A stretch of 64,000 nt of DNA from positions 1-64,000 of the IMG/VR virus record IMGVR_UViG_3300014326_000001. One strand, written 5' to 3'. Positions 1-64,000 of the stretch are shown piece after piece. The stretch is from a virus. Its lineage: Duplodnaviria; Caudoviricetes. The stretch's first letter is position 1, and each line of letters begins with the position of its first letter. The translations under genes and the position numbers were made by a program. The notes under the pieces were generated by a model, which was given only the letters and a program-made list of their open reading frames with translations, did no database searches and had not been told where the DNA came from.

Positions 1-80
1 ATCGCGGCGTCAACATAACGCTTGATCGCGGCGTCAACATAACGCTTGATCGCGGCGTCAACATAACGCTTGATCGCGGC
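1..80. repeat. 24-bp tandem repeat ATCGCGGCGTCAACATAACGCTTG, 3 full copies plus 8 bp, cut by the window edge
   Basis: Exact copies at 1-24, 25-48 and 49-72, partial copy at 73-80. Confidence 0.97.
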
Positions 81-98
81 TATTTCGTTCTCGCTCAT
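1..98 (-). CDS. Partial ORF with IKRYVDAA octapeptide repeats
   Basis: ATG at 98 gives MSENEIAA(IKRYVDAA)n running off the window; ATGA-type overlap with a tiny upstream ORF. Confidence 0.5.
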   Translation of the reverse strand, partial: MSENEIAAIKRYVDAAIKRYVDAAIKRYVDAA

Positions 99-129
99 GC
101 TTGTTGTGCTTTCTTTGATAATTTAGTCA

Positions 130-243
130 TCACCATCCCATTCGCCGTGCAATCACGTTGTTTATTGCGATATTTGTCCACACAACGCCAATAATGACAC
201 CAACGATCAGCCCGACAACAGCGGCCACAATTATCCAAATCAT
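130..243 (-). CDS. 37-aa single-pass membrane protein
   Basis: Manual translation MIWIIVAAVVGLIVGVIIGVVWTNIAINNVIARRMGW; ATGA overlap with the stop of 240..791. Confidence 0.6.
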   Translation of the reverse strand: MIWIIVAAVVGLIVGVIIGVVWTNIAINNVIARRMGW

Positions 244-791
244 TTCAACGGCGCTCCTTTGACCGTATATGTCAAATTCCGCGTCTCCCGTCTCAATTCC
301 CAATCCCGACGCATCTTTTCAGCGCTCTTGAACTCCGGTAGCCCCTCCGTATACTCCCGCCGCGCCATCGAAAACGCCGCCAAAACGTAGTTCTCATGCA
401 AAAACGGACTCCCCGCCGCCACAAGGTTCAAAAACCCTTCCTTGAGCATGTCTCGGTCTCGCGGAACCGCAATTACCACCGTACTCTCAGCGTCCGGTAA
501 GTCCCCATCGTTCTCACTCGGCTCAATAGCATCAAAAGCCACAACCAAATCCGCGATGAAATCTCCCTGACTCTTTCCTTCCAGCTTCGCCAACTTCTTC
601 AACGTCTCAAATGCCGTCGTATCTATCACCGTCGATAACTGACTTTTCCCCTCCGCTAATTCAGGCATCTCTCTTGTTCTCCTTCTAGTTTTCTTGCTCT
701 TTCTAGAAACAAACTTTACCAAATCTAGTATTTTCTGTCTAGTAAAATCTTCTAGTACGCCCTTATTCGCAATTTCCCCAACAAAACTCAT
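240..791 (-). CDS. Putative ribbon-helix-helix (CopG-like) DNA-binding protein
   Basis: LSTVIDTTAFETLKKLAKLEGKSQGDFIADLV fits a beta-strand/helix/helix RHH pattern. Confidence 0.5.
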   Translation of the reverse strand: MSFVGEIANKGVLEDFTRQKILDLVKFVSRKSKKTRRRTREMPELAEGKSQLSTVIDTTAFETLKKLAKLEGKSQGDFIADLVVAFDAIEPSENDGDLPDAESTVVIAVPRDRDMLKEGFLNLVAAGSPFLHENYVLAAFSMARREYTEGLPEFKSAEKMRRDWELRRETRNLTYTVKGAPLK

Positions 792-1145
792 ACTAGTTTC
801 AATTTTATTTCACCTGAAGACCTCCCTTTTAAGACTGAACACGCTTTCAGGGAAGCAGTTAAAAATCACGGGGTTGCTTCTACTCGGCGTGCCCTTTATC
901 GCGGGATGCGGCATCCTTCCCGCCGCCCCAAGACACCCCTCCCGCCCCTTAACTTTAATTAAATCAACAGTTTAACTATACACCTACCTACTGTATGCAC
1001 ATGGTCTACGCGCACCACAACTAATGGGCTATGGTCTACCCATGCCAGTATCGAGCAAATGCGCTATATGTTGGGGTTGAGGGTCAGGAGCCTAGTGGTA
1101 GGACGTACACAGGTACACTACAGCTTGCGAGTAAGATAACACGTA

Positions 1146-1781
1146 TTACGTTCCGCTTGTGCCATCGGTGAGACTGTTCACGGTAACTGATTGAGTAGAT
1201 TGCACTTCCAGTCTCTTCTGTTCTGCCAACGCCATCATCTGACTCAGTAATTGCTCGGCCAGCTTCATTGCAGATGTGTCGTCTAAAGTGTTCTCAGTCA
1301 ACAATTTATCGTTTAATAGCCCGTGAACTCTAGCCAACTGCAACGTAGCGTCCTTGGCGTCGTGAATCTCCAGATCGGTGACATTTCCAGTCTCTTTATC
1401 GAACTTTAGCTTCTTGATTAAGGCGTCAGAACCGTTGTTTTTGGCTGTTTGCAGGTCAAAAGAGCCTGAATCATTGAGAACATCAGCAATTGAGGAGCGA
1501 GAATACATGGTCATTCTCTCAAGCACCTCTTGGGTGTCAGCAATTGGGTCACAGAGCCTTTTTATCTGTAATGATACGTAAGGATGCCTGATGAGATCGT
1601 AAGCTGTTGTAGAGAGAGTGTCGGCGTTCCCGGAATATCCAGCTTTCCTTGCTGCGTCGGCACCGTTACCTGACTGCAAGTAGTAGCGAATAAAGAGCTT
1701 TTGGCGGTGAGTTAGTCGTGGGGCAGTTTCAGGTGGAGGGATAGGCGCACTTGATACGAGTTCGGATTCTAGTGCAGCCAT
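1146..1781 (-). CDS. terS: Terminase small subunit
   Basis: N-terminal RLTHRQKLFIRYYLQSGNGADAARKAGYS is the typical Terminase_2 HTH motif. Confidence 0.85.
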   Translation of the reverse strand: MAALESELVSSAPIPPPETAPRLTHRQKLFIRYYLQSGNGADAARKAGYSGNADTLSTTAYDLIRHPYVSLQIKRLCDPIADTQEVLERMTMYSRSSIADVLNDSGSFDLQTAKNNGSDALIKKLKFDKETGNVTDLEIHDAKDATLQLARVHGLLNDKLLTENTLDDTSAMKLAEQLLSQMMALAEQKRLEVQSTQSVTVNSLTDGTSGT

Positions 1782-1815
1782 GAATCACGCTCCGAAATGT
1801 CGAATAAATGCATCG

Positions 1816-2424
1816 TTATTGAACATTAAATAATTGCCAGTGAGTTTTCCGGCTTCCTATGCGAGTCGCGTCGATGCTTTTTGAGATGAGCAGCCGATTG
1901 CCTTGGACGGTGTCACCCACTAGCGAGCCGTCAAGGTAGGTTACCCGCTTACCATCAAGCCACGCTTGGAGAGCGTCTGCGTCATCGTGTTCCCCGTCTC
2001 CGTAGAGAATGAATGTCTTTGCTTGGTTCGGCGCTCCGAATGCCTTAGATAGCCAGCTTGGAGTAAGTAGGGCTATTCCTGGCATGCCTTCGGATGGTTC
2101 TTTGCCCCAAATAAGTTGGTTTATCATCTCTTGCTCTGCTTCGGTCTTAACTCGCTCCATGTATTGCGGATCGCGCTTTACCATGTAGTCAAACAGCTTG
2201 TTAGCAACGTCTGCCGCGCCTTGATATTCTGGGGATGTGGCAATTATCTTCATTTGGTTTATCGCCCGATTGCTAATTGTCGTCGTTTCGGCAACGTCCA
2301 GCGAAAATACCAACTTACACCACGGGCGCGAAGGAACAAGAAACGCCATGAACTGCGCGACTTGTTCACTGGAAGTCGGAGGCCAGCAGAATCCGGCGAC
2401 GTTACCTCTCGGCAATATGAGCAA
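1816..2424 (-). CDS. Hypothetical protein (start uncertain)
   Basis: 202-aa ORF upstream of terS; contains GDGEHDDADALQAW, similar to the GDG..DD..AlQ motif that precedes beta-helix domains. Confidence 0.45.
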   Translation of the reverse strand: MLILPRGNVAGFCWPPTSSEQVAQFMAFLVPSRPWCKLVFSLDVAETTTISNRAINQMKIIATSPEYQGAADVANKLFDYMVKRDPQYMERVKTEAEQEMINQLIWGKEPSEGMPGIALLTPSWLSKAFGAPNQAKTFILYGDGEHDDADALQAWLDGKRVTYLDGSLVGDTVQGNRLLISKSIDATRIGSRKTHWQLFNVQ

Positions 2425-3048
2425 TTACAATCCTCGTGGCGTTCAAGCATGATCCACGATCCAAAGAATCTGCGATTTATAAACGTCTTGTCCATGTCTA
2501 GACTATCTTAACATGTCTTTCATTTGAAGAAAATCTTTTTGTGAACTGCGAACGATTAGCCACGGTCAGGGCAACCGCGAGCGTTGAGTGGCGAGCTATT
2601 CGCTCGCAAAGAATGAGACTTCGGCCATTCCCTCGTGGTGGTGGCTTAGGGTATTACCCTCTTCGCCATGCTTTCACTTTCCGAAGAACCTCGATATTAG
2701 CTTTTCAAGATTATGCAACGCTGGATGAGTTTTTCAGGTGAGAACTTGCGCCCTCATGCTTTTCAATTTGCACAGTGACCATCAACCTAATACTCAGACT
2801 TTAAGCCACGGCGACTTTTGTGACCTCGGCGTATGGCCGTAAAAGAACCGCTGTCGATTCAGTACAGGATCGAGCACCTGCCCGTTGCGAGGGAACCGTG
2901 GAGGCGCGACCCTCCAAGGGAGTCTGATTTAGTCAATAGTGCGCGTCAGCCCTAAACTGACTACCTGCCACTAGACCGCTTCTAGCACTATATGCCTTGA
3001 TTTCATGCTTTGGTTCACAAGGCAGTTCAAAGAACCCAGCAAACCGTG

Positions 3049-3610
3049 CTATGCTTTCCGTAGGTAGAACGGGAAAACCGTTGCACAGTCGCTTGCCGCG
3101 TTGCATGCGGTGACTAAGAGGCTAGCTTGAGAAATCGGGCTAGCCTTTTCTACTCCGGCAAAGATTCCATCCATGCCAAGAGTTAGAACTGGATGAATAA
3201 CTTTATCTTTGATTCCCAGCTTTGAAAGCACATCTGCTTCCTCATTCTGTTCACGGGGGAATCCACTCAAAATGTATTTCAGGAAGTCGAGCGCGATACT
3301 TACGCGCCAAGAGATAGTAAGGATAATAAAGAGCTTGCTTATTGAAGCTGTGGCCTTTGCCGTTCATTTGTCGGCAGACCATATTGGAATCACCGTAGAT
3401 CGTCGCTTTGGTTATCTTGCGCTGGATTAATTGGCGCATCACAACAATCGCTCCAGCGTATTCAGCCACGTTATTTGAGATTTGCGCTCCCTGTCCAATA
3501 TATCCATAACCTTCCCAGACTAATCGCCCATCAATCTTGATTAACGCTCCAAATCCACCGCGACCGCCCGGATTAGGCCATGCTGCTCCATCAAAATACG
3601 CTTCGATCAT
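3049..3610 (-). pseudogene. rnhA: Ribonuclease HI split by a +1 frameshift at a C5 run (3255-3259)
   Basis: YFDGA, NNVAEY and GDS catalytic motifs in 3251..3661. The conserved end W(I)PREQNEEAD continues in the 3049..3270 frame once one C is removed from ATT CCC CCG TGA. Confidence 0.85.
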
Positions 3611-3843
3611 CTGTCTCCCTGAAAAGAGAAAAGGTTCGCATGCAGTGTATTCAGCCACCACAAACGAACCTTAGAACTCCGGCGAGATATTCAGTTATCA
3701 ACGAGACGCCGCTGAATCGAACATCTCGCCTATCTACTTTTACAGAGCAAAGAGCTACGAACGGGAACATTCTAACCCAAGGCAATCTTTAACGCAATAC
3801 CTAATCAGGCGTACAAACGGCGAACGCTAACTCACGATGCCTA

Positions 3844-3872
3844 TTGACAGCGTACTACCATGCGAGTATATT
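3844..3872 (+). promoter_or_regulatory. Sigma70-type promoter P1 with internal palindrome
   Basis: TTGACA-17-TATATT; spacer holds GTACT-N8-AGTAT. Confidence 0.8.
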
Positions 3873-3910
3873 GACCTTGTTCGATTCTTGGTTGATAGGA
3901 GCAAAATCAC

Positions 3911-4459
3911 ATGGGAGTTGATTGTAGAATCTTTCTACCGCACACGGCGGGATTGCGAGACGTGGCCGATGTTATAGCCATTTTACTTGGCAAGAAAGCG
4001 GAGCTTGCGCCGTTAAGCGAAAACAGCGTTCATTGCAAGGTCGAGGGTGTCGAGGTTAAAAACGCCGCAGTTGCGACATGTGCTGAAATTAACATCACGG
4101 ACGCGGTTTGGGGCAGTGACGGAAAGCGCGGGGATCGCTGGTTTCTCTACCACTTTGAATTCAACGAAGGCCACACAGCGGACGGAGATTATCACACACG
4201 ATCAGGGCGCGGCATTCTCGCTCGTTGCACGTCCATCAATATCGCGATGGCCGTCGAATTAGTGAAGTTCTTTGGCGGTGAAGTGGACTTTAACGACGCG
4301 GACGCCACGGAAGTGGATTTCAAGTCTCCCGTGAAGAAAGACACGCTGGCATGTAACGGCAAAGGCTGGGAGAAGTTTCAACGCCGCATGTTCGCGGTGC
4401 AACCGTTAACAAAAGCCCAAGTCAAAAGTTACTTGAAGCATTCAGCCTACGGAGTCTAA
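3911..4459 (+). CDS. Hypothetical early protein
   Basis: 182-aa ORF with AGGAG RBS, directly after P1. Confidence 0.8.
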   Translation: MGVDCRIFLPHTAGLRDVADVIAILLGKKAELAPLSENSVHCKVEGVEVKNAAVATCAEINITDAVWGSDGKRGDRWFLYHFEFNEGHTADGDYHTRSGRGILARCTSINIAMAVELVKFFGGEVDFNDADATEVDFKSPVKKDTLACNGKGWEKFQRRMFAVQPLTKAQVKSYLKHSAYGV

Positions 4460-4461
4460 GC

Positions 4462-4617
4462 ATGAAAACGGCCAAAAGAGTCACGATTTATCACTGTAAA
4501 TGCGAGCGATGCGGCAAAGAATGGGACGCTCGCGTGGAGTCTCCCGCACGTTGCATCGGATGCAAGTCACAGTATTGGGACACCCCAAGGCGAACAAAAG
4601 GCGATCAGAAAGCATAG
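4462..4617 (+). CDS. 51-aa zinc-ribbon putative DNA-binding regulator
   Basis: Manual translation MKTAKRVTIYHCKCERCGKEWDARVESPARCIGCKSQYWDTPRR; CxxCGxxW...CxxCKSxYW pattern. Confidence 0.75.
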   Translation: MKTAKRVTIYHCKCERCGKEWDARVESPARCIGCKSQYWDTPRRTKGDQKA

Positions 4618-4624
4618 TTGCCTA

Positions 4625-4653
4625 TTGACAGAGTACTCGGAAGAGAGTATCTT
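4625..4653 (+). promoter_or_regulatory. Sigma70-type promoter P2, paralogue of P1
   Basis: TTGACA-17-TATCTT; shares TGCCTATTGACAGxGTACT-N8-AGTATxTTG with P1. Confidence 0.8.
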
Positions 4654-4724
4654 GTTCTTGTCAACAGGGACACAACCGAACTCAGACGGTTATCTGAGGG
4701 GAAACCAAATAGGAGATAAACATC

Positions 4725-5303
4725 ATGGGCGAATACGCAATCCGCAATTCAGACGATCAGGAAGTTAAAATCGGAACCTGCGAAGATATGTACTATCTAC
4801 GCTATGAAGACCGCGCCAAAGTTCGCAAGTTGTCAAACAGCCTCGACCCTTCCCACGAATTAAACCTGCGATTCCGCTTGCCTTTTGCCGATGAAGACAA
4901 CGTGCGGATCGGTGAATACGAAAACTACGACCGGGGCGAACGATTATACACCAAAGACGATACTTACGCGCTTGACTTGCGTGTCCCTGTTGACGATCCC
5001 GGCACTATCCAGATGCACCACGAATCGGGTGTTTTAATTAACATTCCTTGTCATCACGGTCGGAAGCTGCCAGAAGTAACGGGCGAAAATGGCGTTAAGG
5101 TTTTCTGGAATGGCAAGAGCTGGGCGTTAGAGATTTCCTCAATCAAAAACACCGAAGACGGTATCAAGCCTGTTATCCGCTGCCGCTTCTGCAAGCACGC
5201 TTGGAGAGCAGATTGGGCAGAGATATTCCCTTACGTTAACGGCGAGCTTCGCGCAAGGCTGAGAGAATACGCAGAAGCTGAAAGCAAGGAAATCGCAGCG
5301 TAA
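4725..5303 (+). CDS. Hypothetical early protein
   Basis: 192-aa ORF with AGGAG RBS after P2. Confidence 0.8.
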   Translation: MGEYAIRNSDDQEVKIGTCEDMYYLRYEDRAKVRKLSNSLDPSHELNLRFRLPFADEDNVRIGEYENYDRGERLYTKDDTYALDLRVPVDDPGTIQMHHESGVLINIPCHHGRKLPEVTGENGVKVFWNGKSWALEISSIKNTEDGIKPVIRCRFCKHAWRADWAEIFPYVNGELRARLREYAEAESKEIAA

Positions 5304-5413
5304 ACGACTTATGACCTGCTTCGGTCTCCGAAGTCGCAAGACTGGCAGCAATGCCGCCGAAGTGGGTCTCCCAAACTGTTCTTGATTGATAACCCCTTTA
5401 AGGAGTGAAGAAA

Positions 5414-5660
5414 ATGCTGAACACACAACTATTACCAAGACCATTTAGTTATGATCGGCCACGGGTTGAAGGCTATGAGCCGATGATTAAGGCTGAGATA
5501 AACCCGCGTTAGTCGCAGTCGGCGCACCGGATGGCGGTCTGAGATATTCGTTGGTGAGTGTCCAATGTCAATGGGTCATCACCCTACAAAGCATGCGGCT
5601 GAATCTGACGCCGAGGGAATGATCAAAGCCTACGCCGAAGCGCATTACTTTCAGGTTTAG
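5414..5660 (+). pseudogene. Small protein apparently split by a +1 frameshift near 5500-5505
   Basis: 33-codon ORF with AAGGAG RBS stops at TAG 5510-5512; the +1 frame stays open from 5502 to TAG 5658-5660 and reads as protein-like. Confidence 0.4.
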
Positions 5661-5706
5661 ACTTGCCCTTATCAATTTACCTACGTCAACTTAGAAGGAG
5701 AAAACC

Positions 5707-6132
5707 ATGAAGAATCAACAAGTTAAGGCTGCAAAGAACTCCTCTGTTCCACGTATCGAGTCTAAAGCCACTTGTGAGTTGAGTGCTGCTCCTATCGACG
5801 GCTATCCAACGCATCAATGGGAACCAAGCGGCGAAGACGATAACTGCTTTGTGTGCGGATCAGGCAGGGAAGACCACGCTCCGACGGGTAATGCGGTAAA
5901 CAGCACCGTGCTAACCCCAAGTTCTGAGATAAAACCCACTTCCATCTTGAGTGGATTCGATTCACCAGAAAAGGTGCTGAGGCTACAGTCTGCCGCTCCT
6001 GCTCTTTATGCCGCACTAAAGCATGTCGCCAACTGGCCGTGTGAGTGTCCTCCGGCTGAATGGGGCAAGCCTAACACGTGTCGCTCGTGCGTGGCGCAGA
6101 ACGCCTTAGCCCAAGCAGAGAAAACGTCCTAG
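5707..6132 (+). CDS. Hypothetical accessory protein with small His/Cys motif
   Basis: AAGGAG RBS; HQWEPSGEDDNCFVCGSGREDH and terminal CxC...CxxC. Confidence 0.7.
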   Translation: MKNQQVKAAKNSSVPRIESKATCELSAAPIDGYPTHQWEPSGEDDNCFVCGSGREDHAPTGNAVNSTVLTPSSEIKPTSILSGFDSPEKVLRLQSAAPALYAALKHVANWPCECPPAEWGKPNTCRSCVAQNALAQAEKTS

Positions 6133-6180
6133 AACTTAATTCTACGCTATTAAACCCCTATTCTGAAAGGATTTGAGACC

Positions 6181-6405
6181 ATGAATTCAAGTAATGAGAA
6201 CCAGAACCCCTCTCCCGTATCTTGTGAGGAACCTAGCGCCCGTCGAAGCGACGGTGCGAGTAGCTCGGATGCTTGCCCCGACTGTGGCCGCAAGAAGTTC
6301 CACGCGGAATGGTGCTCCGTTTACGAGCAAAAGGTAATGATTGCGGGGCTTGCCCACTCTCGGATAATGAAAGCCAAAATAACAAGCCTGAACGCAAATA
6401 GATAA
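6181..6405 (+). CDS. Small hypothetical protein
   Basis: 74 aa with CPDCG motif, in an operon-like string. Confidence 0.55.
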   Translation: MNSSNENQNPSPVSCEEPSARRSDGASSSDACPDCGRKKFHAEWCSVYEQKVMIAGLAHSRIMKAKITSLNANR

Positions 6406-6433
6406 TTCCCTAAATGAAAGAAAGGAATCAACA

Positions 6434-6622
6434 ATGGATTGGGAACATGTTTTGGACTGTAAAGGATACTGGGGCGACCGAGATAAATTTGCTGAATTCG
6501 CCCGTCAATCACATTACCGCTTCTTTAACTGGAACGGAGAAATCTATTTCCTCTCCGAGAACGGAACCTATGAAGAAACGGGATTGACTGTCGGCGAACA
6601 CATGAAACGAGGCAATGAATGA
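6434..6622 (+). CDS. Small hypothetical protein
   Basis: 62 aa, AAGGA RBS. Confidence 0.65.
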   Translation: MDWEHVLDCKGYWGDRDKFAEFARQSHYRFFNWNGEIYFLSENGTYEETGLTVGEHMKRGNE

Positions 6623-6719
6623 AATCCCCACTACTTAAAGCTGCTGCCTTGATCTTCTTTCTTTCCTTAGTTGGTTTTATTTTTTGTTATGGAATGTTAA
6701 ACGAATAAGGAAATGCTAC

Positions 6720-6781
6720 CAAGAACCTTGCTGCCCGATTCGGGCTAGGAATTGGCCGCCTTCGGCGAGCCGGAAAGTTGA
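6720..6781 (-). repeat. Dispersed structured element copy E5 (inverted)
   Basis: Minus strand TCAACTTTCCGGCTCGCCGAAGGCGGCCAATTCCTAGCCCGAATCGGGCAGCAAGGTT aligns with E1, E2, E6 and E8. Confidence 0.7.
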
Positions 6782-7058
6782 GTGACCCCCATGCGCTGAT
6801 GAACACTGTAAAGTCCTCAGAAGTCGCCTGTACGCTTGTTTTGTCTGCAAGTCGAAGCTATGCGGCATCTGCTCGGTAAAGAAGATTTACGGGCCATACA
6901 AAGGCAAGCGAGTGTGCTGCTACGTTGGGGACAAGCAATGCTCTAACGTTCCATTCCCCGCCAACACAAAAGCCGCCTGATTTCTCAAGCGGCCATGTGC
7001 AGGTTGTCATTTGAGTCACGTGGTTCAGGACGTGGGAATTCTACCCGAAAAAAACTAT

Positions 7059-7086
7059 TTGCACAAGCCCTGATTTGGTATATCAT
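7059..7086 (+). promoter_or_regulatory. Putative sigma70 promoter
   Basis: TTGCAC-16-TATCAT after an A-tract. Confidence 0.55.
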
Positions 7087-7466
7087 GTTCGCAAGGTTGT
7101 TATTTGAAACAGGATTTCCCTTCCATTGGAACCATCCACTCCCGAAGATAATCCATTAACCTTCGCGCTACGGCTAGCACCTGCTCGTATATGAAGCGCC
7201 TCGTCTAACTCCTAAACAAGAGCCAAGAGCCTAAAACTCAGACGACACGCCCTGTGCTGATTCGGTGGCGCGTAACAAATAGTCCAGCAGCGAATAATAA
7301 CTAGCTGCCCAACCAACGAATCAGATACCGAGCACGAAAGCGTGATGGCTGACGGGGCTGCCACGTAGCACGAGATAAGAGTCAATCTGTCAATTAAGAC
7401 GGCTAGCTCCTCGTGCGCTCGACTTCTAAAGCTGCCCCAAGCATGTTGAGTGATTACGGAGGTTGA

Positions 7467-7853
7467 GTGGCAAAGAAAAACGAATGTCCACGTTGTAACA
7501 ATGTAAGACCTAAAGAATGGTTTGGAGACCCTAAAGCACCTTACGCTATTTGCTTGAGTTGCAGGGTAGAAGTCAACGGTGAAAGAAAACAAGAGAAACA
7601 ACAAAAGCAAAGACTTAAATTTAGCCCGAACTGTGTCATTTGTGATGAACAAATTTTGGCCGGATTTGAGATTTGCGCAAATTGTCAGCGCGGGATTGAA
7701 TTGTTCAAAAACAGCACAAAGTTACTAGGTCGGGCGACTAGTTATGTTGGCCGGAATTTAAGAGGAAAGAAACGGAAGTTTAAGAAATTCAGGCCGCGAA
7801 ATAACAAGTTGCAGGAATTGATCAAAGCCCCAAAGGAAAGACCAACGGGATAA
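7467..7853 (+). CDS. Zinc-binding protein resembling endonuclease VII-type nucleases but lacking the DHxH catalytic segment
   Basis: CPRC...CLSC, then CVIC...CANCQRGIELFKNSTKLLGRATSYV; GGAGG RBS. Confidence 0.5.
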   Translation: MAKKNECPRCNNVRPKEWFGDPKAPYAICLSCRVEVNGERKQEKQQKQRLKFSPNCVICDEQILAGFEICANCQRGIELFKNSTKLLGRATSYVGRNLRGKKRKFKKFRPRNNKLQELIKAPKERPTG

Positions 7854-8021
7854 TTATTTGAGGTTTGACCACGCAATCAACAAGTGAAGCCGCGCAACGC
7901 AACCTGTCTTTTGTAACCCTGAACGCGGAAACCCTAGACGCTCTTTTCTTCATTAACTTTTCAGGTTTTGAGGTTCACTTAATGCAATTAACAGATAACT
8001 TCGCTTACACGAAATAGGGTA

Positions 8022-8050
8022 TTGACTTCGCGGTTACGAAAGATTATACT
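8022..8050 (+). promoter_or_regulatory. Sigma70-type promoter
   Basis: TTGACT-17-TATACT. Confidence 0.8.
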
Positions 8051-8100
8051 CGGCGCATCTTAGCTGGCGAGCTTAATACGCAACGGAGGGTTAATTCCAA

Positions 8101-8571
8101 ATGATTAGTGAGACTTATCGAGAAATCGAAATCACGCTGTTGGAAGAAGAGAACAAGTGGCGCTTTACCGCAAACGGTCGGGAAAGAACCGCTCCAAGTC
8201 TCCCAAAGGCAAAAGAGTACATCGACAACGCGCTGGACGAAATCAGGACTAACAAGGTAAAGCCGTGGCAGCCGTTCGAGGCGTACCATTGTCGGTATTC
8301 GGACACCACGTTTAATCTGGTAACCATTACCTCACAGGCCGAGGGTTCGCGATACTCTCCTAGAAGTGATCGTTACTTCTGGGCTACACAAAATGGCAAG
8401 CGTAGCAAGCTGGACGGTGACTACCTCTACGCTAAGACGCCGGAGAATGACAAGTTGATCGCTGACTATGCCGCGCTCAACAGGGAACTAGAAGCACTTG
8501 AAATCAGGGTGAGAGCCGCAAAGGGTAAGATCGAGAAAATTACAATTCCCGCAACCAAATCGGAGGACTAA
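8101..8571 (+). CDS. Hypothetical protein
   Basis: 156-aa ORF, GGAGG upstream. Confidence 0.75.
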   Translation: MISETYREIEITLLEEENKWRFTANGRERTAPSLPKAKEYIDNALDEIRTNKVKPWQPFEAYHCRYSDTTFNLVTITSQAEGSRYSPRSDRYFWATQNGKRSKLDGDYLYAKTPENDKLIADYAALNRELEALEIRVRAAKGKIEKITIPATKSED

Positions 8572-8612
8572 CCCTCCCGTGTTGGCGGACACGGCAAAAC
8601 CGCCTACAACCT

Positions 8613-8792
8613 ATGATCACAACATCGCAAATCGCAACCAAATTAGGCGTAACCCAAAGGCGCGTACAGCAACTTATCAAAGAGCTTGGCATCAAGACTG
8701 AAATAGTCGGCCAGACTCAGATTGTACCACCTAACGCGCTGGAAAAAATGCGAAAAAGAGAGACTAAATCAGGTCGCAAGAAAAGCAAATAA
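8613..8792 (+). CDS. 59-aa helix-turn-helix (excisionase/Xis-like) DNA-binding protein
   Basis: Manual translation MITTSQIATKLGVTQRRVQQLIKELGIKTEIVGQTQIV. Confidence 0.7.
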   Translation: MITTSQIATKLGVTQRRVQQLIKELGIKTEIVGQTQIVPPNALEKMRKRETKSGRKKSK

Positions 8793-8796
8793 CACT

Positions 8797-9465
8797 ATGA
8801 CACAGAATAAAAAACACGCATTCCAAGGATTCGGAGTCTGTAACCAAATGGACGAGGTTGGTATTTGTGGGCTACCACCCTCTGCCGACATCCACGATGT
8901 AGGAGAGCAGCCGCTATCGGGAAATGCTGGGATAGTTTGCCCAACGTGCAAGGCCAGCTTTCTTACCTATCCAGACTTCACAGCGCATATTGGTAGTCCA
9001 ACTTGCGCTAACGAAATCATGGTTAATGAGGAAGAGAGCACCGAGGCTTTCCCCGTTGTTGAGTCTCAAGCCATTTCAGAGTTGCAGGCTGCTCATTCGC
9101 TAACGCGGGACGTGTTTATGACCGCGCTGGAGGCGTTTGAAGACGCTACCTGCGATGCGGGCAACCCTGACTACCATATTAGCAAGAAACGCGCTTTAGC
9201 GGTCTATCTTGAGCAATTATTCTGCCATCCTGAGACCGACCACCTACAAAGAGAAGAGATAGCACGACTACGAGCAAGCGAGGATTTTCAATACAAAGAA
9301 ATCGCACAACTGCGGAAGGCGGCAAGCATCCTTATTACCAACGCGGAGTTGATTGACGATCCACGAAACGACGGCGCTACCGAGCGCGATTGCTACGCGG
9401 TCGCACTGAACGACTTGGAGTCTCTTCGCGCTGCCCTTAATCCAATACAGGAGAGTGGAAAATGA
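8797..9465 (+). CDS. Hypothetical accessory protein with Cys/His motifs
   Basis: ATG at 8797 (MTQNKKHAFQG) within ORF 8722..9465; CPTC...H motif. Confidence 0.7.
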   Translation: MTQNKKHAFQGFGVCNQMDEVGICGLPPSADIHDVGEQPLSGNAGIVCPTCKASFLTYPDFTAHIGSPTCANEIMVNEEESTEAFPVVESQAISELQAAHSLTRDVFMTALEAFEDATCDAGNPDYHISKKRALAVYLEQLFCHPETDHLQREEIARLRASEDFQYKEIAQLRKAASILITNAELIDDPRNDGATERDCYAVALNDLESLRAALNPIQESGK

Positions 9466-9794
9466 GCATTAAAACACTTCTTTGCGGTTGCGTGGTAAGC
9501 GGTAATGACGTTGCTCCATGCGGTGAACATGTGGAGAGGTTTCAGGCTGCGAAGACCCTCGCCGCAACAGTTGAAAAATGGTATGCAGGACTAGCTGTAG
9601 ACGTACATTCAGTGCGTGTGTCGCCGCACGATTTATTTCTAACAGGAGAACTTTGCGCCACTGAAAAAGAAGCGATAGCGGCCAAACGTAAACTCCATAT
9701 TACCAGAATGGAAGACGACCGAAGGATTGTCAACGCACTTGATGAACGATTCGACGCGATTGAGGATGAAGAGATGGCGAAGGGCAACGCATGA
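9462..9794 (+). CDS. Hypothetical protein
   Basis: ATGA-coupled, AGGAG RBS. Confidence 0.7.
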   Translation: MSIKTLLCGCVVSGNDVAPCGEHVERFQAAKTLAATVEKWYAGLAVDVHSVRVSPHDLFLTGELCATEKEAIAAKRKLHITRMEDDRRIVNALDERFDAIEDEEMAKGNA

Positions 9795-9985
9795 ACAAAG
9801 AACCATCAATAGGGACGGTCATTGCTTGCGTTGACAGCAACGGTAAAGACTGCACGGCAACTTACATGGGCGACGGCAAGTGGGAAATTACCCGTGACGG
9901 GAAAGTATACGGGCAAGCCGAAATGAGTTGGACTGAGTGGGTAGCCGCAAGCTGGCAGACTGAGATGGCGAAAGGAAGGGAGTAG
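9791..9985 (+). CDS. Hypothetical protein
   Basis: ATGA-coupled small ORF. Confidence 0.6.
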   Translation: MNKEPSIGTVIACVDSNGKDCTATYMGDGKWEITRDGKVYGQAEMSWTEWVAASWQTEMAKGRE

Positions 9986-9987
9986 AG

Positions 9988-10356
9988 ATGACGAAGAAGA
10001 ACATTGAATTATTGAAACGATTGCGAACTCGGTTCCTCAGGATGCGTCATCTTGAACACTTTGACATGACTGAGATAGCAACACGCGGCGAGTGTGGGGC
10101 AGTGATGTGCATTGCAGGCCACGCGCTTGATCTTGCTGGCTACAAGAGGCGTTGGAGCCCCGACTTTGGCGAATATCGTTTCCTTTCGCCAGACGGAAGC
10201 AAGGTATACGACCCGCTGAACACCGCGCAACGAGAACTTGGCCTAGATCGAGACGAAGCTCAAGGCGCACATGGTCTATTTTTTAATTGGAAACTCAAAA
10301 CGCCAAAGGACGCCGCCGAAGCAATCGACAAAATCATTCAAGGTGCTGCCCAATGA
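9988..10356 (+). CDS. Hypothetical protein
   Basis: 122 aa, GGGAG RBS. Confidence 0.7.
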   Translation: MTKKNIELLKRLRTRFLRMRHLEHFDMTEIATRGECGAVMCIAGHALDLAGYKRRWSPDFGEYRFLSPDGSKVYDPLNTAQRELGLDRDEAQGAHGLFFNWKLKTPKDAAEAIDKIIQGAAQ

Positions 10357-10786
10357 TCAACCTCGAAACCCAACTAACTCACGCCAAGTTTGACCCTTCA
10401 ATCAGCCGTACCCATATTCACATGAATACAGTAGATGAAGGCTATCATCGTTCAGTAAGAGCAGAGTTGTATTGCTTGATGCGGGGAGATTACCAAGCTG
10501 CCGGAATAATCAAATACCGAAGAACGCCCCCAAGGGAAGATGGGTGCATACCGTGTTGCCAGTGTGGTGAATTAACGAAATGGGACGTGACTTATCAAGA
10601 CCTTTGTTTTCGGTGTATTCGCGCTGACAATGAATAAGACTCCCAAACAGAAAAGTTTTTAGCCCCAAAGGAGACCGAAGTAATGAAACAGGAAATTCAA
10701 GGTGGTGAAGGCAAAGAACTTCGTTACGAAACTTAGTGAACTCTCCGAGCCGCGCAAGGCGTCGGACTAGAAACAGGGTAGCTTTT

Positions 10787-11239
10787 ATGACAGGCGCATC
10801 GAATCCAAACTTTAAGCACGGGCTTTGGAGCCATCCGCTATATCGAACGTGGCGAGGCATGATGGCTCGTTGCTACAACGTCGCTAGTCACGGCTACCCC
10901 TACTACGGAGCATGCGGCGTCACAGTTTGTAAGCGGTGGCACGACGTGAGGTTGTTCATCGCTGATATGCCCGCTCGGCCTTCCGCCAAGCACACACTTG
11001 ATCGTTACCCAGACAGGACGGGAAACTACGAACCAACCAACGTCCGTTGGGCTACATGGAAAGAGCAAAACCTTAACCGCAAACCTCGGAAACGCCACTT
11101 GCGCGGGACTCGCTGTAGGCGCGGCCACCAATACACGGAAGAAAATACGGGCATCAAATCAACGGGCGCGAGATATTGCCGGACGTGTTACCGCGCCAAT
11201 CAACGAACAAGATACAAACAGCAGACAATTCAAACTTGA
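10787..11239 (+). mobile_element. Free-standing HNH homing endonuclease
   Basis: HGL..HPLYRTWRGMMARC...TLDR.PD..GNYEPTNVRWAT plus C-terminal CRRGHQYTEENT...YCRTC. Confidence 0.85.
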
Positions 11240-11252
11240 AAGGTGATGAATC

Positions 11253-11906
11253 ATGGCACTAGGAAACGGAAAACCAAATTACAAACGACACGATGACGAC
11301 GAATGGATTGATGAGATTCGCCTTGTCACCGTGCCGCGTTACAAAACGTCAGGGATGAGCGGCGACGAGTGGCGGTTCTCTGCCAAGGTTCAACTCTTGC
11401 GAAAAGGGCACATTCTCTTTGAGCGTTCTTTTAGCAAGCTACACTACGCCATAGATTTCCTTCCCGCAATTCAACACGAGTTTGCTGATCAGGGACGAGC
11501 GGATCGAGACGTGGACGACCGCCCCGTTGACTTTGATCGCTATTGCTTTAATCCCGGATGTCGAGAAGACGGCGTGGTTGAATATCAGCTAATCGATCAG
11601 TTTTCCAGACCCTATGGCGACAAATTGCCAAAGAAGCCGTACCTCGGCGAGTACCGCCGACGATTCTGTGAAGCCCACGCAATGCGCGGCGACTGTGGCC
11701 TTGAGGATGCGGACTCCAACTACACGTTGATTTCCGCGCCGCCGGGATGGAAAGGAAACGCTGATTTAGGCGCAAAGGCGGCTGAGAGTCCGAGTGCGCA
11801 GATGAACGTTGCAATTAACAGCCTTGGCGATTTACCTGCCGCGATTGAGCGGGCACGAAAGGATCACGATGAAAACAAAGGAACGACTGACGCAGGCGCT
11901 TGCTGA
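11253..11906 (+). CDS. Hypothetical protein
   Basis: 217-aa ORF with Cys motifs. Confidence 0.7.
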   Translation: MALGNGKPNYKRHDDDEWIDEIRLVTVPRYKTSGMSGDEWRFSAKVQLLRKGHILFERSFSKLHYAIDFLPAIQHEFADQGRADRDVDDRPVDFDRYCFNPGCREDGVVEYQLIDQFSRPYGDKLPKKPYLGEYRRRFCEAHAMRGDCGLEDADSNYTLISAPPGWKGNADLGAKAAESPSAQMNVAINSLGDLPAAIERARKDHDENKGTTDAGAC

Positions 11907-12123
11907 ATCTAGCGCACCGGAATGGATGATTAAGAACGCCATCAACGGACAGTACGACGATTTCGAGTCACAACATCCGACGCCGATAAGCCTGCTCGTG
12001 GCCGATTGCCGCGCCAATGGATTGGACGCCATTGCGGCACGGGCTATTGACGGAGACTTTGATGCAAGCAAAGAAGAGTCTGACGCGTGGTTTGAAAGCG
12101 AAGGCAAGGACCTACTTGCATAG
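11869..12123 (+). CDS. Small hypothetical phage protein
   Basis: MKTKERLTQALAE..., AAGGA RBS, within ORF 11809..12123. Confidence 0.7.
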   Translation: MKTKERLTQALAESSAPEWMIKNAINGQYDDFESQHPTPISLLVADCRANGLDAIAARAIDGDFDASKEESDAWFESEGKDLLA

Positions 12124-12126
12124 CCT

Positions 12127-12198
12127 TCAACTTACCAACACGCGAGCCGCAGCGAGCGGTACAGCCGAGCAGGTTAAGTAGTGAGTTCTGTTCTGCAC
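12127..12198 (+). repeat. Dispersed structured element copy E3 (divergent)
   Basis: TAG.CCTTCAACTTACCAACACGCGAGCC...GCGGTACAGCC parallels E1 TAG.CGTCAACGTACCAACACCGCGAAGCGGGTACAACC. Confidence 0.6.
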
Positions 12199-12567
12199 GT
12201 CCCCCAACTGATTTGTTTACCAAGGAGAACGAGTGTGAGTGAGCCTCAATTTGACTTTGAGTTTGCCATTACCCCTCGGGTCGCAAAAAGTGGCAGCGCA
12301 TGTGGATTGGAAGCTGTTTTTGGATCGCTAACCTACGAGGCGTTGGAGTTCCACGGAAGCGATACTTCGCGCCGCTTTCGCCGACGTTGGACTGACCGGC
12401 AATTTCACGCTGCCATTCAGGACGTTTGGAATCACGGCTATCGCATCGTATCAGTGTTGAAAAACCGCGCACCGGAGCCGGGGACAACGCCCGAGTTCCG
12501 CATAGAGAATTCCAACCTGTACGAAGGCCACGGGTCAGATATGAAAATCAAGGGGCAACTCCCATGA
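12181..12567 (+). CDS. Hypothetical protein (start uncertain)
   Basis: 128-aa ORF coupled by ATGA to the next gene. Confidence 0.55.
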   Translation: MSSVLHVPQLICLPRRTSVSEPQFDFEFAITPRVAKSGSACGLEAVFGSLTYEALEFHGSDTSRRFRRRWTDRQFHAAIQDVWNHGYRIVSVLKNRAPEPGTTPEFRIENSNLYEGHGSDMKIKGQLP

Positions 12568-13079
12568 CTGATCTATCCGTTAGTGAAGTAGAAGCGATGC
12601 TGGCGAAACTGACCGCACAGGGCGTATGGCATCCCTATGATCGAGGCATTGGGTGGGAAGCTCACCGCGAGGCTACCTGTGTCCCTGAGTGCCTAGAACT
12701 CAACATGCAGGACAAGGAAACGTTCAAGCAGGCTGATGCCGAGTTCATCGCCGCCGCCCCTCAGATAGCTAAACAGTACCTTGAGGTAGTCAAAGAGAAC
12801 AGCGATCTGCGGCTGGGTGGGCCATGCACCTACAAAACAGTGATCGAGAGCATGGAGATGCTGGAAGCCGCCGGAATGGGTACAGAGGGCAAACCGAACA
12901 CGCTTTGGGCTATGACACAGGAGGCTATTGAACAACTCGCCGCCCTCCGCAAAGAAAGAGATCGATTAGTGTCTACGCTGGAAGGTCGCGCTGAAGAAGA
13001 AATGAAAATGCTTGCTGAGGTCGCCGCTGAAAACGACGAATTGCGCGCAGAGCTAGAACGGCTGAAAGGGGAGAAATGA
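12564..13079 (+). CDS. Ead/Ea22-like accessory protein
   Basis: ADAEFIAAAPQIAKQYLE motif and C-terminal coiled coil. Confidence 0.6.
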   Translation: MTDLSVSEVEAMLAKLTAQGVWHPYDRGIGWEAHREATCVPECLELNMQDKETFKQADAEFIAAAPQIAKQYLEVVKENSDLRLGGPCTYKTVIESMEMLEAAGMGTEGKPNTLWAMTQEAIEQLAALRKERDRLVSTLEGRAEEEMKMLAEVAAENDELRAELERLKGEK

Positions 13080-13765
13080 AAACTAAGAATCCAGAACAGA
13101 AGGGTAAGGCTAAAACTGCACCGAGCCTCTCAACAGTTGTGGAGAGCGGCGAAGCGCACGCAGTAGCGGGCTTGGCGGTGTGCCCATTCTGCGGAGTCAA
13201 AGCAGAGGAATCAGCGCGACCGCATTGGATTCACATCATGCATTTACATGACTGCTTTATCGCGCTTCTCGCCCAGCGGGACATGTACATCCCGCGTGAC
13301 GAATGGTTGGCAGCGTGGAACACCCGAGTAGTAAGTGGTCTTCCAGCGTGGCAACCGATTGGGGCGGGACTACCAAAGGCGGGAGTCCCTGTACTGGCGT
13401 TCTTCCGCTATGCCTCAACGGGCAAAGGTCGCGTGGTTCGCGCCATGTACGCGCCAAGCCTGACTCTCACAGAAGAAGATTGGGGAGATTTTCAAAGCGG
13501 CGCGGATTACGACGAAGCAACTGACGCGACCTATTGGCCGGAAGGTTGGTACGAAAGGAATGAATACGAAGAAACGAACTGGAGGCTATCGGAAGACGTG
13601 ACGCACTGGATGCCGCTCCCTGCGCACCCGATCACACAAGCTGAGGGTGGGTCTCCATCTCAGGACGTACCCGAATCGCTCGCTCCTGAAACTGAGTCTG
13701 TTTCTTCTGCTGAATCTATGCGTACTGCAGAAGTAAGTCAGGGAGAGGAAACAGAAAATCTTTAG
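13076..13765 (+). CDS. Mosaic accessory protein (Lar-like CPFCG motif plus DUF551-like domain)
   Basis: CPFCG, WNTR, WQPI and THWMPLP motifs. Confidence 0.7.
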   Translation: MKTKNPEQKGKAKTAPSLSTVVESGEAHAVAGLAVCPFCGVKAEESARPHWIHIMHLHDCFIALLAQRDMYIPRDEWLAAWNTRVVSGLPAWQPIGAGLPKAGVPVLAFFRYASTGKGRVVRAMYAPSLTLTEEDWGDFQSGADYDEATDATYWPEGWYERNEYEETNWRLSEDVTHWMPLPAHPITQAEGGSPSQDVPESLAPETESVSSAESMRTAEVSQGEETENL

Positions 13766-13830
13766 GTTAATGGGAACCAACTGCACCATGGCTTTTAACG
13801 GTTGTTATTCTGAAATCATTTTGGAGGTGA

Positions 13831-14208
13831 GTGGTTGTGAAGCTAAATCGCAAGAGCGTGTTCGCAAGGTTCTACCTGTTGGCTGGCGATGAGTGGAATT
13901 TGCCAGAGGACTTTTGCTCCTTCTTTTGGGGGTTAGTTGAACGCGCCCTAAAAGTAATCATCTTTGTTGCGGTATGCCTATTCATTATCTGCTTCTTTGT
14001 TTACGGGGTTATTCACGTCGTCATGGCGGGATGGAGACACCCGACGATCTCCGCGACCGCCCTAGCGTCTGCATTCGTCATCGCCGGAGGGTTCTGGCTG
14101 GCTTACCGCCGAGGCGTAGCGAGCGCCGCGAGCGACTTACTGAAAATTGTAAACACGAAGATCGACTCAGTCAGAAATCGCTACTGCCTCCGAATAGAGT
14201 GGCACTAG
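13831..14208 (+). CDS. Membrane protein with two hydrophobic segments
   Basis: GGAGG RBS; two TM-like stretches. Confidence 0.7.
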   Translation: MVVKLNRKSVFARFYLLAGDEWNLPEDFCSFFWGLVERALKVIIFVAVCLFIICFFVYGVIHVVMAGWRHPTISATALASAFVIAGGFWLAYRRGVASAASDLLKIVNTKIDSVRNRYCLRIEWH

Positions 14209-14210
14209 CG

Positions 14211-14274
14211 TCAACGTACCAACACCGCGAAGCGGGTACAACCTAGCCCGATTCAGTAATGAGGGTTGTGCAGC
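14211..14274 (+). repeat. Dispersed structured element copy E1
   Basis: TCAACGTACCAACACCGCGAAGCGGGTACAACCTAGCCCGATTCAGTAATGAGGGTTGTGCAGC, starting 2 bp after a stop codon. Confidence 0.8.
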
Positions 14275-14323
14275 ATTGATCGACGTTTCAGTTCTTGGAT
14301 TTATTCTTGAGAGGGAGAAAGAA

Positions 14324-14746
14324 ATGGATAACAAAACTACAGACTTAAAAGGTGATGAGGAACAAAACCCAGCTTCTCCATCTGCTGAATCACGAGCCAC
14401 TGGTGCGTTGAGTGCTGCCCTTGACCGCCTTATGGCCGTGTTCAATGAAGCGTCTGACGAGCGATACGAGAACCTAAAAGAATGGGAGAATCTCGGTCGG
14501 CGTTGGCAGAGCGAAGGAGACGGGTACGGCTACAACTTTCATCAAGGAATGGCCGCTGGCGCAAACTGGTGCGATATTTATTACCGCCGCGTGGGGCGAG
14601 AAATAGAAGCGATCCGCAAGGAGTTCACTCAAGCTACAGCGTCACCCGCTTCGGGTGCGCCTCTCTCCAGAGAGGGAGGGCAAGGGCAATACTGTGAACA
14701 CCATACTTACCGTTCACTGTGTCCAGCGTGCAGCGGGTTGAGCTAA
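14324..14746 (+). CDS. Hypothetical accessory protein
   Basis: MDNKTT start with GGGAG RBS, within ORF 14276..14746. Confidence 0.7.
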   Translation: MDNKTTDLKGDEEQNPASPSAESRATGALSAALDRLMAVFNEASDERYENLKEWENLGRRWQSEGDGYGYNFHQGMAAGANWCDIYYRRVGREIEAIRKEFTQATASPASGAPLSREGGQGQYCEHHTYRSLCPACSGLS

Positions 14747-14847
14747 GAAACGTGATGACTATTAAAGGCGAATCGTTTGGACGCGGTGACGTAATCTTCG
14801 TTGTGGTTATTTTGATTCTGATCGCGCTCGCCCAAAGATGCTAAAGC

Positions 14848-14910
14848 TTCCAACGCACCGGAAGCGGGAAGCGGAGACCTAGCCCGATCAAATTGAGAGT
14901 ATTGTGCAGC
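14848..14910 (+). repeat. Dispersed structured element copy E2
   Basis: TTCCAACGCACCGGAAGCGGGAAGCGGAGACCTAGCCCGATCAAATTGAGAGTATTGTGCAGC, between TAA 14842-14844 and ATG 14911. Confidence 0.8.
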
Positions 14911-15055
14911 ATGAATAAGAAACGCCTGATCCCCTTTGTCATCTTCTTACTATTGTTCTACTTCTATTACGTAATGGAACAACCAGTAGATATTTGTCCA
15001 GTAGAGTTAAAATCAGTTGAAGTTAAAGACGATCTGAGCAGGTATTGAAATGCAG

Positions 15056-15118
15056 CAAAAAGCTCCTAGCTGCCCCCACCGTTTGAGAAAGCCCCGCTTC
15101 GCGGAGGCAGAAAGTTGA
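15056..15118 (-). repeat. Dispersed structured element copy E6 (inverted)
   Basis: Minus strand TCAACTTTCTGCCTCCGCGAAGCGGGG...GGGCAGCTAGG matches E5 TCAACTTTCCGGCTCGCCGAAGGCGG...GGGCAGCAAGG. Confidence 0.65.
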
Positions 15119-15124
15119 GAGGTT

Positions 15125-15388
15125 ATGAATCTTAGCGTTAAAACATGCGAGCTACTTACAGTGGAGAATGCGCTCACGCAGTCAGAGCGCGAGGCCATTT
15201 CAGGACGACCACAAACCTTAATCGCCGGAGATACAGGGAGCATTTTTATCGGTTGCAAGGGCGACTTGGTAAAGTTCCGCGAGCGCGTAGGAATAGCAAT
15301 TTGCATGGTTCGTGCGGCGTGGTTTCTCGTGCTACACGGATTTACTAGCATTTCGTTCACGAAAAAGACAGACGGAAAACTCCAATGA
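15125..15388 (+). CDS. Hypothetical protein
   Basis: 87 aa, GAGG RBS, coupled to the next ORF. Confidence 0.55.
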   Translation: MNLSVKTCELLTVENALTQSEREAISGRPQTLIAGDTGSIFIGCKGDLVKFRERVGIAICMVRAAWFLVLHGFTSISFTKKTDGKLQ

Positions 15389-15636
15389 TTAAACTATCAG
15401 ACAACGAAATCATTCATGAAAGCCCTACAGCACGAGAAATCGCGCGGGAGGCTGTACGGGTTAGCCGGAGCAGGAAAAAGGCTCTCAAGGGCATTTACGG
15501 CGCAGTACGAGCAGCCACAATCAGAGAATCAACCCGCCCCCGCTACCTTCCGCATGGTGCGTTCCAATTTTGGTGGGAGCAAGATGTTATCCGTCCTCGC
15601 GTTGGCGCTATCGAAGCAAGCCTTTACCCAAAATAA
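15385..15636 (+). CDS. Hypothetical protein
   Basis: ATGA-coupled, 83 aa. Confidence 0.55.
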   Translation: MIKLSDNEIIHESPTAREIAREAVRVSRSRKKALKGIYGAVRAATIRESTRPRYLPHGAFQFWWEQDVIRPRVGAIEASLYPK

Positions 15637-15641
15637 AGATA

Positions 15642-15670
15642 TTGACAAGCGGTGTTGACGTTGATAGGAT
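15642..15670 (+). promoter_or_regulatory. Sigma70-type promoter
   Basis: TTGACA-17-TAGGAT. Confidence 0.7.
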
Positions 15671-15678
15671 ATAGCGTC

Positions 15679-15855
15679 ATGGAAGAGAAAACGTTATCAC
15701 GGCAGAGGCGGTGGGCGATTAAGAACCAAGCCAAAGGCCGTTGTCCTATCTGTGGAAAGAAGTGCGCCCCTGCTTTCAGGTGTAAGAAACACGCTAAGGC
15801 GCAAAAGAAGATTAACCAAGAGTATCGTCAGAAGTTGAAGGAAGGTAAGGGATGA
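15679..15855 (+). CDS. Small basic zinc-finger protein
   Basis: CPICGKKCAPAFRCKKH; ATG just after the promoter. Confidence 0.65.
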   Translation: MEEKTLSRQRRWAIKNQAKGRCPICGKKCAPAFRCKKHAKAQKKINQEYRQKLKEGKG

Positions 15856-16079
15856 ACAACGCGCTATTTAGAATCTGTCTCTTCCTGAAGTGGGCGACTG
15901 CGATGGTCAGCGGCAGTTTGGTGGCGCTCATTGCGGTTCACTTTGGCCGTAACGCTTGCTTCTTGGCAGCTGGCGCGACTCTGAGCGGACTTCTTGGCGG
16001 GGCGTGCTGTGTCTTAAAAGCGGCAATTCACGTCTACGGCGACCCTGAATGGATAAAGAGTCTACGCGAGGAATGAATC

Positions 16080-16343
16080 GTGGGTGAATCAAAATCCATA
16101 ATCCTTGAAGCAGAAGTTCATTCCTTCCCTGCCGATCCGGTCGATGAGCCAATGTGGGGGTATCCTGATGACGAACAGCGCGAACCTGCTCCTTGTTGTG
16201 TAGAGTGTGATTATTCTGATCTACAAGAATGGGAGTGGGAAATGAAGCAAAGAACTCTCGTTGCGGATCAACTAGAACTCTCCGAGCCGCCGCTTCGCGG
16301 TCGGAGTAACTTGAGTGCCCCCGCGCCTTGGGAGCGTTCATGA
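16080..16343 (+). CDS. Hypothetical protein
   Basis: 87 aa, acidic, CCVEC motif. Confidence 0.55.
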   Translation: MGESKSIILEAEVHSFPADPVDEPMWGYPDDEQREPAPCCVECDYSDLQEWEWEMKQRTLVADQLELSEPPLRGRSNLSAPAPWERS

Positions 16344-16675
16344 GCGATTTAATAAATATCGAGAAAGAACTTGTGCGCCTCGGCGGTGCGCTTGATCTTC
16401 TGACCACGGATTTTGAGGGTCTGTGCCGCCGCGCCGCCGATGCTCGCTCCGACTACGATATTGCATGGGCAAAAGCGTTACTCAAATCGAACGGTAGCGC
16501 AAAAGACATAAGAGAATCCGAAGCCGTGCAAGTTGTCGAAACCGAGATGCGCGAAGCTCGCATAGCCGAAGCAATTAGGGATGCTGCTAAAGAAAGAATT
16601 CGCGCTCTTGAGTCGCTGCTCACTGTTCATCAATCCCGCCTTAAATGGCTTGACGAAGGAAAACGATTTGCATGA
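16340..16675 (+). CDS. Helical UvsY-like recombination mediator (putative)
   Basis: All-helical 111 aa directly before the nuclease and SSB-like genes. Confidence 0.45.
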   Translation: MSDLINIEKELVRLGGALDLLTTDFEGLCRRAADARSDYDIAWAKALLKSNGSAKDIRESEAVQVVETEMREARIAEAIRDAAKERIRALESLLTVHQSRLKWLDEGKRFA

Positions 16676-17454
16676 GCCTCCCTCGCGTTGAAGAAATCTT
16701 ATTTGAACATTTGATCGCGGAACGCGAGACGCGAGAACGTGCGCCTTCTCTGTTGCCGGACACGCTTCACGCCAACGCTTCATCTGCCGGGGGCTGCGCT
16801 CGCGCTGTCGGACTGCGCATGGCAAAGCTGGAAGGCGAACCCGTCAGCGCCGACGCTCTGTTCAACTTCTACATCGGGGACGCAATTCACGACAAGATTC
16901 AAGCGGCCATGCTTGCTAAGATTCCCAAGGCAGAGAAAGAAGTTAACGGAGTTATCGAGGACTTCATCACCTGTCGCGCCGATCTAAAATATCCTGCTGA
17001 AGATTCAAAGAGCGTATGCTGCGAAATCAAGTCCACTTCGGACTTCGGATTCAAACTTGCCACTGGCGCAAAGTTGAAATCTAACGGTCAATGGAACAAG
17101 AAAGACCAAAAGGCAGAAGGGCCAAAACGAGAACATATCCTTCAAGTTGGTATCTCTGCCAAGTCTATTGACGCTGACTATCTAGCGATTGTTTACGCTC
17201 GGAAAACAGCGGCCAAAGATGAACCAATTATACATGAGTGGCGATTCAAAGTGGAGGATTTTGAGGGCGCAATTCAGGATGAAATTGCGCGGCTAAAACA
17301 CATTGTCGAACTAGTGCGCGGGGGGCGCATACCGGATCGAGAATATCAAGGGGGAGTAATTGACAACCCAAAAACAGTTCGCTTCCCGTGTGGTTATTGT
17401 CAGTACTTGAAACCATGTCTGACGTTAGGCGCAGGGGAAGTGGAAATCAAATAA
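16672..17454 (+). CDS. PD-(D/E)XK Cas4/RecB-like exonuclease
   Basis: SSAGGCAR, GDAIH, RADL...EIKS, QVG and terminal CGYCQYLKPC Fe-S-type cysteines. Confidence 0.85.
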   Translation: MSLPRVEEILFEHLIAERETRERAPSLLPDTLHANASSAGGCARAVGLRMAKLEGEPVSADALFNFYIGDAIHDKIQAAMLAKIPKAEKEVNGVIEDFITCRADLKYPAEDSKSVCCEIKSTSDFGFKLATGAKLKSNGQWNKKDQKAEGPKREHILQVGISAKSIDADYLAIVYARKTAAKDEPIIHEWRFKVEDFEGAIQDEIARLKHIVELVRGGRIPDREYQGGVIDNPKTVRFPCGYCQYLKPCLTLGAGEVEIK

Positions 17455-17483
17455 CAATCTAACCCAAGTAAAGGAACAAACCA

Positions 17484-18311
17484 ATGAAAGGTTTCCAAGA
17501 AAAAACAACGGGTGACGGAACTTTCTTCGTCATCAAACACCACACAATTTGCCGCGAATCGAAAACCCCGCAAGAGGGCTTTCATTCAATCGAGACAGTT
17601 AACCCGCGCACTGGCGATAAGGTAACAAAATACATTCAGGAATTCAGTTCGCTTGAAGCGATGATCACGAAGATCGAATGGTATGACACCGATCAAAAGT
17701 ACGAAACGCGCTATCGAGGGTTCAAGATTCACCTTGACGCAAGCGGGAAACATGGCGTTCTCGATCTTCCAATCAACGCTCGCGTCACAAGTCGGTTTAT
17801 GAAGTTGGCCGAGAATATCGACTTCACAAAGCCTGTGGAGTTTCGAGCATGGCACGATAACAAGTCAGACTCGACAGCTTTACTAGTCGCGCAGAACGAA
17901 GTCAGCGTGCCGCAGAAATACACGCGAGAGAATCCCGGCGACATGCCGCCTCCGGTACAGAGAGCGTCTACAGGCAAGTGGAGCTACGACGATCAAATGG
18001 AATTCCTGCACAAGCGCATGATGGAAGTTGTTATCCCGAAAGTTGCAGCGACCGCGCCAGCCGCAACGCAGGAACCTACGCAGGGAAACGCGCTGACCGA
18101 ACAATCAGCTACAGCCGACGCCAAGTTAATCGGAAAAGTCAAAGAGGCTCTAACTGACCTTTCTGACCATGACGACTATAAGGAGCGAACACGGAGCCAG
18201 TTGCTAGATGAGTTCTTCGGGACAACGAAGTTTGCGGAAGTCGAAGCGATGCCGCCTGATGTCTTGAAAGCGGTACTCAAAAAGATTGACGAGATAATCG
18301 TTCCCTTCTGA
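17484..18311 (+). CDS. Putative ssDNA-binding / recombination protein
   Basis: Position after the exonuclease; C-terminus DEIIVPF resembles the SSB-type PF tail. Confidence 0.5.
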   Translation: MKGFQEKTTGDGTFFVIKHHTICRESKTPQEGFHSIETVNPRTGDKVTKYIQEFSSLEAMITKIEWYDTDQKYETRYRGFKIHLDASGKHGVLDLPINARVTSRFMKLAENIDFTKPVEFRAWHDNKSDSTALLVAQNEVSVPQKYTRENPGDMPPPVQRASTGKWSYDDQMEFLHKRMMEVVIPKVAATAPAATQEPTQGNALTEQSATADAKLIGKVKEALTDLSDHDDYKERTRSQLLDEFFGTTKFAEVEAMPPDVLKAVLKKIDEIIVPF

Positions 18312-18520
18312 AAATAAGTATTGTGTCGAGGGGCGAGTTGTTCTAAAATTCGCCCGTTGACAATTTGAGATTTGACGCGCTAATGGCATGGTGCGTAGAA
18401 TCAACCGCAAGTGACGGCTTTTCTTGAGCCGCGTTTCGCTACCAAAGTCTTTTGACCAACTCTTGCGGGAAGGTTCTAAGATATGCCAAATGCGGCGCGG
18501 TTCAAGAAAGGCCGTTTTCT

Positions 18521-19381
18521 ATGTCCAAGGGCTTGCCCCCACCCAATCACACCCAGACTCCGAATATCTTTTTCGATGAGTCGCTTGCGAAAATTAAATC
18601 TTTCGCAGAGTTGAAGGTTATTCTTGCCGTCATTCGCCAAACCTTTGGGTGGCACAAAGATTCCGACAAACTGAGCCACTCACAACTAGCCAAAACCACA
18701 GGTTTAACCCGGCGAGGAACGATCAACGGGATTGAGAGAGCCTTGGAAGAAGGCTACCTAGAGCGCGAACCAAGCGGCCAGAGCTTCACGTATAGGCTCG
18801 CGCTAGTGAACATCGAAGCACCAGTGAACGAAGTATCTAGTGAACCAACTTCACCTGAGCTAGTGAACGTCGTTCACCAGCAACTAGTGAACCAAGTAGG
18901 CACACAAAAGAAAGGGAAAAAGAAAGTAAAGAAAGAAGAGGGGGCGCAAGCGCAGCCGGGGGGAACCGTCCTCTCTGGAATCGCTTTGCTCCGCGACGTG
19001 GCTCAGGCCTTCCCTCCCAAGGAATCATGGCCGCGCTATCTTGAAATTCTTGGCGAGAATGTTGACGAGGCGAAGTTGAGAAAATGTCGCGCCGAGTGGG
19101 TTGACCGAGGCTACAACAAAGTTTCGTGGAAGTGGTTTACCGAGTGGTACGTTGAGGGGATGCCGGAACGTAACGGGCGTACCGCAACGGCCACGGCAGC
19201 GCGAACCTACGAATGGCAAGGTCGTTACTACGCTTACGGGGAGACTATCTCGGACGACGGCACACGGTTCACGGTAATGGGTTCGGATGGAACGCCTACA
19301 AAACGCTGGCACACGCTGGAAGCATACGCAGAGGATCGAGGGCTAACTATGGAACAGGCAAGACACGGGATGAATGCGTGA
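18521..19381 (+). CDS. Lambda O-like replication initiator
   Basis: HTQTPNIFFD...ELKVILAVIRQTFGWHKDSDKLSHSQLAKTTGL winged-HTH (Phage_rep_O-type). Confidence 0.85.
   Translation: MSKGLPPPNHTQTPNIFFDESLAKIKSFAELKVILAVIRQTFGWHKDSDKLSHSQLAKTTGLTRRGTINGIERALEEGYLEREPSGQSFTYRLALVNIEAPVNEVSSEPTSPELVNVVHQQLVNQVGTQKKGKKKVKKEEGAQAQPGGTVLSGIALLRDVAQAFPPKESWPRYLEILGENVDEAKLRKCRAEWVDRGYNKVSWKWFTEWYVEGMPERNGRTATATAARTYEWQGRYYAYGETISDDGTRFTVMGSDGTPTKRWHTLEAYAEDRGLTMEQARHGMNA
18803..18940. repeat. Replication origin: iterons plus A-rich tract inside the initiator gene
   Basis: C(T/C)AGTGAAC at 18803, 18821, 18837, 18860 and 18884; inverted copy at 18872; A-rich purine tract 18904-18940. Confidence 0.8.
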
Positions 19382-21147
19382 TGGAACTAAATCCATTACA
19401 GACACAACTGAAGCAAGAACGCGCCCCGCTTGTGGAAGCCCTTGGCGTTAGGCTCATAAACGGAAAGTCCTGCAAATGCCCGTTTCACGATGACAAGCAC
19501 GCCTCGGGCAGCGTATTTCAAGACCAAGACGGTGGATGGAAGTTTCATTGTCATACATGCGATTGGTCAGCCGACGTGTTTGACGTGAGAGCGAGAGTCG
19601 AGAATAGGCCACTTGGGGATATTCTTGGGGAATACAAACCAGAGAAGCCAAAGCACTACGAAAGCCTTGAAGCGATTATTAGAACTTATCCAGATGTTGA
19701 AGAAACCTACAAATATACGAATCCGCGAACAGCACGAGTCGAGTTGGCAGTTATTCGCTATCGGATCAACGGAAGAAAAGCCTTTGCCCAATGCTCCCCC
19801 AACGGATCAGGATGGCTTAAAGCCCGACCTGAAGGAAAACTCCCGCTCTACAATCGAAAACGAGTCCAAGAATCCGAAACGGTGATTGTGGTGGAAGGGG
19901 AAAAAGCGGTTCACGCCTTGCATAAGGCCGATATGGTAGCCACTACAAGCCCAATGGGCGCGGGAAAGGCAAGGGAATCTGATTGGTCAATCCTCTCAGG
20001 TAAGAAAGTTTATTTGTGGCCGGATAACGATCCCGTCGATCCGAAAACGCTGAAACAAACGGGCATCGATCACATGAAAGATGTTCAGGCAATTCTTGAA
20101 ACGATGAACTGCGAATTGTTCTGGATAGAGCCTTCAAGTCTCGATTTACCACCCAAGGGTGACGCAGTTGATTTCATGGCAAATAATGAAGGCTCGCCAG
20201 AAGATAAGAAAATGGCTGTGTTGTTGGTCTTAGATGAGGCGCAACCACTAGGAGCGGCACAGGAACTAGGAAAACGTTTGCAGTCAATTATTGCAGGGGA
20301 ATGGGTGAGCTTGGAGTGGCCGTGGCGAATGCTGACTACGCACACACAATCGCTTTTGCCTGATACCGTTACGGCGGTTTGTGGTGAGCCGGGAGCAGCA
20401 AAGTCTTTCTTTTTACTGGAATCGTTTTGGAAGTGGCATTTAGCGGGGCATAAGGTAGCGATATTTGAACTTGAGGATGACCGAACATTTCACCTTCACC
20501 GAGTCCTTGCGCAGTTGGAATCTAATTCGTCTTTGACCGACGCCGAGTGGGTAAGGACTCACGCAGAACAGGCCACGGCATCATGGAACAATCAAAAAGA
20601 CATTCTTGATTCGCTAGGAAAAGTGATGTGGGACGCGCCAAACTCTCAAATTACGCTTCCCGAACTGGCAGATTGGTTTGAGGCTCGCTGTCAAGAGGGA
20701 TTTGAGTTGTGCGTTGTCGATCCGGTTACAGCTACGGTCGCATCTGACAAGCCTTGGATAGACGATCAGAAGTTCATATTCAGAGTGAAGACCACAGCCA
20801 AGAAGTATCACTCAAGGTTGATTTACGCGATTCACCCAAGGGTGGCAAACGGGAAAGTGGGAGCAAGTCTTTCGAGGATGGCGGGGGGCGCAGCCTACGC
20901 GAGATTCTCCCACTCCGTTTTGTGGATTACGAAGTTTGATAAAGAACGCTCAGAGACTATTTGGAGTCCTGATGGTGGCACGCGCCCAGCCTCATTTGAA
21001 CGAACGGTAAAAATCAGCAAAGCACGAAACGGAAAAGGCGCGGGCGCTGAATTGGCCTACCACCTAAACACAGGAACGTTATGTTTTTCAGAATTTGGGG
21101 AAGTGTCAGAACATGAAAGCAATAGAAACTCGCTACGCGAGTCATAG
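19381..21147 (+). CDS. Primase-helicase (Zn finger + TOPRIM + RecA/DnaB-like ATPase)
   Basis: CKCPFHDD...CHTC; VVEGEK and WPDND; GEPGAAKS Walker A, VVDPV Walker B. Confidence 0.88.
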   Translation: MELNPLQTQLKQERAPLVEALGVRLINGKSCKCPFHDDKHASGSVFQDQDGGWKFHCHTCDWSADVFDVRARVENRPLGDILGEYKPEKPKHYESLEAIIRTYPDVEETYKYTNPRTARVELAVIRYRINGRKAFAQCSPNGSGWLKARPEGKLPLYNRKRVQESETVIVVEGEKAVHALHKADMVATTSPMGAGKARESDWSILSGKKVYLWPDNDPVDPKTLKQTGIDHMKDVQAILETMNCELFWIEPSSLDLPPKGDAVDFMANNEGSPEDKKMAVLLVLDEAQPLGAAQELGKRLQSIIAGEWVSLEWPWRMLTTHTQSLLPDTVTAVCGEPGAAKSFFLLESFWKWHLAGHKVAIFELEDDRTFHLHRVLAQLESNSSLTDAEWVRTHAEQATASWNNQKDILDSLGKVMWDAPNSQITLPELADWFEARCQEGFELCVVDPVTATVASDKPWIDDQKFIFRVKTTAKKYHSRLIYAIHPRVANGKVGASLSRMAGGAAYARFSHSVLWITKFDKERSETIWSPDGGTRPASFERTVKISKARNGKGAGAELAYHLNTGTLCFSEFGEVSEHESNRNSLRES

Positions 21148-21649
21148 ATTTCGTTCACGATTGGAAGCCCGTTACGCAGTTTTCTTTGACGCGCTTAACG
21201 AACCTTGGGAGTACGAGAAAGAGGGATACGTTTTGGAGGACGGAACGCTTTATCTTCCCGATTTCTGGATGCCGAATCTACAGTGTCATTTGGAAATCAA
21301 AGGCCAACTGCCGACACAAGAAGAATACGACAAGACTCAAGGGTTGGCGCACGGAACAAATAAGGCCGCAGCAATTATCCACGGATTGCCGGGAGAACAA
21401 TGGGGCATTCTGTATTGCGTAGACGACACTGACTCGTCGGGAGGTTGGGGAACTTGGCAATTCCGTTTCGGAGTAAACGCAAGCAGCGAATTAGCGTTCT
21501 TGGTAGATCAGTTTGACCCGGAACGGAGGATTCTATATTCCGTCCCTTATGAAAAAATATTGCGCACGAGTTATCGCTGGATGGAAACCAACGCGCTGCA
21601 ACATGCGGCCACGCAAGCCAAAGAAGAACGATTTGAGAGGCGACGATGA
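21113..21649 (+). CDS. PD-(D/E)XK nuclease
   Basis: FRSRLEARYAVFFD...WEYE...YLPDF...LEIKG. Confidence 0.8.
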   Translation: MKAIETRYASHRFRSRLEARYAVFFDALNEPWEYEKEGYVLEDGTLYLPDFWMPNLQCHLEIKGQLPTQEEYDKTQGLAHGTNKAAAIIHGLPGEQWGILYCVDDTDSSGGWGTWQFRFGVNASSELAFLVDQFDPERRILYSVPYEKILRTSYRWMETNALQHAATQAKEERFERRR

Positions 21650-21952
21650 TTGTCTGGTGTTGGGACTGTGAAGAGTTTTGGGAATGCCCGGAGAACGGCC
21701 ATGACGGAACAGACCTAATTTGTTACGAGTGCGTAGAGCTACTTAATGCAGGCTACATAATTTGGCGTGACCGCCAACAGGGAATTGAATGGGAGGGACT
21801 GATTGCATGAAACACCAAAGATACAGTCGCGCCAAAGAAGTCTGCCCCCGGTGCAATAATACAAATTCGGAAATCATAAAAGTTGGGCAGTATGAATATG
21901 CTCGCAAGTGTGATCACTCAACACGGCCAACACTTCCACTGGAGAAAAGTAA

Positions 21953-22195
21953 ATGATAATCAACACCGACCCCGACGCATATGTGCCGATTAGTAATGTA
22001 AGAATCTGCCCGTTCCACCTTAAGAACGCTGGCGTGCCTTATGCGGGGTGCACTTGTTCTGCCAGTTACGGACAGCGAAGGGCTACAGAATCCGAGTATC
22101 GAGAGCGACGACGTAAACGCTTGGTAGAAAAACGTGCTTGGCTCTTGGAAGCACTAGCAGAGATTGAAGCTGAACTTCAGGATGTAGGAAAATGA
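21953..22195 (+). CDS. Hypothetical protein
   Basis: 80 aa, CPFH and CTCS motifs. Confidence 0.6.
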   Translation: MIINTDPDAYVPISNVRICPFHLKNAGVPYAGCTCSASYGQRRATESEYRERRRKRLVEKRAWLLEALAEIEAELQDVGK

Positions 22196-22695
22196 ATCTC
22201 GACGAACACGGTACTATAACAAACGATCAAGGGCGCACGTTTCGCGTGGTTAAGGTAGGCGACGAACTGCGCGTGAACGGGAGGCCGGATTGGCACGGTG
22301 GCGGCATGACGTGGGCGCAGACCACGGTTAAACGTCACCCCAAATACGTTTACGGAACAAAGATGGGAAAGCTGTTGCACGAGATCGAGAAAGTCAGATT
22401 GGTATGGTGGCAGCTTGGCGGTCACGGTAGCTATTTCTTTCGCGTTTCATCACCCCGCGTGTACTTTGAGACAAAATGTGGCTATTGCTTCTTTGGCTCC
22501 GACCCAACGAACACATTTAGGAGCAGTCGCAAGTCAAAGGCTACCGTTTGTGAGCTACCAAAACCGGACGCCGTTCTCTGCGGTCGCTGCCGTGGTGAAG
22601 GCGCGGTCTTTGGAAAACTCGGAAAAGTTGGACGCGGTGGCGTCACCTACAAAGAAGCCCGTGAGCGTATTGGCTGTACGGTGCAAGTCTCGTAA
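22192..22695 (+). CDS. Hypothetical protein with Cys motifs
   Basis: ATGA-coupled, 167 aa. Confidence 0.65.
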   Translation: MNLDEHGTITNDQGRTFRVVKVGDELRVNGRPDWHGGGMTWAQTTVKRHPKYVYGTKMGKLLHEIEKVRLVWWQLGGHGSYFFRVSSPRVYFETKCGYCFFGSDPTNTFRSSRKSKATVCELPKPDAVLCGRCRGEGAVFGKLGKVGRGGVTYKEARERIGCTVQVS

Positions 22696-22697
22696 CC

Positions 22698-22760
22698 ACT
22701 CAACGTACGTGAGCGGGACGCGGAGAGCGATCAAGATACGCCCCGCGAGGGTTGTGCAGC
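22698..22760 (+). repeat. Dispersed structured element copy E7
   Basis: ACTCAACGTAC...GCGGGACGCGGAGAG...GAGGGTTGTGCAGC(ATG); both ends match E1. Confidence 0.75.
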
Positions 22761-22784
22761 ATGATCCTGAATTCTTTGAAATGA

Positions 22785-22856
22785 AGACAACCCCTCTCAT
22801 TACAGATCGGGCTAGGAGTCTCCGACCCGCCGAAAACCGGACGGTGAAGGTTGGAT
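22785..22856 (-). repeat. Dispersed structured element copy E8 (inverted, facing E7)
   Basis: Minus strand ATCCAACCTTCACCGTCCGGTTTTCGGCGGGTCGGAGACTCCTAGCCCGATCTGTAATGAGAGGGGTTGTCT. Confidence 0.8.
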
Positions 22857-22877
22857 GGCTTTCCAAGAAAATAATTG

Positions 22878-22907
22878 TTGACAGATGCTTGCACCCCAAG
22901 TTATGCT
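22878..22907 (+). promoter_or_regulatory. Sigma70-type promoter
   Basis: TTGACA-18-TATGCT. Confidence 0.65.
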
Positions 22908-22916
22908 TGCCTTACT

Positions 22917-23117
22917 ATGAAGAACGTTGAAACAGAAGCGCGGCAGAACGTCGCCAAACTAAAAAAGATTAAAGGCATGGAGAAAATCGCCGAGTCGCTT
23001 GAGCGGTTAATGGATGGCGCGGCTGCGGGGGGCGCGGCTAGAGCTAAGAAGTTAACCAAGAAACGGCGAGTTGAAATCGCTAAGAAGGCAGCTAACGCCA
23101 GATGGGGGAAGAGGTGA
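22917..23117 (+). CDS. Small basic protein of the GG.ARA..L...RR.EIA.KAA.ARW type (nucleic-acid binding)
   Basis: GGAARAKKLTKKRRVEIAKKAANARW. Confidence 0.7.
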   Translation: MKNVETEARQNVAKLKKIKGMEKIAESLERLMDGAAAGGAARAKKLTKKRRVEIAKKAANARWGKR

Positions 23118-23121
23118 AGAG

Positions 23122-23736
23122 ATGACAAGCGCGCAAAAGATTACATTCCCGCAGTTTAGCGGATTACGATGTTTGATGATGCCTTACATTCAGGGAGATG
23201 CAGCATCCGTGCCCGATGAATATCAATCTTATGCTGACATTCTCCGTTCAGTCTTTTTGAAGAAGGGCGACATTGGCTATCTCACGATTGATGAATCTGT
23301 GGTCGTTGCTGGGACTCCGCACCGTGGCGCACGAGCTAAGGCCTCTCGCGCCCTGCATACAGAAGTCGGGCGACTACCCAATAAGATTTACTGCTGGGGG
23401 AGTGGCGGCGGGTGGGGAAACAAGCACAACGTAACGCTCGATGGTAGCGTGGAGGTTCTGCTCGCCAACAACCTTGACGATTCATGCGCCTTGTGGAACG
23501 CAACGCACCACGATACGAGCGTTGATGGAGACATCGGACATGAAGCGGCACGGTATCCCTACCGAGATGCTGTGATGATGAAGGCTGGCGAAGTCCACAA
23601 AATCGGAATCCTAACGCCGCACGAGAGCCTTCCTGTAAAAGAAACAACGGCACGGCAGTTCTTGCGGATCATATCTTCGGGAGTCCACGGGCGCGAGCCG
23701 TACTTCACGATCAACCCAATTTTGGCGGCAGCATGA
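23122..23736 (+). CDS. Putative 2OG-Fe(II) dioxygenase
   Basis: LHTE (HxD/E), distal TPHESLP His, RQFLRI Arg motif. Confidence 0.55.
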   Translation: MTSAQKITFPQFSGLRCLMMPYIQGDAASVPDEYQSYADILRSVFLKKGDIGYLTIDESVVVAGTPHRGARAKASRALHTEVGRLPNKIYCWGSGGGWGNKHNVTLDGSVEVLLANNLDDSCALWNATHHDTSVDGDIGHEAARYPYRDAVMMKAGEVHKIGILTPHESLPVKETTARQFLRIISSGVHGREPYFTINPILAAA

Positions 23737-24054
23737 TCGACTTCCGAATCATCGCACTATTACTACTCCCTAGAGTCTGTCCAGTCTGCGGAGAGCAGGA
23801 AAGTAAATGAGGACAAAACCTCGCGGTGCTAACGGGCTGGGCCTAAGAAAGACACGTACCTTGACCGTAACGAAAGGAAGAAAATGAGTACATACGATCC
23901 ACGGCAAATGGCAACGGACGCTCTAACGCTCTCCACGCCGCCTGCGCATTCAGGACTAAAGACTTTTGTGAGCGAAGAGGGTGTTTACGCGCTTGCAAGG
24001 GCACTAGAAGACGCGCTTGATATTGTCGATTCAATCGAAGACGAGGACGAGTAA

Positions 24055-25155
24055 ATGTTCACTATCAATCGACAAGTATTAGCGCGAGAATTCGCCCTAC
24101 TTCAGACTGTCGCCGAGAAAAAGGGAACGATCCCAATCTTGTCGAGCATTAAGGTTGAATGCCAAGGCGATCTTACTGTTCTGACGGGAACCGATTTAGA
24201 CGCCACAATCATCTCCAAGGTGGAATCCTCTGGCGAAGCGTGGGCGGGATGCGTTCCTTTGCGGCAACTGTTTTCCTTGGTCAAATTGCTTGACGGTGAA
24301 AATCTCGAATTTTCCGAGCGTCCGAATGGGCGGCTGGAAATCAAGAGTGGTCAGTCTAAACACCTAATTCCGTTTGAACCTATCGAGCGTTTTCCTGAAG
24401 TCGCGATTCCAAAAGAGCAGGGCGTTTCTCTTGACGGGGCAGTTCTCGGTGCGATGGTGAAAGCGACAGCCTTTTGGATTAGACCGTCAGAAGATGGACT
24501 AAAAGCGACCGAGTGGAAGCAGACGGGATTGAGCCTGCGCTCAGATGAAAAGTCGCTTGAGGTAATGTCTTTCCGACGTACCGCAGCGGCGATTGCTACG
24601 TTGTCCGCCAGTCTCCCGAAATTCAACGTTATCATCCCAAGACAAGCGGTGTCCGCGCTTAGTTATTTCAACGAAGATTTACAGATGATCGTGACGGAAA
24701 ATCAAGTTGCGTTTATCGGCGCAACGCGAACACTGTCTGCCCGTATCTTGGAAGGCGAGTTCCCCGCGTGGCGCACGTTCCTGCCGACATATGAACACAG
24801 AGTGGAAGTCCCTGAAACTTTCACGGACACGATCAAGAGAGTTTCGGTAACGACAGAAGGGCAACGGGCGACGTTTGAAGTGCTGAAGCTGACAATTGCC
24901 AAGGACTCCTTGAAGCTGGAATCTCGCGGCGGCGATAACGGGCAGTCAGAAGAAATACTGCCCACTACCTCCACGCTGAACGGGAAGACTGTGGCGATAG
25001 GCATCCACGGAAATCAGACGGTCGAAGCCTTGAGTCGCTCGGACTGCAATATAACGTGCGAGTTTGTGGACGGGACACAGCCAATGATTTTTACTCCCGC
25101 AAACAAAGACTTTGAGCTTTGCTATCTCACGATGCCGTGCAGGCTGGAATGGTGA
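24055..25155 (+). CDS. dnaN: DNA polymerase III beta sliding clamp
   Basis: 366 aa; IPILSSIK, GTDLD, FPEV, RILEGEFPAW, C-terminal LTMPCRL. Confidence 0.92.
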   Translation: MFTINRQVLAREFALLQTVAEKKGTIPILSSIKVECQGDLTVLTGTDLDATIISKVESSGEAWAGCVPLRQLFSLVKLLDGENLEFSERPNGRLEIKSGQSKHLIPFEPIERFPEVAIPKEQGVSLDGAVLGAMVKATAFWIRPSEDGLKATEWKQTGLSLRSDEKSLEVMSFRRTAAAIATLSASLPKFNVIIPRQAVSALSYFNEDLQMIVTENQVAFIGATRTLSARILEGEFPAWRTFLPTYEHRVEVPETFTDTIKRVSVTTEGQRATFEVLKLTIAKDSLKLESRGGDNGQSEEILPTTSTLNGKTVAIGIHGNQTVEALSRSDCNITCEFVDGTQPMIFTPANKDFELCYLTMPCRLEW

Positions 25156-25323
25156 AGAAACCTGAACCGCAAAAGATTCCAAGAGAATGTGATCCAAGTA
25201 GGAATCTGCATATTTACTTTGGTAAATCAGAAATCTGTCAATGTAAGAAGGGGAAGAAAAGAGTTGTAAGTTAATACGCTACGATCATTCCCAGTTCAGG
25301 GTTTCTAAAGACAGGATTGTTGA

Positions 25324-25779
25324 GTGCCTCTGAGTCGAAAACCACGAAAGCCAATGATTCGATCCGCCTTTGTGCGGCACTCGGAATTTCGCCCTAAAAC
25401 GCTTCCCAAGCGGAAAGTGGCTACCGATGGCTTACCGGACGAGAAAAACAGTTCTAGCGCGACTCTGACGCAAAGGAAGCCTATCAGAAAGGTCGGTCGC
25501 AAGGGTTATCAGTGGATAGCCGCCCGTAAGTGGCTCAAGAAGCAATTCAACTGGCTTGGGCTTACTCACTGCATGATGCGTTTTCAGGGATGCTGGTATG
25601 ACGACGGGATCGGGTTTGCGCATCCGGCCAAAAGACGAAACTTGAGAGAAGGTGAATTATGGCTCGCGGTGCCCGTGTGCAACGCTTGCCACTCGCAGCT
25701 TGAGATTATGCCTCCCGAAAAGATGCGAGAGCTAGTTGAAACGGCTTGGGCAAAAGCGGGAATAAAGCTACCACAATGA
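25324..25779 (+). CDS. NinG/HNH-like protein
   Basis: Basic N-terminus; C....C...H and CNACH motifs; next to the resolvase. Confidence 0.45.
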   Translation: MPLSRKPRKPMIRSAFVRHSEFRPKTLPKRKVATDGLPDEKNSSSATLTQRKPIRKVGRKGYQWIAARKWLKKQFNWLGLTHCMMRFQGCWYDDGIGFAHPAKRRNLREGELWLAVPVCNACHSQLEIMPPEKMRELVETAWAKAGIKLPQ

Positions 25780-26138
25780 AGATTGATTTTCAGATACCAG
25801 TTAAGACTATCTCCGAGGCCAATCAGCGCGAGCATTGGGCGGTTAAGCACAGACGCAAAAAAGCTCAACAGGTGGAAACCGGACTAGCTTTTCTGGTTAA
25901 CGTGCGCCGGAATATTACCTTTCCTTGCACCGTAAGGCTCACCAGAATCGCGCCAAAGGCTTTGGACGCCGACAATCTCGCTGGCTCATTCAAACACGTT
26001 CAGGACGCCCTTGCTCGCAAGCTAGGCGTAGATGACGGAGACGCAGAGAAGGTCACTTGGGTCTACCAGCAACTACCAATCGGCCAACGGCACTACAGCG
26101 TGAAGGTGGAAATTGAAAGCCAACCCTCTAACCGATAA
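25776..26138 (+). CDS. RusA-like Holliday junction resolvase
   Basis: LDADNLAGSFKHVQDAL...LGVDDG acidic motif. Confidence 0.75.
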   Translation: MKIDFQIPVKTISEANQREHWAVKHRRKKAQQVETGLAFLVNVRRNITFPCTVRLTRIAPKALDADNLAGSFKHVQDALARKLGVDDGDAEKVTWVYQQLPIGQRHYSVKVEIESQPSNR

Positions 26139-26147
26139 GGAGAGTCA

Positions 26148-26381
26148 ATGAGCCTGAGTTTTCAAGAGTTTTTGGCGGAATCAATGAAAGACCCTGAATT
26201 CGCGGCGGCGTACAAAGAGGTCAGCGAAGAGGAATCCAAGAAACTGTTAGTTGCCGCGCTCGTTGAAGTCGCTCGCATGAAACCCGTAGTAGAAGCTGCG
26301 GTGAAGTGGCGAGCGGGATACGGTGGCAGTGTGGAGTTGATTCGCGTTGTTGATGCTTACGAGAAAGGTGAATCTCAATGA
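26148..26381 (+). CDS. Hypothetical protein
   Basis: AAGGAG RBS, 77 aa. Confidence 0.6.
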   Translation: MSLSFQEFLAESMKDPEFAAAYKEVSEEESKKLLVAALVEVARMKPVVEAAVKWRAGYGGSVELIRVVDAYEKGESQ

Positions 26382-27099
26382 CCACCAAACAAACCATGCG
26401 CCACCGAGTTACAGGACAAGTTTTCGTGATTCAATACACCCTGATCGACGTACAGCCTACTTGGGATAGACCTAAACGTCGTATCCGACCAGCATGGAGT
26501 TGTAATACAGGAAGAGGTATGTGTTGTTGTCAGAAGGTAGGTTAAGGCTGAAAGAGAGCAGACTGCGACTTTGCTGCGTTCTTGGGTATTACGCCGCTCT
26601 TGGTCTTGCTTCGGGTGAACTAGATGCTACTGAATTTATACTTGCTAACTTTGCTTTTTGTGGCGGGGAACTTAGTATCTTGGCTCGCCTTGAATCGAGT
26701 AGTAAAACAGATAATTTGGGCTAGGCAGAGTCGCCAACTGCATTTTCTAGCTCTTCGTTCCTTAGGCCGCTCGTTGGGTGCTGAATCCTTCCAAAAAGGT
26801 TACTACAAGTTGTACCAGCTACGTTTCTGGCTGCAAGTTCTCCGCAGCAAGTCAAGACTTTCCCGCGCCTGTGTCCCGAAGGAATCAGCGCAGTCGGATG
26901 CGGTTCGCACTCTAAGCTCTTATTCGCATTGCTTTGAAATCTTGAATGTCGCGTCATAAACATGTTTTCAAGGTTTACATGTTCGGAGAGAAACCCCGCT
27001 CGTTTGGAGCGATTTTCTAGTTCCGTAGTCGCTTTGAATTGTTGGAAATTTTCTTCGCAACAACTCGCGCAAGCAGTGATAAAATAACAAATTAACGAC

Positions 27100-27465
27100 A
27101 TGCTTAGCAATAAGAAAATTCCACGTACTTCGCGGGGTAGCACACCTGAAACAATGGCTCGTGCAAGCGGGCGGGGCGTGGTACTTAAGCCCGAAGAACA
27201 ATCCAGTCCCCGCAGTAATTCGGGCGCATTACTTACTGACACAGAACTAATCGCTCTTGGTTATGAAGCTCTCGTGATGATGATGGCGCGTGACCCTAAA
27301 CGTTGGCGATTGGAACGTCGCGCCGCAAGAATGCTAAACCGCCTTCTAACTGAACGCGGCTTACATCAAATTATCCGCGAGAAAATTGTGGATATTGCTG
27401 TGGGGCATTGGCAGGAAGCAAAAGGATGGCGCGGAGAATGTAAGGCGCATCCAGCGCAACGGTAG
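27100..27465 (+). CDS. Hypothetical protein
   Basis: 121-aa ORF at the end of the + arm. Confidence 0.5.
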   Translation: MLSNKKIPRTSRGSTPETMARASGRGVVLKPEEQSSPRSNSGALLTDTELIALGYEALVMMMARDPKRWRLERRAARMLNRLLTERGLHQIIREKIVDIAVGHWQEAKGWRGECKAHPAQR

Positions 27466-27573
27466 TCCCGCAAGCTTAAGAATCTGAGGCTCGCCAAAAT
27501 AGCCATTGGACGCGGACTGATCCAACGTGGTCGGTAGCTTGAAGCGAGCCTCAGTGCAAGGGAAGAAAAGTTA

Positions 27574-27750
27574 ATGAAGTCAGGAATCGTTATCAATCTC
27601 GACGATCTAAATACCTTGATCGGAGAATTCATTGCCGAGCAGTCACCCAGCGAACAAAGACTTTACCGCTGGCGATTTGGAGAATTCTTAGAATGGGCAA
27701 AAGTAAGAGAAGAAATACGCGAGGAAGAAGAACTTCGCGCTGAGGACTAG
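27574..27750 (+). CDS. 58-aa hypothetical protein, last gene of the + arm
   Basis: Manual translation MKSGIVINLDDLNTLIGEFIAEQ...; its stop abuts the stop of the convergent gene at 27751. Confidence 0.55.
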   Translation: MKSGIVINLDDLNTLIGEFIAEQSPSEQRLYRWRFGEFLEWAKVREEIREEEELRAED

Positions 27751-28152
27751 CTACTTATTCTTACCGATTCGGATCACTTCGTCCAACTGCTTTTCAAGTA
27801 GTTCTTTCTCAACTTTCAACGCTTCGGCGCGCTCAAACTGAAAGTCTCGTTCCTTGCGGAGTGTTTCAATAGTGCCAGTCGAAGTTGCGATTTCCTTGAT
27901 CAATCCGAGCATCACGTCTCCAGCATGGATCGTGGTATTAAGATCAATTTGGCGAGTCTCTGCTTTGGTCTTCTCTGTCTCTGCGTCTGACTGCTTTTTT
28001 CTAATTAGTGAAGGAAGGTAAGTTGCGCCGTATCCAAGTAATGCGGCAACAACCATCTGCGCCCAGCCCTGCCAAGTGTGAGGAATTGGGGGTGTTTCCT
28101 GCATCGCATAGTTATCCTGCCGCTGCCTGTCTTGCCTCTTTAAGCCTTGCAA
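27751..28152 (-). CDS. Holin-like membrane protein (TM + coiled coil)
   Basis: WAQMVVAALLGYGATYL TM segment followed by coiled coil. Confidence 0.5.
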   Translation of the reverse strand: MQGLKRQDRQRQDNYAMQETPPIPHTWQGWAQMVVAALLGYGATYLPSLIRKKQSDAETEKTKAETRQIDLNTTIHAGDVMLGLIKEIATSTGTIETLRKERDFQFERAEALKVEKELLEKQLDEVIRIGKNK

Positions 28153-28513
28153 CCCCCTCTTGAAGTTGCTTGAGGTCTTTAACAGGCACTGTTTCTAATG
28201 ATTCACCGTGACGGTAGATGAAGGTCTGGGGTGACAAAGGGAATTGATCGTCGTTGTCGCCGTAGCTTACGGTCGCTTCGGGCAACGAACTATCCTCGTC
28301 ACCAACAACTAGTGGCACTTCCATTTTGAAGTACCCGTGCCGACTTGATAGTTGGATAGCACGATCCTTCGTGAACGTGATCGCGCTACCCTGAATCTCC
28401 GGCCCTCCGTTCCAGCCAACAAGCCAACTTACAAAACGGATAGGCCACTGTCGCCACAACGGTTCGTCTGACAGCAACTTGCGTTGCCCTATGAAGTAGC
28501 CGGAATTAACCAT
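28112..28513 (-). CDS. Hypothetical protein
   Basis: 133 aa in the late operon. Confidence 0.6.
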   Translation of the reverse strand: MVNSGYFIGQRKLLSDEPLWRQWPIRFVSWLVGWNGGPEIQGSAITFTKDRAIQLSSRHGYFKMEVPLVVGDEDSSLPEATVSYGDNDDQFPLSPQTFIYRHGESLETVPVKDLKQLQEGVARLKEARQAAAG

Positions 28514-28516
28514 TCT

Positions 28517-28723
28517 TCAACCATTTCCGAGGATAACGCCCGTATCGTCATGGTTCGGTAGGAGTACAATCCCGCCGCTGATGCTCGCCGCAACTGCAAT
28601 AGTAGCCAACTTAGACTCAATTGCCGCCTCGAATTCTTTGGCAGATGTAGCGTGTTTGTTTGTGAACGTAACCGAGGCTTCTAGTACCCCGATAGCTTCT
28701 TCTGTTTCAGGATCGTATGGCAT
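28517..28723 (-). CDS. Hypothetical protein
   Basis: 68 aa, AAGGAG RBS. Confidence 0.6.
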   Translation of the reverse strand: MPYDPETEEAIGVLEASVTFTNKHATSAKEFEAAIESKLATIAVAASISGGIVLLPNHDDTGVILGNG

Positions 28724-28738
28724 GGGGGCGATTCTCCT

Positions 28739-28909
28739 TTATTTTACTACCGCACCAAATACTTGCAGCCCCAAAAGCAACAGCAGCACAAACAAGAGCA
28801 GGTTGCCGCCGCCGAGTATGCGTGGGTTTGGATTCGCTACGATGAATGGGTATAACCCAAACACCGCCCAAAGAATCATTAGCATCCAGAAGATCATTGA
28901 CAACGGCAT
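28739..28909 (-). CDS. 56-aa two-TM membrane protein (holin/antiholin-like)
   Basis: Manual translation MPLSMIFWMLMILWAVFGLYPFIVANPNPRILGGGNLLLFVLLLLLGLQVFGAVVK; AAGGAGG RBS. Confidence 0.7.
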   Translation of the reverse strand: MPLSMIFWMLMILWAVFGLYPFIVANPNPRILGGGNLLLFVLLLLLGLQVFGAVVK

Positions 28910-29115
28910 CGTGTGCCTCCTTTTGTTAACTCAGCGAAGCAGAAAAGTTAACCTTCCCAGTGTTTCCGCAGAGGTGGATCAGGATACCCTCTCACTGGCT
29001 GTTTGGCTCTCTTTTCTGCTTCCTGATGCGTTCTAGCAAGCGATCCCCTCGTGGTTAGCCTCTATCCTCTTCGCCCAGACAATTAGAGACAAAAAGAAAT
29101 CGCTTGCTAAAGTCG

Positions 29116-29436
29116 TTAGCCTTCGGGAACCGTTCCCGCCGCGTTCAGTGAATCACGAATCGCGTCAAAGGCTGCATCTGCATTCTGTAGCGCGGCTACC
29201 GCTGCGGCTACGTCTGGATTTGGTTGGTTGAGCAAGTCAAGCACGCGCTGGACTGCCGCTTGAAGTTCGCCTACATCTTCGCCAATCTTGGCGACAGCGA
29301 TTGAGAGTTCCGACATTGTGTTTTTTACACTCCTTAGTTGAAGGTTTATGACTACCAAAAGCAGAATTATCAAGGCGAACAACAGAAAACTTAATGCCCA
29401 GATATACTTGTCTGCATTGCTCCAGTCGATGTCCAT
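29116..29436 (-). CDS. Membrane-anchored coiled-coil protein (i-spanin-like)
   Basis: N-terminal TM followed by an Ala-rich coiled coil. Confidence 0.5.
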   Translation of the reverse strand: MDIDWSNADKYIWALSFLLFALIILLLVVINLQLRSVKNTMSELSIAVAKIGEDVGELQAAVQRVLDLLNQPNPDVAAAVAALQNADAAFDAIRDSLNAAGTVPEG

Positions 29437-30062
29437 GAGAAGTAATTAACGAGCAACTTCATTTCTCGGCGCGATTTTTCTTCTTTCACCTTTTTTAGTT
29501 GCCATTCTTAGTGCTCCTCAAGTTTCAAGCTGCCTTTGCACATCCAAGCCGACAGCCTGAAGCTGCTCGTTAAGCTTTACTGACAAGGATTTCTATTCGT
29601 CGGTATCGTTCTCCCCGACAACTCTCCACGCTCTTTTATACGCGCTTCAATAGCTTCTGCTGGCGTTCCTTCTTTCTTTGCAATTACACAGGGTTGAGTT
29701 ACCTTCACCTGTGCGCGGTGGTGCTTTTTGCGCTTCTTTGCCTCTACTGAGGGGACGATTAACAAGCAGATCAGAAGTAAGAATTTAAGTTTCATGTCAA
29801 CACAACTCGCGCACCATCTGGCAGTGGTACAAACTGAACTTCCTTGGGTGCCATCATTCGCGATAAGGCGCGGCAAGCGTCCCGAGTATCGATCGCGTTA
29901 GTTACCCTGCGCAGCAAGTGTTTATTCACGATTGTCGGGCCGCGCTTGAGATGAAACCGCAGATCAGCAAGCCATTGGTCGGCATTCATTTCAAACTGTT
30001 TCATCTCACATACTTCCTTCTACAATCACGATCCATTAGCCAGAGATAGAGCCACACCCACT

Positions 30063-30539
30063 TCATTTTACTTCCATCACCGCCTTGAGTTCCTTGATTT
30101 GGTCGCTGATACTCTTCGTTGGAGTTGGCGTTCCTGCCGCTATCGAGAACTGCGGAGGTGCTCCGTAGTAAACTCTGGCGCTCTCAATTATCCCGCGCAA
30201 AATCCTTTGAATGTTCTGCAACTTCTCATGCGATCCGAAATGTCCACGGGCGCTCACCGATTCAAACAGCCGTTCGTACGTATCAACCGCATTCAGCTTG
30301 CACGGCTTATCTCCGCACGCATCAAGAGATACCTTCAAGTTGGCCGCACCTGAAGCTAGATCGGTAAAATCCACAACCAAACCGTTTTTGATTGTATCCG
30401 ATAGCGGTAGTGACTGAATCAGGGGGCCAGAGGCCGCTAGGACGATTCGCAACTCTTGCGCGAACTTCGCGCCACACGCGGCCAGAAAGAGGCTAAGAAC
30501 GAGCGTGAGAGCCAATGCGGGGTATCTTAGAAGTCTCAC
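30063..30539 (-). CDS. Lipoprotein
   Basis: Signal peptide with FLAAC lipobox. Confidence 0.75.
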   Translation of the reverse strand: MRLLRYPALALTLVLSLFLAACGAKFAQELRIVLAASGPLIQSLPLSDTIKNGLVVDFTDLASGAANLKVSLDACGDKPCKLNAVDTYERLFESVSARGHFGSHEKLQNIQRILRGIIESARVYYGAPPQFSIAAGTPTPTKSISDQIKELKAVMEVK

Positions 30540-30772
30540 TGAGCAACCTTTCTTGGCGAGAACTCAGCCATGCCCATAGTTGGCGTTTTCCGAATCCAGA
30601 ACGGCGGAATGCTTATGCGTGACGTGGTTTCGAGCTTGCCGGGCGCGTGTTCACATTGCGTGCGCGTCTTTACCTCAAGCTCGCCACGAAAAAGAACGCG
30701 GAGCCTGTCCGTCCAACTCAAGGTGCATCCCGTAATAATGTGAATCTCGTCTTCGTAACCTTCTTTGATCAT
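30536..30772 (-). CDS. Hypothetical protein
   Basis: 78 aa, overlapping the lipoprotein start. Confidence 0.55.
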   Translation of the reverse strand: MIKEGYEDEIHIITGCTLSWTDRLRVLFRGELEVKTRTQCEHAPGKLETTSRISIPPFWIRKTPTMGMAEFSPRKVAQ

Positions 30773-30954
30773 AGGCTCTCAACTTTCAAGTGGGTTTCAT
30801 CAACAACGGTGGAGTAGCACGGTGCTCTCTCAGCCTTAAACAGTGCGAAGGGAAATTGAAGACTGCCTACCAGTTCCCCAACTCGTAACCGTCCCGACTT
30901 CCCTCCCACCTTGAGTCTCAGTTTATCAAACTTTCTACGGTCTGACACTAACTT

Positions 30955-31392
30955 TTACGTCTGTCGGAACGACTCCACCAAATCGCCCCCGATCTCAAAT
31001 CGCACATGGATCAAGGTCAGAATATCCAGTGCGTACTTAACTCGACTGGGATTTGCATCTGTTTCCACTACGTCCTTCAGCATTAACTTCAGCTTGGTCA
31101 GGTCTTTTTCATTCTGAATCTCGTCCCGTTGGAACTTCTCAAGTAATACATCCAGTTCTTTTGTGTGTGGAGAATGCAAAGCCTGAGCAGCCGATACGCT
31201 CATCCCCTTAAAGTAGATTTCAGCCTTGGTTTCAATTACAGTTAGTCGATTCAGCGCGGTCTCCACCTTGCTCGTTAGCTCTTTGAACTTCTCTTTCCAG
31301 TCACCTTGGGCGTCCCTGCGGCGTTGATAAACCGCATTGGCAATGGAGACGACTAACGCAAGTAGGCCAACGTAGGGGATTAGCTCTTTCAC
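30955..31392 (-). CDS. Holin-like protein (TM + coiled coil)
   Basis: GTG start overlapping the PAS gene stop (GTGA); YVGLLALVVSIANAVY TM segment. Confidence 0.55.
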   Translation of the reverse strand: MKELIPYVGLLALVVSIANAVYQRRRDAQGDWKEKFKELTSKVETALNRLTVIETKAEIYFKGMSVSAAQALHSPHTKELDVLLEKFQRDEIQNEKDLTKLKLMLKDVVETDANPSRVKYALDILTLIHVRFEIGGDLVESFRQT

Positions 31393-31859
31393 TCGATACA
31401 CGTCTCTCCGGCAGCTTTCGGTTCTTCCTCATGTACCCGCCTGACTGTAGCCTCAATTTGTGTTTGATCTGTGCCAGTATGATAGAGCAGGTTGACTACT
31501 ACAGGGAACTCGGTGCCGTCTTTATGTCGCGCTTTCAATGTTCCGCCTGCGCCCATCGGACGATTGACAGGATGGCGAACGTAACCAGCCCGATGAGCTT
31601 GGTGCCTGTGACGTAGGGCGTCAGGGAGCAGCATGTCAATACATTGACCGATTAGTTCAGATGGATGATAACCAAACGTGGCGCAAACTTCCTCGTTGAC
31701 AGCAATGATACGCTCACCATCAGAGATTATCTTCGCGTCGGACGACCGCGCCCACGCTTTAAACAGAAATGAATAGCTAAGGAACGGACGAGCGGCAGTT
31801 TCCAGCAGCGCGTCAGTCGTTGCACTTTCATCCATTGCGCTATTTTGTTCGTCTGTCAT
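31389..31859 (-). CDS. Stand-alone PAS-domain protein (FixL/DosP-like)
   Basis: IIAVNEE...FGYHPSELIGQCIDMLLP...RHRHQ...ARHKDGTEFPVVVNL. Confidence 0.88.
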   Translation of the reverse strand: MTDEQNSAMDESATTDALLETAARPFLSYSFLFKAWARSSDAKIISDGERIIAVNEEVCATFGYHPSELIGQCIDMLLPDALRHRHQAHRAGYVRHPVNRPMGAGGTLKARHKDGTEFPVVVNLLYHTGTDQTQIEATVRRVHEEEPKAAGETCIE

Positions 31860-31999
31860 CGTGGATAACCACTCAACCTACCGTGTCCGTTTCGGCGCTT
31901 TCCTAGCCCGACTGGGAACGAAGTTCTTTTCCTCATTTCCCTGATTTGCTATCATCTTCTTGCTCTACTCATCAACCTTTAGGATGGTTTTCGCCCCAA

Positions 32000-32428
32000 A
32001 TGTTCAAACGTATTGCAGTCACGTTAGTTCTAGGAATCTGTTTAGGTCTCCCATTTGGAAACTTCCATGTACGTGCTACTGAAACTGAACCGCTTCGCTA
32101 CGTTGCAACTCTAACCCAATCAGGCACAGACGCTCCCGTTGCCCATGTGATTCACAACACCATTGGAGAAATCGTATGGCAGCGAAACAACGTCGGTCGA
32201 TACCAAGCTGTGTTGACAGACGGATTCCCCGTTGGCCATGTTACCGCCAAAGGTTGCACGTTCATTGAGCGAGTTAACGAGCATTTGATCGTTGCTGAGT
32301 TTGATATTAACGCTTCGGACAGTGACACCCTCCAATTCAGCGTACAGTCACGAGATTCAGGGTACGCTCAAGGCGTTGAAGACGTGTTACTTGATACGCC
32401 GATTGAGATTACCGTGTACTCTCACTAA
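32000..32428 (+). CDS. Secreted protein with a tail-fibre-type domain, antisense to the late operon
   Basis: Signal peptide MFKRIAVTLVLGICLG, then YVATLTQSGTDAP...NT...WQRNNVGRY; TGCTATCAT extended -10 at 31947-31955. Confidence 0.65.
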   Translation: MFKRIAVTLVLGICLGLPFGNFHVRATETEPLRYVATLTQSGTDAPVAHVIHNTIGEIVWQRNNVGRYQAVLTDGFPVGHVTAKGCTFIERVNEHLIVAEFDINASDSDTLQFSVQSRDSGYAQGVEDVLLDTPIEITVYSH

Positions 32429-33489
32429 GGCGTGGCGTCACTAATTACGGGAGCAGGACTGTCTCCATCCTGTACTTCCCAAGTGTTAGGATGAAGCCAC
32501 GGGTAGGCATCCTCAACGGACGATGAATTGAGATAGAACCACGTTCCGTCACTTCCGTAAACGCTCCACACGCCCCCTTCAAACGCTTTGATTACGCTAT
32601 TATTTGTGCTGTCAGGCTGGCCGACAAGGTTGTAATAAGGTCGTGTTTCAAAAAGCCCTCTTACTGTATAGCTTCCATTTGCTGCTGCTGTACCTGCTCC
32701 TGAAACTAAAGCTGTAGGTACTGGAACTGGTACATAGGTGATAACAATCACTCCGTTGCCGCCGAGAATGTCTCCTGTGGGGTTTCCGCCACCGCCACCG
32801 CCGTAATTCCCGCCCGCGCCTAATCCGCCGCCACCACCACCGGGGCCAGCGGTGCCGCCAAGTGTTGCCGTCCAAGTAGTGCCTGCCGCGCCGGGATTGT
32901 TGACCGCGCCCCCTGTGCCGCCATTTGGCCCCCCTGCATTGCCACCTGTCGCGTCAACTGCCGCTTGGCCGTCTCCAGACGGCCCCGCAGCCCCGCCGCC
33001 AGCCCCGCCAATACCTCCAACCGCTTCTCCCCCGTTACCACCTGAGTGAGCGCCTAAAGTTGGTACGCAATCAGCGGCAGCGCCACCTAGGCCTCCTGTG
33101 GGGTTAGGGGGAGAGGGCGTCCCGCCTTCTTGTCCGAACTGTCCGCCAGCAGCGATCAGTTCTCCACCGTTCCCAAAGTATGACCACAATAAATCCGCAG
33201 GAAAAATGGGGGCTACAGCACTGACCCCTACTTGATAAGCAATCTCGGTATCAACGCCGGGATCGTAATTTTCCAGCTTGGCGTAGGCACCCCCGCCACC
33301 ACCGGCACCGTTCCAAATTTCAGACCCAGAACGCCCTGCGCTGCCTGCCCCAATCGCTTCAATCGTATTGTTTGCAGGATTGAAATCTACGGGTACTGTC
33401 CACGTTCCACTCTCGGTAAGAATGATTACCGTAGAATCAGAAGAAGCCGAGGCCGTTGTTTGAATGAAGATTACAGAAATAGCTACACC
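32425..33489 (-). pseudogene. Glycine-rich virion/surface protein with no in-frame start; frame is open from just after TAG 33490-33492
   Basis: Manual translation GVAISVIFIQTTASA...LTESGTWTVP...IEAIGAG...GGGGGAYA runs into ORF 32425..33189. Confidence 0.65.
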
Positions 33490-33735
33490 CTATCTCGCCC
33501 TTGCGCACTCAGGACACTCCACCTCTATTTCCACAGGGATATTTAGGTGCGTGCCTACGATGATTTGTAGTTCTCGGATCGCGTCATCTCGTTGTTGACT
33601 AGTTGGATTGCTGGGGAGAAAGTGAATAACTTCTTCCTCCGATTGCCCTTCGGTAATTTTTGCCATCGGCCCCATAGCGAGATAGCTGATCGCAATCAAG
33701 GCCAGCGTAAATATTCGTATGGCTTTCATCTTCAC
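33490..33735 (-). CDS. Small secreted protein, in frame with the glycine-rich ORF
   Basis: Signal-peptide-like N-terminus; AAAGGA RBS. Confidence 0.6.
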   Translation of the reverse strand: MKMKAIRIFTLALIAISYLAMGPMAKITEGQSEEEVIHFLPSNPTSQQRDDAIRELQIIVGTHLNIPVEIEVECPECARAR

Positions 33736-33851
33736 AGAACTTCCTTTCTTGAGTTTTAACTAAGTACTTGCCGTTGTGGTAAAATAAACAGCCCGAACGA
33801 AAGCGCAAACTCTCGCACGGGCTTAATCAGATTAGCTAACAAGGAGCCAAT

Positions 33852-34520
33852 GTGACTTACGATAAATCTACCATTGTTTTTGAGCCCCATCCAACGAGAA
33901 AAACGTTCTGCGATTTGACCGGACAACGCTTTGCGCGGCTGACCGTCTTGGGCTATGCCGGAACCACCCCAAGCCGCACATCTCTTTGGTATGCTGAGTG
34001 CCAATGTGGAACCGTTGTCCGTGTTCAGCCAAATGCGATGAAAATCGGAAGGATCAAGAGTTGCGGGTGTCTCAACAAAGAACTTCAGCGCACGCGCATG
34101 ACTAAGCACGGTGCGTTTCAAACCCCCACATATAAAGCTTGGCAAGCAATGCGGAAGCGAGTAAGCACCGCATGTGCTTATCGGAAAAACTACGCTGATA
34201 GAGGGATAATAGTGTGCGATCGATGGAATAGCTTCTCCAACTTTCTGGCTGATATGGGAGAGAAGCCCGAAGGGCTGACGCTGGATCGAATTGACAATAA
34301 TGGGAACTACGAGCCAAGTAATTGCCGCTGGGCTACCATGACCGAACAACTGAACAACAAGCGAGACAACCATCGTATTACTTATCGAGGCCGCACTCAG
34401 ACTCTCTCGATGTGGGCACGCGAACTTCATAAAGGTTTCGACCTACTCAACCAGCGACTCATTCACGGCTGGAGCATTGAAAAAGCATTTACCAGTCCTC
34501 TACAAAAGGGTTCCAGTTAG
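33852..34520 (+). mobile_element. HNH homing endonuclease, antisense insertion
   Basis: DLTGQRFARLTV...SCGC...TLDRIDNNGNYEPSNCRWAT. Confidence 0.9.
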
Positions 34521-34997
34521 ACTGAATCCAATATCTGCAAGTGTGGCATCGGGCGATGCGGGAGCGGTAATTAAAATAATGTCCCCTGCCGCGATAGTTG
34601 CTGCCGTGCCACCTACGACCGTAATGGTCGTTCCCGCTGCTGCGAATCGAAGAGTCGCCTTAGTCGTCGCGTTAACACTTACGATAAAATCTGCCTGAGC
34701 AGTCGCGGCCACCCCTGCCGTTCCTCGTTGTCCACTTGCTGAAAGCGTAAACGCTCTGACAGCTACAAATCTCAGCACTACCGCACTTGCATCAGGGACA
34801 CCTACAACAGCACAAGCAAGATCGTAAGGCACTCCCGCGCCCGTGTAGCTGAGAGTGATCGCGGGGGTGGTCGTAGCAGTCGCCACCGACCCGCTGAACC
34901 CGTTCGCGGTAACTACGCTAACGCTTGTGACCGTACCTCCTGAATCGTTATCAGGCGGTTGTGGGCCGGGGTAGCCGGGGGCTGCTTGTCCGGGCAT
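34500..34997 (-). CDS. Tail fibre/adhesin-like protein
   Basis: GGTVTSVSVVTANGFSGSVATATTTPAITLS fibre motif; AAGGAG RBS. Confidence 0.7.
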   Translation of the reverse strand: MPGQAAPGYPGPQPPDNDSGGTVTSVSVVTANGFSGSVATATTTPAITLSYTGAGVPYDLACAVVGVPDASAVVLRFVAVRAFTLSASGQRGTAGVAATAQADFIVSVNATTKATLRFAAAGTTITVVGGTAATIAAGDIILITAPASPDATLADIGFSLTGTLL

Positions 34998-35009
34998 AAT
35001 TCTTTCTCC

Positions 35010-35345
35010 TTATCCGACGAACCGTAAGTAAATGGTCGCGGTTGCGGTAGTGCCCGCATATAGGTATATCTGGCCGATCGGGATCGTGTTACCACCTGCA
35101 CCCGTGGCTGAGTCCGTAAAATACGTTCCCGCTGTTAGAGTCGCTCCGTGGGTCGCGTCTACCTGTGAAGCAAACCCTACCTTCAAGTCTTGAGTAGCCA
35201 CGAAGTTTAATGAGACACATTGGCCGGGAAGATTTTTAGATAAGGGAAAATCAAGTGCCGTATCCGTTACAAGATCGTAAATTGAACGCGCAGTTGCTGC
35301 TCCGGTAATGGATACTGTCCCAAAGAATATCTGTTGTTCAGCCAT
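35010..35345 (-). CDS. Virion-associated hypothetical protein
   Basis: GAGGAG RBS, beta-rich. Confidence 0.65.
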   Translation of the reverse strand: MAEQQIFFGTVSITGAATARSIYDLVTDTALDFPLSKNLPGQCVSLNFVATQDLKVGFASQVDATHGATLTAGTYFTDSATGAGGNTIPIGQIYLYAGTTATATIYLRFVG

Positions 35346-35355
35346 AAGTGCTCCT

Positions 35356-38300
35356 CTACGCTAAATCGGTAGTTCGGAATTGCTCAACCCAGATGGAGCC
35401 TGTCGATCTGAACGCAATGGAACTAGATCGACCCGCCTGAGTGGTTTGGGTTCCTGACGAATGAAACGTCGAAGCGAACGTTACCACGACTGAGCCGCCC
35501 GCGCCGTTCAAGGTGTTAATAAAAATCCAGTCTCCCGCGCTTCCTGCCCCCGTAGGGGTAATTGTTGCCGTTGCGGAAGTAGCAAATACCGCCGTGATGT
35601 CGTGACTAGAGATTGAGACATCAAGGCTAACGCCAGCCGCCCACGCATCTGCCGTGGTTGGCGTTGTTCGTAGTTTCCCTGTGTTTCCAATGGTTAACGC
35701 AGTGGCAGAAGCGGCGCCAAGTGCGGGCGTAACCAATACCGGAGAAGTGGCAAATACTAGCGGCCCGCTACCTGTTTCCCCTGTTACCGCTGCGGCGAGA
35801 TTTGCGCTGGAAGGTGTCCCAAGAAAAGTGGCTACTCCGGTTCCAAGTCCTGAGACTCCCGTGCCGATAGCGATTTGACCACCACCCGCAGCGTTTGAAT
35901 GATCATGCGTGGCGTTTGTAAAACTAGCAATCGTTGGTGTAACTATCGTGGGACTGCTTGCAAGAACGAGGTTCCCTGTTCCAGTTCGATTTGTAGTGGT
36001 TAATGCAGTCCCACCATTGATAACTAAAGAAGTGTTTGCGGTAAGCGTGGTGAACGTTCCAGCGGCAGGGGTTCCTGCGCCAATAGCTCCGGGGTCAGCA
36101 AAGTCTTGTCCGTCAAGTTTATCTGAATTGAGATTCGTAACCTTAGTTGTAGATGCGATAATTAACGGCGCGGTTCCCGTTGCAATCGTAGACTGAAACT
36201 GACTCGCGGAAAGGACTCCACTATCGGGCGTGAGAACGATGTCCCCTGCCGCGTTGGTAGTTATGACGTTTAAATCGCCAGCAGCATTCCTAAACCCCAA
36301 CGCACCCGTGCAAATTACTATCTGAGGATTTGCATAAGCCGTAGAAGTTCGGCTTCCCCAATTTGGTAGCGTATTAAACTCTCCCGGTGAGATACCAAAT
36401 ACCATCGACGCGGCTTCACTGTTAGAGAAATTGTAAGCGTCAGGGCCGATCTTGTTGATCATTTCAACGGAGCCCCGCGCTTGATTGTCCAGCAAGAACC
36501 CGTAAACCTGTCCTCCGGTTTGATTGTTCACGTATACAACCCCAAACTTAGGGCCGCTTCCGTTCACATCCAGTGGAGACGTATAGCAAAACACCTTACG
36601 GGCAGCAGACTCATCGTAAGAATCTTCTATTCGCGCCGTTGCAAAGTTCGTTGAAAAATCGTCGAGATATTCGTTGGTGAAATAGTATTTATAGTGGCTG
36701 CTTCCCGCCTGCTCAACTCCGTCCCAACTGTTATTTTGGGTTGCGATTCTCACGCTGCCGCTGTTGGCTACGCTACCTGAATTGGCAATCGTACATTGGA
36801 CGTGCTCAAATTGCTGCCACACGTTTTGATTGCCGGAGAAGTCAACCCCCCAAGTGTCGGCAAAGATGGTCACGCGACTATAATTGCCGTCAGAAGAATT
36901 ATGTGACCCTGAACTACATCCGTTGGTCTTCGCGAGCAGTCCTATTGAGCCAACCTCGTTAGCTCGAATCGTTACATTATCAAGCGCATTGTTGTAACCT
37001 AAACTTGAATCAAAACCAGAGAGAGCCATTCCATACTTCACGCGACTGTTCGGATCGCCAAACTCGATGTTACTGATCACTAACCCCGACGCGGTATTTA
37101 CAACTCCCGTAGCTCCGGTCTTAGAACCCGTGTAGTTAACTTTTGTCAGCCCAAACGGTGTCCCGCTTTGATCGTTTGACCCGTAGCCAAGAATCTGTAT
37201 TCCCGACTTGAACGTACCGCTCGACCTTCCCCCAAATATCAACGGAACATTCGTGGTTTCAACTGCCGCAGGAAGAACGACTAGCCCGCCCCCCGCAGCT
37301 AGTGCCGCTGTATACGCTTGCTGTAAAGCTGAAATGGTAGATGTCGGTGTCGAGGTGGTGTGCGCTGTGCCGTTCGCATCGAAGGTGTGAATCGGATGAC
37401 GTACCCACCAAATCGGGTTCTCTGCCTGAAACTTCATTGCTCCCGTAGTCGCGGCGGTGCCAGCGTAGATTCTAATTGCGCAAGCTCCCGGTGGAGGAGT
37501 CTCTGTCACGTACAACGGCATCCACGAGCCTACGGTTGCGCTGGGAGGCGTTACACCCGTCGAGATAGGGGAAAGGTCAGTCTCGCCGTTCTCCGTGACG
37601 TAGGAGTACGAAAAGAACAATGTGCCCATAGTCGAGAGTAGGCTTGTTATCTTCGTCAGCGTAGGCGCGACGTTGGGAGTCTCACCTAACGGAGTTGACC
37701 CATCCGGCATAGTCGCGGTTGATCCGCCCGGAGGTGCTGCTCCCGCTGCGTTGTAAGCCACAGCGAATCCGCCAAAGGAATTATCTTCACCGAATCCTGT
37801 GTTGTTATTCTCAACCGCCCCAGAAACATCCGTAGCCCGCTTGAACGTATTTGCTCCGTCCAAGTCTTTGATGTAGACGTTGGCTGAAGCCGCCAGAGTT
37901 GAATTCGGCGCGTTGGCTTTTACTGCTAAACCTTGACCTTCAACAGCGGTAAAGCTGGGGGACGCCGTGCCGATAGTTGATTCACCTGTTCGTCCATTGT
38001 AGGTAATTGCTACTTGATACCTGTGGGCGTCGGTAAATGATCCATTCCCCGGCTGTACCCCAAACGTTCCAAGAGTCACAGTCGGAGTCGAAACGGTCGG
38101 CGCAGACGCAGGAGCAGGAACAGTCTGAACAGCAGCGGTATATAATCCGGCGTTGAACTGAGCAACACGCGGATCGTTATTCCCTACGGCAATGGGATTC
38201 GTAGCACTAAGAGGCACTACGCTTAACTTGGAAATTCCTTTGATTAAGGCCGAAGCATTTGATGCGGGACTAAGAGTATTAAAATATGAAATCGTTGCCG

Positions 38301-38706
38301 AGCGAGTTAGGTAGTCAGTTGGCGGATTCGCCAGAGTATTTGCGCCCTCGTTGTAGATCGTTAACTGCGGAAAGGTAATAACACCGCCCGGATACTCTGC
38401 TTCGGAAGGAACGACCCACTGATTAAAAAGAAAAGTCTTACCTGAATTACCAACAAAGAATTGCGCGGTACACCAAATTGATTGCGGATAAGGAACGTTC
38501 GCGTCAATGGTCGTGAAAACATCTTCAGCGTCGATGGTTACAATGTCCCCTGAGATGGAACACTGAAACTCGATGTAGTTGCTTTGGCCGCCTAAAACAT
38601 TTTCATCGTTGACATCGAGATACGATTGGTTATACCACCATCGAAGCGTCAATGGCTCTCGGAACCCCGGCGCAAACTGAACCTCAAATTGATCAAGGGT
38701 TAACAT
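35356..38706 (-). CDS. Tailspike / tail fibre with central beta-helix (depolymerase-like)
   Basis: 1116 aa, Thr/Gly/Ser/Ala-rich; ALQQAYTAALAAGGGLVVLP pectate-lyase-3-like entry, followed by Asn-ladder repeats. Confidence 0.8.
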   Translation of the reverse strand: MLTLDQFEVQFAPGFREPLTLRWWYNQSYLDVNDENVLGGQSNYIEFQCSISGDIVTIDAEDVFTTIDANVPYPQSIWCTAQFFVGNSGKTFLFNQWVVPSEAEYPGGVITFPQLTIYNEGANTLANPPTDYLTRSATISYFNTLSPASNASALIKGISKLSVVPLSATNPIAVGNNDPRVAQFNAGLYTAAVQTVPAPASAPTVSTPTVTLGTFGVQPGNGSFTDAHRYQVAITYNGRTGESTIGTASPSFTAVEGQGLAVKANAPNSTLAASANVYIKDLDGANTFKRATDVSGAVENNNTGFGEDNSFGGFAVAYNAAGAAPPGGSTATMPDGSTPLGETPNVAPTLTKITSLLSTMGTLFFSYSYVTENGETDLSPISTGVTPPSATVGSWMPLYVTETPPPGACAIRIYAGTAATTGAMKFQAENPIWWVRHPIHTFDANGTAHTTSTPTSTISALQQAYTAALAAGGGLVVLPAAVETTNVPLIFGGRSSGTFKSGIQILGYGSNDQSGTPFGLTKVNYTGSKTGATGVVNTASGLVISNIEFGDPNSRVKYGMALSGFDSSLGYNNALDNVTIRANEVGSIGLLAKTNGCSSGSHNSSDGNYSRVTIFADTWGVDFSGNQNVWQQFEHVQCTIANSGSVANSGSVRIATQNNSWDGVEQAGSSHYKYYFTNEYLDDFSTNFATARIEDSYDESAARKVFCYTSPLDVNGSGPKFGVVYVNNQTGGQVYGFLLDNQARGSVEMINKIGPDAYNFSNSEAASMVFGISPGEFNTLPNWGSRTSTAYANPQIVICTGALGFRNAAGDLNVITTNAAGDIVLTPDSGVLSASQFQSTIATGTAPLIIASTTKVTNLNSDKLDGQDFADPGAIGAGTPAAGTFTTLTANTSLVINGGTALTTTNRTGTGNLVLASSPTIVTPTIASFTNATHDHSNAAGGGQIAIGTGVSGLGTGVATFLGTPSSANLAAAVTGETGSGPLVFATSPVLVTPALGAASATALTIGNTGKLRTTPTTADAWAAGVSLDVSISSHDITAVFATSATATITPTGAGSAGDWIFINTLNGAGGSVVVTFASTFHSSGTQTTQAGRSSSIAFRSTGSIWVEQFRTTDLA

Positions 38707-39240
38707 CTATCGTTCTCGTACCGCTTCTCCGTTTTGAACTCGTTCACGTATTGCTGGAGCGTAAATATCAAAACTGGTTCGGTATCGCTCCCGCGAGGCT
38801 TCGCCGTAAACAGTCGCCCACGGTGCTACGTCTTTCGTTATAATCGCTCCTGCGCCAATGAAGGCATGTTCTCCAATTTTTACCCCCGGCAAGATCGTGG
38901 CGTTTGCCCCAATAACCGCGTGGTCGCCTATCACTGGAGGCTGCGCAATGTATTCAGTGTTGCCACAGATCGGCCTCTTGTCGTCGCAGAACATCGCGTG
39001 GGGAGAAATAAAAACATTGCTGCCAACCTTAGAGTTGGGCGGCAAGAAAGCAAAGGCCGAGATGCGTGTGTTATCTCCAACGATCGTTCCGCGTCCTATC
39101 TCACAGTGCGAGCCTAAACTGCAATCCTTGCCTACAACCACATCGGCCAAGACAACGGCGAAGTGCCAGATAGTCGTACCATCACCTATCACGGCTGACT
39201 TGTCGATGAAGTTGAATGCGCCATTAGAGAATTGATTCAT
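38707..39240 (-). CDS. Hexapeptide-repeat (left-handed beta-helix) sugar acyltransferase, WbpD/WxcM-like
   Basis: AVIGDGTTIWHFAVV...VIGDHAVIGANATILPGVKIGEHAFIGAGAIITKDV. Confidence 0.9.
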   Translation of the reverse strand: MNQFSNGAFNFIDKSAVIGDGTTIWHFAVVLADVVVGKDCSLGSHCEIGRGTIVGDNTRISAFAFLPPNSKVGSNVFISPHAMFCDDKRPICGNTEYIAQPPVIGDHAVIGANATILPGVKIGEHAFIGAGAIITKDVAPWATVYGEASRERYRTSFDIYAPAIRERVQNGEAVRER

Positions 39241-40285
39241 AAACCTCCCGCATTGCGAGTGCCATAGATTCGTCGCTTGGAATCGGATCGGGAACACGAG
39301 GCTCCCGTTGACCCTTCAAAATCTCAATAAGCTCTACCGCCATATCTAATTGCGATCCCTCGCGCACCCAAAAATGGCTGTAAGGGTTTCCCCAATAGGA
39401 AATCACCTTTGCGCCACAAAGATTGGCTTCCATGCCCATGCGGTTCATGTCCCCGTATCTGACACCATTCCAGTAGAAATCCACGCTGTTGAGAACGTGC
39501 CTCAGCTCGTCATGCGCCCACGTTAAAGGTGAAACATGCGCTCCGTAACTTGTGCCGTTCCGATCAATGATCGGGAACCAGATGCGATGTTGATCCTGTG
39601 GGACATAGTTTGCGTGAAGACATGCATCAGGGATTTCTTTGTATATCCATGGCCAACAGATGAAAATATCGTAAACCCATTTCATGAAGTGACTGTTCTC
39701 ACTCGTCATTACACTTGGGTTGCCCGAAAACTTTCCTCTGCTTCTCCCTGCTCTCCAGAAGTCTAACTCTAGCCCTAAAGGAAGAAGGCGCACCTTAGTG
39801 GCCTTGTCACACATGGACTGAAGTATGGCCTGATGGCGCGGCCAGAACGTACAAACCGCGTCAGCGGTTCTCATCCAATGCATCCAAAGCTGAAGGGAGT
39901 CGGAGTGCCCGTATCCCTTCTTGCTGTCCTCCATGCTCTGATGTACCACGTATTCAGGGGTTCCGTGGCTGATCCAAGCCATCTTGAGAGGACGCGTAAG
40001 CCGTTTCAACATCTCGTTGGGAAAATGCGTGTGGGGCACATGCACGTCCGCATCGGCGTACTGATCCCACTGCTCACTCGGAACCTCTTGAACGTTTATC
40101 AAATAACTATCTAAGCCAAGCTTCTTCTCTGCGTTACAGAGAGTCTTTGCTACTTGGTTCATCCCTGAATTGTTAAACGCTGTCCAGTGGCAAATCTTAA
40201 GTCCCGCATGCGAAGCCGACGCCGCGACGATACGAGGCTGAGACTTGGTGCCAACGTTTTTCTTCGCGGTCTTCTTAGCCGCCAT
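39224..40285 (-). CDS. GT-B fold glycosyltransferase (GT4-like)
   Basis: ADVHVPHTH, ADAVCTF, PLGLELDFW, GMEANLCGAKVI. Confidence 0.75.
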   Translation of the reverse strand: MAAKKTAKKNVGTKSQPRIVAASASHAGLKICHWTAFNNSGMNQVAKTLCNAEKKLGLDSYLINVQEVPSEQWDQYADADVHVPHTHFPNEMLKRLTRPLKMAWISHGTPEYVVHQSMEDSKKGYGHSDSLQLWMHWMRTADAVCTFWPRHQAILQSMCDKATKVRLLPLGLELDFWRAGRSRGKFSGNPSVMTSENSHFMKWVYDIFICWPWIYKEIPDACLHANYVPQDQHRIWFPIIDRNGTSYGAHVSPLTWAHDELRHVLNSVDFYWNGVRYGDMNRMGMEANLCGAKVISYWGNPYSHFWVREGSQLDMAVELIEILKGQREPRVPDPIPSDESMALAMREVYESIL

Positions 40286-40921
40286 TTAAGACGCTGCCGT
40301 AGACTGAGCGGTTGAAACGTTCGCGCTCTGTGAAAGGTTCTGTGAACCAGCTACCGATGCAGTCGCGCTGACACCGCTTAACGTCGCGCTACCCGCCACC
40401 GAGCCAACAGTTGAGATCGTCGTACTTTGCGAAACGTTCTGACTGGTCGCGTTGGATGCCGTCTGTGAAATGATTAGTGAGTTGCTTGTAGCCGCGCTGG
40501 TCGCACTCGATGCGTTCAACCCTGCCGAGACGCTTGCAGATGAGGCCGTAGAAGCCCTCAGGCCTGCTGAATCAGCTTTAGACGACGCGGTAGCTGCTTG
40601 AGTGGTTGAAAACTGCGCAGCGATGATCCACAGGCCAGTGGAAGTGGTCTCAAGTTCTACCGCTTCACTGGTGGCGTCGAGGGAAGTCGAGAATGTGGCA
40701 CCTGCGTTGACTATCGTGACCGTGTTCCCTGACGAATCAGCGGAACTGATACTGACTACTACGCGGTGATATGCTCCACTTTGAAGATCGTCGTAGAGTG
40801 TAATCGTGAATCCGCCGCCCGTGGCATCCGCGACAATTTGCTCGATCTCAGGATTCGTCAAACTGTAAGTTGTGCTTACGTTGACGGTCTGAATCTGCCT
40901 TCCGATCTGAGTGATTGGCAT
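40286..40921 (-). CDS. Decoration-like protein with Ser/Thr/Ala-rich C-terminal half
   Basis: ADATGGGFTITL...SADSSGNTVTI domain, then about 105 aa of low-complexity S/T/A sequence. Confidence 0.75.
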   Translation of the reverse strand: MPITQIGRQIQTVNVSTTYSLTNPEIEQIVADATGGGFTITLYDDLQSGAYHRVVVSISSADSSGNTVTIVNAGATFSTSLDATSEAVELETTSTGLWIIAAQFSTTQAATASSKADSAGLRASTASSASVSAGLNASSATSAATSNSLIISQTASNATSQNVSQSTTISTVGSVAGSATLSGVSATASVAGSQNLSQSANVSTAQSTAAS

Positions 40922-40933
40922 CTTTATTTCTCC

Positions 40934-41593
40934 TTAATGGCTGAACTGGTATTTCGCTTGAAAGGCAGCTAAAGACGCCTCTCTGTCGATTGAGTCGTTA
41001 ATCTCCTCAAGGCACTGACTACATACCTCGACTTCGTTTACTTCTGGTTCGTAAGGAATTCTTAGTTCCTCAATAGCGTTGAAAATATCTTGCTCGCTCC
41101 AGTTGTAGAGCGGCGCATCCATCATCGTTGCGCCAACTTCTACTCTCTGCGGGAATGTTGCTTTCATTAGCGGGTGCGAGTCCTCTGCGCGGTATCCCCA
41201 CAGAGTCAGATCGCTATTCCAGTTAAACAGTGGCGTCCTCACTGTTGAGAGCTTTTCGAGTTCACACTTCTCACTTGGCTTCAAGTCTGAAATCAACGGC
41301 ACTCTCGTTTGCCCGAATGAGTATTCATCAATCAGTGAGTACCCGTCTCCATTCGGAACTAGATACCTGTCTGCTGGGGCGTAAGAGTAAACTTGTAGAT
41401 CGTTCTCGATGATGATTGACTCCGCGAACTTTGATAACTTGTCGCCAAAGTAAAAGATCGGGATATTCGGTAAAACTTGTCGAGCAAGCGTTAAGAGAAC
41501 TAAACTATCTTTGCCAAAGCTAACAAGTATCGACGGGTTCTTAGCTTGCGCTAGAGACTTGCGAATATACTCAACGGCTTCGTGGATCATCAC
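40934..41593 (-). CDS. PAPS-reductase-like PP-loop protein
   Basis: SFGKDS PP-loop, WGYRAED, PLYNWSEQDIF, C-terminal CSQC. Confidence 0.75.
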   Translation of the reverse strand: MMIHEAVEYIRKSLAQAKNPSILVSFGKDSLVLLTLARQVLPNIPIFYFGDKLSKFAESIIIENDLQVYSYAPADRYLVPNGDGYSLIDEYSFGQTRVPLISDLKPSEKCELEKLSTVRTPLFNWNSDLTLWGYRAEDSHPLMKATFPQRVEVGATMMDAPLYNWSEQDIFNAIEELRIPYEPEVNEVEVCSQCLEEINDSIDREASLAAFQAKYQFSH

Positions 41594-42060
41594 ATCATCG
41601 CCATTCCAGCCGCACCTTGCCCGACTTCCATAATATCGCCGAACAGATTGTTCCCCTGTACTGTTTTACTTGTGCCGCTACTAGTTCCAGACGAGCCTTG
41701 TTGAACGATTCTGGGAGCCATTAGCGCAGCCAACGCGCCCTTTTGGCCGCCAATCTGCTGATTCTGATCGTACTGCCCAAGACGAAACGCCTGAGAGGCA
41801 TTCTGATCTATCTCTCGGTTCCCTGCGCGTTTCAGGGCGTCTTGCATAGTTGCCGAGTACTTACCTGAAAGCGGATTTATAAAAGACGAATTAAAACGAT
41901 TTTTGGAATCTGCCGCCCCGTAAGCAATCGATGGATCAATCTGCGGCTTGTAGTTTGCGTAGTCGTCAATATACTTGTTGGACTCCGGCTGAATCTGCCC
42001 ATATGTCGCGGTGTTGGCGTAGTTCTGGGTGGTTGCTACGTCGGTCTTTTTCTTTGCCAT
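41590..42060 (-). CDS. Putative DNA ejection/pilot protein (P22 gp7-like position)
   Basis: Gln/Gly/Ser-rich with Gly-rich hydrophobic C-terminus, downstream of the tail hub and GNAT genes. Confidence 0.5.
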   Translation of the reverse strand: MAKKKTDVATTQNYANTATYGQIQPESNKYIDDYANYKPQIDPSIAYGAADSKNRFNSSFINPLSGKYSATMQDALKRAGNREIDQNASQAFRLGQYDQNQQIGGQKGALAALMAPRIVQQGSSGTSSGTSKTVQGNNLFGDIMEVGQGAAGMAMM

Positions 42061-42087
42061 GATACTAATCTGTGCTATACTGCGCTT

Positions 42088-42618
42088 ATGCCTTTAGCTA
42101 ACCCGTCGCCGCTAGTCTTATCTGAACAAGATATTAAACGTTTTTGGGGTCGCGTTAATGTCGGCGATCCCGATGAATGCTGGGAATGGAAGAATCTGAA
42201 TACGTTCAGATATGGCCTGTTTTACTTTCATCAAAACGGTGTTAGGCGAGATGTAGTGGCGCATCGAGTGGCCTACTTTCTGCGTCATGGTGTCAATCCC
42301 GCCGAATTGTGCGTACTTCATAAGTGCGATAACAAACGATGCTGCAACCCGAATCATCTTGAAATAGGCGATTTTCAGAAAAACATGAAAGACGCCGTAC
42401 GAAGGGGGCTTATTGAAACAGGGCCACGCAAGGTTTATCGACTTGTCGGACGCGGCGAGCGCCAGCACCTTGCGAAACTGACCAAAGAGAAAGTTCTTGA
42501 AATTCGCAGACTCCACGCAGAAGAAGGAATTGGGTGTCGAAGGTTGGCGCGAATGTTCTCCGTTACAAGCAACAATATTCTTTACGTATTGCGGCGAGCA
42601 ACTTGGAAGCATGTCTAG
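42088..42618 (+). mobile_element. HNH homing endonuclease, antisense insertion
   Basis: CWEWK...AHRVAY...VLHKCDNKRCCNPNHL...NMKD. Confidence 0.9.
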
Positions 42619-42635
42619 AGTTTTCTTCTTCGCCA

Positions 42636-43151
42636 TTACGCCGCCATCTCCATCTGTTGAGCTTCAGGTCTTATCGAATACTTCATCCAGCGGATTACTT
42701 TCCCCTTGTAAGTCCCTCGATACATACATACGCCTTCAAACCGAAACCCAATATTATCACAAAGTTGTCGCACTGCTAGATTCTTTTCCGCGATGAACGC
42801 AAACCCTTCTTTCATACCCATTCCCAAGAAGTCGCGAACCACCTGATTGATGCCTTGAGTCAACGCTTTCACATCTGAACCACGCTTAGCCCAAAGGTGA
42901 GAGTTGAAAGTATCTTTCCCCGCCGCTGCGACCACTAGCAAGCCGATTAATTCTGCATCGAATATGCCAACTATGATGTCATTCGCTTCGGCCAGCATCG
43001 CTAAAAACCCATCTACGTCATCAGGGCCGAACACTTGATCCATCTGCAAATACCACGATGGCTTACCTTGATCCCAATAGAACGCCTCCCGCAGAAGCAA
43101 TTCATCGGTTTCAGGGTAGAGTCTTCGGAGGTTCATCCTAGTGCCGTACAA
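42636..43151 (-). CDS. GNAT-like protein (P22 gp14/DUF2824-like position)
   Basis: FIAEKNLAVRQLCDNIGFRFEG resembles the GNAT N..a..l....GF..EG motif. Confidence 0.65.
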   Translation of the reverse strand: MYGTRMNLRRLYPETDELLLREAFYWDQGKPSWYLQMDQVFGPDDVDGFLAMLAEANDIIVGIFDAELIGLLVVAAAGKDTFNSHLWAKRGSDVKALTQGINQVVRDFLGMGMKEGFAFIAEKNLAVRQLCDNIGFRFEGVCMYRGTYKGKVIRWMKYSIRPEAQQMEMAA

Positions 43152-43498
43152 ATTGCCGCGTGCAATGCTAGGTTATCCGAGTCCATCGGCGTGCCGTTAA
43201 TGGACTCGATGATGATTACCCCTGCGGCCAAACTGGACACCAAGTCGTAGTCGCCATTGTTGCAAACCTGATAGTTTCCGCCTCGGTCTTTATGCTCCGC
43301 TCGCACTAACGTATAACCATCAGCATTTGTGAACAATTCGATATTTCCAAAATCCGACTTGGGGTAACATGCCCGTAAAATGGCTTGAGGTTTGGGATCG
43401 GGTTCATTCAGTGCAAAGTATGGCGCATAATCGTTGTACTCAAATAATAGTCTATCGCTCTCTGATGTCACCACCACGAAGTTTGCCATTACACCCAC
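43133..43498 (-). CDS. Hypothetical late protein
   Basis: 121 aa, overlapping both neighbours. Confidence 0.6.
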   Translation of the reverse strand: MGVMANFVVVTSESDRLLFEYNDYAPYFALNEPDPKPQAILRACYPKSDFGNIELFTNADGYTLVRAEHKDRGGNYQVCNNGDYDLVSSLAAGVIIIESINGTPMDSDNLALHAAICTALG

Positions 43499-44511
43499 TC
43501 CACGTTCATGTAAGCTGCAACGTTAATAGCTGAACTTCCCAATGCAGGGGTTCCAACCAAAGCAATCACGTCAGTCGCGCCAAGTTGGGAAAGTAGGTTC
43601 TCCACCGACTTATAGTTCTGCATGTTCAAACTCGCATAGGTACAATCTATTTCTCTTCCACCCGTAACGAGATTCAGCAGCGTCCCCACGACGGATTGGA
43701 AGGGCGTGCTTGCTACATCTACGAACGTCGCTACACCTGCAATCGTCGGGTTCAACACAAGGCTGAGTTTCAGGAAATCGTTCGTCTTGATCGTTCCTTC
43801 ATAGCCTTTGATTCTAACGAAGTTCCCGACTGCTGTTTTCTTCCTTACCGCTGCGAGTAAATATCCGATCCCCGCCGTGGTTAGGCTGATACCGCCCACC
43901 GCCGACTGGACAGGTACGCAGGAATTAGGAGCCATTGTCGGCCAACCTGAAAGTCGATTGATAATCGTTGTGAGACTCGTTAATTCCGTAACTTGATTGG
44001 CGGCTGAAGCTGCCCCTGTAGGCAACGGAAGTGACGCAGCGGATACGGGTTGGGTCGCAGGTAAATTAGAAACCGCAACCGTTCCGGTGACGGCTTGACT
44101 CGCCGGAAGGTTAGAGACGGATACCGAGCCGGAAACGGGCTGCGTTACACCCGATCCGTCCACCTTAAATCTATGGTTAGTCTGGTCGTAGATGTCGCGC
44201 AGCATTTTATTCGTGCCGCGCAGTCGTGACGAAAGAGTTCCTCCGTCTGTATCTGACATTAACGAAGCGTCGTCTATTGTTCCAAGAACCGCAGTTAAGG
44301 CATCCCCTTGATTTGGCGTAATAGGAGGAGGTGCGGGAGGTGAAACATCAAGAGTTCCGCGTCGCTCAATCTTGTATGAATAGTTCCCATCAAGAGAAAG
44401 CTTGTACGCCGCTAACGCTGTGGTTGCGCTGAACGTGGTATATTCAGCCGTCCAGTCAGACTGGCCGACAACGCTCTCACCGTCCATTGCGATAAACCGA
44501 AATTCTCTCAT
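43489..44511 (-). CDS. Tail/fibre-associated structural protein
   Basis: TQPVSGSVSVSNLP and TQPVSAASLPLPTGAA repeats. Confidence 0.65.
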   Translation of the reverse strand: MREFRFIAMDGESVVGQSDWTAEYTTFSATTALAAYKLSLDGNYSYKIERRGTLDVSPPAPPPITPNQGDALTAVLGTIDDASLMSDTDGGTLSSRLRGTNKMLRDIYDQTNHRFKVDGSGVTQPVSGSVSVSNLPASQAVTGTVAVSNLPATQPVSAASLPLPTGAASAANQVTELTSLTTIINRLSGWPTMAPNSCVPVQSAVGGISLTTAGIGYLLAAVRKKTAVGNFVRIKGYEGTIKTNDFLKLSLVLNPTIAGVATFVDVASTPFQSVVGTLLNLVTGGREIDCTYASLNMQNYKSVENLLSQLGATDVIALVGTPALGSSAINVAAYMNVEWV

Positions 44512-44519
44512 TTAGAAAA

Positions 44520-44966
44520 TCAAGGGAAGATTTGCGACCACACTGCCGCTCCCGTCGTCGCGTCTTGGCAGACATAGGTTATTGGCCCTGTCGTGTCTGT
44601 CCATAATGAGTTAATCGAGTAGCCGTTAGCGTCATCATCGTCCACTGTTGGAGCTACGTTTGTGGCAGTCTGCTTGGCGATTCCAATGTTTGTTAGAATA
44701 CCCGCAACTGTAGTTGCTCCCGTACCGCCCGATGCAATCGCCAGCGTTCCGGTAAGAGTGATTGTTGTGCCACCGGGGGTAAAAGCTAATCCTGTCGTCC
44801 CCCCGGAGAACGTAATGGTTGGCCCCGACACCGAATTAATCGTGGTGATAGCAATGGAGCCGGGAATGGCTGGAATATTTATAGTTTCGGCAGTCCCGCC
44901 GCTATAACTGTTATAGGTAACAGTTGGATCGGTTACTGGGTCAAAATCGCCACCTATTCTTGCCAT
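44520..44966 (-). CDS. Short tail needle/fibre-like protein
   Basis: Thr/Gly-rich, GTLAIASGGTGATT motif, GGAG RBS. Confidence 0.6.
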   Translation of the reverse strand: MARIGGDFDPVTDPTVTYNSYSGGTAETINIPAIPGSIAITTINSVSGPTITFSGGTTGLAFTPGGTTITLTGTLAIASGGTGATTVAGILTNIGIAKQTATNVAPTVDDDDANGYSINSLWTDTTGPITYVCQDATTGAAVWSQIFP

Positions 44967-45049
44967 TTATGCTATACTCCAAACAAGTTTGAGCCGCCGA
45001 GACTGACATCCCGAACGGCTCCGATCAACGCAGAAAGGTAACTTCCGCA

Positions 45050-45778
45050 ATGACCGTTGAATATCTTACCGTAAATTATCTCTCGACTGAAGACCTGATT
45101 AGATTTTTCTCCAAAGTTAGTATTATTCCGTCTGTTACATGGAATGGAACGGCTTGTTGGAACTGGAAAGCAAGTCGAGGGCGTAAGGGCTACGGGGTGT
45201 TTTGGCACGGTAAACACCAAAAAGCTCATCGCTTCACGTTCGCGTGGACTATCCACCCGCTGCCCGTAGGTCAGGCGTTGGGCGAAATCGATCACTTGTG
45301 CGCAAATAAATCTTGCTGCAACCCTGTACATTTGGAATTCGTAGATGGCCCTGAGAATGCCCGCAGAGCAGCAGAAGCAAGAGCGGGCTGCAAGCATGGA
45401 CACTTGTGGACACCTGAAAATACTGGTTACAGAAACGGAAAACGCTATTGCCTTACGTGCGCCAATCGTCCGCGATATAAAAAGCTGACTAAAGAGCAGC
45501 GAGAAAGAGCGAACGCACTTCAAAACGCAAGACGCGATGCCAGCAAGGACGCCTACAACGCGCAGGCCCGTGCGTATAACGCTACGCGCCGTGACATTAT
45601 TAACCAGCGTACAAGAGAATCTCGTGCCGCCAATCGATCTGCCTATAACGCGAAGGCTGCTAAATGGCGACAAGCAAACCGAGAAAAGATTAACGCTCGC
45701 CAGAGAGCAGCCCGCGCTGCTAACCCTGAGGGCTATAAGGCTACCAATAAGAAGCACAATGATCGTAGGCATAAATAA
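45050..45778 (+). mobile_element. HNH homing endonuclease, antisense insertion
   Basis: CWNWK...KAHRF...IDHLCANKSCCNPVHLEFV..EN and CKHGHLWTPENT. Confidence 0.9.
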
Positions 45779-47920
45779 TTAGCGACGACAGCCAATCTCA
45801 GCGGCCTCGATAGCTATCTCATCCACACGGTCAAGTTCTCCTGAACCTGAAAATTGACCTTCTATCTGAATCGTGCTTACATTTAGGTTGCTGCAATTAA
45901 CTTGAAATTGCGCCCCGTAAGCAACTCCCGCCGTATTAGGCAACGCGATTGCTCCCGTCAGACTCGATGCGTTTCCTGCTTCCAACGCAACAACATCCAC
46001 GACTTGCGTAGGTTGCGCTCCAAACACTCCAAACGTTCCTACCGTTGTATCTCCGGTAATCCGAACTCGCTTGACGCAATGTGAACGAAGCTCTACACCA
46101 TTGTCAGAAAATGGAGCAGCCATAGCCCAATCTACCTGCGTTCCCGCAACTTGATCGAATCGTAGCGTTTGAATCTCCACTGTGTTATTAGCTAATCGCC
46201 CCCCACAAAGAAACTCCAAATATCCACCAACCGTAGCCACCCCTGAAACAATTTGGTCGCGAGTGGATGAAGACAAGACCACTTCCCCTAGCCACTCATT
46301 TTGCCGAAGTCCAAACACGAGAATCTTTGTCGTCCAAAAACCGTCATCATTTAATTTGTCGGCTGAATGGAAATAACAGATTGCGTCGTTAGTCGGATCG
46401 TGCCCTATTAACACGTTGCCAAGATTCCATTCGTCGGTAATAGCCTGAACAGGGGCAGCAAATCCTCTATCGGGGGAAACGTCAGCATTGCTCTGCGAAA
46501 TGAATTGCGCTTCAACTCTCGCTGGCCCACCAACACTAAACAGGTAAATAGACTCATTAGCGATAACAACCTGATGCGGGGTAGCGAATCCAGCCCGCAG
46601 GAATGGCTGAATAATTATCGGCACTACATCGCTCGGCGTTCCCTGCGCAATCTGGAGATGATTCGGGGTAAGCAAGTACAATCTTCCAGATGCGGAGACT
46701 GCCCCAAGAATCACTTCTGGAGGCGAAGATGAAAACGCTACATTGGTCGGCGCGGCCTCAATGTTCCCCGGCTTGGCTGGGAAAATAAATGGCCCCGGCG
46801 AAGTCGAAAGTACGGAGGACGAATATCCCGGCCCTTCACAGCTAATCCACACGGGCACGTTATTTAGCAGCAACACAAAAACAGCGTCGGGGGGCGGATC
46901 GTCGGGAACGGCAAAGTTGACTATCGGGTTTCTTTCCACTTCTGCATCAAGCCACTCAATGTCAAAGTCTCCCCCAGCGGGACTTACCTGAGTGCTATCG
47001 ACAGTTATGTAGTTGAACCACGGGCCTTCTAAGTAGTTAAGATCGGCACCCAAAGAAGCAGAGAAGGTTGTAACAGACACAAGCCAACCATCCTGTAAAT
47101 GCGCTGTATCCATTGCGGGAAAAGTGATTCGCACCATGTCATCGTCGGCAATGGTTACATCTGCGCGAAGCGAAGGAAGATTGAATCCTTGCGTTTGAGT
47201 CTTGGAGGGCTGAATGACTATTGAATAATTACCCGCCTGCATTCCTTTGGTTCCGCCGCTGACTGCCGCAAGTGACGGAGCGGGAGGCGTATCCATCCCC
47301 AACGGGGAACTAGCATAAATACCCGTATTTGGATCGAAGATGGAAATCTGAGGCTCACGAGTGGGAGTCAAACTAAGAGTGATTAACTGCCCGTTCAGAT
47401 AGAACGCTCCGCTTCCAACTGAAAGCAGTGTTCCCTTGTCGAATCGGAGCACGTTGCCCCAAAGCAGTGAGCCTCTTTGCGTGTCCACAGGGAAAAGAAT
47501 TGGCAGTCTCCATCCCTGCTCACCTGAAACTGTTCCAGTAAATGTTGGTGCTTGCCATGCGATAAACGACGTGTCAGAAACAATCCGTTGAACCACTAAG
47601 AGAAAGGCGCGATTGTCCCCGTCATCTACGACCAAGACTGATTGACCCAGATTGAGTTCAGTAATGAAGGACGTTCCCGCTCCGGTTACAGTGGTTGAGC
47701 CTGAAGTGAGAGACACTGTTCCGGTTAGAGCGATAGAAGGAATGTTCTCTGAAAGATTTAGTGAACCTGCGTAACACTCTCCGTAATTGTACGGAGCTTC
47801 GCCACGAATCAAGAAATTCTTAGCGCGGAAAAGTGCGTCATTGGACGTTGATCCTGATCTCGGTTGAGTTGGCTGAAATCGCGTAGGACGGATGGTTCTA
47901 GTTGGAAGATTGGTTCCCAC
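45779..47920 (-). CDS. Tail hub/nozzle protein (P22 gp10 / tubular-B-like)
   Basis: 713 aa, beta-rich, after three adaptor-sized genes. Confidence 0.6.
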   Translation of the reverse strand: MGTNLPTRTIRPTRFQPTQPRSGSTSNDALFRAKNFLIRGEAPYNYGECYAGSLNLSENIPSIALTGTVSLTSGSTTVTGAGTSFITELNLGQSVLVVDDGDNRAFLLVVQRIVSDTSFIAWQAPTFTGTVSGEQGWRLPILFPVDTQRGSLLWGNVLRFDKGTLLSVGSGAFYLNGQLITLSLTPTREPQISIFDPNTGIYASSPLGMDTPPAPSLAAVSGGTKGMQAGNYSIVIQPSKTQTQGFNLPSLRADVTIADDDMVRITFPAMDTAHLQDGWLVSVTTFSASLGADLNYLEGPWFNYITVDSTQVSPAGGDFDIEWLDAEVERNPIVNFAVPDDPPPDAVFVLLLNNVPVWISCEGPGYSSSVLSTSPGPFIFPAKPGNIEAAPTNVAFSSSPPEVILGAVSASGRLYLLTPNHLQIAQGTPSDVVPIIIQPFLRAGFATPHQVVIANESIYLFSVGGPARVEAQFISQSNADVSPDRGFAAPVQAITDEWNLGNVLIGHDPTNDAICYFHSADKLNDDGFWTTKILVFGLRQNEWLGEVVLSSSTRDQIVSGVATVGGYLEFLCGGRLANNTVEIQTLRFDQVAGTQVDWAMAAPFSDNGVELRSHCVKRVRITGDTTVGTFGVFGAQPTQVVDVVALEAGNASSLTGAIALPNTAGVAYGAQFQVNCSNLNVSTIQIEGQFSGSGELDRVDEIAIEAAEIGCRR

Positions 47921-47923
47921 AAT

Positions 47924-48526
47924 TTACGCTGCCGCCTGAGTCGCTCGACTAGTTATTGCCCCGCGTAACGCTTCGGCCAAAGCCTCCACGATGTCTGAGG
48001 TTACTTCTGATGAAACATCTAGCGCGTCGCTTGCCGACGCTGGAATTTCTGGAACGCTTGGAACCGTCAATTCAATCGTCCCTGAAAACCCACTGCTAGG
48101 ATCGTATTCTTCGTTAGCTGGGAGATAGTGAAAATCCAAGTCTCCCTTAACGCAGTAAATATTCAACTGAATTTGCCAAGCGTCTCTAGGTTGAACGTAA
48201 TCAAACCACTCTCCGCAGAACGACTGTGCTTGAGCTACAGTTACATCGTCAGGGTCGTCAATCGAGCTATTCACCATGCAAGAGGTCAGAACCGTTTCTG
48301 GTAATACGGCGACTCCGTTTGTTACCGTTAGAGAGTGCGTGCGCCTTAGAAGCGACTGTTTGCGACGTTCGCCCGTTCCCGCGTAACCTTCTGCGACGGC
48401 TTGGAAGACAGACGGAACCAACGCTTCCATGATCGTTGTAGCGTCGTCTAAATTAGGCGCAACATTAGCATCCAAGCCCCGCAAGGCTTGGAAGTAGCTC
48501 ACACTCAACATCTCTTCGTAGGTCAT
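47924..48526 (-). CDS. Neck/adaptor-like protein
   Basis: Size, position and helix-beta-helix layout. Confidence 0.5.
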   Translation of the reverse strand: MTYEEMLSVSYFQALRGLDANVAPNLDDATTIMEALVPSVFQAVAEGYAGTGERRKQSLLRRTHSLTVTNGVAVLPETVLTSCMVNSSIDDPDDVTVAQAQSFCGEWFDYVQPRDAWQIQLNIYCVKGDLDFHYLPANEEYDPSSGFSGTIELTVPSVPEIPASASDALDVSSEVTSDIVEALAEALRGAITSRATQAAA

Positions 48527-49227
48527 GCCGCTGCCGCCATTACGGGTTGAAATTTAGCTAGCCACTGGTCGGAAATCGCGCCGAACGAGTTTGCCTGCTG
48601 AATAAATTCGTCGTCGCGGAAGGCTTGCCGTAAGCCTTCATCGACTAATGCCGCCTCCAAGTCGTCAGCTAACAGCATGGTATCGTTGGCTATAATTGCT
48701 GCTCGCTGCGCTGACTCGTCATACTTACAAACCTCAATGATTACATTCGTGCGCGTGTGATAGACCGTAGCCCCGTTGATGTTGTACCAGTATGCCGCCG
48801 ACTTGAAAAAGCTCCCCGCGTTTGCTGACCTGATAGTCACTTCTCTTAGCGGTCTCTTGACGCACGGAGTTCCATCTGATGAGTCGTAAACACTGCCGGG
48901 GATACCTACTACCGGAACGCCTGTAGATGTATTCGTTGGTAACGCTGTTCGGTTAGCTATCGCGCTCGTTAACCCGCGAAGGTATGAGCGATAAGGGTGC
49001 GCAGAATTCGCAATGGCATTTACAAATCTGCCTTCTGCCAGTAACACTAAATCGACAATGGACGTAAACGGGAAGATCGGGGAATTCACTTCTGAGTCGG
49101 TTAGCGGAGTTACGGTGTAGGCGGTCTCTAGCTGTGCCGCAGTAGTTCCAAGTACCGCGTTAATTCTAAGGGCTATCTGGCGCAAGATGGCGTCGTATTC
49201 GACTGACATCACGACCATCCTCCCCAC
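48523..49227 (-). CDS. Neck/adaptor-like protein
   Basis: As above; ATGA-coupled. Confidence 0.5.
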   Translation of the reverse strand: MGRMVVMSVEYDAILRQIALRINAVLGTTAAQLETAYTVTPLTDSEVNSPIFPFTSIVDLVLLAEGRFVNAIANSAHPYRSYLRGLTSAIANRTALPTNTSTGVPVVGIPGSVYDSSDGTPCVKRPLREVTIRSANAGSFFKSAAYWYNINGATVYHTRTNVIIEVCKYDESAQRAAIIANDTMLLADDLEAALVDEGLRQAFRDDEFIQQANSFGAISDQWLAKFQPVMAAAA

Positions 49228-49979
49228 GCGCCGTTACCACCATCTAAGGAACCAACGCGAATGCCCATGTGATCCTCGACCGTGTTTCTTATGTACCTCA
49301 GCCATCCGTCGCTAATTCTCGCCTCGTCGTTTTTAAGAGCTTCGGCAATTTCTCGACGGTGCGCCATGTTGTACTTTTGGTCGCTGCTGTCCCATTGGCA
49401 CGACGGAAGGATTGACAACGCCCCCCACGTTTCCACAAGAGAATGAAACTGGCTCAACACGGGCGAGTCTTGAATCGCTGCGGTACTCGACCAATCAGAA
49501 CTGGCAAAAGTTACTAAATAACTAGCCCCCAAATTCGGCATCGGCAACACCCGCACCCAACGCGAACCATCATCACGAAAGTAAAAAGCCATTCGCATTG
49601 CCGTGTTTGGGCTACCATCAGTGAACATATAGTTCGCCACGTTTACGGGATAACCCCAATCAAAATTCATGTCGGCTATTTCGACAAATTCAATCGACCT
49701 TTGAGGAATCGAGAGATTTTGGGGATAGTACGTTAGAACTTGAATTGGCTTTCCGTAACTAGAGTCCACCGCGAGTAGAAAATCCTGCGTGGTAGGCGTT
49801 ACTTGGAGAAGGTAATCCGGCTTGAGACTCCACGGCTGTCCGGTGGATTCTAGCTGGGTATAAAACGATTGGAGGGCTTCAAATGCGGCCTGAGTTACCC
49901 GACGACCGCTGGGCTTGTTAGGCAGCGGTTCGTCGGTTAACAGTCGAATATTGCTACAAATCTGCTGCACACTTGGCAA
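49209..49979 (-). CDS. Neck/adaptor-like protein (P22 gp4 / tubular-A-like)
   Basis: MPSVQQICSNIR N-terminal helix; position after the capsid genes. Confidence 0.55.
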   Translation of the reverse strand: MPSVQQICSNIRLLTDEPLPNKPSGRRVTQAAFEALQSFYTQLESTGQPWSLKPDYLLQVTPTTQDFLLAVDSSYGKPIQVLTYYPQNLSIPQRSIEFVEIADMNFDWGYPVNVANYMFTDGSPNTAMRMAFYFRDDGSRWVRVLPMPNLGASYLVTFASSDWSSTAAIQDSPVLSQFHSLVETWGALSILPSCQWDSSDQKYNMAHRREIAEALKNDEARISDGWLRYIRNTVEDHMGIRVGSLDGGNGAWGGWS

Positions 49980-49990
49980 CTATCATTCTC

Positions 49991-51151
49991 CTACTCACTC
50001 GGAGTTTCAGGGTTCATGGCTTCACATGCTCGTTCGTGAGCTTTCTTTCCCGCCAACGTGGGAGATGTTCGCCCACATCCGTCACAACTGAAAACTTCCG
50101 CTTCTGACTGCGCCTCGGACTGCGCGGCCAATACCTGAGCTTCCAGTTCAGCAATGCGTTCTGCGTCAGCCTTCCGCGCCGCTGCAAGTCGGTCGTCCAT
50201 GCGTCTCTCAATCATCTCCATGTCCGCCGCGCTCATTCCTTGTGAAACTTGCGGGATCGCATTCTGGGCGGTAAACATCTTTGCCAATTCCTGCATCGGC
50301 TGATCCTGCCGGGGGATTTCCAGTTGCTCGATGAGCATTTCACACACAGGAGAATACGAATAGCTCCATCCACCTTGCCATTCTCCGACGTGCCCTGTCT
50401 TTAACAAGCCGTGCTCGACGCCAACTTGTCGCATTGCCCAAACACGAAATTCATTGCACATTCTCAAGGCGTCAGCCCTGTATTTCCCGAAGTCAATCCG
50501 TGAATCGGTGACTACCGCTGACTTGATTTGATCTTCCAAACCTCGCAAAGTTTTCTCAACCCCGTCGCCAAACATGGCGGTTTCGATCACGTCAAGAATT
50601 CCGTTGTTGTCGGGCGTATGACACTCTTCCCACGACTTGCCTTGAAGTACAGAAATCTCGTCCATGCCCTTACGGATCGGGTTCATGGAATAACGTCGCA
50701 GGATTCTCAACCCATCACCGGGATACACAGGAACAAAACCAAACTTGTTCTTTACCGCTTCAGGGTTCAAGGGGATTCCCTGCCACGCTACAGCCTGAAG
50801 ATCGCCCAAGTGCTGCATTGGAATCGGCTCGCCGCCCATTTCCAGAATCGTTGCGCGACCACGGGGAACAAACCCTCTTCCGTATCTTTGCAAACAAGGA
50901 TTCGGAGTCTCTTCGCCGCCTACCTGAAGCCACGAGATTTCAGACTTTCGTTCAGGCACAATCAAGTCGCCGGGGAAGAACACCCAACGAGTAACATTCG
51001 CTCCAACTACACGAGTATCAAAGAATCCAACTGAATCAAAAATCTCTGGCTTTGTCTGTTCGAGTACTTGCGACATAAGAACCTTTCTATTCAAACGTTT
51101 GTTTACCTTCCGGCCATACATAAGCTGGATAGGATGGAATTGGCGGCTCAA
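49991..51151 (-). CDS. Hypothetical late protein with C-terminal C2H2-like finger
   Basis: FSCDGCGRTSPTLAGKKAHERAC. Confidence 0.7.
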   Translation of the reverse strand: MSRQFHPIQLMYGRKVNKRLNRKVLMSQVLEQTKPEIFDSVGFFDTRVVGANVTRWVFFPGDLIVPERKSEISWLQVGGEETPNPCLQRYGRGFVPRGRATILEMGGEPIPMQHLGDLQAVAWQGIPLNPEAVKNKFGFVPVYPGDGLRILRRYSMNPIRKGMDEISVLQGKSWEECHTPDNNGILDVIETAMFGDGVEKTLRGLEDQIKSAVVTDSRIDFGKYRADALRMCNEFRVWAMRQVGVEHGLLKTGHVGEWQGGWSYSYSPVCEMLIEQLEIPRQDQPMQELAKMFTAQNAIPQVSQGMSAADMEMIERRMDDRLAAARKADAERIAELEAQVLAAQSEAQSEAEVFSCDGCGRTSPTLAGKKAHERACEAMNPETPSE

Positions 51152-51267
51152 CTATATCGAACGTGCCATAAAGATAATCTGCGATCAGCGTTCCAATTAC
51201 TACACGAGCAGAAACACCAAATCGCGCTTCACTGCGACCTAAAAGCTCAATCTCATTGACTAATCGC

Positions 51268-52116
51268 TCAAGCATAAATTTGGACTAGATTCGGACGGTG
51301 CGCTTTCTTGATTTCCGCCAATTCGCCTCGTTTCTGAACTTCTCTGTCTCGAATCATCTGAAGTCCCCATGTTTTTGCTTGCTCTAACTGAACGGGGTCA
51401 AGATCAGGTCGAACGTTAGGATTCGTTGCCGCATCCTTTTCTCGACGCGCTACTGTTCGTCTTAGGCGGTTAAGTTCCCGATCACCGGGAGTCGCGTAAG
51501 TTCCGTAGCAAATCTCGCCTAAGTCTCTTGCTTCTTTACAGCACGTCAACGTATGGTCGGCAATGATTCCGATGTAAGGGAGTAGGTTGTACCAACCCTC
51601 TCGCGGTACTTCTCCGCAAACATCTTGATTAACAGTCGCCGACTCTGTGATCTCAGAACAGAAACGACAAACAAGCATATGTCCCTCAGACTGGTCAACG
51701 CTGATCCATTTGAACGATTTGCAATAACGACAAATCGTGGGAGGTGTTTCCGTAACCACCTTCCGATAGCGTGTTAACTCCCAGCTTTGAGCAATCGCTT
51801 CTGGCTCAAATCTCTCTTCCAGAACCCACCTTGGAGGAGAGATGTCTACATAGTCGTCATCCCCAATATCAATGGAGACCGCACGGTAGATTTGCCGCCA
51901 TTCTCCCGCCGTGGCATTGCCCGCAAAATCCCACGCGGTATTCTCATATCTTCGACAATCCCACGCCCACTTTAAGCGAACGATAGGATGCCCCGAAGGG
52001 CTGACGCCAAGAATTTTGTTAAGTTTCCGCTGAAAAGAAGGAACATCAAACGACGGAGACTTATAAACACCAGCGTCAGCCCATTTCGAGGGGTTGTTGT
52101 ACGCGTCGTGATCCAT
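51268..52116 (-). CDS. Hypothetical late protein with zinc ribbon
   Basis: CRYC...CRFC. Confidence 0.7.
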   Translation of the reverse strand: MDHDAYNNPSKWADAGVYKSPSFDVPSFQRKLNKILGVSPSGHPIVRLKWAWDCRRYENTAWDFAGNATAGEWRQIYRAVSIDIGDDDYVDISPPRWVLEERFEPEAIAQSWELTRYRKVVTETPPTICRYCKSFKWISVDQSEGHMLVCRFCSEITESATVNQDVCGEVPREGWYNLLPYIGIIADHTLTCCKEARDLGEICYGTYATPGDRELNRLRRTVARREKDAATNPNVRPDLDPVQLEQAKTWGLQMIRDREVQKRGELAEIKKAHRPNLVQIYA

Positions 52117-52119
52117 TGA

Positions 52120-52458
52120 CTACGAAGCGGTCTTCCCTCCGATGACCATCCACGTATTGCTGGACGGAGCGCCGTAGCGAATGCACAGTGCGGTACACCC
52201 GCCATCGACTATCTGATAGTCCTGCGTGCCGATTACGACGGTACACGATGTCCGTTGCGTGGTTCCATCGATGGAAGTCACAATCACCGGAGAGTTGCTT
52301 GTTGCCGTCAGCGTGATTGCCAATGAATTAGCCCCGCAGATCACGATGTCATCGGTCGCAAGCACCGAATAACTCGTAGACGGATTTTGTACTACTGCGT
52401 TAGGGCCAAAACAATTCGCGCTGACAATAAAGGGGTCGGTTGTGTTGTGTGTTGCCAT
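52120..52458 (-). CDS. Capsid decoration-like protein
   Basis: Directly after the capsid gene; YSVLATDDIVIC...ITLTAT motif. Confidence 0.55.
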   Translation of the reverse strand: MATHNTTDPFIVSANCFGPNAVVQNPSTSYSVLATDDIVICGANSLAITLTATSNSPVIVTSIDGTTQRTSCTVVIGTQDYQIVDGGCTALCIRYGAPSSNTWMVIGGKTAS

Positions 52459-52469
52459 CTATCTTCTCC

Positions 52470-53747
52470 TTATAGGCCAGCGGAAACCTGTGTGGCAAAA
52501 GGAAGCTGACTTCTCTTAATGAAGGCAGACCCTCTTCCAGATAAAGTGGCGGGATTCCCCTTCCACCCCAAGGCTTTTTGGTAATTATCCGAACCAGTTT
52601 GGTTTGCGCCCAGCAGCATACGCATCTCTAGTCCGTCCCGATTGTACGGGCCGAACGGTTTCATCTCGTAGATTTTGTAGTCGCTGGTCTTGGCGAAGTA
52701 AACGCGATCTTCGTCCATGTCGGCGTCACAGATAAAGCGAGTGTCGCCATCCGTATAATCACCCTGAACGCCCTTCATCGTGTCCGATCCGGCGTCTTCG
52801 CGGAGGTAATAGCCAAGGTTGTAGCCTTGCTTGCGAATCGTTGAGTACTGACCGGGGGTGATGAAAGCGGTCAAGTTGTTCTTGGCTTCCAGTTGGTTGT
52901 TGCGAGTCTGAAGCAACGCCTTCGCGTTCTCAATGGCCGCAGGGGTCAAGAGAGCGCCCGCAAGGTCTACCACAGGGGCGTTCAAGTCGGTATAAACCGA
53001 CGTGTCGAGTCCCTGAAGCACGCGGTTCTGGTCACTAATAAGCCAGCCAAGCCCACGCATTGCCAACTGGTAAGAACCTTGAATCACAATCGGGTCGCCG
53101 CTGGAAATAGTTCCAGAGAGAACGTTGATCGTGCAGGAGCTTGTTCCGGCAGTTGTGACAACGAACGTTCCACGTACCGCGCCCGTCGAGGCGTTGATAC
53201 CCTGATACGTTTCGCCTTCCCACAGCCACATCGTTCCCTTGGTCTGGCCGGGAGTAGTCGCGGCGGTAGTGGTTCCGGTAAGCGATTGTGAACCAAGAAC
53301 GGTCGTCGTGGTTGCCGAGTAAGCCACGGCAGCGTTGCCAGTTCCGTAGAAATACTGGTTCATTCTCTTACGGAAGGTCTCGGTATACTGCACCATGATC
53401 TGATCGTAAGAGTTAACGTTGTCTTCGGTGTCATTCTCCATCGACTCGATGGAAGAGTTAGCCCAAATCATCGGCCATGCGCTCATGGTCGGATAAACCC
53501 ACATTGAAACAGTCTGTGGGCCATTGGCTTGATTGAAGTCTGAGTTGTCCGGCGTGAACCATGTCATGCCAGTGGGACGACGGGCGTAGTCAGGAAGGCG
53601 ATAACCCTTGGATGTAAGTTTCGGCTTGTCCACCGCTTTTCCAAAAGCTCTCATGCCCGGATCATTGTTCTCGTAAAACATCCGAACATCCTTCTCAACC
53701 GCCTGCCGTTTTAGGTCGGTAATCTGGTCAAATTGTACGGCTCCCAT
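52470..53747 (-). CDS. Major capsid protein
   Basis: 425 aa, after the scaffold, strong AGAGGAG RBS. Confidence 0.78.
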   Translation of the reverse strand: MGAVQFDQITDLKRQAVEKDVRMFYENNDPGMRAFGKAVDKPKLTSKGYRLPDYARRPTGMTWFTPDNSDFNQANGPQTVSMWVYPTMSAWPMIWANSSIESMENDTEDNVNSYDQIMVQYTETFRKRMNQYFYGTGNAAVAYSATTTTVLGSQSLTGTTTAATTPGQTKGTMWLWEGETYQGINASTGAVRGTFVVTTAGTSSCTINVLSGTISSGDPIVIQGSYQLAMRGLGWLISDQNRVLQGLDTSVYTDLNAPVVDLAGALLTPAAIENAKALLQTRNNQLEAKNNLTAFITPGQYSTIRKQGYNLGYYLREDAGSDTMKGVQGDYTDGDTRFICDADMDEDRVYFAKTSDYKIYEMKPFGPYNRDGLEMRMLLGANQTGSDNYQKALGWKGNPATLSGRGSAFIKRSQLPFATQVSAGL

Positions 53748-53759
53748 TAAATTCTCCTC

Positions 53760-55202
53760 TTAACCGCCATACGCAGAAGCGTTTGTCAAGCTGTACTCTT
53801 TATCAACCTTACGATTGAACGCGTAGTACTCCTGTGAGCCTATCGGGTGAGGATTCTGCGAGTAGGGGTTTTGAAGCCCTTGCTGCGCTTGTCCCGTTCC
53901 GGAAGGCACAAACCGCGCCTGCGCCGCCGCCAACTGACTTCCTTGCTGCGCCGCTGCCGTAGCCGCCCTCTCACCGCTCGCCTTTGCTAGTCTCAGAGCG
54001 TAGTCGTTCACTTTGGCGAGAATCTGTTGCTTGGCTGCGGTGGACTCTGATAAAGCCCGCGCTGCCTGCATCTTGTCTCCCATAGCTTCAAACTGCTTGT
54101 AAGCTGCCCTGCGATCACTCCAGCGATTTGCCAATTCATCAAACCCGTTCGGTTCTACACCCACTGCTTTGAGGGCTTTTACCGCCATCTCCCGATAAAC
54201 AGGGAAGGGACTTTGTAGGTTTCCAATCAGGGAAAGAATCTTGGTGTGTTCAAGTTCGTTTACGGTCGGGTCACTTGAGAAAGTAAATTGCGACGAAAGA
54301 TGTTGGTGAATGGAGTCGCGTATGCTCGCAGTCTCGGAAACTTGATCCTGTTCGATTGTCTGCGCCAAGTCGGACTGAAACTTGGTTTCGGCGGCTTCTT
54401 GTGCCGCTTTCTGCCGTTCCGTCTGCTCTTGCTCAAACTTTTCGGTGGCTAAAGCACGTTGAGCGTTCCGAAGCACCTCATCTGCAACAAGTGGCTTTTG
54501 CGCCAGCATGTCGAGCAGGTCTTCTCGCGCATCTTGAGACATTGACTTGAATGCCTCATGGTACTTTTCAGGAACTTTTCCGAGGTCTTCTGCTGTTACG
54601 ACCCCCGAAGCACGTAACTTGTCGATGTTGCGATAGTCGTCTATTCGATCTGGATCAAGCCCATGTGATCGGTACAATTCCCTTACTACCGTACTTGGAT
54701 TTCCATTTGCGTCAGGGACTGTAATTACTAGGGCATCAGCAAATATCTGATCCAAAGTCCCCGGCGATTCGGCCTCTAACCTTTCAAGAAACGGCCTAGA
54801 TGTGAATCCACTTGGATTCTCGGCAGAAGGAGTGTGAATAGACGAAACAAGCTCATAAGAAGACTTTGCAATGGTCGGATCGCCGATTGACTCGGCAACT
54901 TCCTTCCACGGCTCTAACGGCTTGTAGCTATCTAATCTTGAGTTACGTTCGCGCAACTCCGACCGCATTTGAATGATGGCTTGTACTTGAGGATCGTTCT
55001 CCTTGCCCTTGAGATCGTCGTCGTTCTCAGGAACTTGGAAGGCAGCCTCAGCCTGCCCAGCCTTATCATCCGTGGTTGGAGCTTGCTCCGCAGTCTGCGG
55101 GGCTTCTTCACCTAAATTGGCAACCGGAGCATTGCCCGCTTCTGGAGAAGCGTCGATAGCAGGAGAAGAGCTATCAATTACATCCGTGGTTATTTCATCC
55201 AT
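53760..55202 (-). CDS. Capsid scaffolding protein
   Basis: Acidic disordered N-terminus and coiled coils; between portal and capsid genes. Confidence 0.75.
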   Translation of the reverse strand: MDEITTDVIDSSSPAIDASPEAGNAPVANLGEEAPQTAEQAPTTDDKAGQAEAAFQVPENDDDLKGKENDPQVQAIIQMRSELRERNSRLDSYKPLEPWKEVAESIGDPTIAKSSYELVSSIHTPSAENPSGFTSRPFLERLEAESPGTLDQIFADALVITVPDANGNPSTVVRELYRSHGLDPDRIDDYRNIDKLRASGVVTAEDLGKVPEKYHEAFKSMSQDAREDLLDMLAQKPLVADEVLRNAQRALATEKFEQEQTERQKAAQEAAETKFQSDLAQTIEQDQVSETASIRDSIHQHLSSQFTFSSDPTVNELEHTKILSLIGNLQSPFPVYREMAVKALKAVGVEPNGFDELANRWSDRRAAYKQFEAMGDKMQAARALSESTAAKQQILAKVNDYALRLAKASGERAATAAAQQGSQLAAAQARFVPSGTGQAQQGLQNPYSQNPHPIGSQEYYAFNRKVDKEYSLTNASAYGG

Positions 55203-55220
55203 ACTTGGGGGCAATAAAAA

Positions 55221-55290
55221 TGCCTGATTACAACCCCAGAGGCTTTCGCTATCTGGAACTCTAATCAGGCAGGTCAACTACTTGGTTGAC
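55221..55290 (-). terminator. Stem-loops upstream of the scaffold gene (terminator/attenuator-like)
   Basis: Perfect 10-bp inverted repeat TGCCTGATTA (55221-55230) / TAATCAGGCA (55262-55271) followed on the minus strand by TTTTTATT; second hairpin GTCAAC/GTTGAC at 55273-55290. Confidence 0.55.
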
Positions 55291-55305
55291 TATGCTATTC
55301 GGTTG

Positions 55306-55539
55306 TCAGTCTTCTATCGTTAAACTTAAAACTTCAGCGCGTACATCCCGCGCCATTTTCATCAGTCTCCCTGCTTGAGCCTCTAAATGATCTAGCGTTT
55401 TCAAGAGAGCGTCACGTCGATTAGGGATTATAGGGATTTGCGGGGAAAACGCAACAGTTTTAACTGTAGGCGCTTGTCGCACGTCGTGTAAAACCTGAAT
55501 TCCGGCCTCTCGACTGATTCGGTCGCTTAGTTGACTCAT
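55306..55539 (-). CDS. Hypothetical protein
   Basis: ATGA-coupled to the portal gene. Confidence 0.55.
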   Translation of the reverse strand: MSQLSDRISREAGIQVLHDVRQAPTVKTVAFSPQIPIIPNRRDALLKTLDHLEAQAGRLMKMARDVRAEVLSLTIED

Positions 55540-58196
55540 TTCTTGGTTGCCGCCTTTGTCGTCGGTTTCTTGGGCTTACTTTTCTCGATACGGATTTTAT
55601 GATCGGCTTCAACCTTGGCCGTTTCCTTGTCTTTCTTCTCCTCGCGGCCAATCATTTCCTTTTCATGTTCGCGGTCAAGGGCATTTTGTTCCGCTTCATG
55701 CTGCTGGGTAGATTGCTCTTGGGCGTACTGAAGCTGCGCACTGGGGTCTGGCTCTGTCGCTTCCGGCTGCTGCGCAGCTTCTTGTTCTAACTGATGCTGT
55801 CCTAATGCCATTGGCGCGGCAGCGGCAGCTTGAACCAATCCAGTTCCACCCGCAATAACCGCTTCCTGCTGAACCGCCCCTTGTATCATTCCTTGGGCGA
55901 GCATCTCAGCGGCAGCGCGCAACGGCATTGGAGCGGCTTGACCGGAATCTTCGGAGAGCCATTGGGCAAACCAATTAGCCTTCTCCTTCAACTGCAATTC
56001 TACCGCACTTATTGGCGGCTGAATCGCTTGAATTATCAATTCCGGCTGTGTAACACCGACTTTTACCGCTTCCTGCATCTGCTTCATTCGCTTCAAGCAA
56101 AGCTCGTTTACAGCGTCGAAATCATCAGTTTCGGTGTCTACGTCAAAATCTTGTTCGATCTGGTTCGCTAACTTCGGATCGGCGGTTCGCAACGCCAAAT
56201 ATCCTTCCGCACCCCCAACCACGTTAAAGAACTGCATTCTGTTCTTCTGCTTGGTGAACGGGCCTTTTGGCATCTCACTGCCCTTAACCACACTGAAAAG
56301 CAGGTCGGCCTTCACATCTGCGCCGGAAAGCTCAATTCCTTGCTGCTTGCCATACTTTCCGCCGAGTTCAAAATAGCGCCTTTGTGGTTGGTGGTCTCGA
56401 AATAGATTGATGGTTATTTCCGCGCCCCGCTTCCGACAATCACCCTTAATTTGGAAGATAGGTTGATTGATCGAATCCGCGTTCCCCTGATCGATTTCTG
56501 CCGCTGTCGCTGTAGTATTACTCGCAGTGATTCCCGGTTCTCCGTTGGCAAAGTCAGAAACCATCGAAGTCTTCTGTGCCATCACGTTCATAAAGTTCTG
56601 GGAGTAGTTAAAGAACTGCGCAGGCATCGCTGTTGGCTGCATTTGGTGGATCGCGTCCGCTAACTTTCGGCCTTCGGGGAGCTTTGTCAGGTCAACCGGA
56701 ATATTAGTTTTCGGCGTCCCGATGTACTTCATCTTGTTTCCGGTCAGGATTTGGTTGTCGTACATCACCGCTGGAGTGTAGGTAGAACTCATGTAAGACG
56801 CGGCTTGATTGTTCAAAGTGTTGAATTGTTTCTGAATTTCAACTGTGTCTGCCAAGCCTCTTCCTGCCCCTGTTTGGGCCTGCATAAACCACGTCCCGCT
56901 AACAATGTGGTCTTTGTGCTTTTCAGGGTACAGGGCAAGGACTACGGCCATGCCGTTCAACCCTACCGCGCACAACCCGTCAGGGAATACGTCAGTTAGT
57001 TTACCCTTGGGAATCGTATCCCCATCCACAGTCTCTTCATCGCCCATGAGGTTGATGTCAGCATAACAATCAGGACTCACCCAAAACTCGTCGAACGTAT
57101 AGTGGTCGCGGTCTTGATCTTCATCGTCCCCGTTGCGCCGATTCCCGTAGGCCGAGAAGCCTCCGAGAGCAGAGCCTTGCTTGCCTAATGCCTCCAAGAC
57201 TTCCAATCCGTAATCATGGTCAACATTCCCTTGAGGGACTAAAACATTGCCCAAAACTCTCGTTATTGCGCCTTTTGGAATCCTCTGGCGGTAGATAAAA
57301 TAGTTGGAATCTTCTGGTCTTTTAGCCAAATCCCACCGACAGGCAGGCATCGGAAGTAACTCACAAACAAGATCGCCTATTTGCTTGCTTTCCTGCCGTG
57401 CCATCGAGTGAATGGAATCTTTGGCTGGGCCTTCCACCATAACTGCCGTAGATTGGCACTGAGGGCACGCTTGCCCCGCTGCCAATGGCCCTTCCCCTCC
57501 CAAGGCGCCCATTTCTGCTTGGTTTGGGGGCATTTCAAACTCACTTGCTTTCCCGCCATACTGACAATCCCCGCAAAAACCGAACCCATCCCCAAAAGTT
57601 ACTTCTTTTTGCTCGAAAATGTCTTGAATTACGGACATTGAGACTTTTGAATCATCGAATCGGTAACGGTCGATATACGTCCCAAACGTCATCCCCATTA
57701 AGCCTTCTTGTTGGGTGAAATAGTGATTATAGAACTGTCTTTCGTAGTAGTTGTTGATCGTGTCGGCAGCTTTGGCGGCGGAAGCGCAAGAGTCGAGATT
57801 TCTTCCCGGTCGGATTAAGATGTCAGGGCTGGAATTCTCCCATTTTCCCAGCAAGTTCGTCTTAATATTGTTCATAATGTTCAACGCACGGCGGTCTGCG
57901 TTGACATTATTTCCACCTATCGGAAGGACTCCCCAAGACCCGTCCACAGGGTTTCTTGCGGGAAACTGCTTCCCGTTCAAGAAAAGGTTGATCAGTTGCC
58001 CAACGTTGATTATTTCTCGAAATATGAGTTTGTCTTTTCGGTGGAAGTGCTGGAATCTTTCCTTGAGGCTGTCCGCAATGCGTGAACTAGGCTTCTTGCC
58101 GCCTTTTTTGAGATCGAGCAGCGGGCGCAATGGCGCAAAATTGGAGGTTGAGGCTATCTGAGACTGAGGCTCAGGAACTTGAATGGCTGCTGACAT
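55536..58196 (-). CDS. Portal protein (large, P22-like)
   Basis: 886 aa in the slot between terL and scaffold; helical with a long C-terminal extension. Confidence 0.8.
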   Translation of the reverse strand: MSAAIQVPEPQSQIASTSNFAPLRPLLDLKKGGKKPSSRIADSLKERFQHFHRKDKLIFREIINVGQLINLFLNGKQFPARNPVDGSWGVLPIGGNNVNADRRALNIMNNIKTNLLGKWENSSPDILIRPGRNLDSCASAAKAADTINNYYERQFYNHYFTQQEGLMGMTFGTYIDRYRFDDSKVSMSVIQDIFEQKEVTFGDGFGFCGDCQYGGKASEFEMPPNQAEMGALGGEGPLAAGQACPQCQSTAVMVEGPAKDSIHSMARQESKQIGDLVCELLPMPACRWDLAKRPEDSNYFIYRQRIPKGAITRVLGNVLVPQGNVDHDYGLEVLEALGKQGSALGGFSAYGNRRNGDDEDQDRDHYTFDEFWVSPDCYADINLMGDEETVDGDTIPKGKLTDVFPDGLCAVGLNGMAVVLALYPEKHKDHIVSGTWFMQAQTGAGRGLADTVEIQKQFNTLNNQAASYMSSTYTPAVMYDNQILTGNKMKYIGTPKTNIPVDLTKLPEGRKLADAIHQMQPTAMPAQFFNYSQNFMNVMAQKTSMVSDFANGEPGITASNTTATAAEIDQGNADSINQPIFQIKGDCRKRGAEITINLFRDHQPQRRYFELGGKYGKQQGIELSGADVKADLLFSVVKGSEMPKGPFTKQKNRMQFFNVVGGAEGYLALRTADPKLANQIEQDFDVDTETDDFDAVNELCLKRMKQMQEAVKVGVTQPELIIQAIQPPISAVELQLKEKANWFAQWLSEDSGQAAPMPLRAAAEMLAQGMIQGAVQQEAVIAGGTGLVQAAAAAPMALGQHQLEQEAAQQPEATEPDPSAQLQYAQEQSTQQHEAEQNALDREHEKEMIGREEKKDKETAKVEADHKIRIEKSKPKKPTTKAATKK

Positions 58197-58205
58197 TAGG
58201 GGGTA

Positions 58206-58637
58206 CTAACCAATCAATTCTTCTTGATCTTGCTCGTAATCGTATGTGACAGACTCACCGCGCATCTCTTTTTCCCAAAGTTCGGTCGCTAGTCGATCTG
58301 CTTCACCTTCAGGCTTTCCTGCTTGGAGATAACAAGTCTTGTAGTACTGAAGCCTCGCGGCGTCTACTTCTTCCGGCTCACGAACGAACCCTTTTGGATG
58401 CGGGGAAACTTCAACTTTTACAGGGGTCTCGTTCAGACCATACCCACCATGCTTCGTAATCACCCGTGAAGCCATTTGTAGCGTCATCCAGTCCTTAGAC
58501 TGTCTCTCTGACGCTACTATATCGTCCAGCCGCTTTCTTTCTTCAGCTAGTCGATCTTCGGCGGTTGTCGCACGTTGGAGAGCCGCCGCAAGCGCGGCCT
58601 CCATGCGAGCATATTCTGCGGCACTAACCCAAGGCAT
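58206..58637 (-). CDS. Hypothetical coiled-coil protein
   Basis: 143 aa, coupled. Confidence 0.65.
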   Translation of the reverse strand: MPWVSAAEYARMEAALAAALQRATTAEDRLAEERKRLDDIVASERQSKDWMTLQMASRVITKHGGYGLNETPVKVEVSPHPKGFVREPEEVDAARLQYYKTCYLQAGKPEGEADRLATELWEKEMRGESVTYDYEQDQEELIG

Positions 58638-58990
58638 TATTCCGGTGGCTGGCTTCCGCCTCCGATAGTGGCCGAGTTCGCGTAGGTTAAATCGATCAAA
58701 CCCGTGGTCGTGGTCAACGACGCGAGCCTAGCGTCCGTCAACTCACCGCTGTACAACCCAAGCAAAATGCCCAGATTGATACGAGGTGCAGCAAATCGCT
58801 CGTCCACATGGCGAACACTCGCAGCGGTCAACACCGCCTCTCGGAGCGCGACATTGGTATTTGATGCCGCCACGTTTGTGTTCGTAAGGAACGGGTAATA
58901 GCCGTAGGCCGCAATTCCTTGTTTGCAAGCGGCTCCGATTTGCGACTTGGAAAGTTGTTGCGCATCAAAATGAAGACCAGCTAAAGGCAT
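58637..58990 (-). CDS. Hypothetical protein
   Basis: AAGGAG RBS. Confidence 0.65.
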   Translation of the reverse strand: MPLAGLHFDAQQLSKSQIGAACKQGIAAYGYYPFLTNTNVAASNTNVALREAVLTAASVRHVDERFAAPRINLGILLGLYSGELTDARLASLTTTTGLIDLTYANSATIGGGSQPPE

Positions 58991-59021
58991 TTGTGTTCTC
59001 CTTGCTTACAGGTGCTTATTT

Positions 59022-59495
59022 TTACGCAGCCTCTGCGGCTGTTTTTACTTTTTCTTCGTCCTGTTTTCGCTTAATCTGGACGACTTCTCTTTCAAAACGG
59101 GCGAATAAAGTATCTCCGACGCTAGGTTGAGCGCCCCTATAGATCGTTTCGGCGCTATTGATTAACTCACGACGGAACTGCACATCTGCGTCGGCAAAGG
59201 CAACGTCGCCGCCCTTAATGTTACGAACTTTGTTGTAGGCTTCCACTGCTGCTACCGCACATCCCTCAATCGGGCTGTGGGCGATACTGACCTCAACTGT
59301 TCTAGCGGGAACATCTACAGACATTACTGCGTGGCCTTCTTTTTCTTCTACCTTAACCGGAGGGGCTTCTTTGGCCTTGGGTTTCGCAGGTGGCTTGGTA
59401 GAGTGAACCGCAGGCGGTGTATGGGCGTGCGGCGGCTCTGGCTTCTCAGGCGCTTTTGCTTTTGGGTCTGGCTTTTCGTTAGGGTTATTCGGCAT
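59022..59495 (-). CDS. Pro/Lys-rich hypothetical protein
   Basis: AAGGAG RBS, low-complexity N-terminus. Confidence 0.65.
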   Translation of the reverse strand: MPNNPNEKPDPKAKAPEKPEPPHAHTPPAVHSTKPPAKPKAKEAPPVKVEEKEGHAVMSVDVPARTVEVSIAHSPIEGCAVAAVEAYNKVRNIKGGDVAFADADVQFRRELINSAETIYRGAQPSVGDTLFARFEREVVQIKRKQDEEKVKTAAEAA

Positions 59496-59920
59496 TTAAC
59501 TCTCCTTTGGCGGTCTTGATTGCAAATCTTGGCACGGGGGCAGTAATTCGCATCGTGTAAATGTTCGGATCGTTTGTCGGTATCAATTCTTGCGTTATAA
59601 CCTCTTCGTCAGATTGCAAGCGCACGACTTTTGACGGATCAAGGAAATAAATGCGATCCATTTCGCCTATGGCGTCGTCGTTAATGATTGTATTCATGGC
59701 TTTCGATCAGGTCGCGGATACGCTACACGATGGCGGCGCGGGAAATAATCGTTTAATCTCTCTTGAATTCGGTATGGGACTTCCCCTGTTTCTTCTTTCA
59801 GGTCTGAAACTGTTTCTTTTACATCTGTAAAAATCCGGCGCGGGAGACTTGTTACACGTCTCCATCTTTCAGGGCTGTAATCAGGATCGTCCTCTTCCTC
59901 GCGCTTTTTCTCTTCAGGTT

Positions 59921-60196
59921 TCATTTGGGTCGAGTTGGCTTCGGGAAAGAGACTTTGTGGCGTTTTACCTTGTTCGGCAAGCCTTTAGGCGACTGACCGC
60001 GAGTGAATTCAGCGGCTTCAGATGTAGAAAGTCCCGACTTTTTGATTGCGCCACTTTGAACGCCCTTCATAAATCGAAATTGAGCCTTTGAGGTCGCGGG
60101 CATACCTTGCTCCATCTGCGCCGACATCGGACGTGGAAAACCTTGCGCGGGTTGTCGTTTCATGTCAGTTACATTGCTTATCTCTACAATCGCCAT
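59921..60196 (-). CDS. Small basic hypothetical protein
   Basis: 91 aa, coupled string. Confidence 0.55.
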   Translation of the reverse strand: MAIVEISNVTDMKRQPAQGFPRPMSAQMEQGMPATSKAQFRFMKGVQSGAIKKSGLSTSEAAEFTRGQSPKGLPNKVKRHKVSFPKPTRPK

Positions 60197-60233
60197 AAGT
60201 TATACACGGTTTTCTTAGCTTGCTCAATGAAAT

Positions 60234-60479
60234 TTAATTCAAGACCGCTGCTTGATTCTGATCGAAGCCTCGTTTCAATGCCCTTAGATCGTCAACGAGG
60301 GCTATTGTCGCGTTGTGTCGAATGCACCAAACTTGAATCTTGCCATCTTCAGTGACTCCCGCTTGAACCCAAGAATACTCTTCTGGCGACATTTCATCAG
60401 GCAGTTCGTCTTGACAGAACCCGCAGTTCATATAGCCAACGATGCTGTTTGGAATTGAGGCCGTAAATTGATTAGGCAT
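60234..60479 (-). CDS. Small Cys-containing hypothetical protein
   Basis: CGFC...WCIRH. Confidence 0.6.
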   Translation of the reverse strand: MPNQFTASIPNSIVGYMNCGFCQDELPDEMSPEEYSWVQAGVTEDGKIQVWCIRHNATIALVDDLRALKRGFDQNQAAVLN

Positions 60480-61045
60480 TACTTGATAAACTTCCTGCGT
60501 TTACCTGACCGAATCTCGGAAATCGTGGACGCGCTAACGTTATACCTCTCGCTCAAAACGCGTCCCGATCCGGGAGTTCGTGGCGTTGTGCGAATAACTT
60601 TAACCGCCTCAACGTCTACCTTGTGGGAAGCAAGATTGCTATATAAATGCGAATGAATCATGTTGTCTCTTCTGGTAGTCCATTCCAAGTTAGCGGCTCG
60701 GCAGTCGTGACGTACAGCGTTTTTATGTCCCACTTCAGGATGGTTTTCAGGATTAGCGATAAAGGCTTTGGCGACTAGGCGATGAACCCGCAGGTGAAAT
60801 GCTTTCCCGTTGCGCCGAAGCTCCACCTTAGAATATCCATTGGTCGCCACGCCGCCTGTAATCTGCTTGATTACGGGCGTAGTACCCAACATCCAATTCC
60901 GCCCCATTCCTGAATTCTTAGGGTGAGTCCAATAGGTGCGTACACGGCCAAGGCTACTAATATCGTAACCTGAAAAGCCCTCTATCGGCTTCCATGTTTC
61001 TACTTCGGTTTTCTGGAATTCTGAGAGTAAAATCAGTGCAGTCAT
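60479..61045 (-). mobile_element. NUMOD4-HNH homing endonuclease downstream of terL
   Basis: ETWKPIEGFSGYDISSLGRVR and VHRLVAKAFI.NP...GHKNAVRHDCRAANLEW. Confidence 0.9.
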
Positions 61046-61054
61046 ACCTTTATT

Positions 61055-62875
61055 TTACCACATACCTGCGTATTCCTGATCGCCTTGATCTTGCCCTATC
61101 GGATTTCCCGACTCATCAAAAGTAACCATCATGTTTACTTGAATCTTGGCCTTGGCTTGGGCTTGCTGATAGTTAAAACTCATCTCAGCCGCCGCGCTTT
61201 TGAATCCACCCGTAGCGGTCATAAGATTCTCAAGACGGTACTTCTCTGGAATTGCTCGCTCGATTTGCTCTTTCTCCGTCAGTTCTTTTGCCAACGGGAA
61301 ATAATCTGCCGCACCCGCTCTTACGGTGTCGATTGCATCGTTGAAAAGGGCGTAGGGGACAAGCGTGGCGGGGGCTTCACCGGATTTCGGCATCGCCCAA
61401 TGGTACGCTGGAATTTCTGCTCTATGTCTCGCTAATCCCGCGTCCGTGGTAGGTACTACCAGCTCATCATCGTCAACCACGAGATAGAGCCTTGGAGAGC
61501 CTTTTAGGTGCGGTCTAAACGGGTGCTGCTTGTCCTTGCTGATAATCTCCAATGCGTTTCTAAGCTGCGCGATCCCCCTTGTTTTCCCTGTCGCCCATGC
61601 GTCAAACGGAATGCCGTGCTCTCTGCGGTATGCCAGTCTCTCGGAACTCGCTTCGTGGCTCATTCGCCATCGACTAACACGCTCTTTTTCTCGTCGCGGC
61701 AACATAACTCGATTGATTTCTTCTGCTATCTGCCGAGGTGTCCAGTCCGTCACAGTCAGCCCTCGATACAGAAACACTGAGCCGCTTAATGGGGCGTTTT
61801 TTGGCGCGGTCGCAAACCAACTAGTCACGCAAGGGTGCTCGTTCGTTGTTCCTGCATCCTGATACACACTCAGCAACCAATGCGTGGGAATTCTCGGCTC
61901 ACCAAATACTTTCTGGAACTCAGACCATGAAATAACGTGGTACTTCTCATCCCACATCGAGAGAATGTCGCCACGTTCTGAGATTAACCAGTCGCCACGT
62001 AGAAGCTGTTCGCGGGTTATCGGATCAAGTTCATTCAGGAACTCTTCGTACTGCTCGCGGTCAAGGTGGGGGTTGTCTTGGAGTTTTGCGGGAATGAAAG
62101 CTCGTTTGAATGCGCGGCCTGAATCGTCTTCACCCTCTTTCCACCAAACCTTCGCTTCTGTTGCGTCGTTAGGCGTGAACTTTTCAGGAATGAATCGCTT
62201 GTAAACCCATCTTGCGCCAACGCCTCCGGGGTTCGACGCTGATCGCATTCGTAGCGGTACATCACTGGTCGCTAAACGTCGCAGACGAGAGAAGAGATAA
62301 AGGTATTGGCTTTCGGTGAATTGTGAGAGTTCATCAAATCCGATGAATTGAAATTCTGCGCCCTGAAACTGGTATTTATCGTTCTCGGTGTCGAGATAGC
62401 CAAACGTCAGACAGGCTCCACTCGGAAACTGCCATTGCTTCTTCTGTTCGTTCCACTTGGCGGCAGTTCCGCGCAACCACCCAGCCGCCCTATCCATCAA
62501 TGCTCCCGGCTTGGAAAGGTCAGCATACGTGCGACGAAGCAAGAGAGCGGAATATCCCGGCGTGTTAGCGTGCTCCAACGCGGCCATGAGCAAGCATGAC
62601 GACTTACCGCCGCCTGCCGCGCCGCCATAAAACGCTTCCCGAATATCGTTAAGCCCAAGAAATAGAGCTTGGCGTTCAGTAGGTTCTTGTGGGCTCCATT
62701 TTTGCTTTGCCCCTAGTTCCTTGGCAAGAAGTTGACGAACCGCCTTGCGCTCGGCCTTCTTCCCCGCAAAGAGTAGTTTATGCAGATTCTCCTGCATGAA
62801 CTTCTTGCCATCTTCTGGACTCATTAGAGCCGCTTGAGATGCAAGCTGTTCTGATAGAGTTTCTACAAGTCCCAT
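61055..62875 (-). CDS. terL: Terminase large subunit (Terminase_6-type)
   Basis: GGAAGGGKS Walker A, FIGFDELSQF Walker B, RSASNPGG coupling motif, C-terminal nuclease acidic residues. Confidence 0.93.
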   Translation of the reverse strand: MGLVETLSEQLASQAALMSPEDGKKFMQENLHKLLFAGKKAERKAVRQLLAKELGAKQKWSPQEPTERQALFLGLNDIREAFYGGAAGGGKSSCLLMAALEHANTPGYSALLLRRTYADLSKPGALMDRAAGWLRGTAAKWNEQKKQWQFPSGACLTFGYLDTENDKYQFQGAEFQFIGFDELSQFTESQYLYLFSRLRRLATSDVPLRMRSASNPGGVGARWVYKRFIPEKFTPNDATEAKVWWKEGEDDSGRAFKRAFIPAKLQDNPHLDREQYEEFLNELDPITREQLLRGDWLISERGDILSMWDEKYHVISWSEFQKVFGEPRIPTHWLLSVYQDAGTTNEHPCVTSWFATAPKNAPLSGSVFLYRGLTVTDWTPRQIAEEINRVMLPRREKERVSRWRMSHEASSERLAYRREHGIPFDAWATGKTRGIAQLRNALEIISKDKQHPFRPHLKGSPRLYLVVDDDELVVPTTDAGLARHRAEIPAYHWAMPKSGEAPATLVPYALFNDAIDTVRAGAADYFPLAKELTEKEQIERAIPEKYRLENLMTATGGFKSAAAEMSFNYQQAQAKAKIQVNMMVTFDESGNPIGQDQGDQEYAGMW

Positions 62876-63109
62876 TTAACCCTTTCCTTCAACTCCTCCA
62901 GATAATGCGCCTTTTATTGCATCACCTTGCGCTCCAAATCGCTTCCGGCCTAGCAAGAGTGCGCCGATACCGCCTAACTGTCCCCCAGTGTCAGGTTCTT
63001 CCATTTGCGGAACTGCCATTTGCATTGGAGTAGGTGGGCTGAAGTTAGCCTGAAGAGGTTCAGGTGGTGCGAGTGAGATGTTTGCGTATGCTGGTTTTCT
63101 GTTTATCAT
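62876..63109 (-). CDS. Small Pro/Gly-rich protein (possible internal virion protein)
   Basis: 77 aa; stop abuts the terL start. Confidence 0.5.
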   Translation of the reverse strand: MINRKPAYANISLAPPEPLQANFSPPTPMQMAVPQMEEPDTGGQLGGIGALLLGRKRFGAQGDAIKGALSGGVEGKG

Positions 63110-63262
63110 TTTGTTTCTCTAATTCCGCCTCGATCTTGGTTTCTAGTTGAAGCATTGTAAGCGGCAGCGGATTGCCGTTGTCGAATTCTTTTTGACAAAG
63201 CATCCAACGCTGAATCCAATCAGGATTTTCTTCCGCAAATACTTCTAATGCATTTCTCTCGC

Positions 63263-64000
63263 TCATTGGAACACGTACCCCGTTTTCTCGCGGGACTTCC
63301 TTTCTGTTCGTTGCTGTCTCTCTTGTCGTTCAACTCTTGGAAGTGTCCCGCGCTGCATTCCTAACGCCTCAAATCTCTTCCTTACTTCGTCCTGTTGATC
63401 AGGAGGCATGGTATCTATCAGCGCGGATTTCTTCTGAAGCATATCTTTTAATTCTGCTTTCTGTTCAGGGGTAGCCACAGAATAAACTATCACTGCTTCT
63501 CTTGCTCCGAGTCGGTTGAAATCCTCCTGAAGTCGAGTCTTATTTCTCGCTGCCAGAATTCCTTTAGCTTGACGTTCAGTTATCTTTGCTCCCATTGCGG
63601 CTATGTCTGCTGATACATCTTCACCTTTACGTGAACGGGCGCGTAGCTGAGATTTCTGCCTGTCTGTTTCAATTTGTTCTTCCTCTCGGCCTTGCCGGGG
63701 AGGCATTGATTCTCGGACAAACTTGCGCGACATTTTTTCGGCCAACGTAGTTGGTTTTTCTGCTGCTTCGGGATAACTCCCCGTGCCAATCCCTACGAAC
63801 GTTGGAAGAGACTTTAATCCACCTACGATTCCGCCCTGCTTTAATCCTTCATACACGTCCTTAGCAGGTAGCGGGGTAATCAAGTCCTTGGCTTCCCGTG
63901 CGTAACTAAATTTCCTCCCCGCAAAATCTTCTCCCGCAATTCGATCAACAACTGGAGCTACGGCAGGGTTCAGTTTCGAGCGTGCAAACTTCTTGGTCAT
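63263..64000 (-). CDS. C-terminal part of a large protein (ejection/internal virion protein-like), start outside the window
   Basis: Frame open to the window edge; SKLNP...GEDFAG...GIG..SY resembles C-termini of large internal virion proteins. Confidence 0.55.
   Translation of the reverse strand: MTKKFARSKLNPAVAPVVDRIAGEDFAGRKFSYAREAKDLITPLPAKDVYEGLKQGGIVGGLKSLPTFVGIGTGSYPEAAEKPTTLAEKMSRKFVRESMPPRQGREEEQIETDRQKSQLRARSRKGEDVSADIAAMGAKITERQAKGILAARNKTRLQEDFNRLGAREAVIVYSVATPEQKAELKDMLQKKSALIDTMPPDQQDEVRKRFEALGMQRGTLPRVERQERQQRTERKSREKTGYVFQ

Follow-up and report, generated by a model that had tools for sequence, protein, structure and literature searches.

What are the short structured sequences that recur between the accessory genes of an uncultured soil-type phage, and are they kept as DNA, as RNA or as remains of genes? 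The window that we analysed, 64,000 nucleotides, comprises positions 1-64,000 of a 73,087-bp phage genome (G0), and was compared with two mosaic relatives (G1 and G2). The initial annotation had listed seven copies, and all of them were present at the places and on the strands given; a profile built from them refound each one when run over the complete genome of 73,087 bp, with nhmmer E-values between 2e-14 and 2.6e-6. Eleven copies in G0 reach E<=2.6e-6, and in total this phage has at least 12 copies of a 70-80-bp unit with a conserved bulged hairpin. Added to the listed seven are E10 (16241-16318, minus strand), E9 (31869-31938, plus strand) and a copy inside an ORF (14625-14700, plus strand), while E11, E12 and a hairpin-less variant lie past the window end, at 71.7, 72.4 and 67.0 kb of the genome. 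Because of these extra copies, including E9 and those beyond the window, the family is not restricted to the early arm, as had been thought. The 10-mer CCTAGCCCGA had been reported as exact in E1, E2, E5 and E8, where we indeed found it; with a fifth occurrence at 31902 it is present exactly five times in the window, against ~0.1 exact matches expected by chance, and the pattern read backwards does not occur there. The existence of a single family of structured elements at accessory-gene junctions was thus confirmed.

Each unit has the order tail box CACTCAAC, spacer of ~5 nt, GC hairpin, often a CCTAGCCCGA box, and head GTTCTTTGCTTCATTTCC. The CCTAGCCCGA-type box, found in many units, has CTAG at its centre. 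The commonest form of the hairpin is 3 bp, a bulged T, 3-6 bp and a 3-nt loop; the T is usually bulged, the bulge lies on the 5' arm, and the asymmetric features keep the constant order of tail box, 5'-arm T bulge and head. The 5' YCAAC box had been described correctly. The GC hairpin with a GAA loop holds for E1, E5 and E6, but the loop as such is variable (GAA, GGA, TTT, CTT and others), and the 3' GTTGT characterizes only the subfamily E1, E7 and E8 (E2 has ATTGT), most copies instead having GTTCTTTGC..CAT. The proposed second stem, CGGG...CCCG, is inconsistently placed and gives no covariation readout because the box is invariant. Head variants track orientation, GGTTGTGCAGCAT being common to E1, E2 and E7. 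In the following, sense-type copies run head to tail along the gene direction and forward-type copies tail to head. The copies and related stretches within the window are:

6712-6785, minus strand: E5, full, sense-type (nhmmer E 4.4e-11; CM R1 45.8 bits); occupies the gap behind a 29-aa membrane ORF; hairpin GGC-T-CGCC-GAA-GGCG-GCC.
12124-12198, plus strand: E3, forward-type (nhmmer E 6.2e-10); starts 3 nt past the TAG of ORF 11809-12123; type II core TACC-AACAC-hairpin-GGTA; 76% identity to a G1 copy over 51 nt.
14208-14278, plus strand: E1, forward-type (nhmmer E 2e-14); starts 2 nt past the TAG of ORF 13831-14208; type II core GTACC-AACAC-CGC-GAA-GCG-GGTAC, then CCTAGCCCGA; 31/32 nt identical to G2 61216-61247.
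14354-14419, minus strand: tentative, weak element-like stretch (nhmmer E 0.77 only) with head motif D-E-E-Q-N-P and tail GTTGAGTG; encodes approximately residues 11-32 of the lineage-specific 32-residue N-terminus of gene 14324-14746; the conserved core of the homologs begins after it.
14625-14700, plus strand: in-ORF copy, forward-type (CM R1 40.7 bits, E 1e-7); hairpin GCG-T-CACCCG-CTT-CGGGTG-CGC.
14846-14913, plus strand: E2, forward-type (nhmmer E 4.4e-12); comes after TAA 14842-14844; its final three bases are the ATG of the 45-aa ORF 14911-15048.
15049-15122, minus strand: E6, sense-type (nhmmer E 3.7e-10; CM R1 47.3 bits); head overlaps the TGA of ORF 14911-15048; tail GTTGAGAGG lies 3 nt ahead of the ATG of ORF 15125-15388.
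16241-16318, minus strand: E10, sense-type, new (nhmmer E 4.2e-09); type III hairpin CTCCGA-CCGC-GAA-GCGG-CGGC-TCGGAG; 78% identity to G1 54835-54901 over 68 nt, with a compensatory C:G to T:A change.
21914-21950, plus strand: tentative fragment consisting of the tail alone (CACTCAAC..CCAACAC), in the 3' terminal part of Zn-ribbon ORF 21789-21956; the putatively orthologous G2 junction (orthology from one tblastn hit, E 3e-5) has a full copy in the opposite orientation.
22696-22763, plus strand: E7, forward-type (nhmmer E 2.6e-06); tail box immediately after the TAA of ORF 22192-22695; terminal ATG opens a 7-codon ORF only.
22780-22859, minus strand: E8, sense-type (nhmmer E 3.1e-08); followed by a sigma-70-like promoter match at 22878-22907 (promoter scan).
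25286-25331, minus strand: what is left of a hairpin-less variant unit, with tail and GTCTTTAGAAACCCTGAAC (blastn), after the clamp gene; G1 gene 38443-38925 is similar to it in its N-terminal coding region.
31869-31938, plus strand: E9, outside the range first annotated (nhmmer E 9.2e-10; CM R1 38.9 bits); lies within a minus-strand gene block, sense-type relative to those genes, its tail 10 nt from the ATG of ORF 31389-31859 (minus strand).

Covariation among aligned copies had been named as a check of the structure, and the stem covaries strongly. In alignment A5 (12 copies, model-fitted, where the fitting itself favours the structure), 97.4% of hairpin cells pair and six of the seven pairs have changes on both sides. 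Double-change cells number 20, compared with 6.3 in shuffles (0/500 shuffles reach 20), and slid controls of A5 gave only 31-54% pairing. The hairpin is under selection. Only 1 of 78 cells is G:U, so that either strand is able to fold, and hairpin stability is alike on both strands. Covariation almost confined to Watson-Crick pairs fits an element that has to fold, or remain palindromic, in either orientation. Double-stranded DNA operators, bound by a regulator of the phage or its host and scattered over the accessory regions, would also be orientation-independent and repeated, with positions at gene boundaries and short invariant boxes (CAAC, CCTAGCCCGA). We consider this very unlikely: the palindrome varies freely in sequence, length and loop yet stays paired, the opposite of a sequence-specific operator, the unit is 70-80 bp long, copies are tolerated within ORFs, and a matching repeat-binding regulator was not identified.

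The occurrence of both orientations, already noted in the initial annotation, was borne out. G0 has approximately 8-9 sense-type and five forward-type copies, G1 and G2 have comparable mixtures, and ~40% of copies stand in the minority orientation. Copies of both orientations fill the whole stop-to-start intergenic gap. As described, plus-strand copies begin just after a stop codon, at a distance of 0-5 nt, and an ATG closes E2 and E7. Both ends of the unit, on both strands, provide stop, Shine-Dalgarno-like and ATG signals, and the packed genes therefore remain translatable. Inverted head-to-head pairs exist (E2-ORF-E6, and E7-E8 at 16 nt from one another), although pairing is not a general rule. 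A promoter scan of 4000-23999 placed no hexamer pair inside any copy, its totals matching the shuffle expectation.

The hairpin could also act in RNA. As a cis-acting RNA, the intercistronic hairpin and its flanking start and stop signals would govern how stable the mRNA is, how it is processed or how translation of the small early genes is coupled, and would be conserved for its usefulness and not for movement. This we regard as possible, if doubtful. The stem covariation agrees with it, and so does the finding that all copies are within transcribed gene arrays, precisely where a stop meets a start, with SD-like and ATG or stop signals at the unit ends. The correlation of head variants with orientation points to selection through gene expression and not to free insertion. 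Also, in a 67%-identical ortholog on another contig, the same gene is still preceded by part of the element; this one junction looks like vertical inheritance under constraint. Both observations count against the explanation that we favour below. Furthermore, E. coli REP hairpins fold in mRNA in either orientation, and an RNA-hairpin role is compatible with the mixed orientations since a Watson-Crick palindrome folds either way round. The asymmetry of tail box, bulged T and head, on the other hand, means that each orientation gives a different RNA, with ~40% of copies being in the minority one. G:U, which is common in RNA helices, is nearly absent, and a search of the 64-kb window against Rfam 15 returned no match at the gathering score (and no tRNAs). 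No U-tract follows the hairpin, which is therefore not an intrinsic terminator. Lastly, identical stem sequences are found in different genomes beside unrelated genes.

Two properties had been overlooked: read on the opposite strand, the 3' end of the unit is a gene-start/N-terminal coding motif, and there are copies located within the ends of ORFs. The head, when reverse-complemented, resembles a gene start (GGAAATGAAGCAAAGAAC), and several copies are in frame at ORF ends as N- or C-terminal protein extensions. Homologs of gene 14324-14746 have only core residues 33-104 in common and their alignment stops at IRKE; the 14625-14700 copy, just past IRKE, is translated in frame as a lineage-specific C-terminal extension. 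Similarly, the 3' end of ORF 16080-16343 reads through E10 in frame, and G1 copy 35287-35356 forms the N-terminus of a real ORF. The restriction of in-frame copies to termini looks like absorption of junction copies.

The gene-start motif raises another explanation: gene gain and loss would have left behind degenerate copies of a 5' gene end, the leader and the first 25-30 codons, from a family of paralogous early genes, and the units would be these copies. Indeed, at least seven real ORFs of the three phages begin with the peptide that the reverse complement of the head encodes, N-E-(A/N/E)-(K/Q)-N-(P)-S, element TCGGGCTAG matches TCGGGCTTG (S-G-L) in two G2 genes, and G1 gene 38443-38925 has a match to the hairpin-less variant in its N-terminal coding region. 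Nevertheless, at least five G0 copies (E1, E2, E3, E7 and 14625-14700) are inverted with respect to all their neighbours, and five copies have in common an exact 10-mer with a stop codon, which means that the ancestral unit was already non-coding. Coding constraint does not predict the hairpin covariation, the variability of the head is without third-codon-position excess, and the in-ORF cases sit at ORF termini only, as absorbed junction elements would. We find this explanation quite unlikely.

The scan of related phages that had been proposed gave two mosaic relatives, G1 and G2, that hold the same family; relatives closer than ~65% nucleotide identity in the primase were not found, and two Phycisphaerae MAGs had no match to the repeat. 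Leaving aside the primase and a few genes, these elements account for the main islands of nucleotide similarity among the three phage genomes. Five reciprocal-best pairs were identified across genomes (E6/G1_37482, E10/G1_54833, E12/G1_57549, E1/G2_61219 and the 67-kb variant/G1_49041), and their flanks are without homology within 1.5 kb on either side. Stem sequences that are identical between genomes beside unrelated genes suggest shared descent and not convergence.

The cassette-like boundaries recall integrons. In attC sites, a single long imperfect palindrome spans the site and brings the core sites R'' (RYYYAAC) and R' (GTTRRRY) into pairing, and integron cassettes have a uniform orientation next to intI, attI and Pc. 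The phage repeat has ..AAC at one end, GTT near the 3' end in some copies, a gene-cassette boundary position and a presumed activity in the single-stranded, folded state, with one base (the T) extrahelical. Folds of all copies, however, yielded nothing beyond a local hairpin of 7-9 bp that lies 5-10 nt away from the CAAC box, with no single end-to-end palindrome and no R'/R'' pairing, and the unit ends pair only in a few copies, over no more than 4 bp. The 3' GTT belongs to a conserved AAC codon motif, and what follows it is mostly CTT, not RRRY. Copies are not co-oriented, and G0 and G1 contain no intI, attI or tyrosine recombinase. The earlier judgement that these are not canonical attC sites was thus right, as the defining features fail in fold, orientation and integrase; integron-like sites served by a host-supplied integron integrase are effectively refuted by the fold and orientation data.

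With respect to enzymes, the claim that no recombinase is encoded in the window holds for tyrosine recombinases and Y1 transposases, but two HNH_3 endonuclease-like ORFs and a Cas4-like exonuclease are present. RAYT/Y1 transposase (PF01797) had no match in G0, G1 or G2, while control genomes match; the Phage_integrase family had none in G0 and G1 and one ordinary integrase in G2. No transposase, RAYT or element-specific recombinase was found in the three phages.

REP/REPIN sequences of Enterobacteria and Pseudomonas are short imperfect palindromes with a bulge or mismatch and a conserved flanking box; REPs are chromosomal, in tens to hundreds of copies, beside a single RAYT gene (PMC3116915, PMC3337134). 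The phage repeat has the same structural traits (palindrome, flanking motif, dispersed copies in both orientations, inverted doublets). Like REPs, it is mostly extragenic just after genes, its stems covary, and it encodes no enzyme of its own. It differs from REPs in residing in a 73-kb phage without Y1 transposase, so that a cognate RAYT (PF01797) is absent from G0, G1 and G2, in the translation of some copies, and in its longer unit (70-80 bp), owing to the gene-start-like head. Rickettsia palindromic elements (RPE) are transposase-less repeats of ~100-150 bp, intergenic or in frame in ORFs, that encode a conserved peptide within metabolic genes (PMC10969869). Here too, the same palindromic repeat is both intergenic and translated, adding peptide segments to unrelated proteins. 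However, the Rickettsia sequence families do not apply, the in-frame phage copies sit at ORF termini only, and there is no peptide conservation past ~7 residues. vMITEs are small non-autonomous repeats common to hosts and viruses (PMC11602168), and the phage repeat is likewise small, non-autonomous and viral, with a presumed trans-supplied enzyme. A classic MITE was rejected, as tail and head are not mutual inverted repeats and the flanks of all G0 copies show no target-site duplication, direct flanking repeat or terminal inverted repeat.

Our best explanation, to which we give about even chances, is a REP/RPE-like, lineage-specific junction repeat that is maintained at the DNA level, with possible side effects as an RNA hairpin. 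Both orientations, near-pure Watson-Crick covariation and the T bulge on one arm fit a reading at the DNA level. The family would thus consist of small non-autonomous palindromic elements, a phage counterpart of REP/REPIN and Rickettsia RPE. Upkeep and spread might depend on an enzyme acting in trans, with the bulged hairpin of one strand as its target, or on the phage's own exonuclease-based system recombining short homologies. Since copies are common to otherwise unrelated phages, we infer that they serve as linkers where accessory genes exchange. The hairpin probably forms in mRNA too and may affect stability or translational coupling, as REP hairpins do, but this would be a side effect and not the reason for the conserved asymmetric parts. 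The stronger version, a truly mobile junction element, is conceivable but in our judgement rather unlikely. In this version a trans enzyme would read the single-stranded hairpin, the extrahelical T and CACTCAAC, and the element would settle between or at the ends of packed genes in either orientation, move between unrelated soil phages, and act as a crossover point for accessory-gene exchange and a source of N- and C-terminal extensions.

Phage genomes are mosaics. To our knowledge, the sequences that serve as exchange points between their modules can seldom be recognised, the main documented case being the PeSLs of T4-type phages. PeSLs contain a strong sigma-70 early promoter, are co-oriented with the gene, and have demonstrated recombination products (PMC2839356, PMC4122927). 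Both they and the phage repeat are ~70-100 bp long, lie between accessory ORFans, have a GC stem-loop and an SD plus ATG end, and are proposed linkers for modular shuffling. Identity with PeSLs was rejected: no internal promoter was matched (scan of 4000-23999) and several copies, ~40% overall, are inverted. The junction element is thus unlike a PeSL in being hairpin-based, in either orientation, promoterless and sometimes translated. It may help unrelated phages exchange genes. If it is mobile or recombinogenic, it would offer a concrete mechanism for accessory-gene shuffling in soil phages and a way for selfish repeats to add termini to phage proteins, and, should the host have the same repeat, possibly a marker tying phages to host; if it is an RNA hairpin only, it would be an ordinary intercistronic element of modest interest. 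As a last observation, the replication block common to G1 and G2 ends at 48618 and 59824, respectively, and in both genomes a copy is located no more than one small gene away from that end.

The seven elements described in the initial annotation (E1, E2, E3 and E5–E8) can be aligned with one another, and a profile HMM made from them recovers all seven. Iteration adds copies, and G0, the phage genome under study, contains 11 at E values from 2e-14 to 2.6e-6. The word CCTAGCCCGA occurs exactly five times, where ~0.1 occurrences would be expected and its backwards control gives none, and the repeat family is thus real; the earlier figure of at least seven copies holds as a minimum, the actual count being larger. 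Rfam and tRNA scans matched nothing. Four copies are new from the iterated profile:

16241-16318, - strand, E10
31869-31938, + strand, E9
~71694-71752, + strand, E11, outside the window
72363-72440, + strand, E12, outside the window

E9, E11 and E12 lie away from the early arm, to which the family had been thought restricted. G0 is an IMG/VR phage of 73,087 bp with direct terminal repeats and ~50% GC; its bases 1-64000 make up the window. Genes are on the + strand between ~3.9 and 28 kb, the rest of the genome being transcribed from the - strand. Its identifiable genes encode a primase-helicase, a Phage_rep_O-like initiator, a Cas4-like exonuclease, a sliding clamp, a large terminase and tail-fibre-like proteins; the remaining ORFs mostly have no family match (an 886-aa ORF matches neither Pfam nor PHROG), and an INPHARED search returned no phage with nucleotide similarity to G0.

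Reading every copy from its CAAC box to CAT, the unit opens with a tail, (C)CACTCAAC then NT(A/T)C, followed by a GC hairpin and often by (C)CTAG(CCCGA) or CTCTC; ~15–20 variable nt then precede the head, GAG(G)GTTCT(T/G)TGC(T/A)(T/G)CAT(TTCC). Three builds of this hairpin are seen, and there is also a variant that lacks it:

Type I: 3-bp outer stem, bulged T on the 5' arm, inner stem of 3-6 bp, 3-nt loop; in E5, E6, E9, E12, a copy inside an ORF and at least five copies of the relative G1
Type II: TACC-AACAC-stem-loop-stem-GGTA; in E1, E3 and five copies of the relative G2
Type III: in E10 and one G1 copy
Hairpin-less variant: G0 67026-67095, outside the window
Remnant of the hairpin-less variant: 25286-25331, in the window

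In G2, a type II hairpin follows all five ACCAACAC words. The hairpin-less variant, whose best match is G1 48975-49045, has the tail and head of the full repeat around a middle reading GTCTTT(A/C)AGAACCCTGAAC. A scan for the tail plus any hairpin gave 67 matches against ~40 in shuffled sequences and is hence unspecific. Folding of whole elements yielded this one hairpin and no other consistent structure, and the box carrying the second stem proposed in the initial annotation (CGGG...CCCG) is invariant among copies. The GAA loop reported there is present, but is not conserved, since GGA, GCA, GTA, TTT and CTT also occur.

Covariation, a check that the initial annotation had called for, is evident in the hairpin stems. 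A covariance model built from six type I copies recovers these six, and in addition E10 and another five copies of G1. In the resulting 12-copy alignment, which is fitted to the model and thus favours structure, 97.4% of cells are paired, six of the seven pairs have changes on both sides, and there are 20 double-change cells compared with 6.3 in shuffles (none of 500 shuffles reached 20). Sliding the partners by 1–3 columns left pairing in just 31–54% of cells, and stems read straight off the sequences agree with the model (GGC.CGCC, GCC.CCGC, GTG.CCG, GCG.CGAGCG, GCG.CACCCG, GGC.CACGCG). G:U pairs occupy one of 78 cells, and folding is about equally good on both strands; wobbles are too scarce to point to either strand. 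That the repeat is purely an intercistronic hairpin acting at the RNA level, a reading to which the covarying stems and junction positions would be suited, appears to us doubtful.

Each copy fills its stop-to-start gap entirely. Forward-type copies, which run from tail to head in gene direction (E1, E2, E3, E7), start 0–5 nt past the upstream stop, so that the post-stop position noted initially stands while the spacing is wider than the 2–3 bp given; in E7, CCACTCAAC follows the stop immediately, and E2 and E7 do terminate on an ATG. In the opposite, sense-type copies (E5, E6, E8, E9, E10, E12), the head begins at or on the upstream stop, and the tail, read as GTTGAG(T/A)GG, lies 3–22 nt ahead of the next start. 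On either strand, both ends are therefore equipped with stop, SD-like and ATG signals. The occurrence of both orientations, as originally described, extends to G1 and G2, where the mixture is similar. Two head-to-head inverted pairs are present, E2-[45-aa ORF]-E6 and E7-16 nt-E8, and E1 faces the weakly element-like N-terminus of gene 14324. Neither a sigma-70 promoter nor an intrinsic terminator was found within the element. Operators are a very improbable identity. Directly downstream of E7/E8, at 22878-22907 (+) and just before ORF 22917-23117, we noted a near-consensus sigma-70 match (TTGACA, 18 nt, TATGCT); this pair may be where one transcription unit ends.

The reverse complement of the head is GGAAATGAAGCAAAGAACYC, an SD-like run plus ATG, and in the adjacent frame it encodes N-E-(A/N/E)-(K/Q)-N-(P)-S, a motif that starts real ORFs in all three phages:

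G0 6181-6405 and 14324-14746, ORFs opening with the head motif
G1 38443-38925, and one from near 35353, likewise
G2, starts near 69961, 51001 and 65483, likewise

In addition, the box TCGGGCTAG of the element has its counterpart in TCGGGCTTG (S-G-L) of two G2 genes, and the element thus resembles the first 25–30 codons of otherwise unrelated proteins. Descent of the repeats from decayed duplicates of gene starts would account for this likeness; head variability shows no third-codon-position excess in a codon periodicity check, and we consider such an origin improbable. More broadly, N/D-E-x-K/Q-N-(P/F/S)-S, with S/A-G-L 10–20 residues on, is shared by the N-termini of unrelated proteins of the three phages (window 6193 and 14354; G1 38907 and 35354; G2 65482, 69960 and 51002), and could be a shared tag, a translation-start region or the product of absorbed repeat copies.

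Copies inside ORFs all lie at ORF termini, as expected if junction copies were absorbed when a start or stop shifted. Homologs of gene 14324-14746 have only residues 33–104 in common; its lineage-specific C-terminal extension is encoded by a strong forward-type copy (40.7 bits with the covariance model), its N-terminal 32 residues by a weak sense-type look-alike, and contigs with homologs contain no such repeats. ORF 16080-16343 reads through E10 and ends at the ATG of the next gene, a 74-aa ORF runs into E12, and in G1 one copy provides a real ORF with its N-terminus and a second copy occupies the 3' end of 38443-38925. A translational bypass of the T4 gene 60 type was dropped for these copies, as they are open in frame.

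The relatives G1 (62 kb) and G2 (71.6 kb), complete phages found by protein-guided scans, carry ~9 and ~8 copies; their primases are 62–64% identical in amino acids to that of G0, with which they otherwise share almost nothing. In blastn between the genomes, the matches beyond the primase and a few genes were mainly short islands, most of them elements or head-like gene starts. For five G0 copies, the reciprocal best match lies in another genome (E1 is identical to G2 61216-61247 at 31 of 32 nt), and translated searches covering 1.5 kb to either side found no homology in the flanks of such pairs. Because stems vary freely within the family, particular stems identical across genomes argue for shared descent, independent of neighbours. 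The replication block common to G1 and G2 ends at 48618 and 59824, respectively, with a sense-type copy at most one small gene away in both; the orthologous Zn-ribbon gene of G0 tentatively ends in a tail-only fragment of opposite orientation. One G2 gene located downstream of a copy has an ortholog, 67% identical, on a 12.5-kb NCBI metagenome contig; upstream of this ortholog only the head and CTAG part are kept, a sign of vertical retention. The same contig encodes an integrase and an HNH_3 gene, and several of its stop codons are followed by a co-oriented intergenic repeat of its own (..CTGCAA.C.CCAACC..GGCGTCT.AA..GATTTTGAAATG; 5478-5560, 6750-6825, 8845-8895). For presence/absence comparison, no relative was closer than ~65% nucleotide (primase) or 67% amino-acid (neighbouring gene) identity. 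No other contig examined carries the family. Besides G1 and G2, IMG/VR pattern scans (type II core; head) returned nothing but unrelated AT-rich phages, INPHARED searches gave no match, and in these collections the sequence family was not found elsewhere.

The initial annotation rightly held that the repeats are not canonical attC sites; fold, orientation and integrase all speak against this identity, which we regard as very unlikely despite the element's place at gene junctions. Its RAYT check, run on the three phages, revealed no Y1 (RAYT/IS200) transposase in G0, G1 or G2, and a tyrosine recombinase is encoded by G2 only. The earlier statement that the window encodes no recombinase holds for these two classes; the window does contain the Cas4-like exonuclease and two HNH_3 ORFs:

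42088-42618, + strand, HNH_3 / His-Me finger endonuclease-like ORF
45050-45778, + strand, HNH_3 / His-Me finger endonuclease-like ORF

None of these is tied to the elements, save that one G1 copy lies beside an HNH ORF (54921-55520), which both HNH_3-like ORFs resemble. Both are on the strand opposite the surrounding structural genes, as with free-standing homing endonuclease genes. The size of the genome (73 kb) and its terminal repeats led us to consider N4-like hairpin promoters, which were rejected as no giant virion RNA polymerase is encoded; promoters of a single-subunit RNA polymerase, suggested by a TAACCACTCAAC box like the T3 promoter, were rejected because no such polymerase was identified among the ORFs with a Pfam or PHROG match (the 886-aa ORF has neither) and orientations are mixed.

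Membership of the PeSLs (PMC2839356) fails on promoter and orientation, and MITE hallmarks are not present. This leaves a family of REP/RPE-like palindromic repeats (PMC3116915, PMC3337134, PMC10969869): a conserved box adjoins a bulged hairpin that covaries, the copies are numerous and lie at junctions in both orientations, inverted doublets occur, and there is in-frame translation at gene ends. We hold it about evenly balanced whether the family is maintained and spread at the DNA level, doubling as a recombination linker. Since REPs act at both the DNA and the RNA level, this reading and the RNA-level one are not mutually exclusive.

The primase-helicase has its nearest cellular-genome matches in Phycisphaerae MAGs (full-length identity of 40%, to a contig of 15.8 kb), a weak hint that Phycisphaerae may be hosts of G0; the repeat covariance model had no match in either of the two MAG genomes. 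Finally, the ORFs at 10736-11239 (+) and 33852-34520 (+), neither with a Pfam match, both match G2 49.4–49.8 kb and are therefore paralogs. Because its neighbours are on the other strand, the second is suggestive of a further mobile gene.
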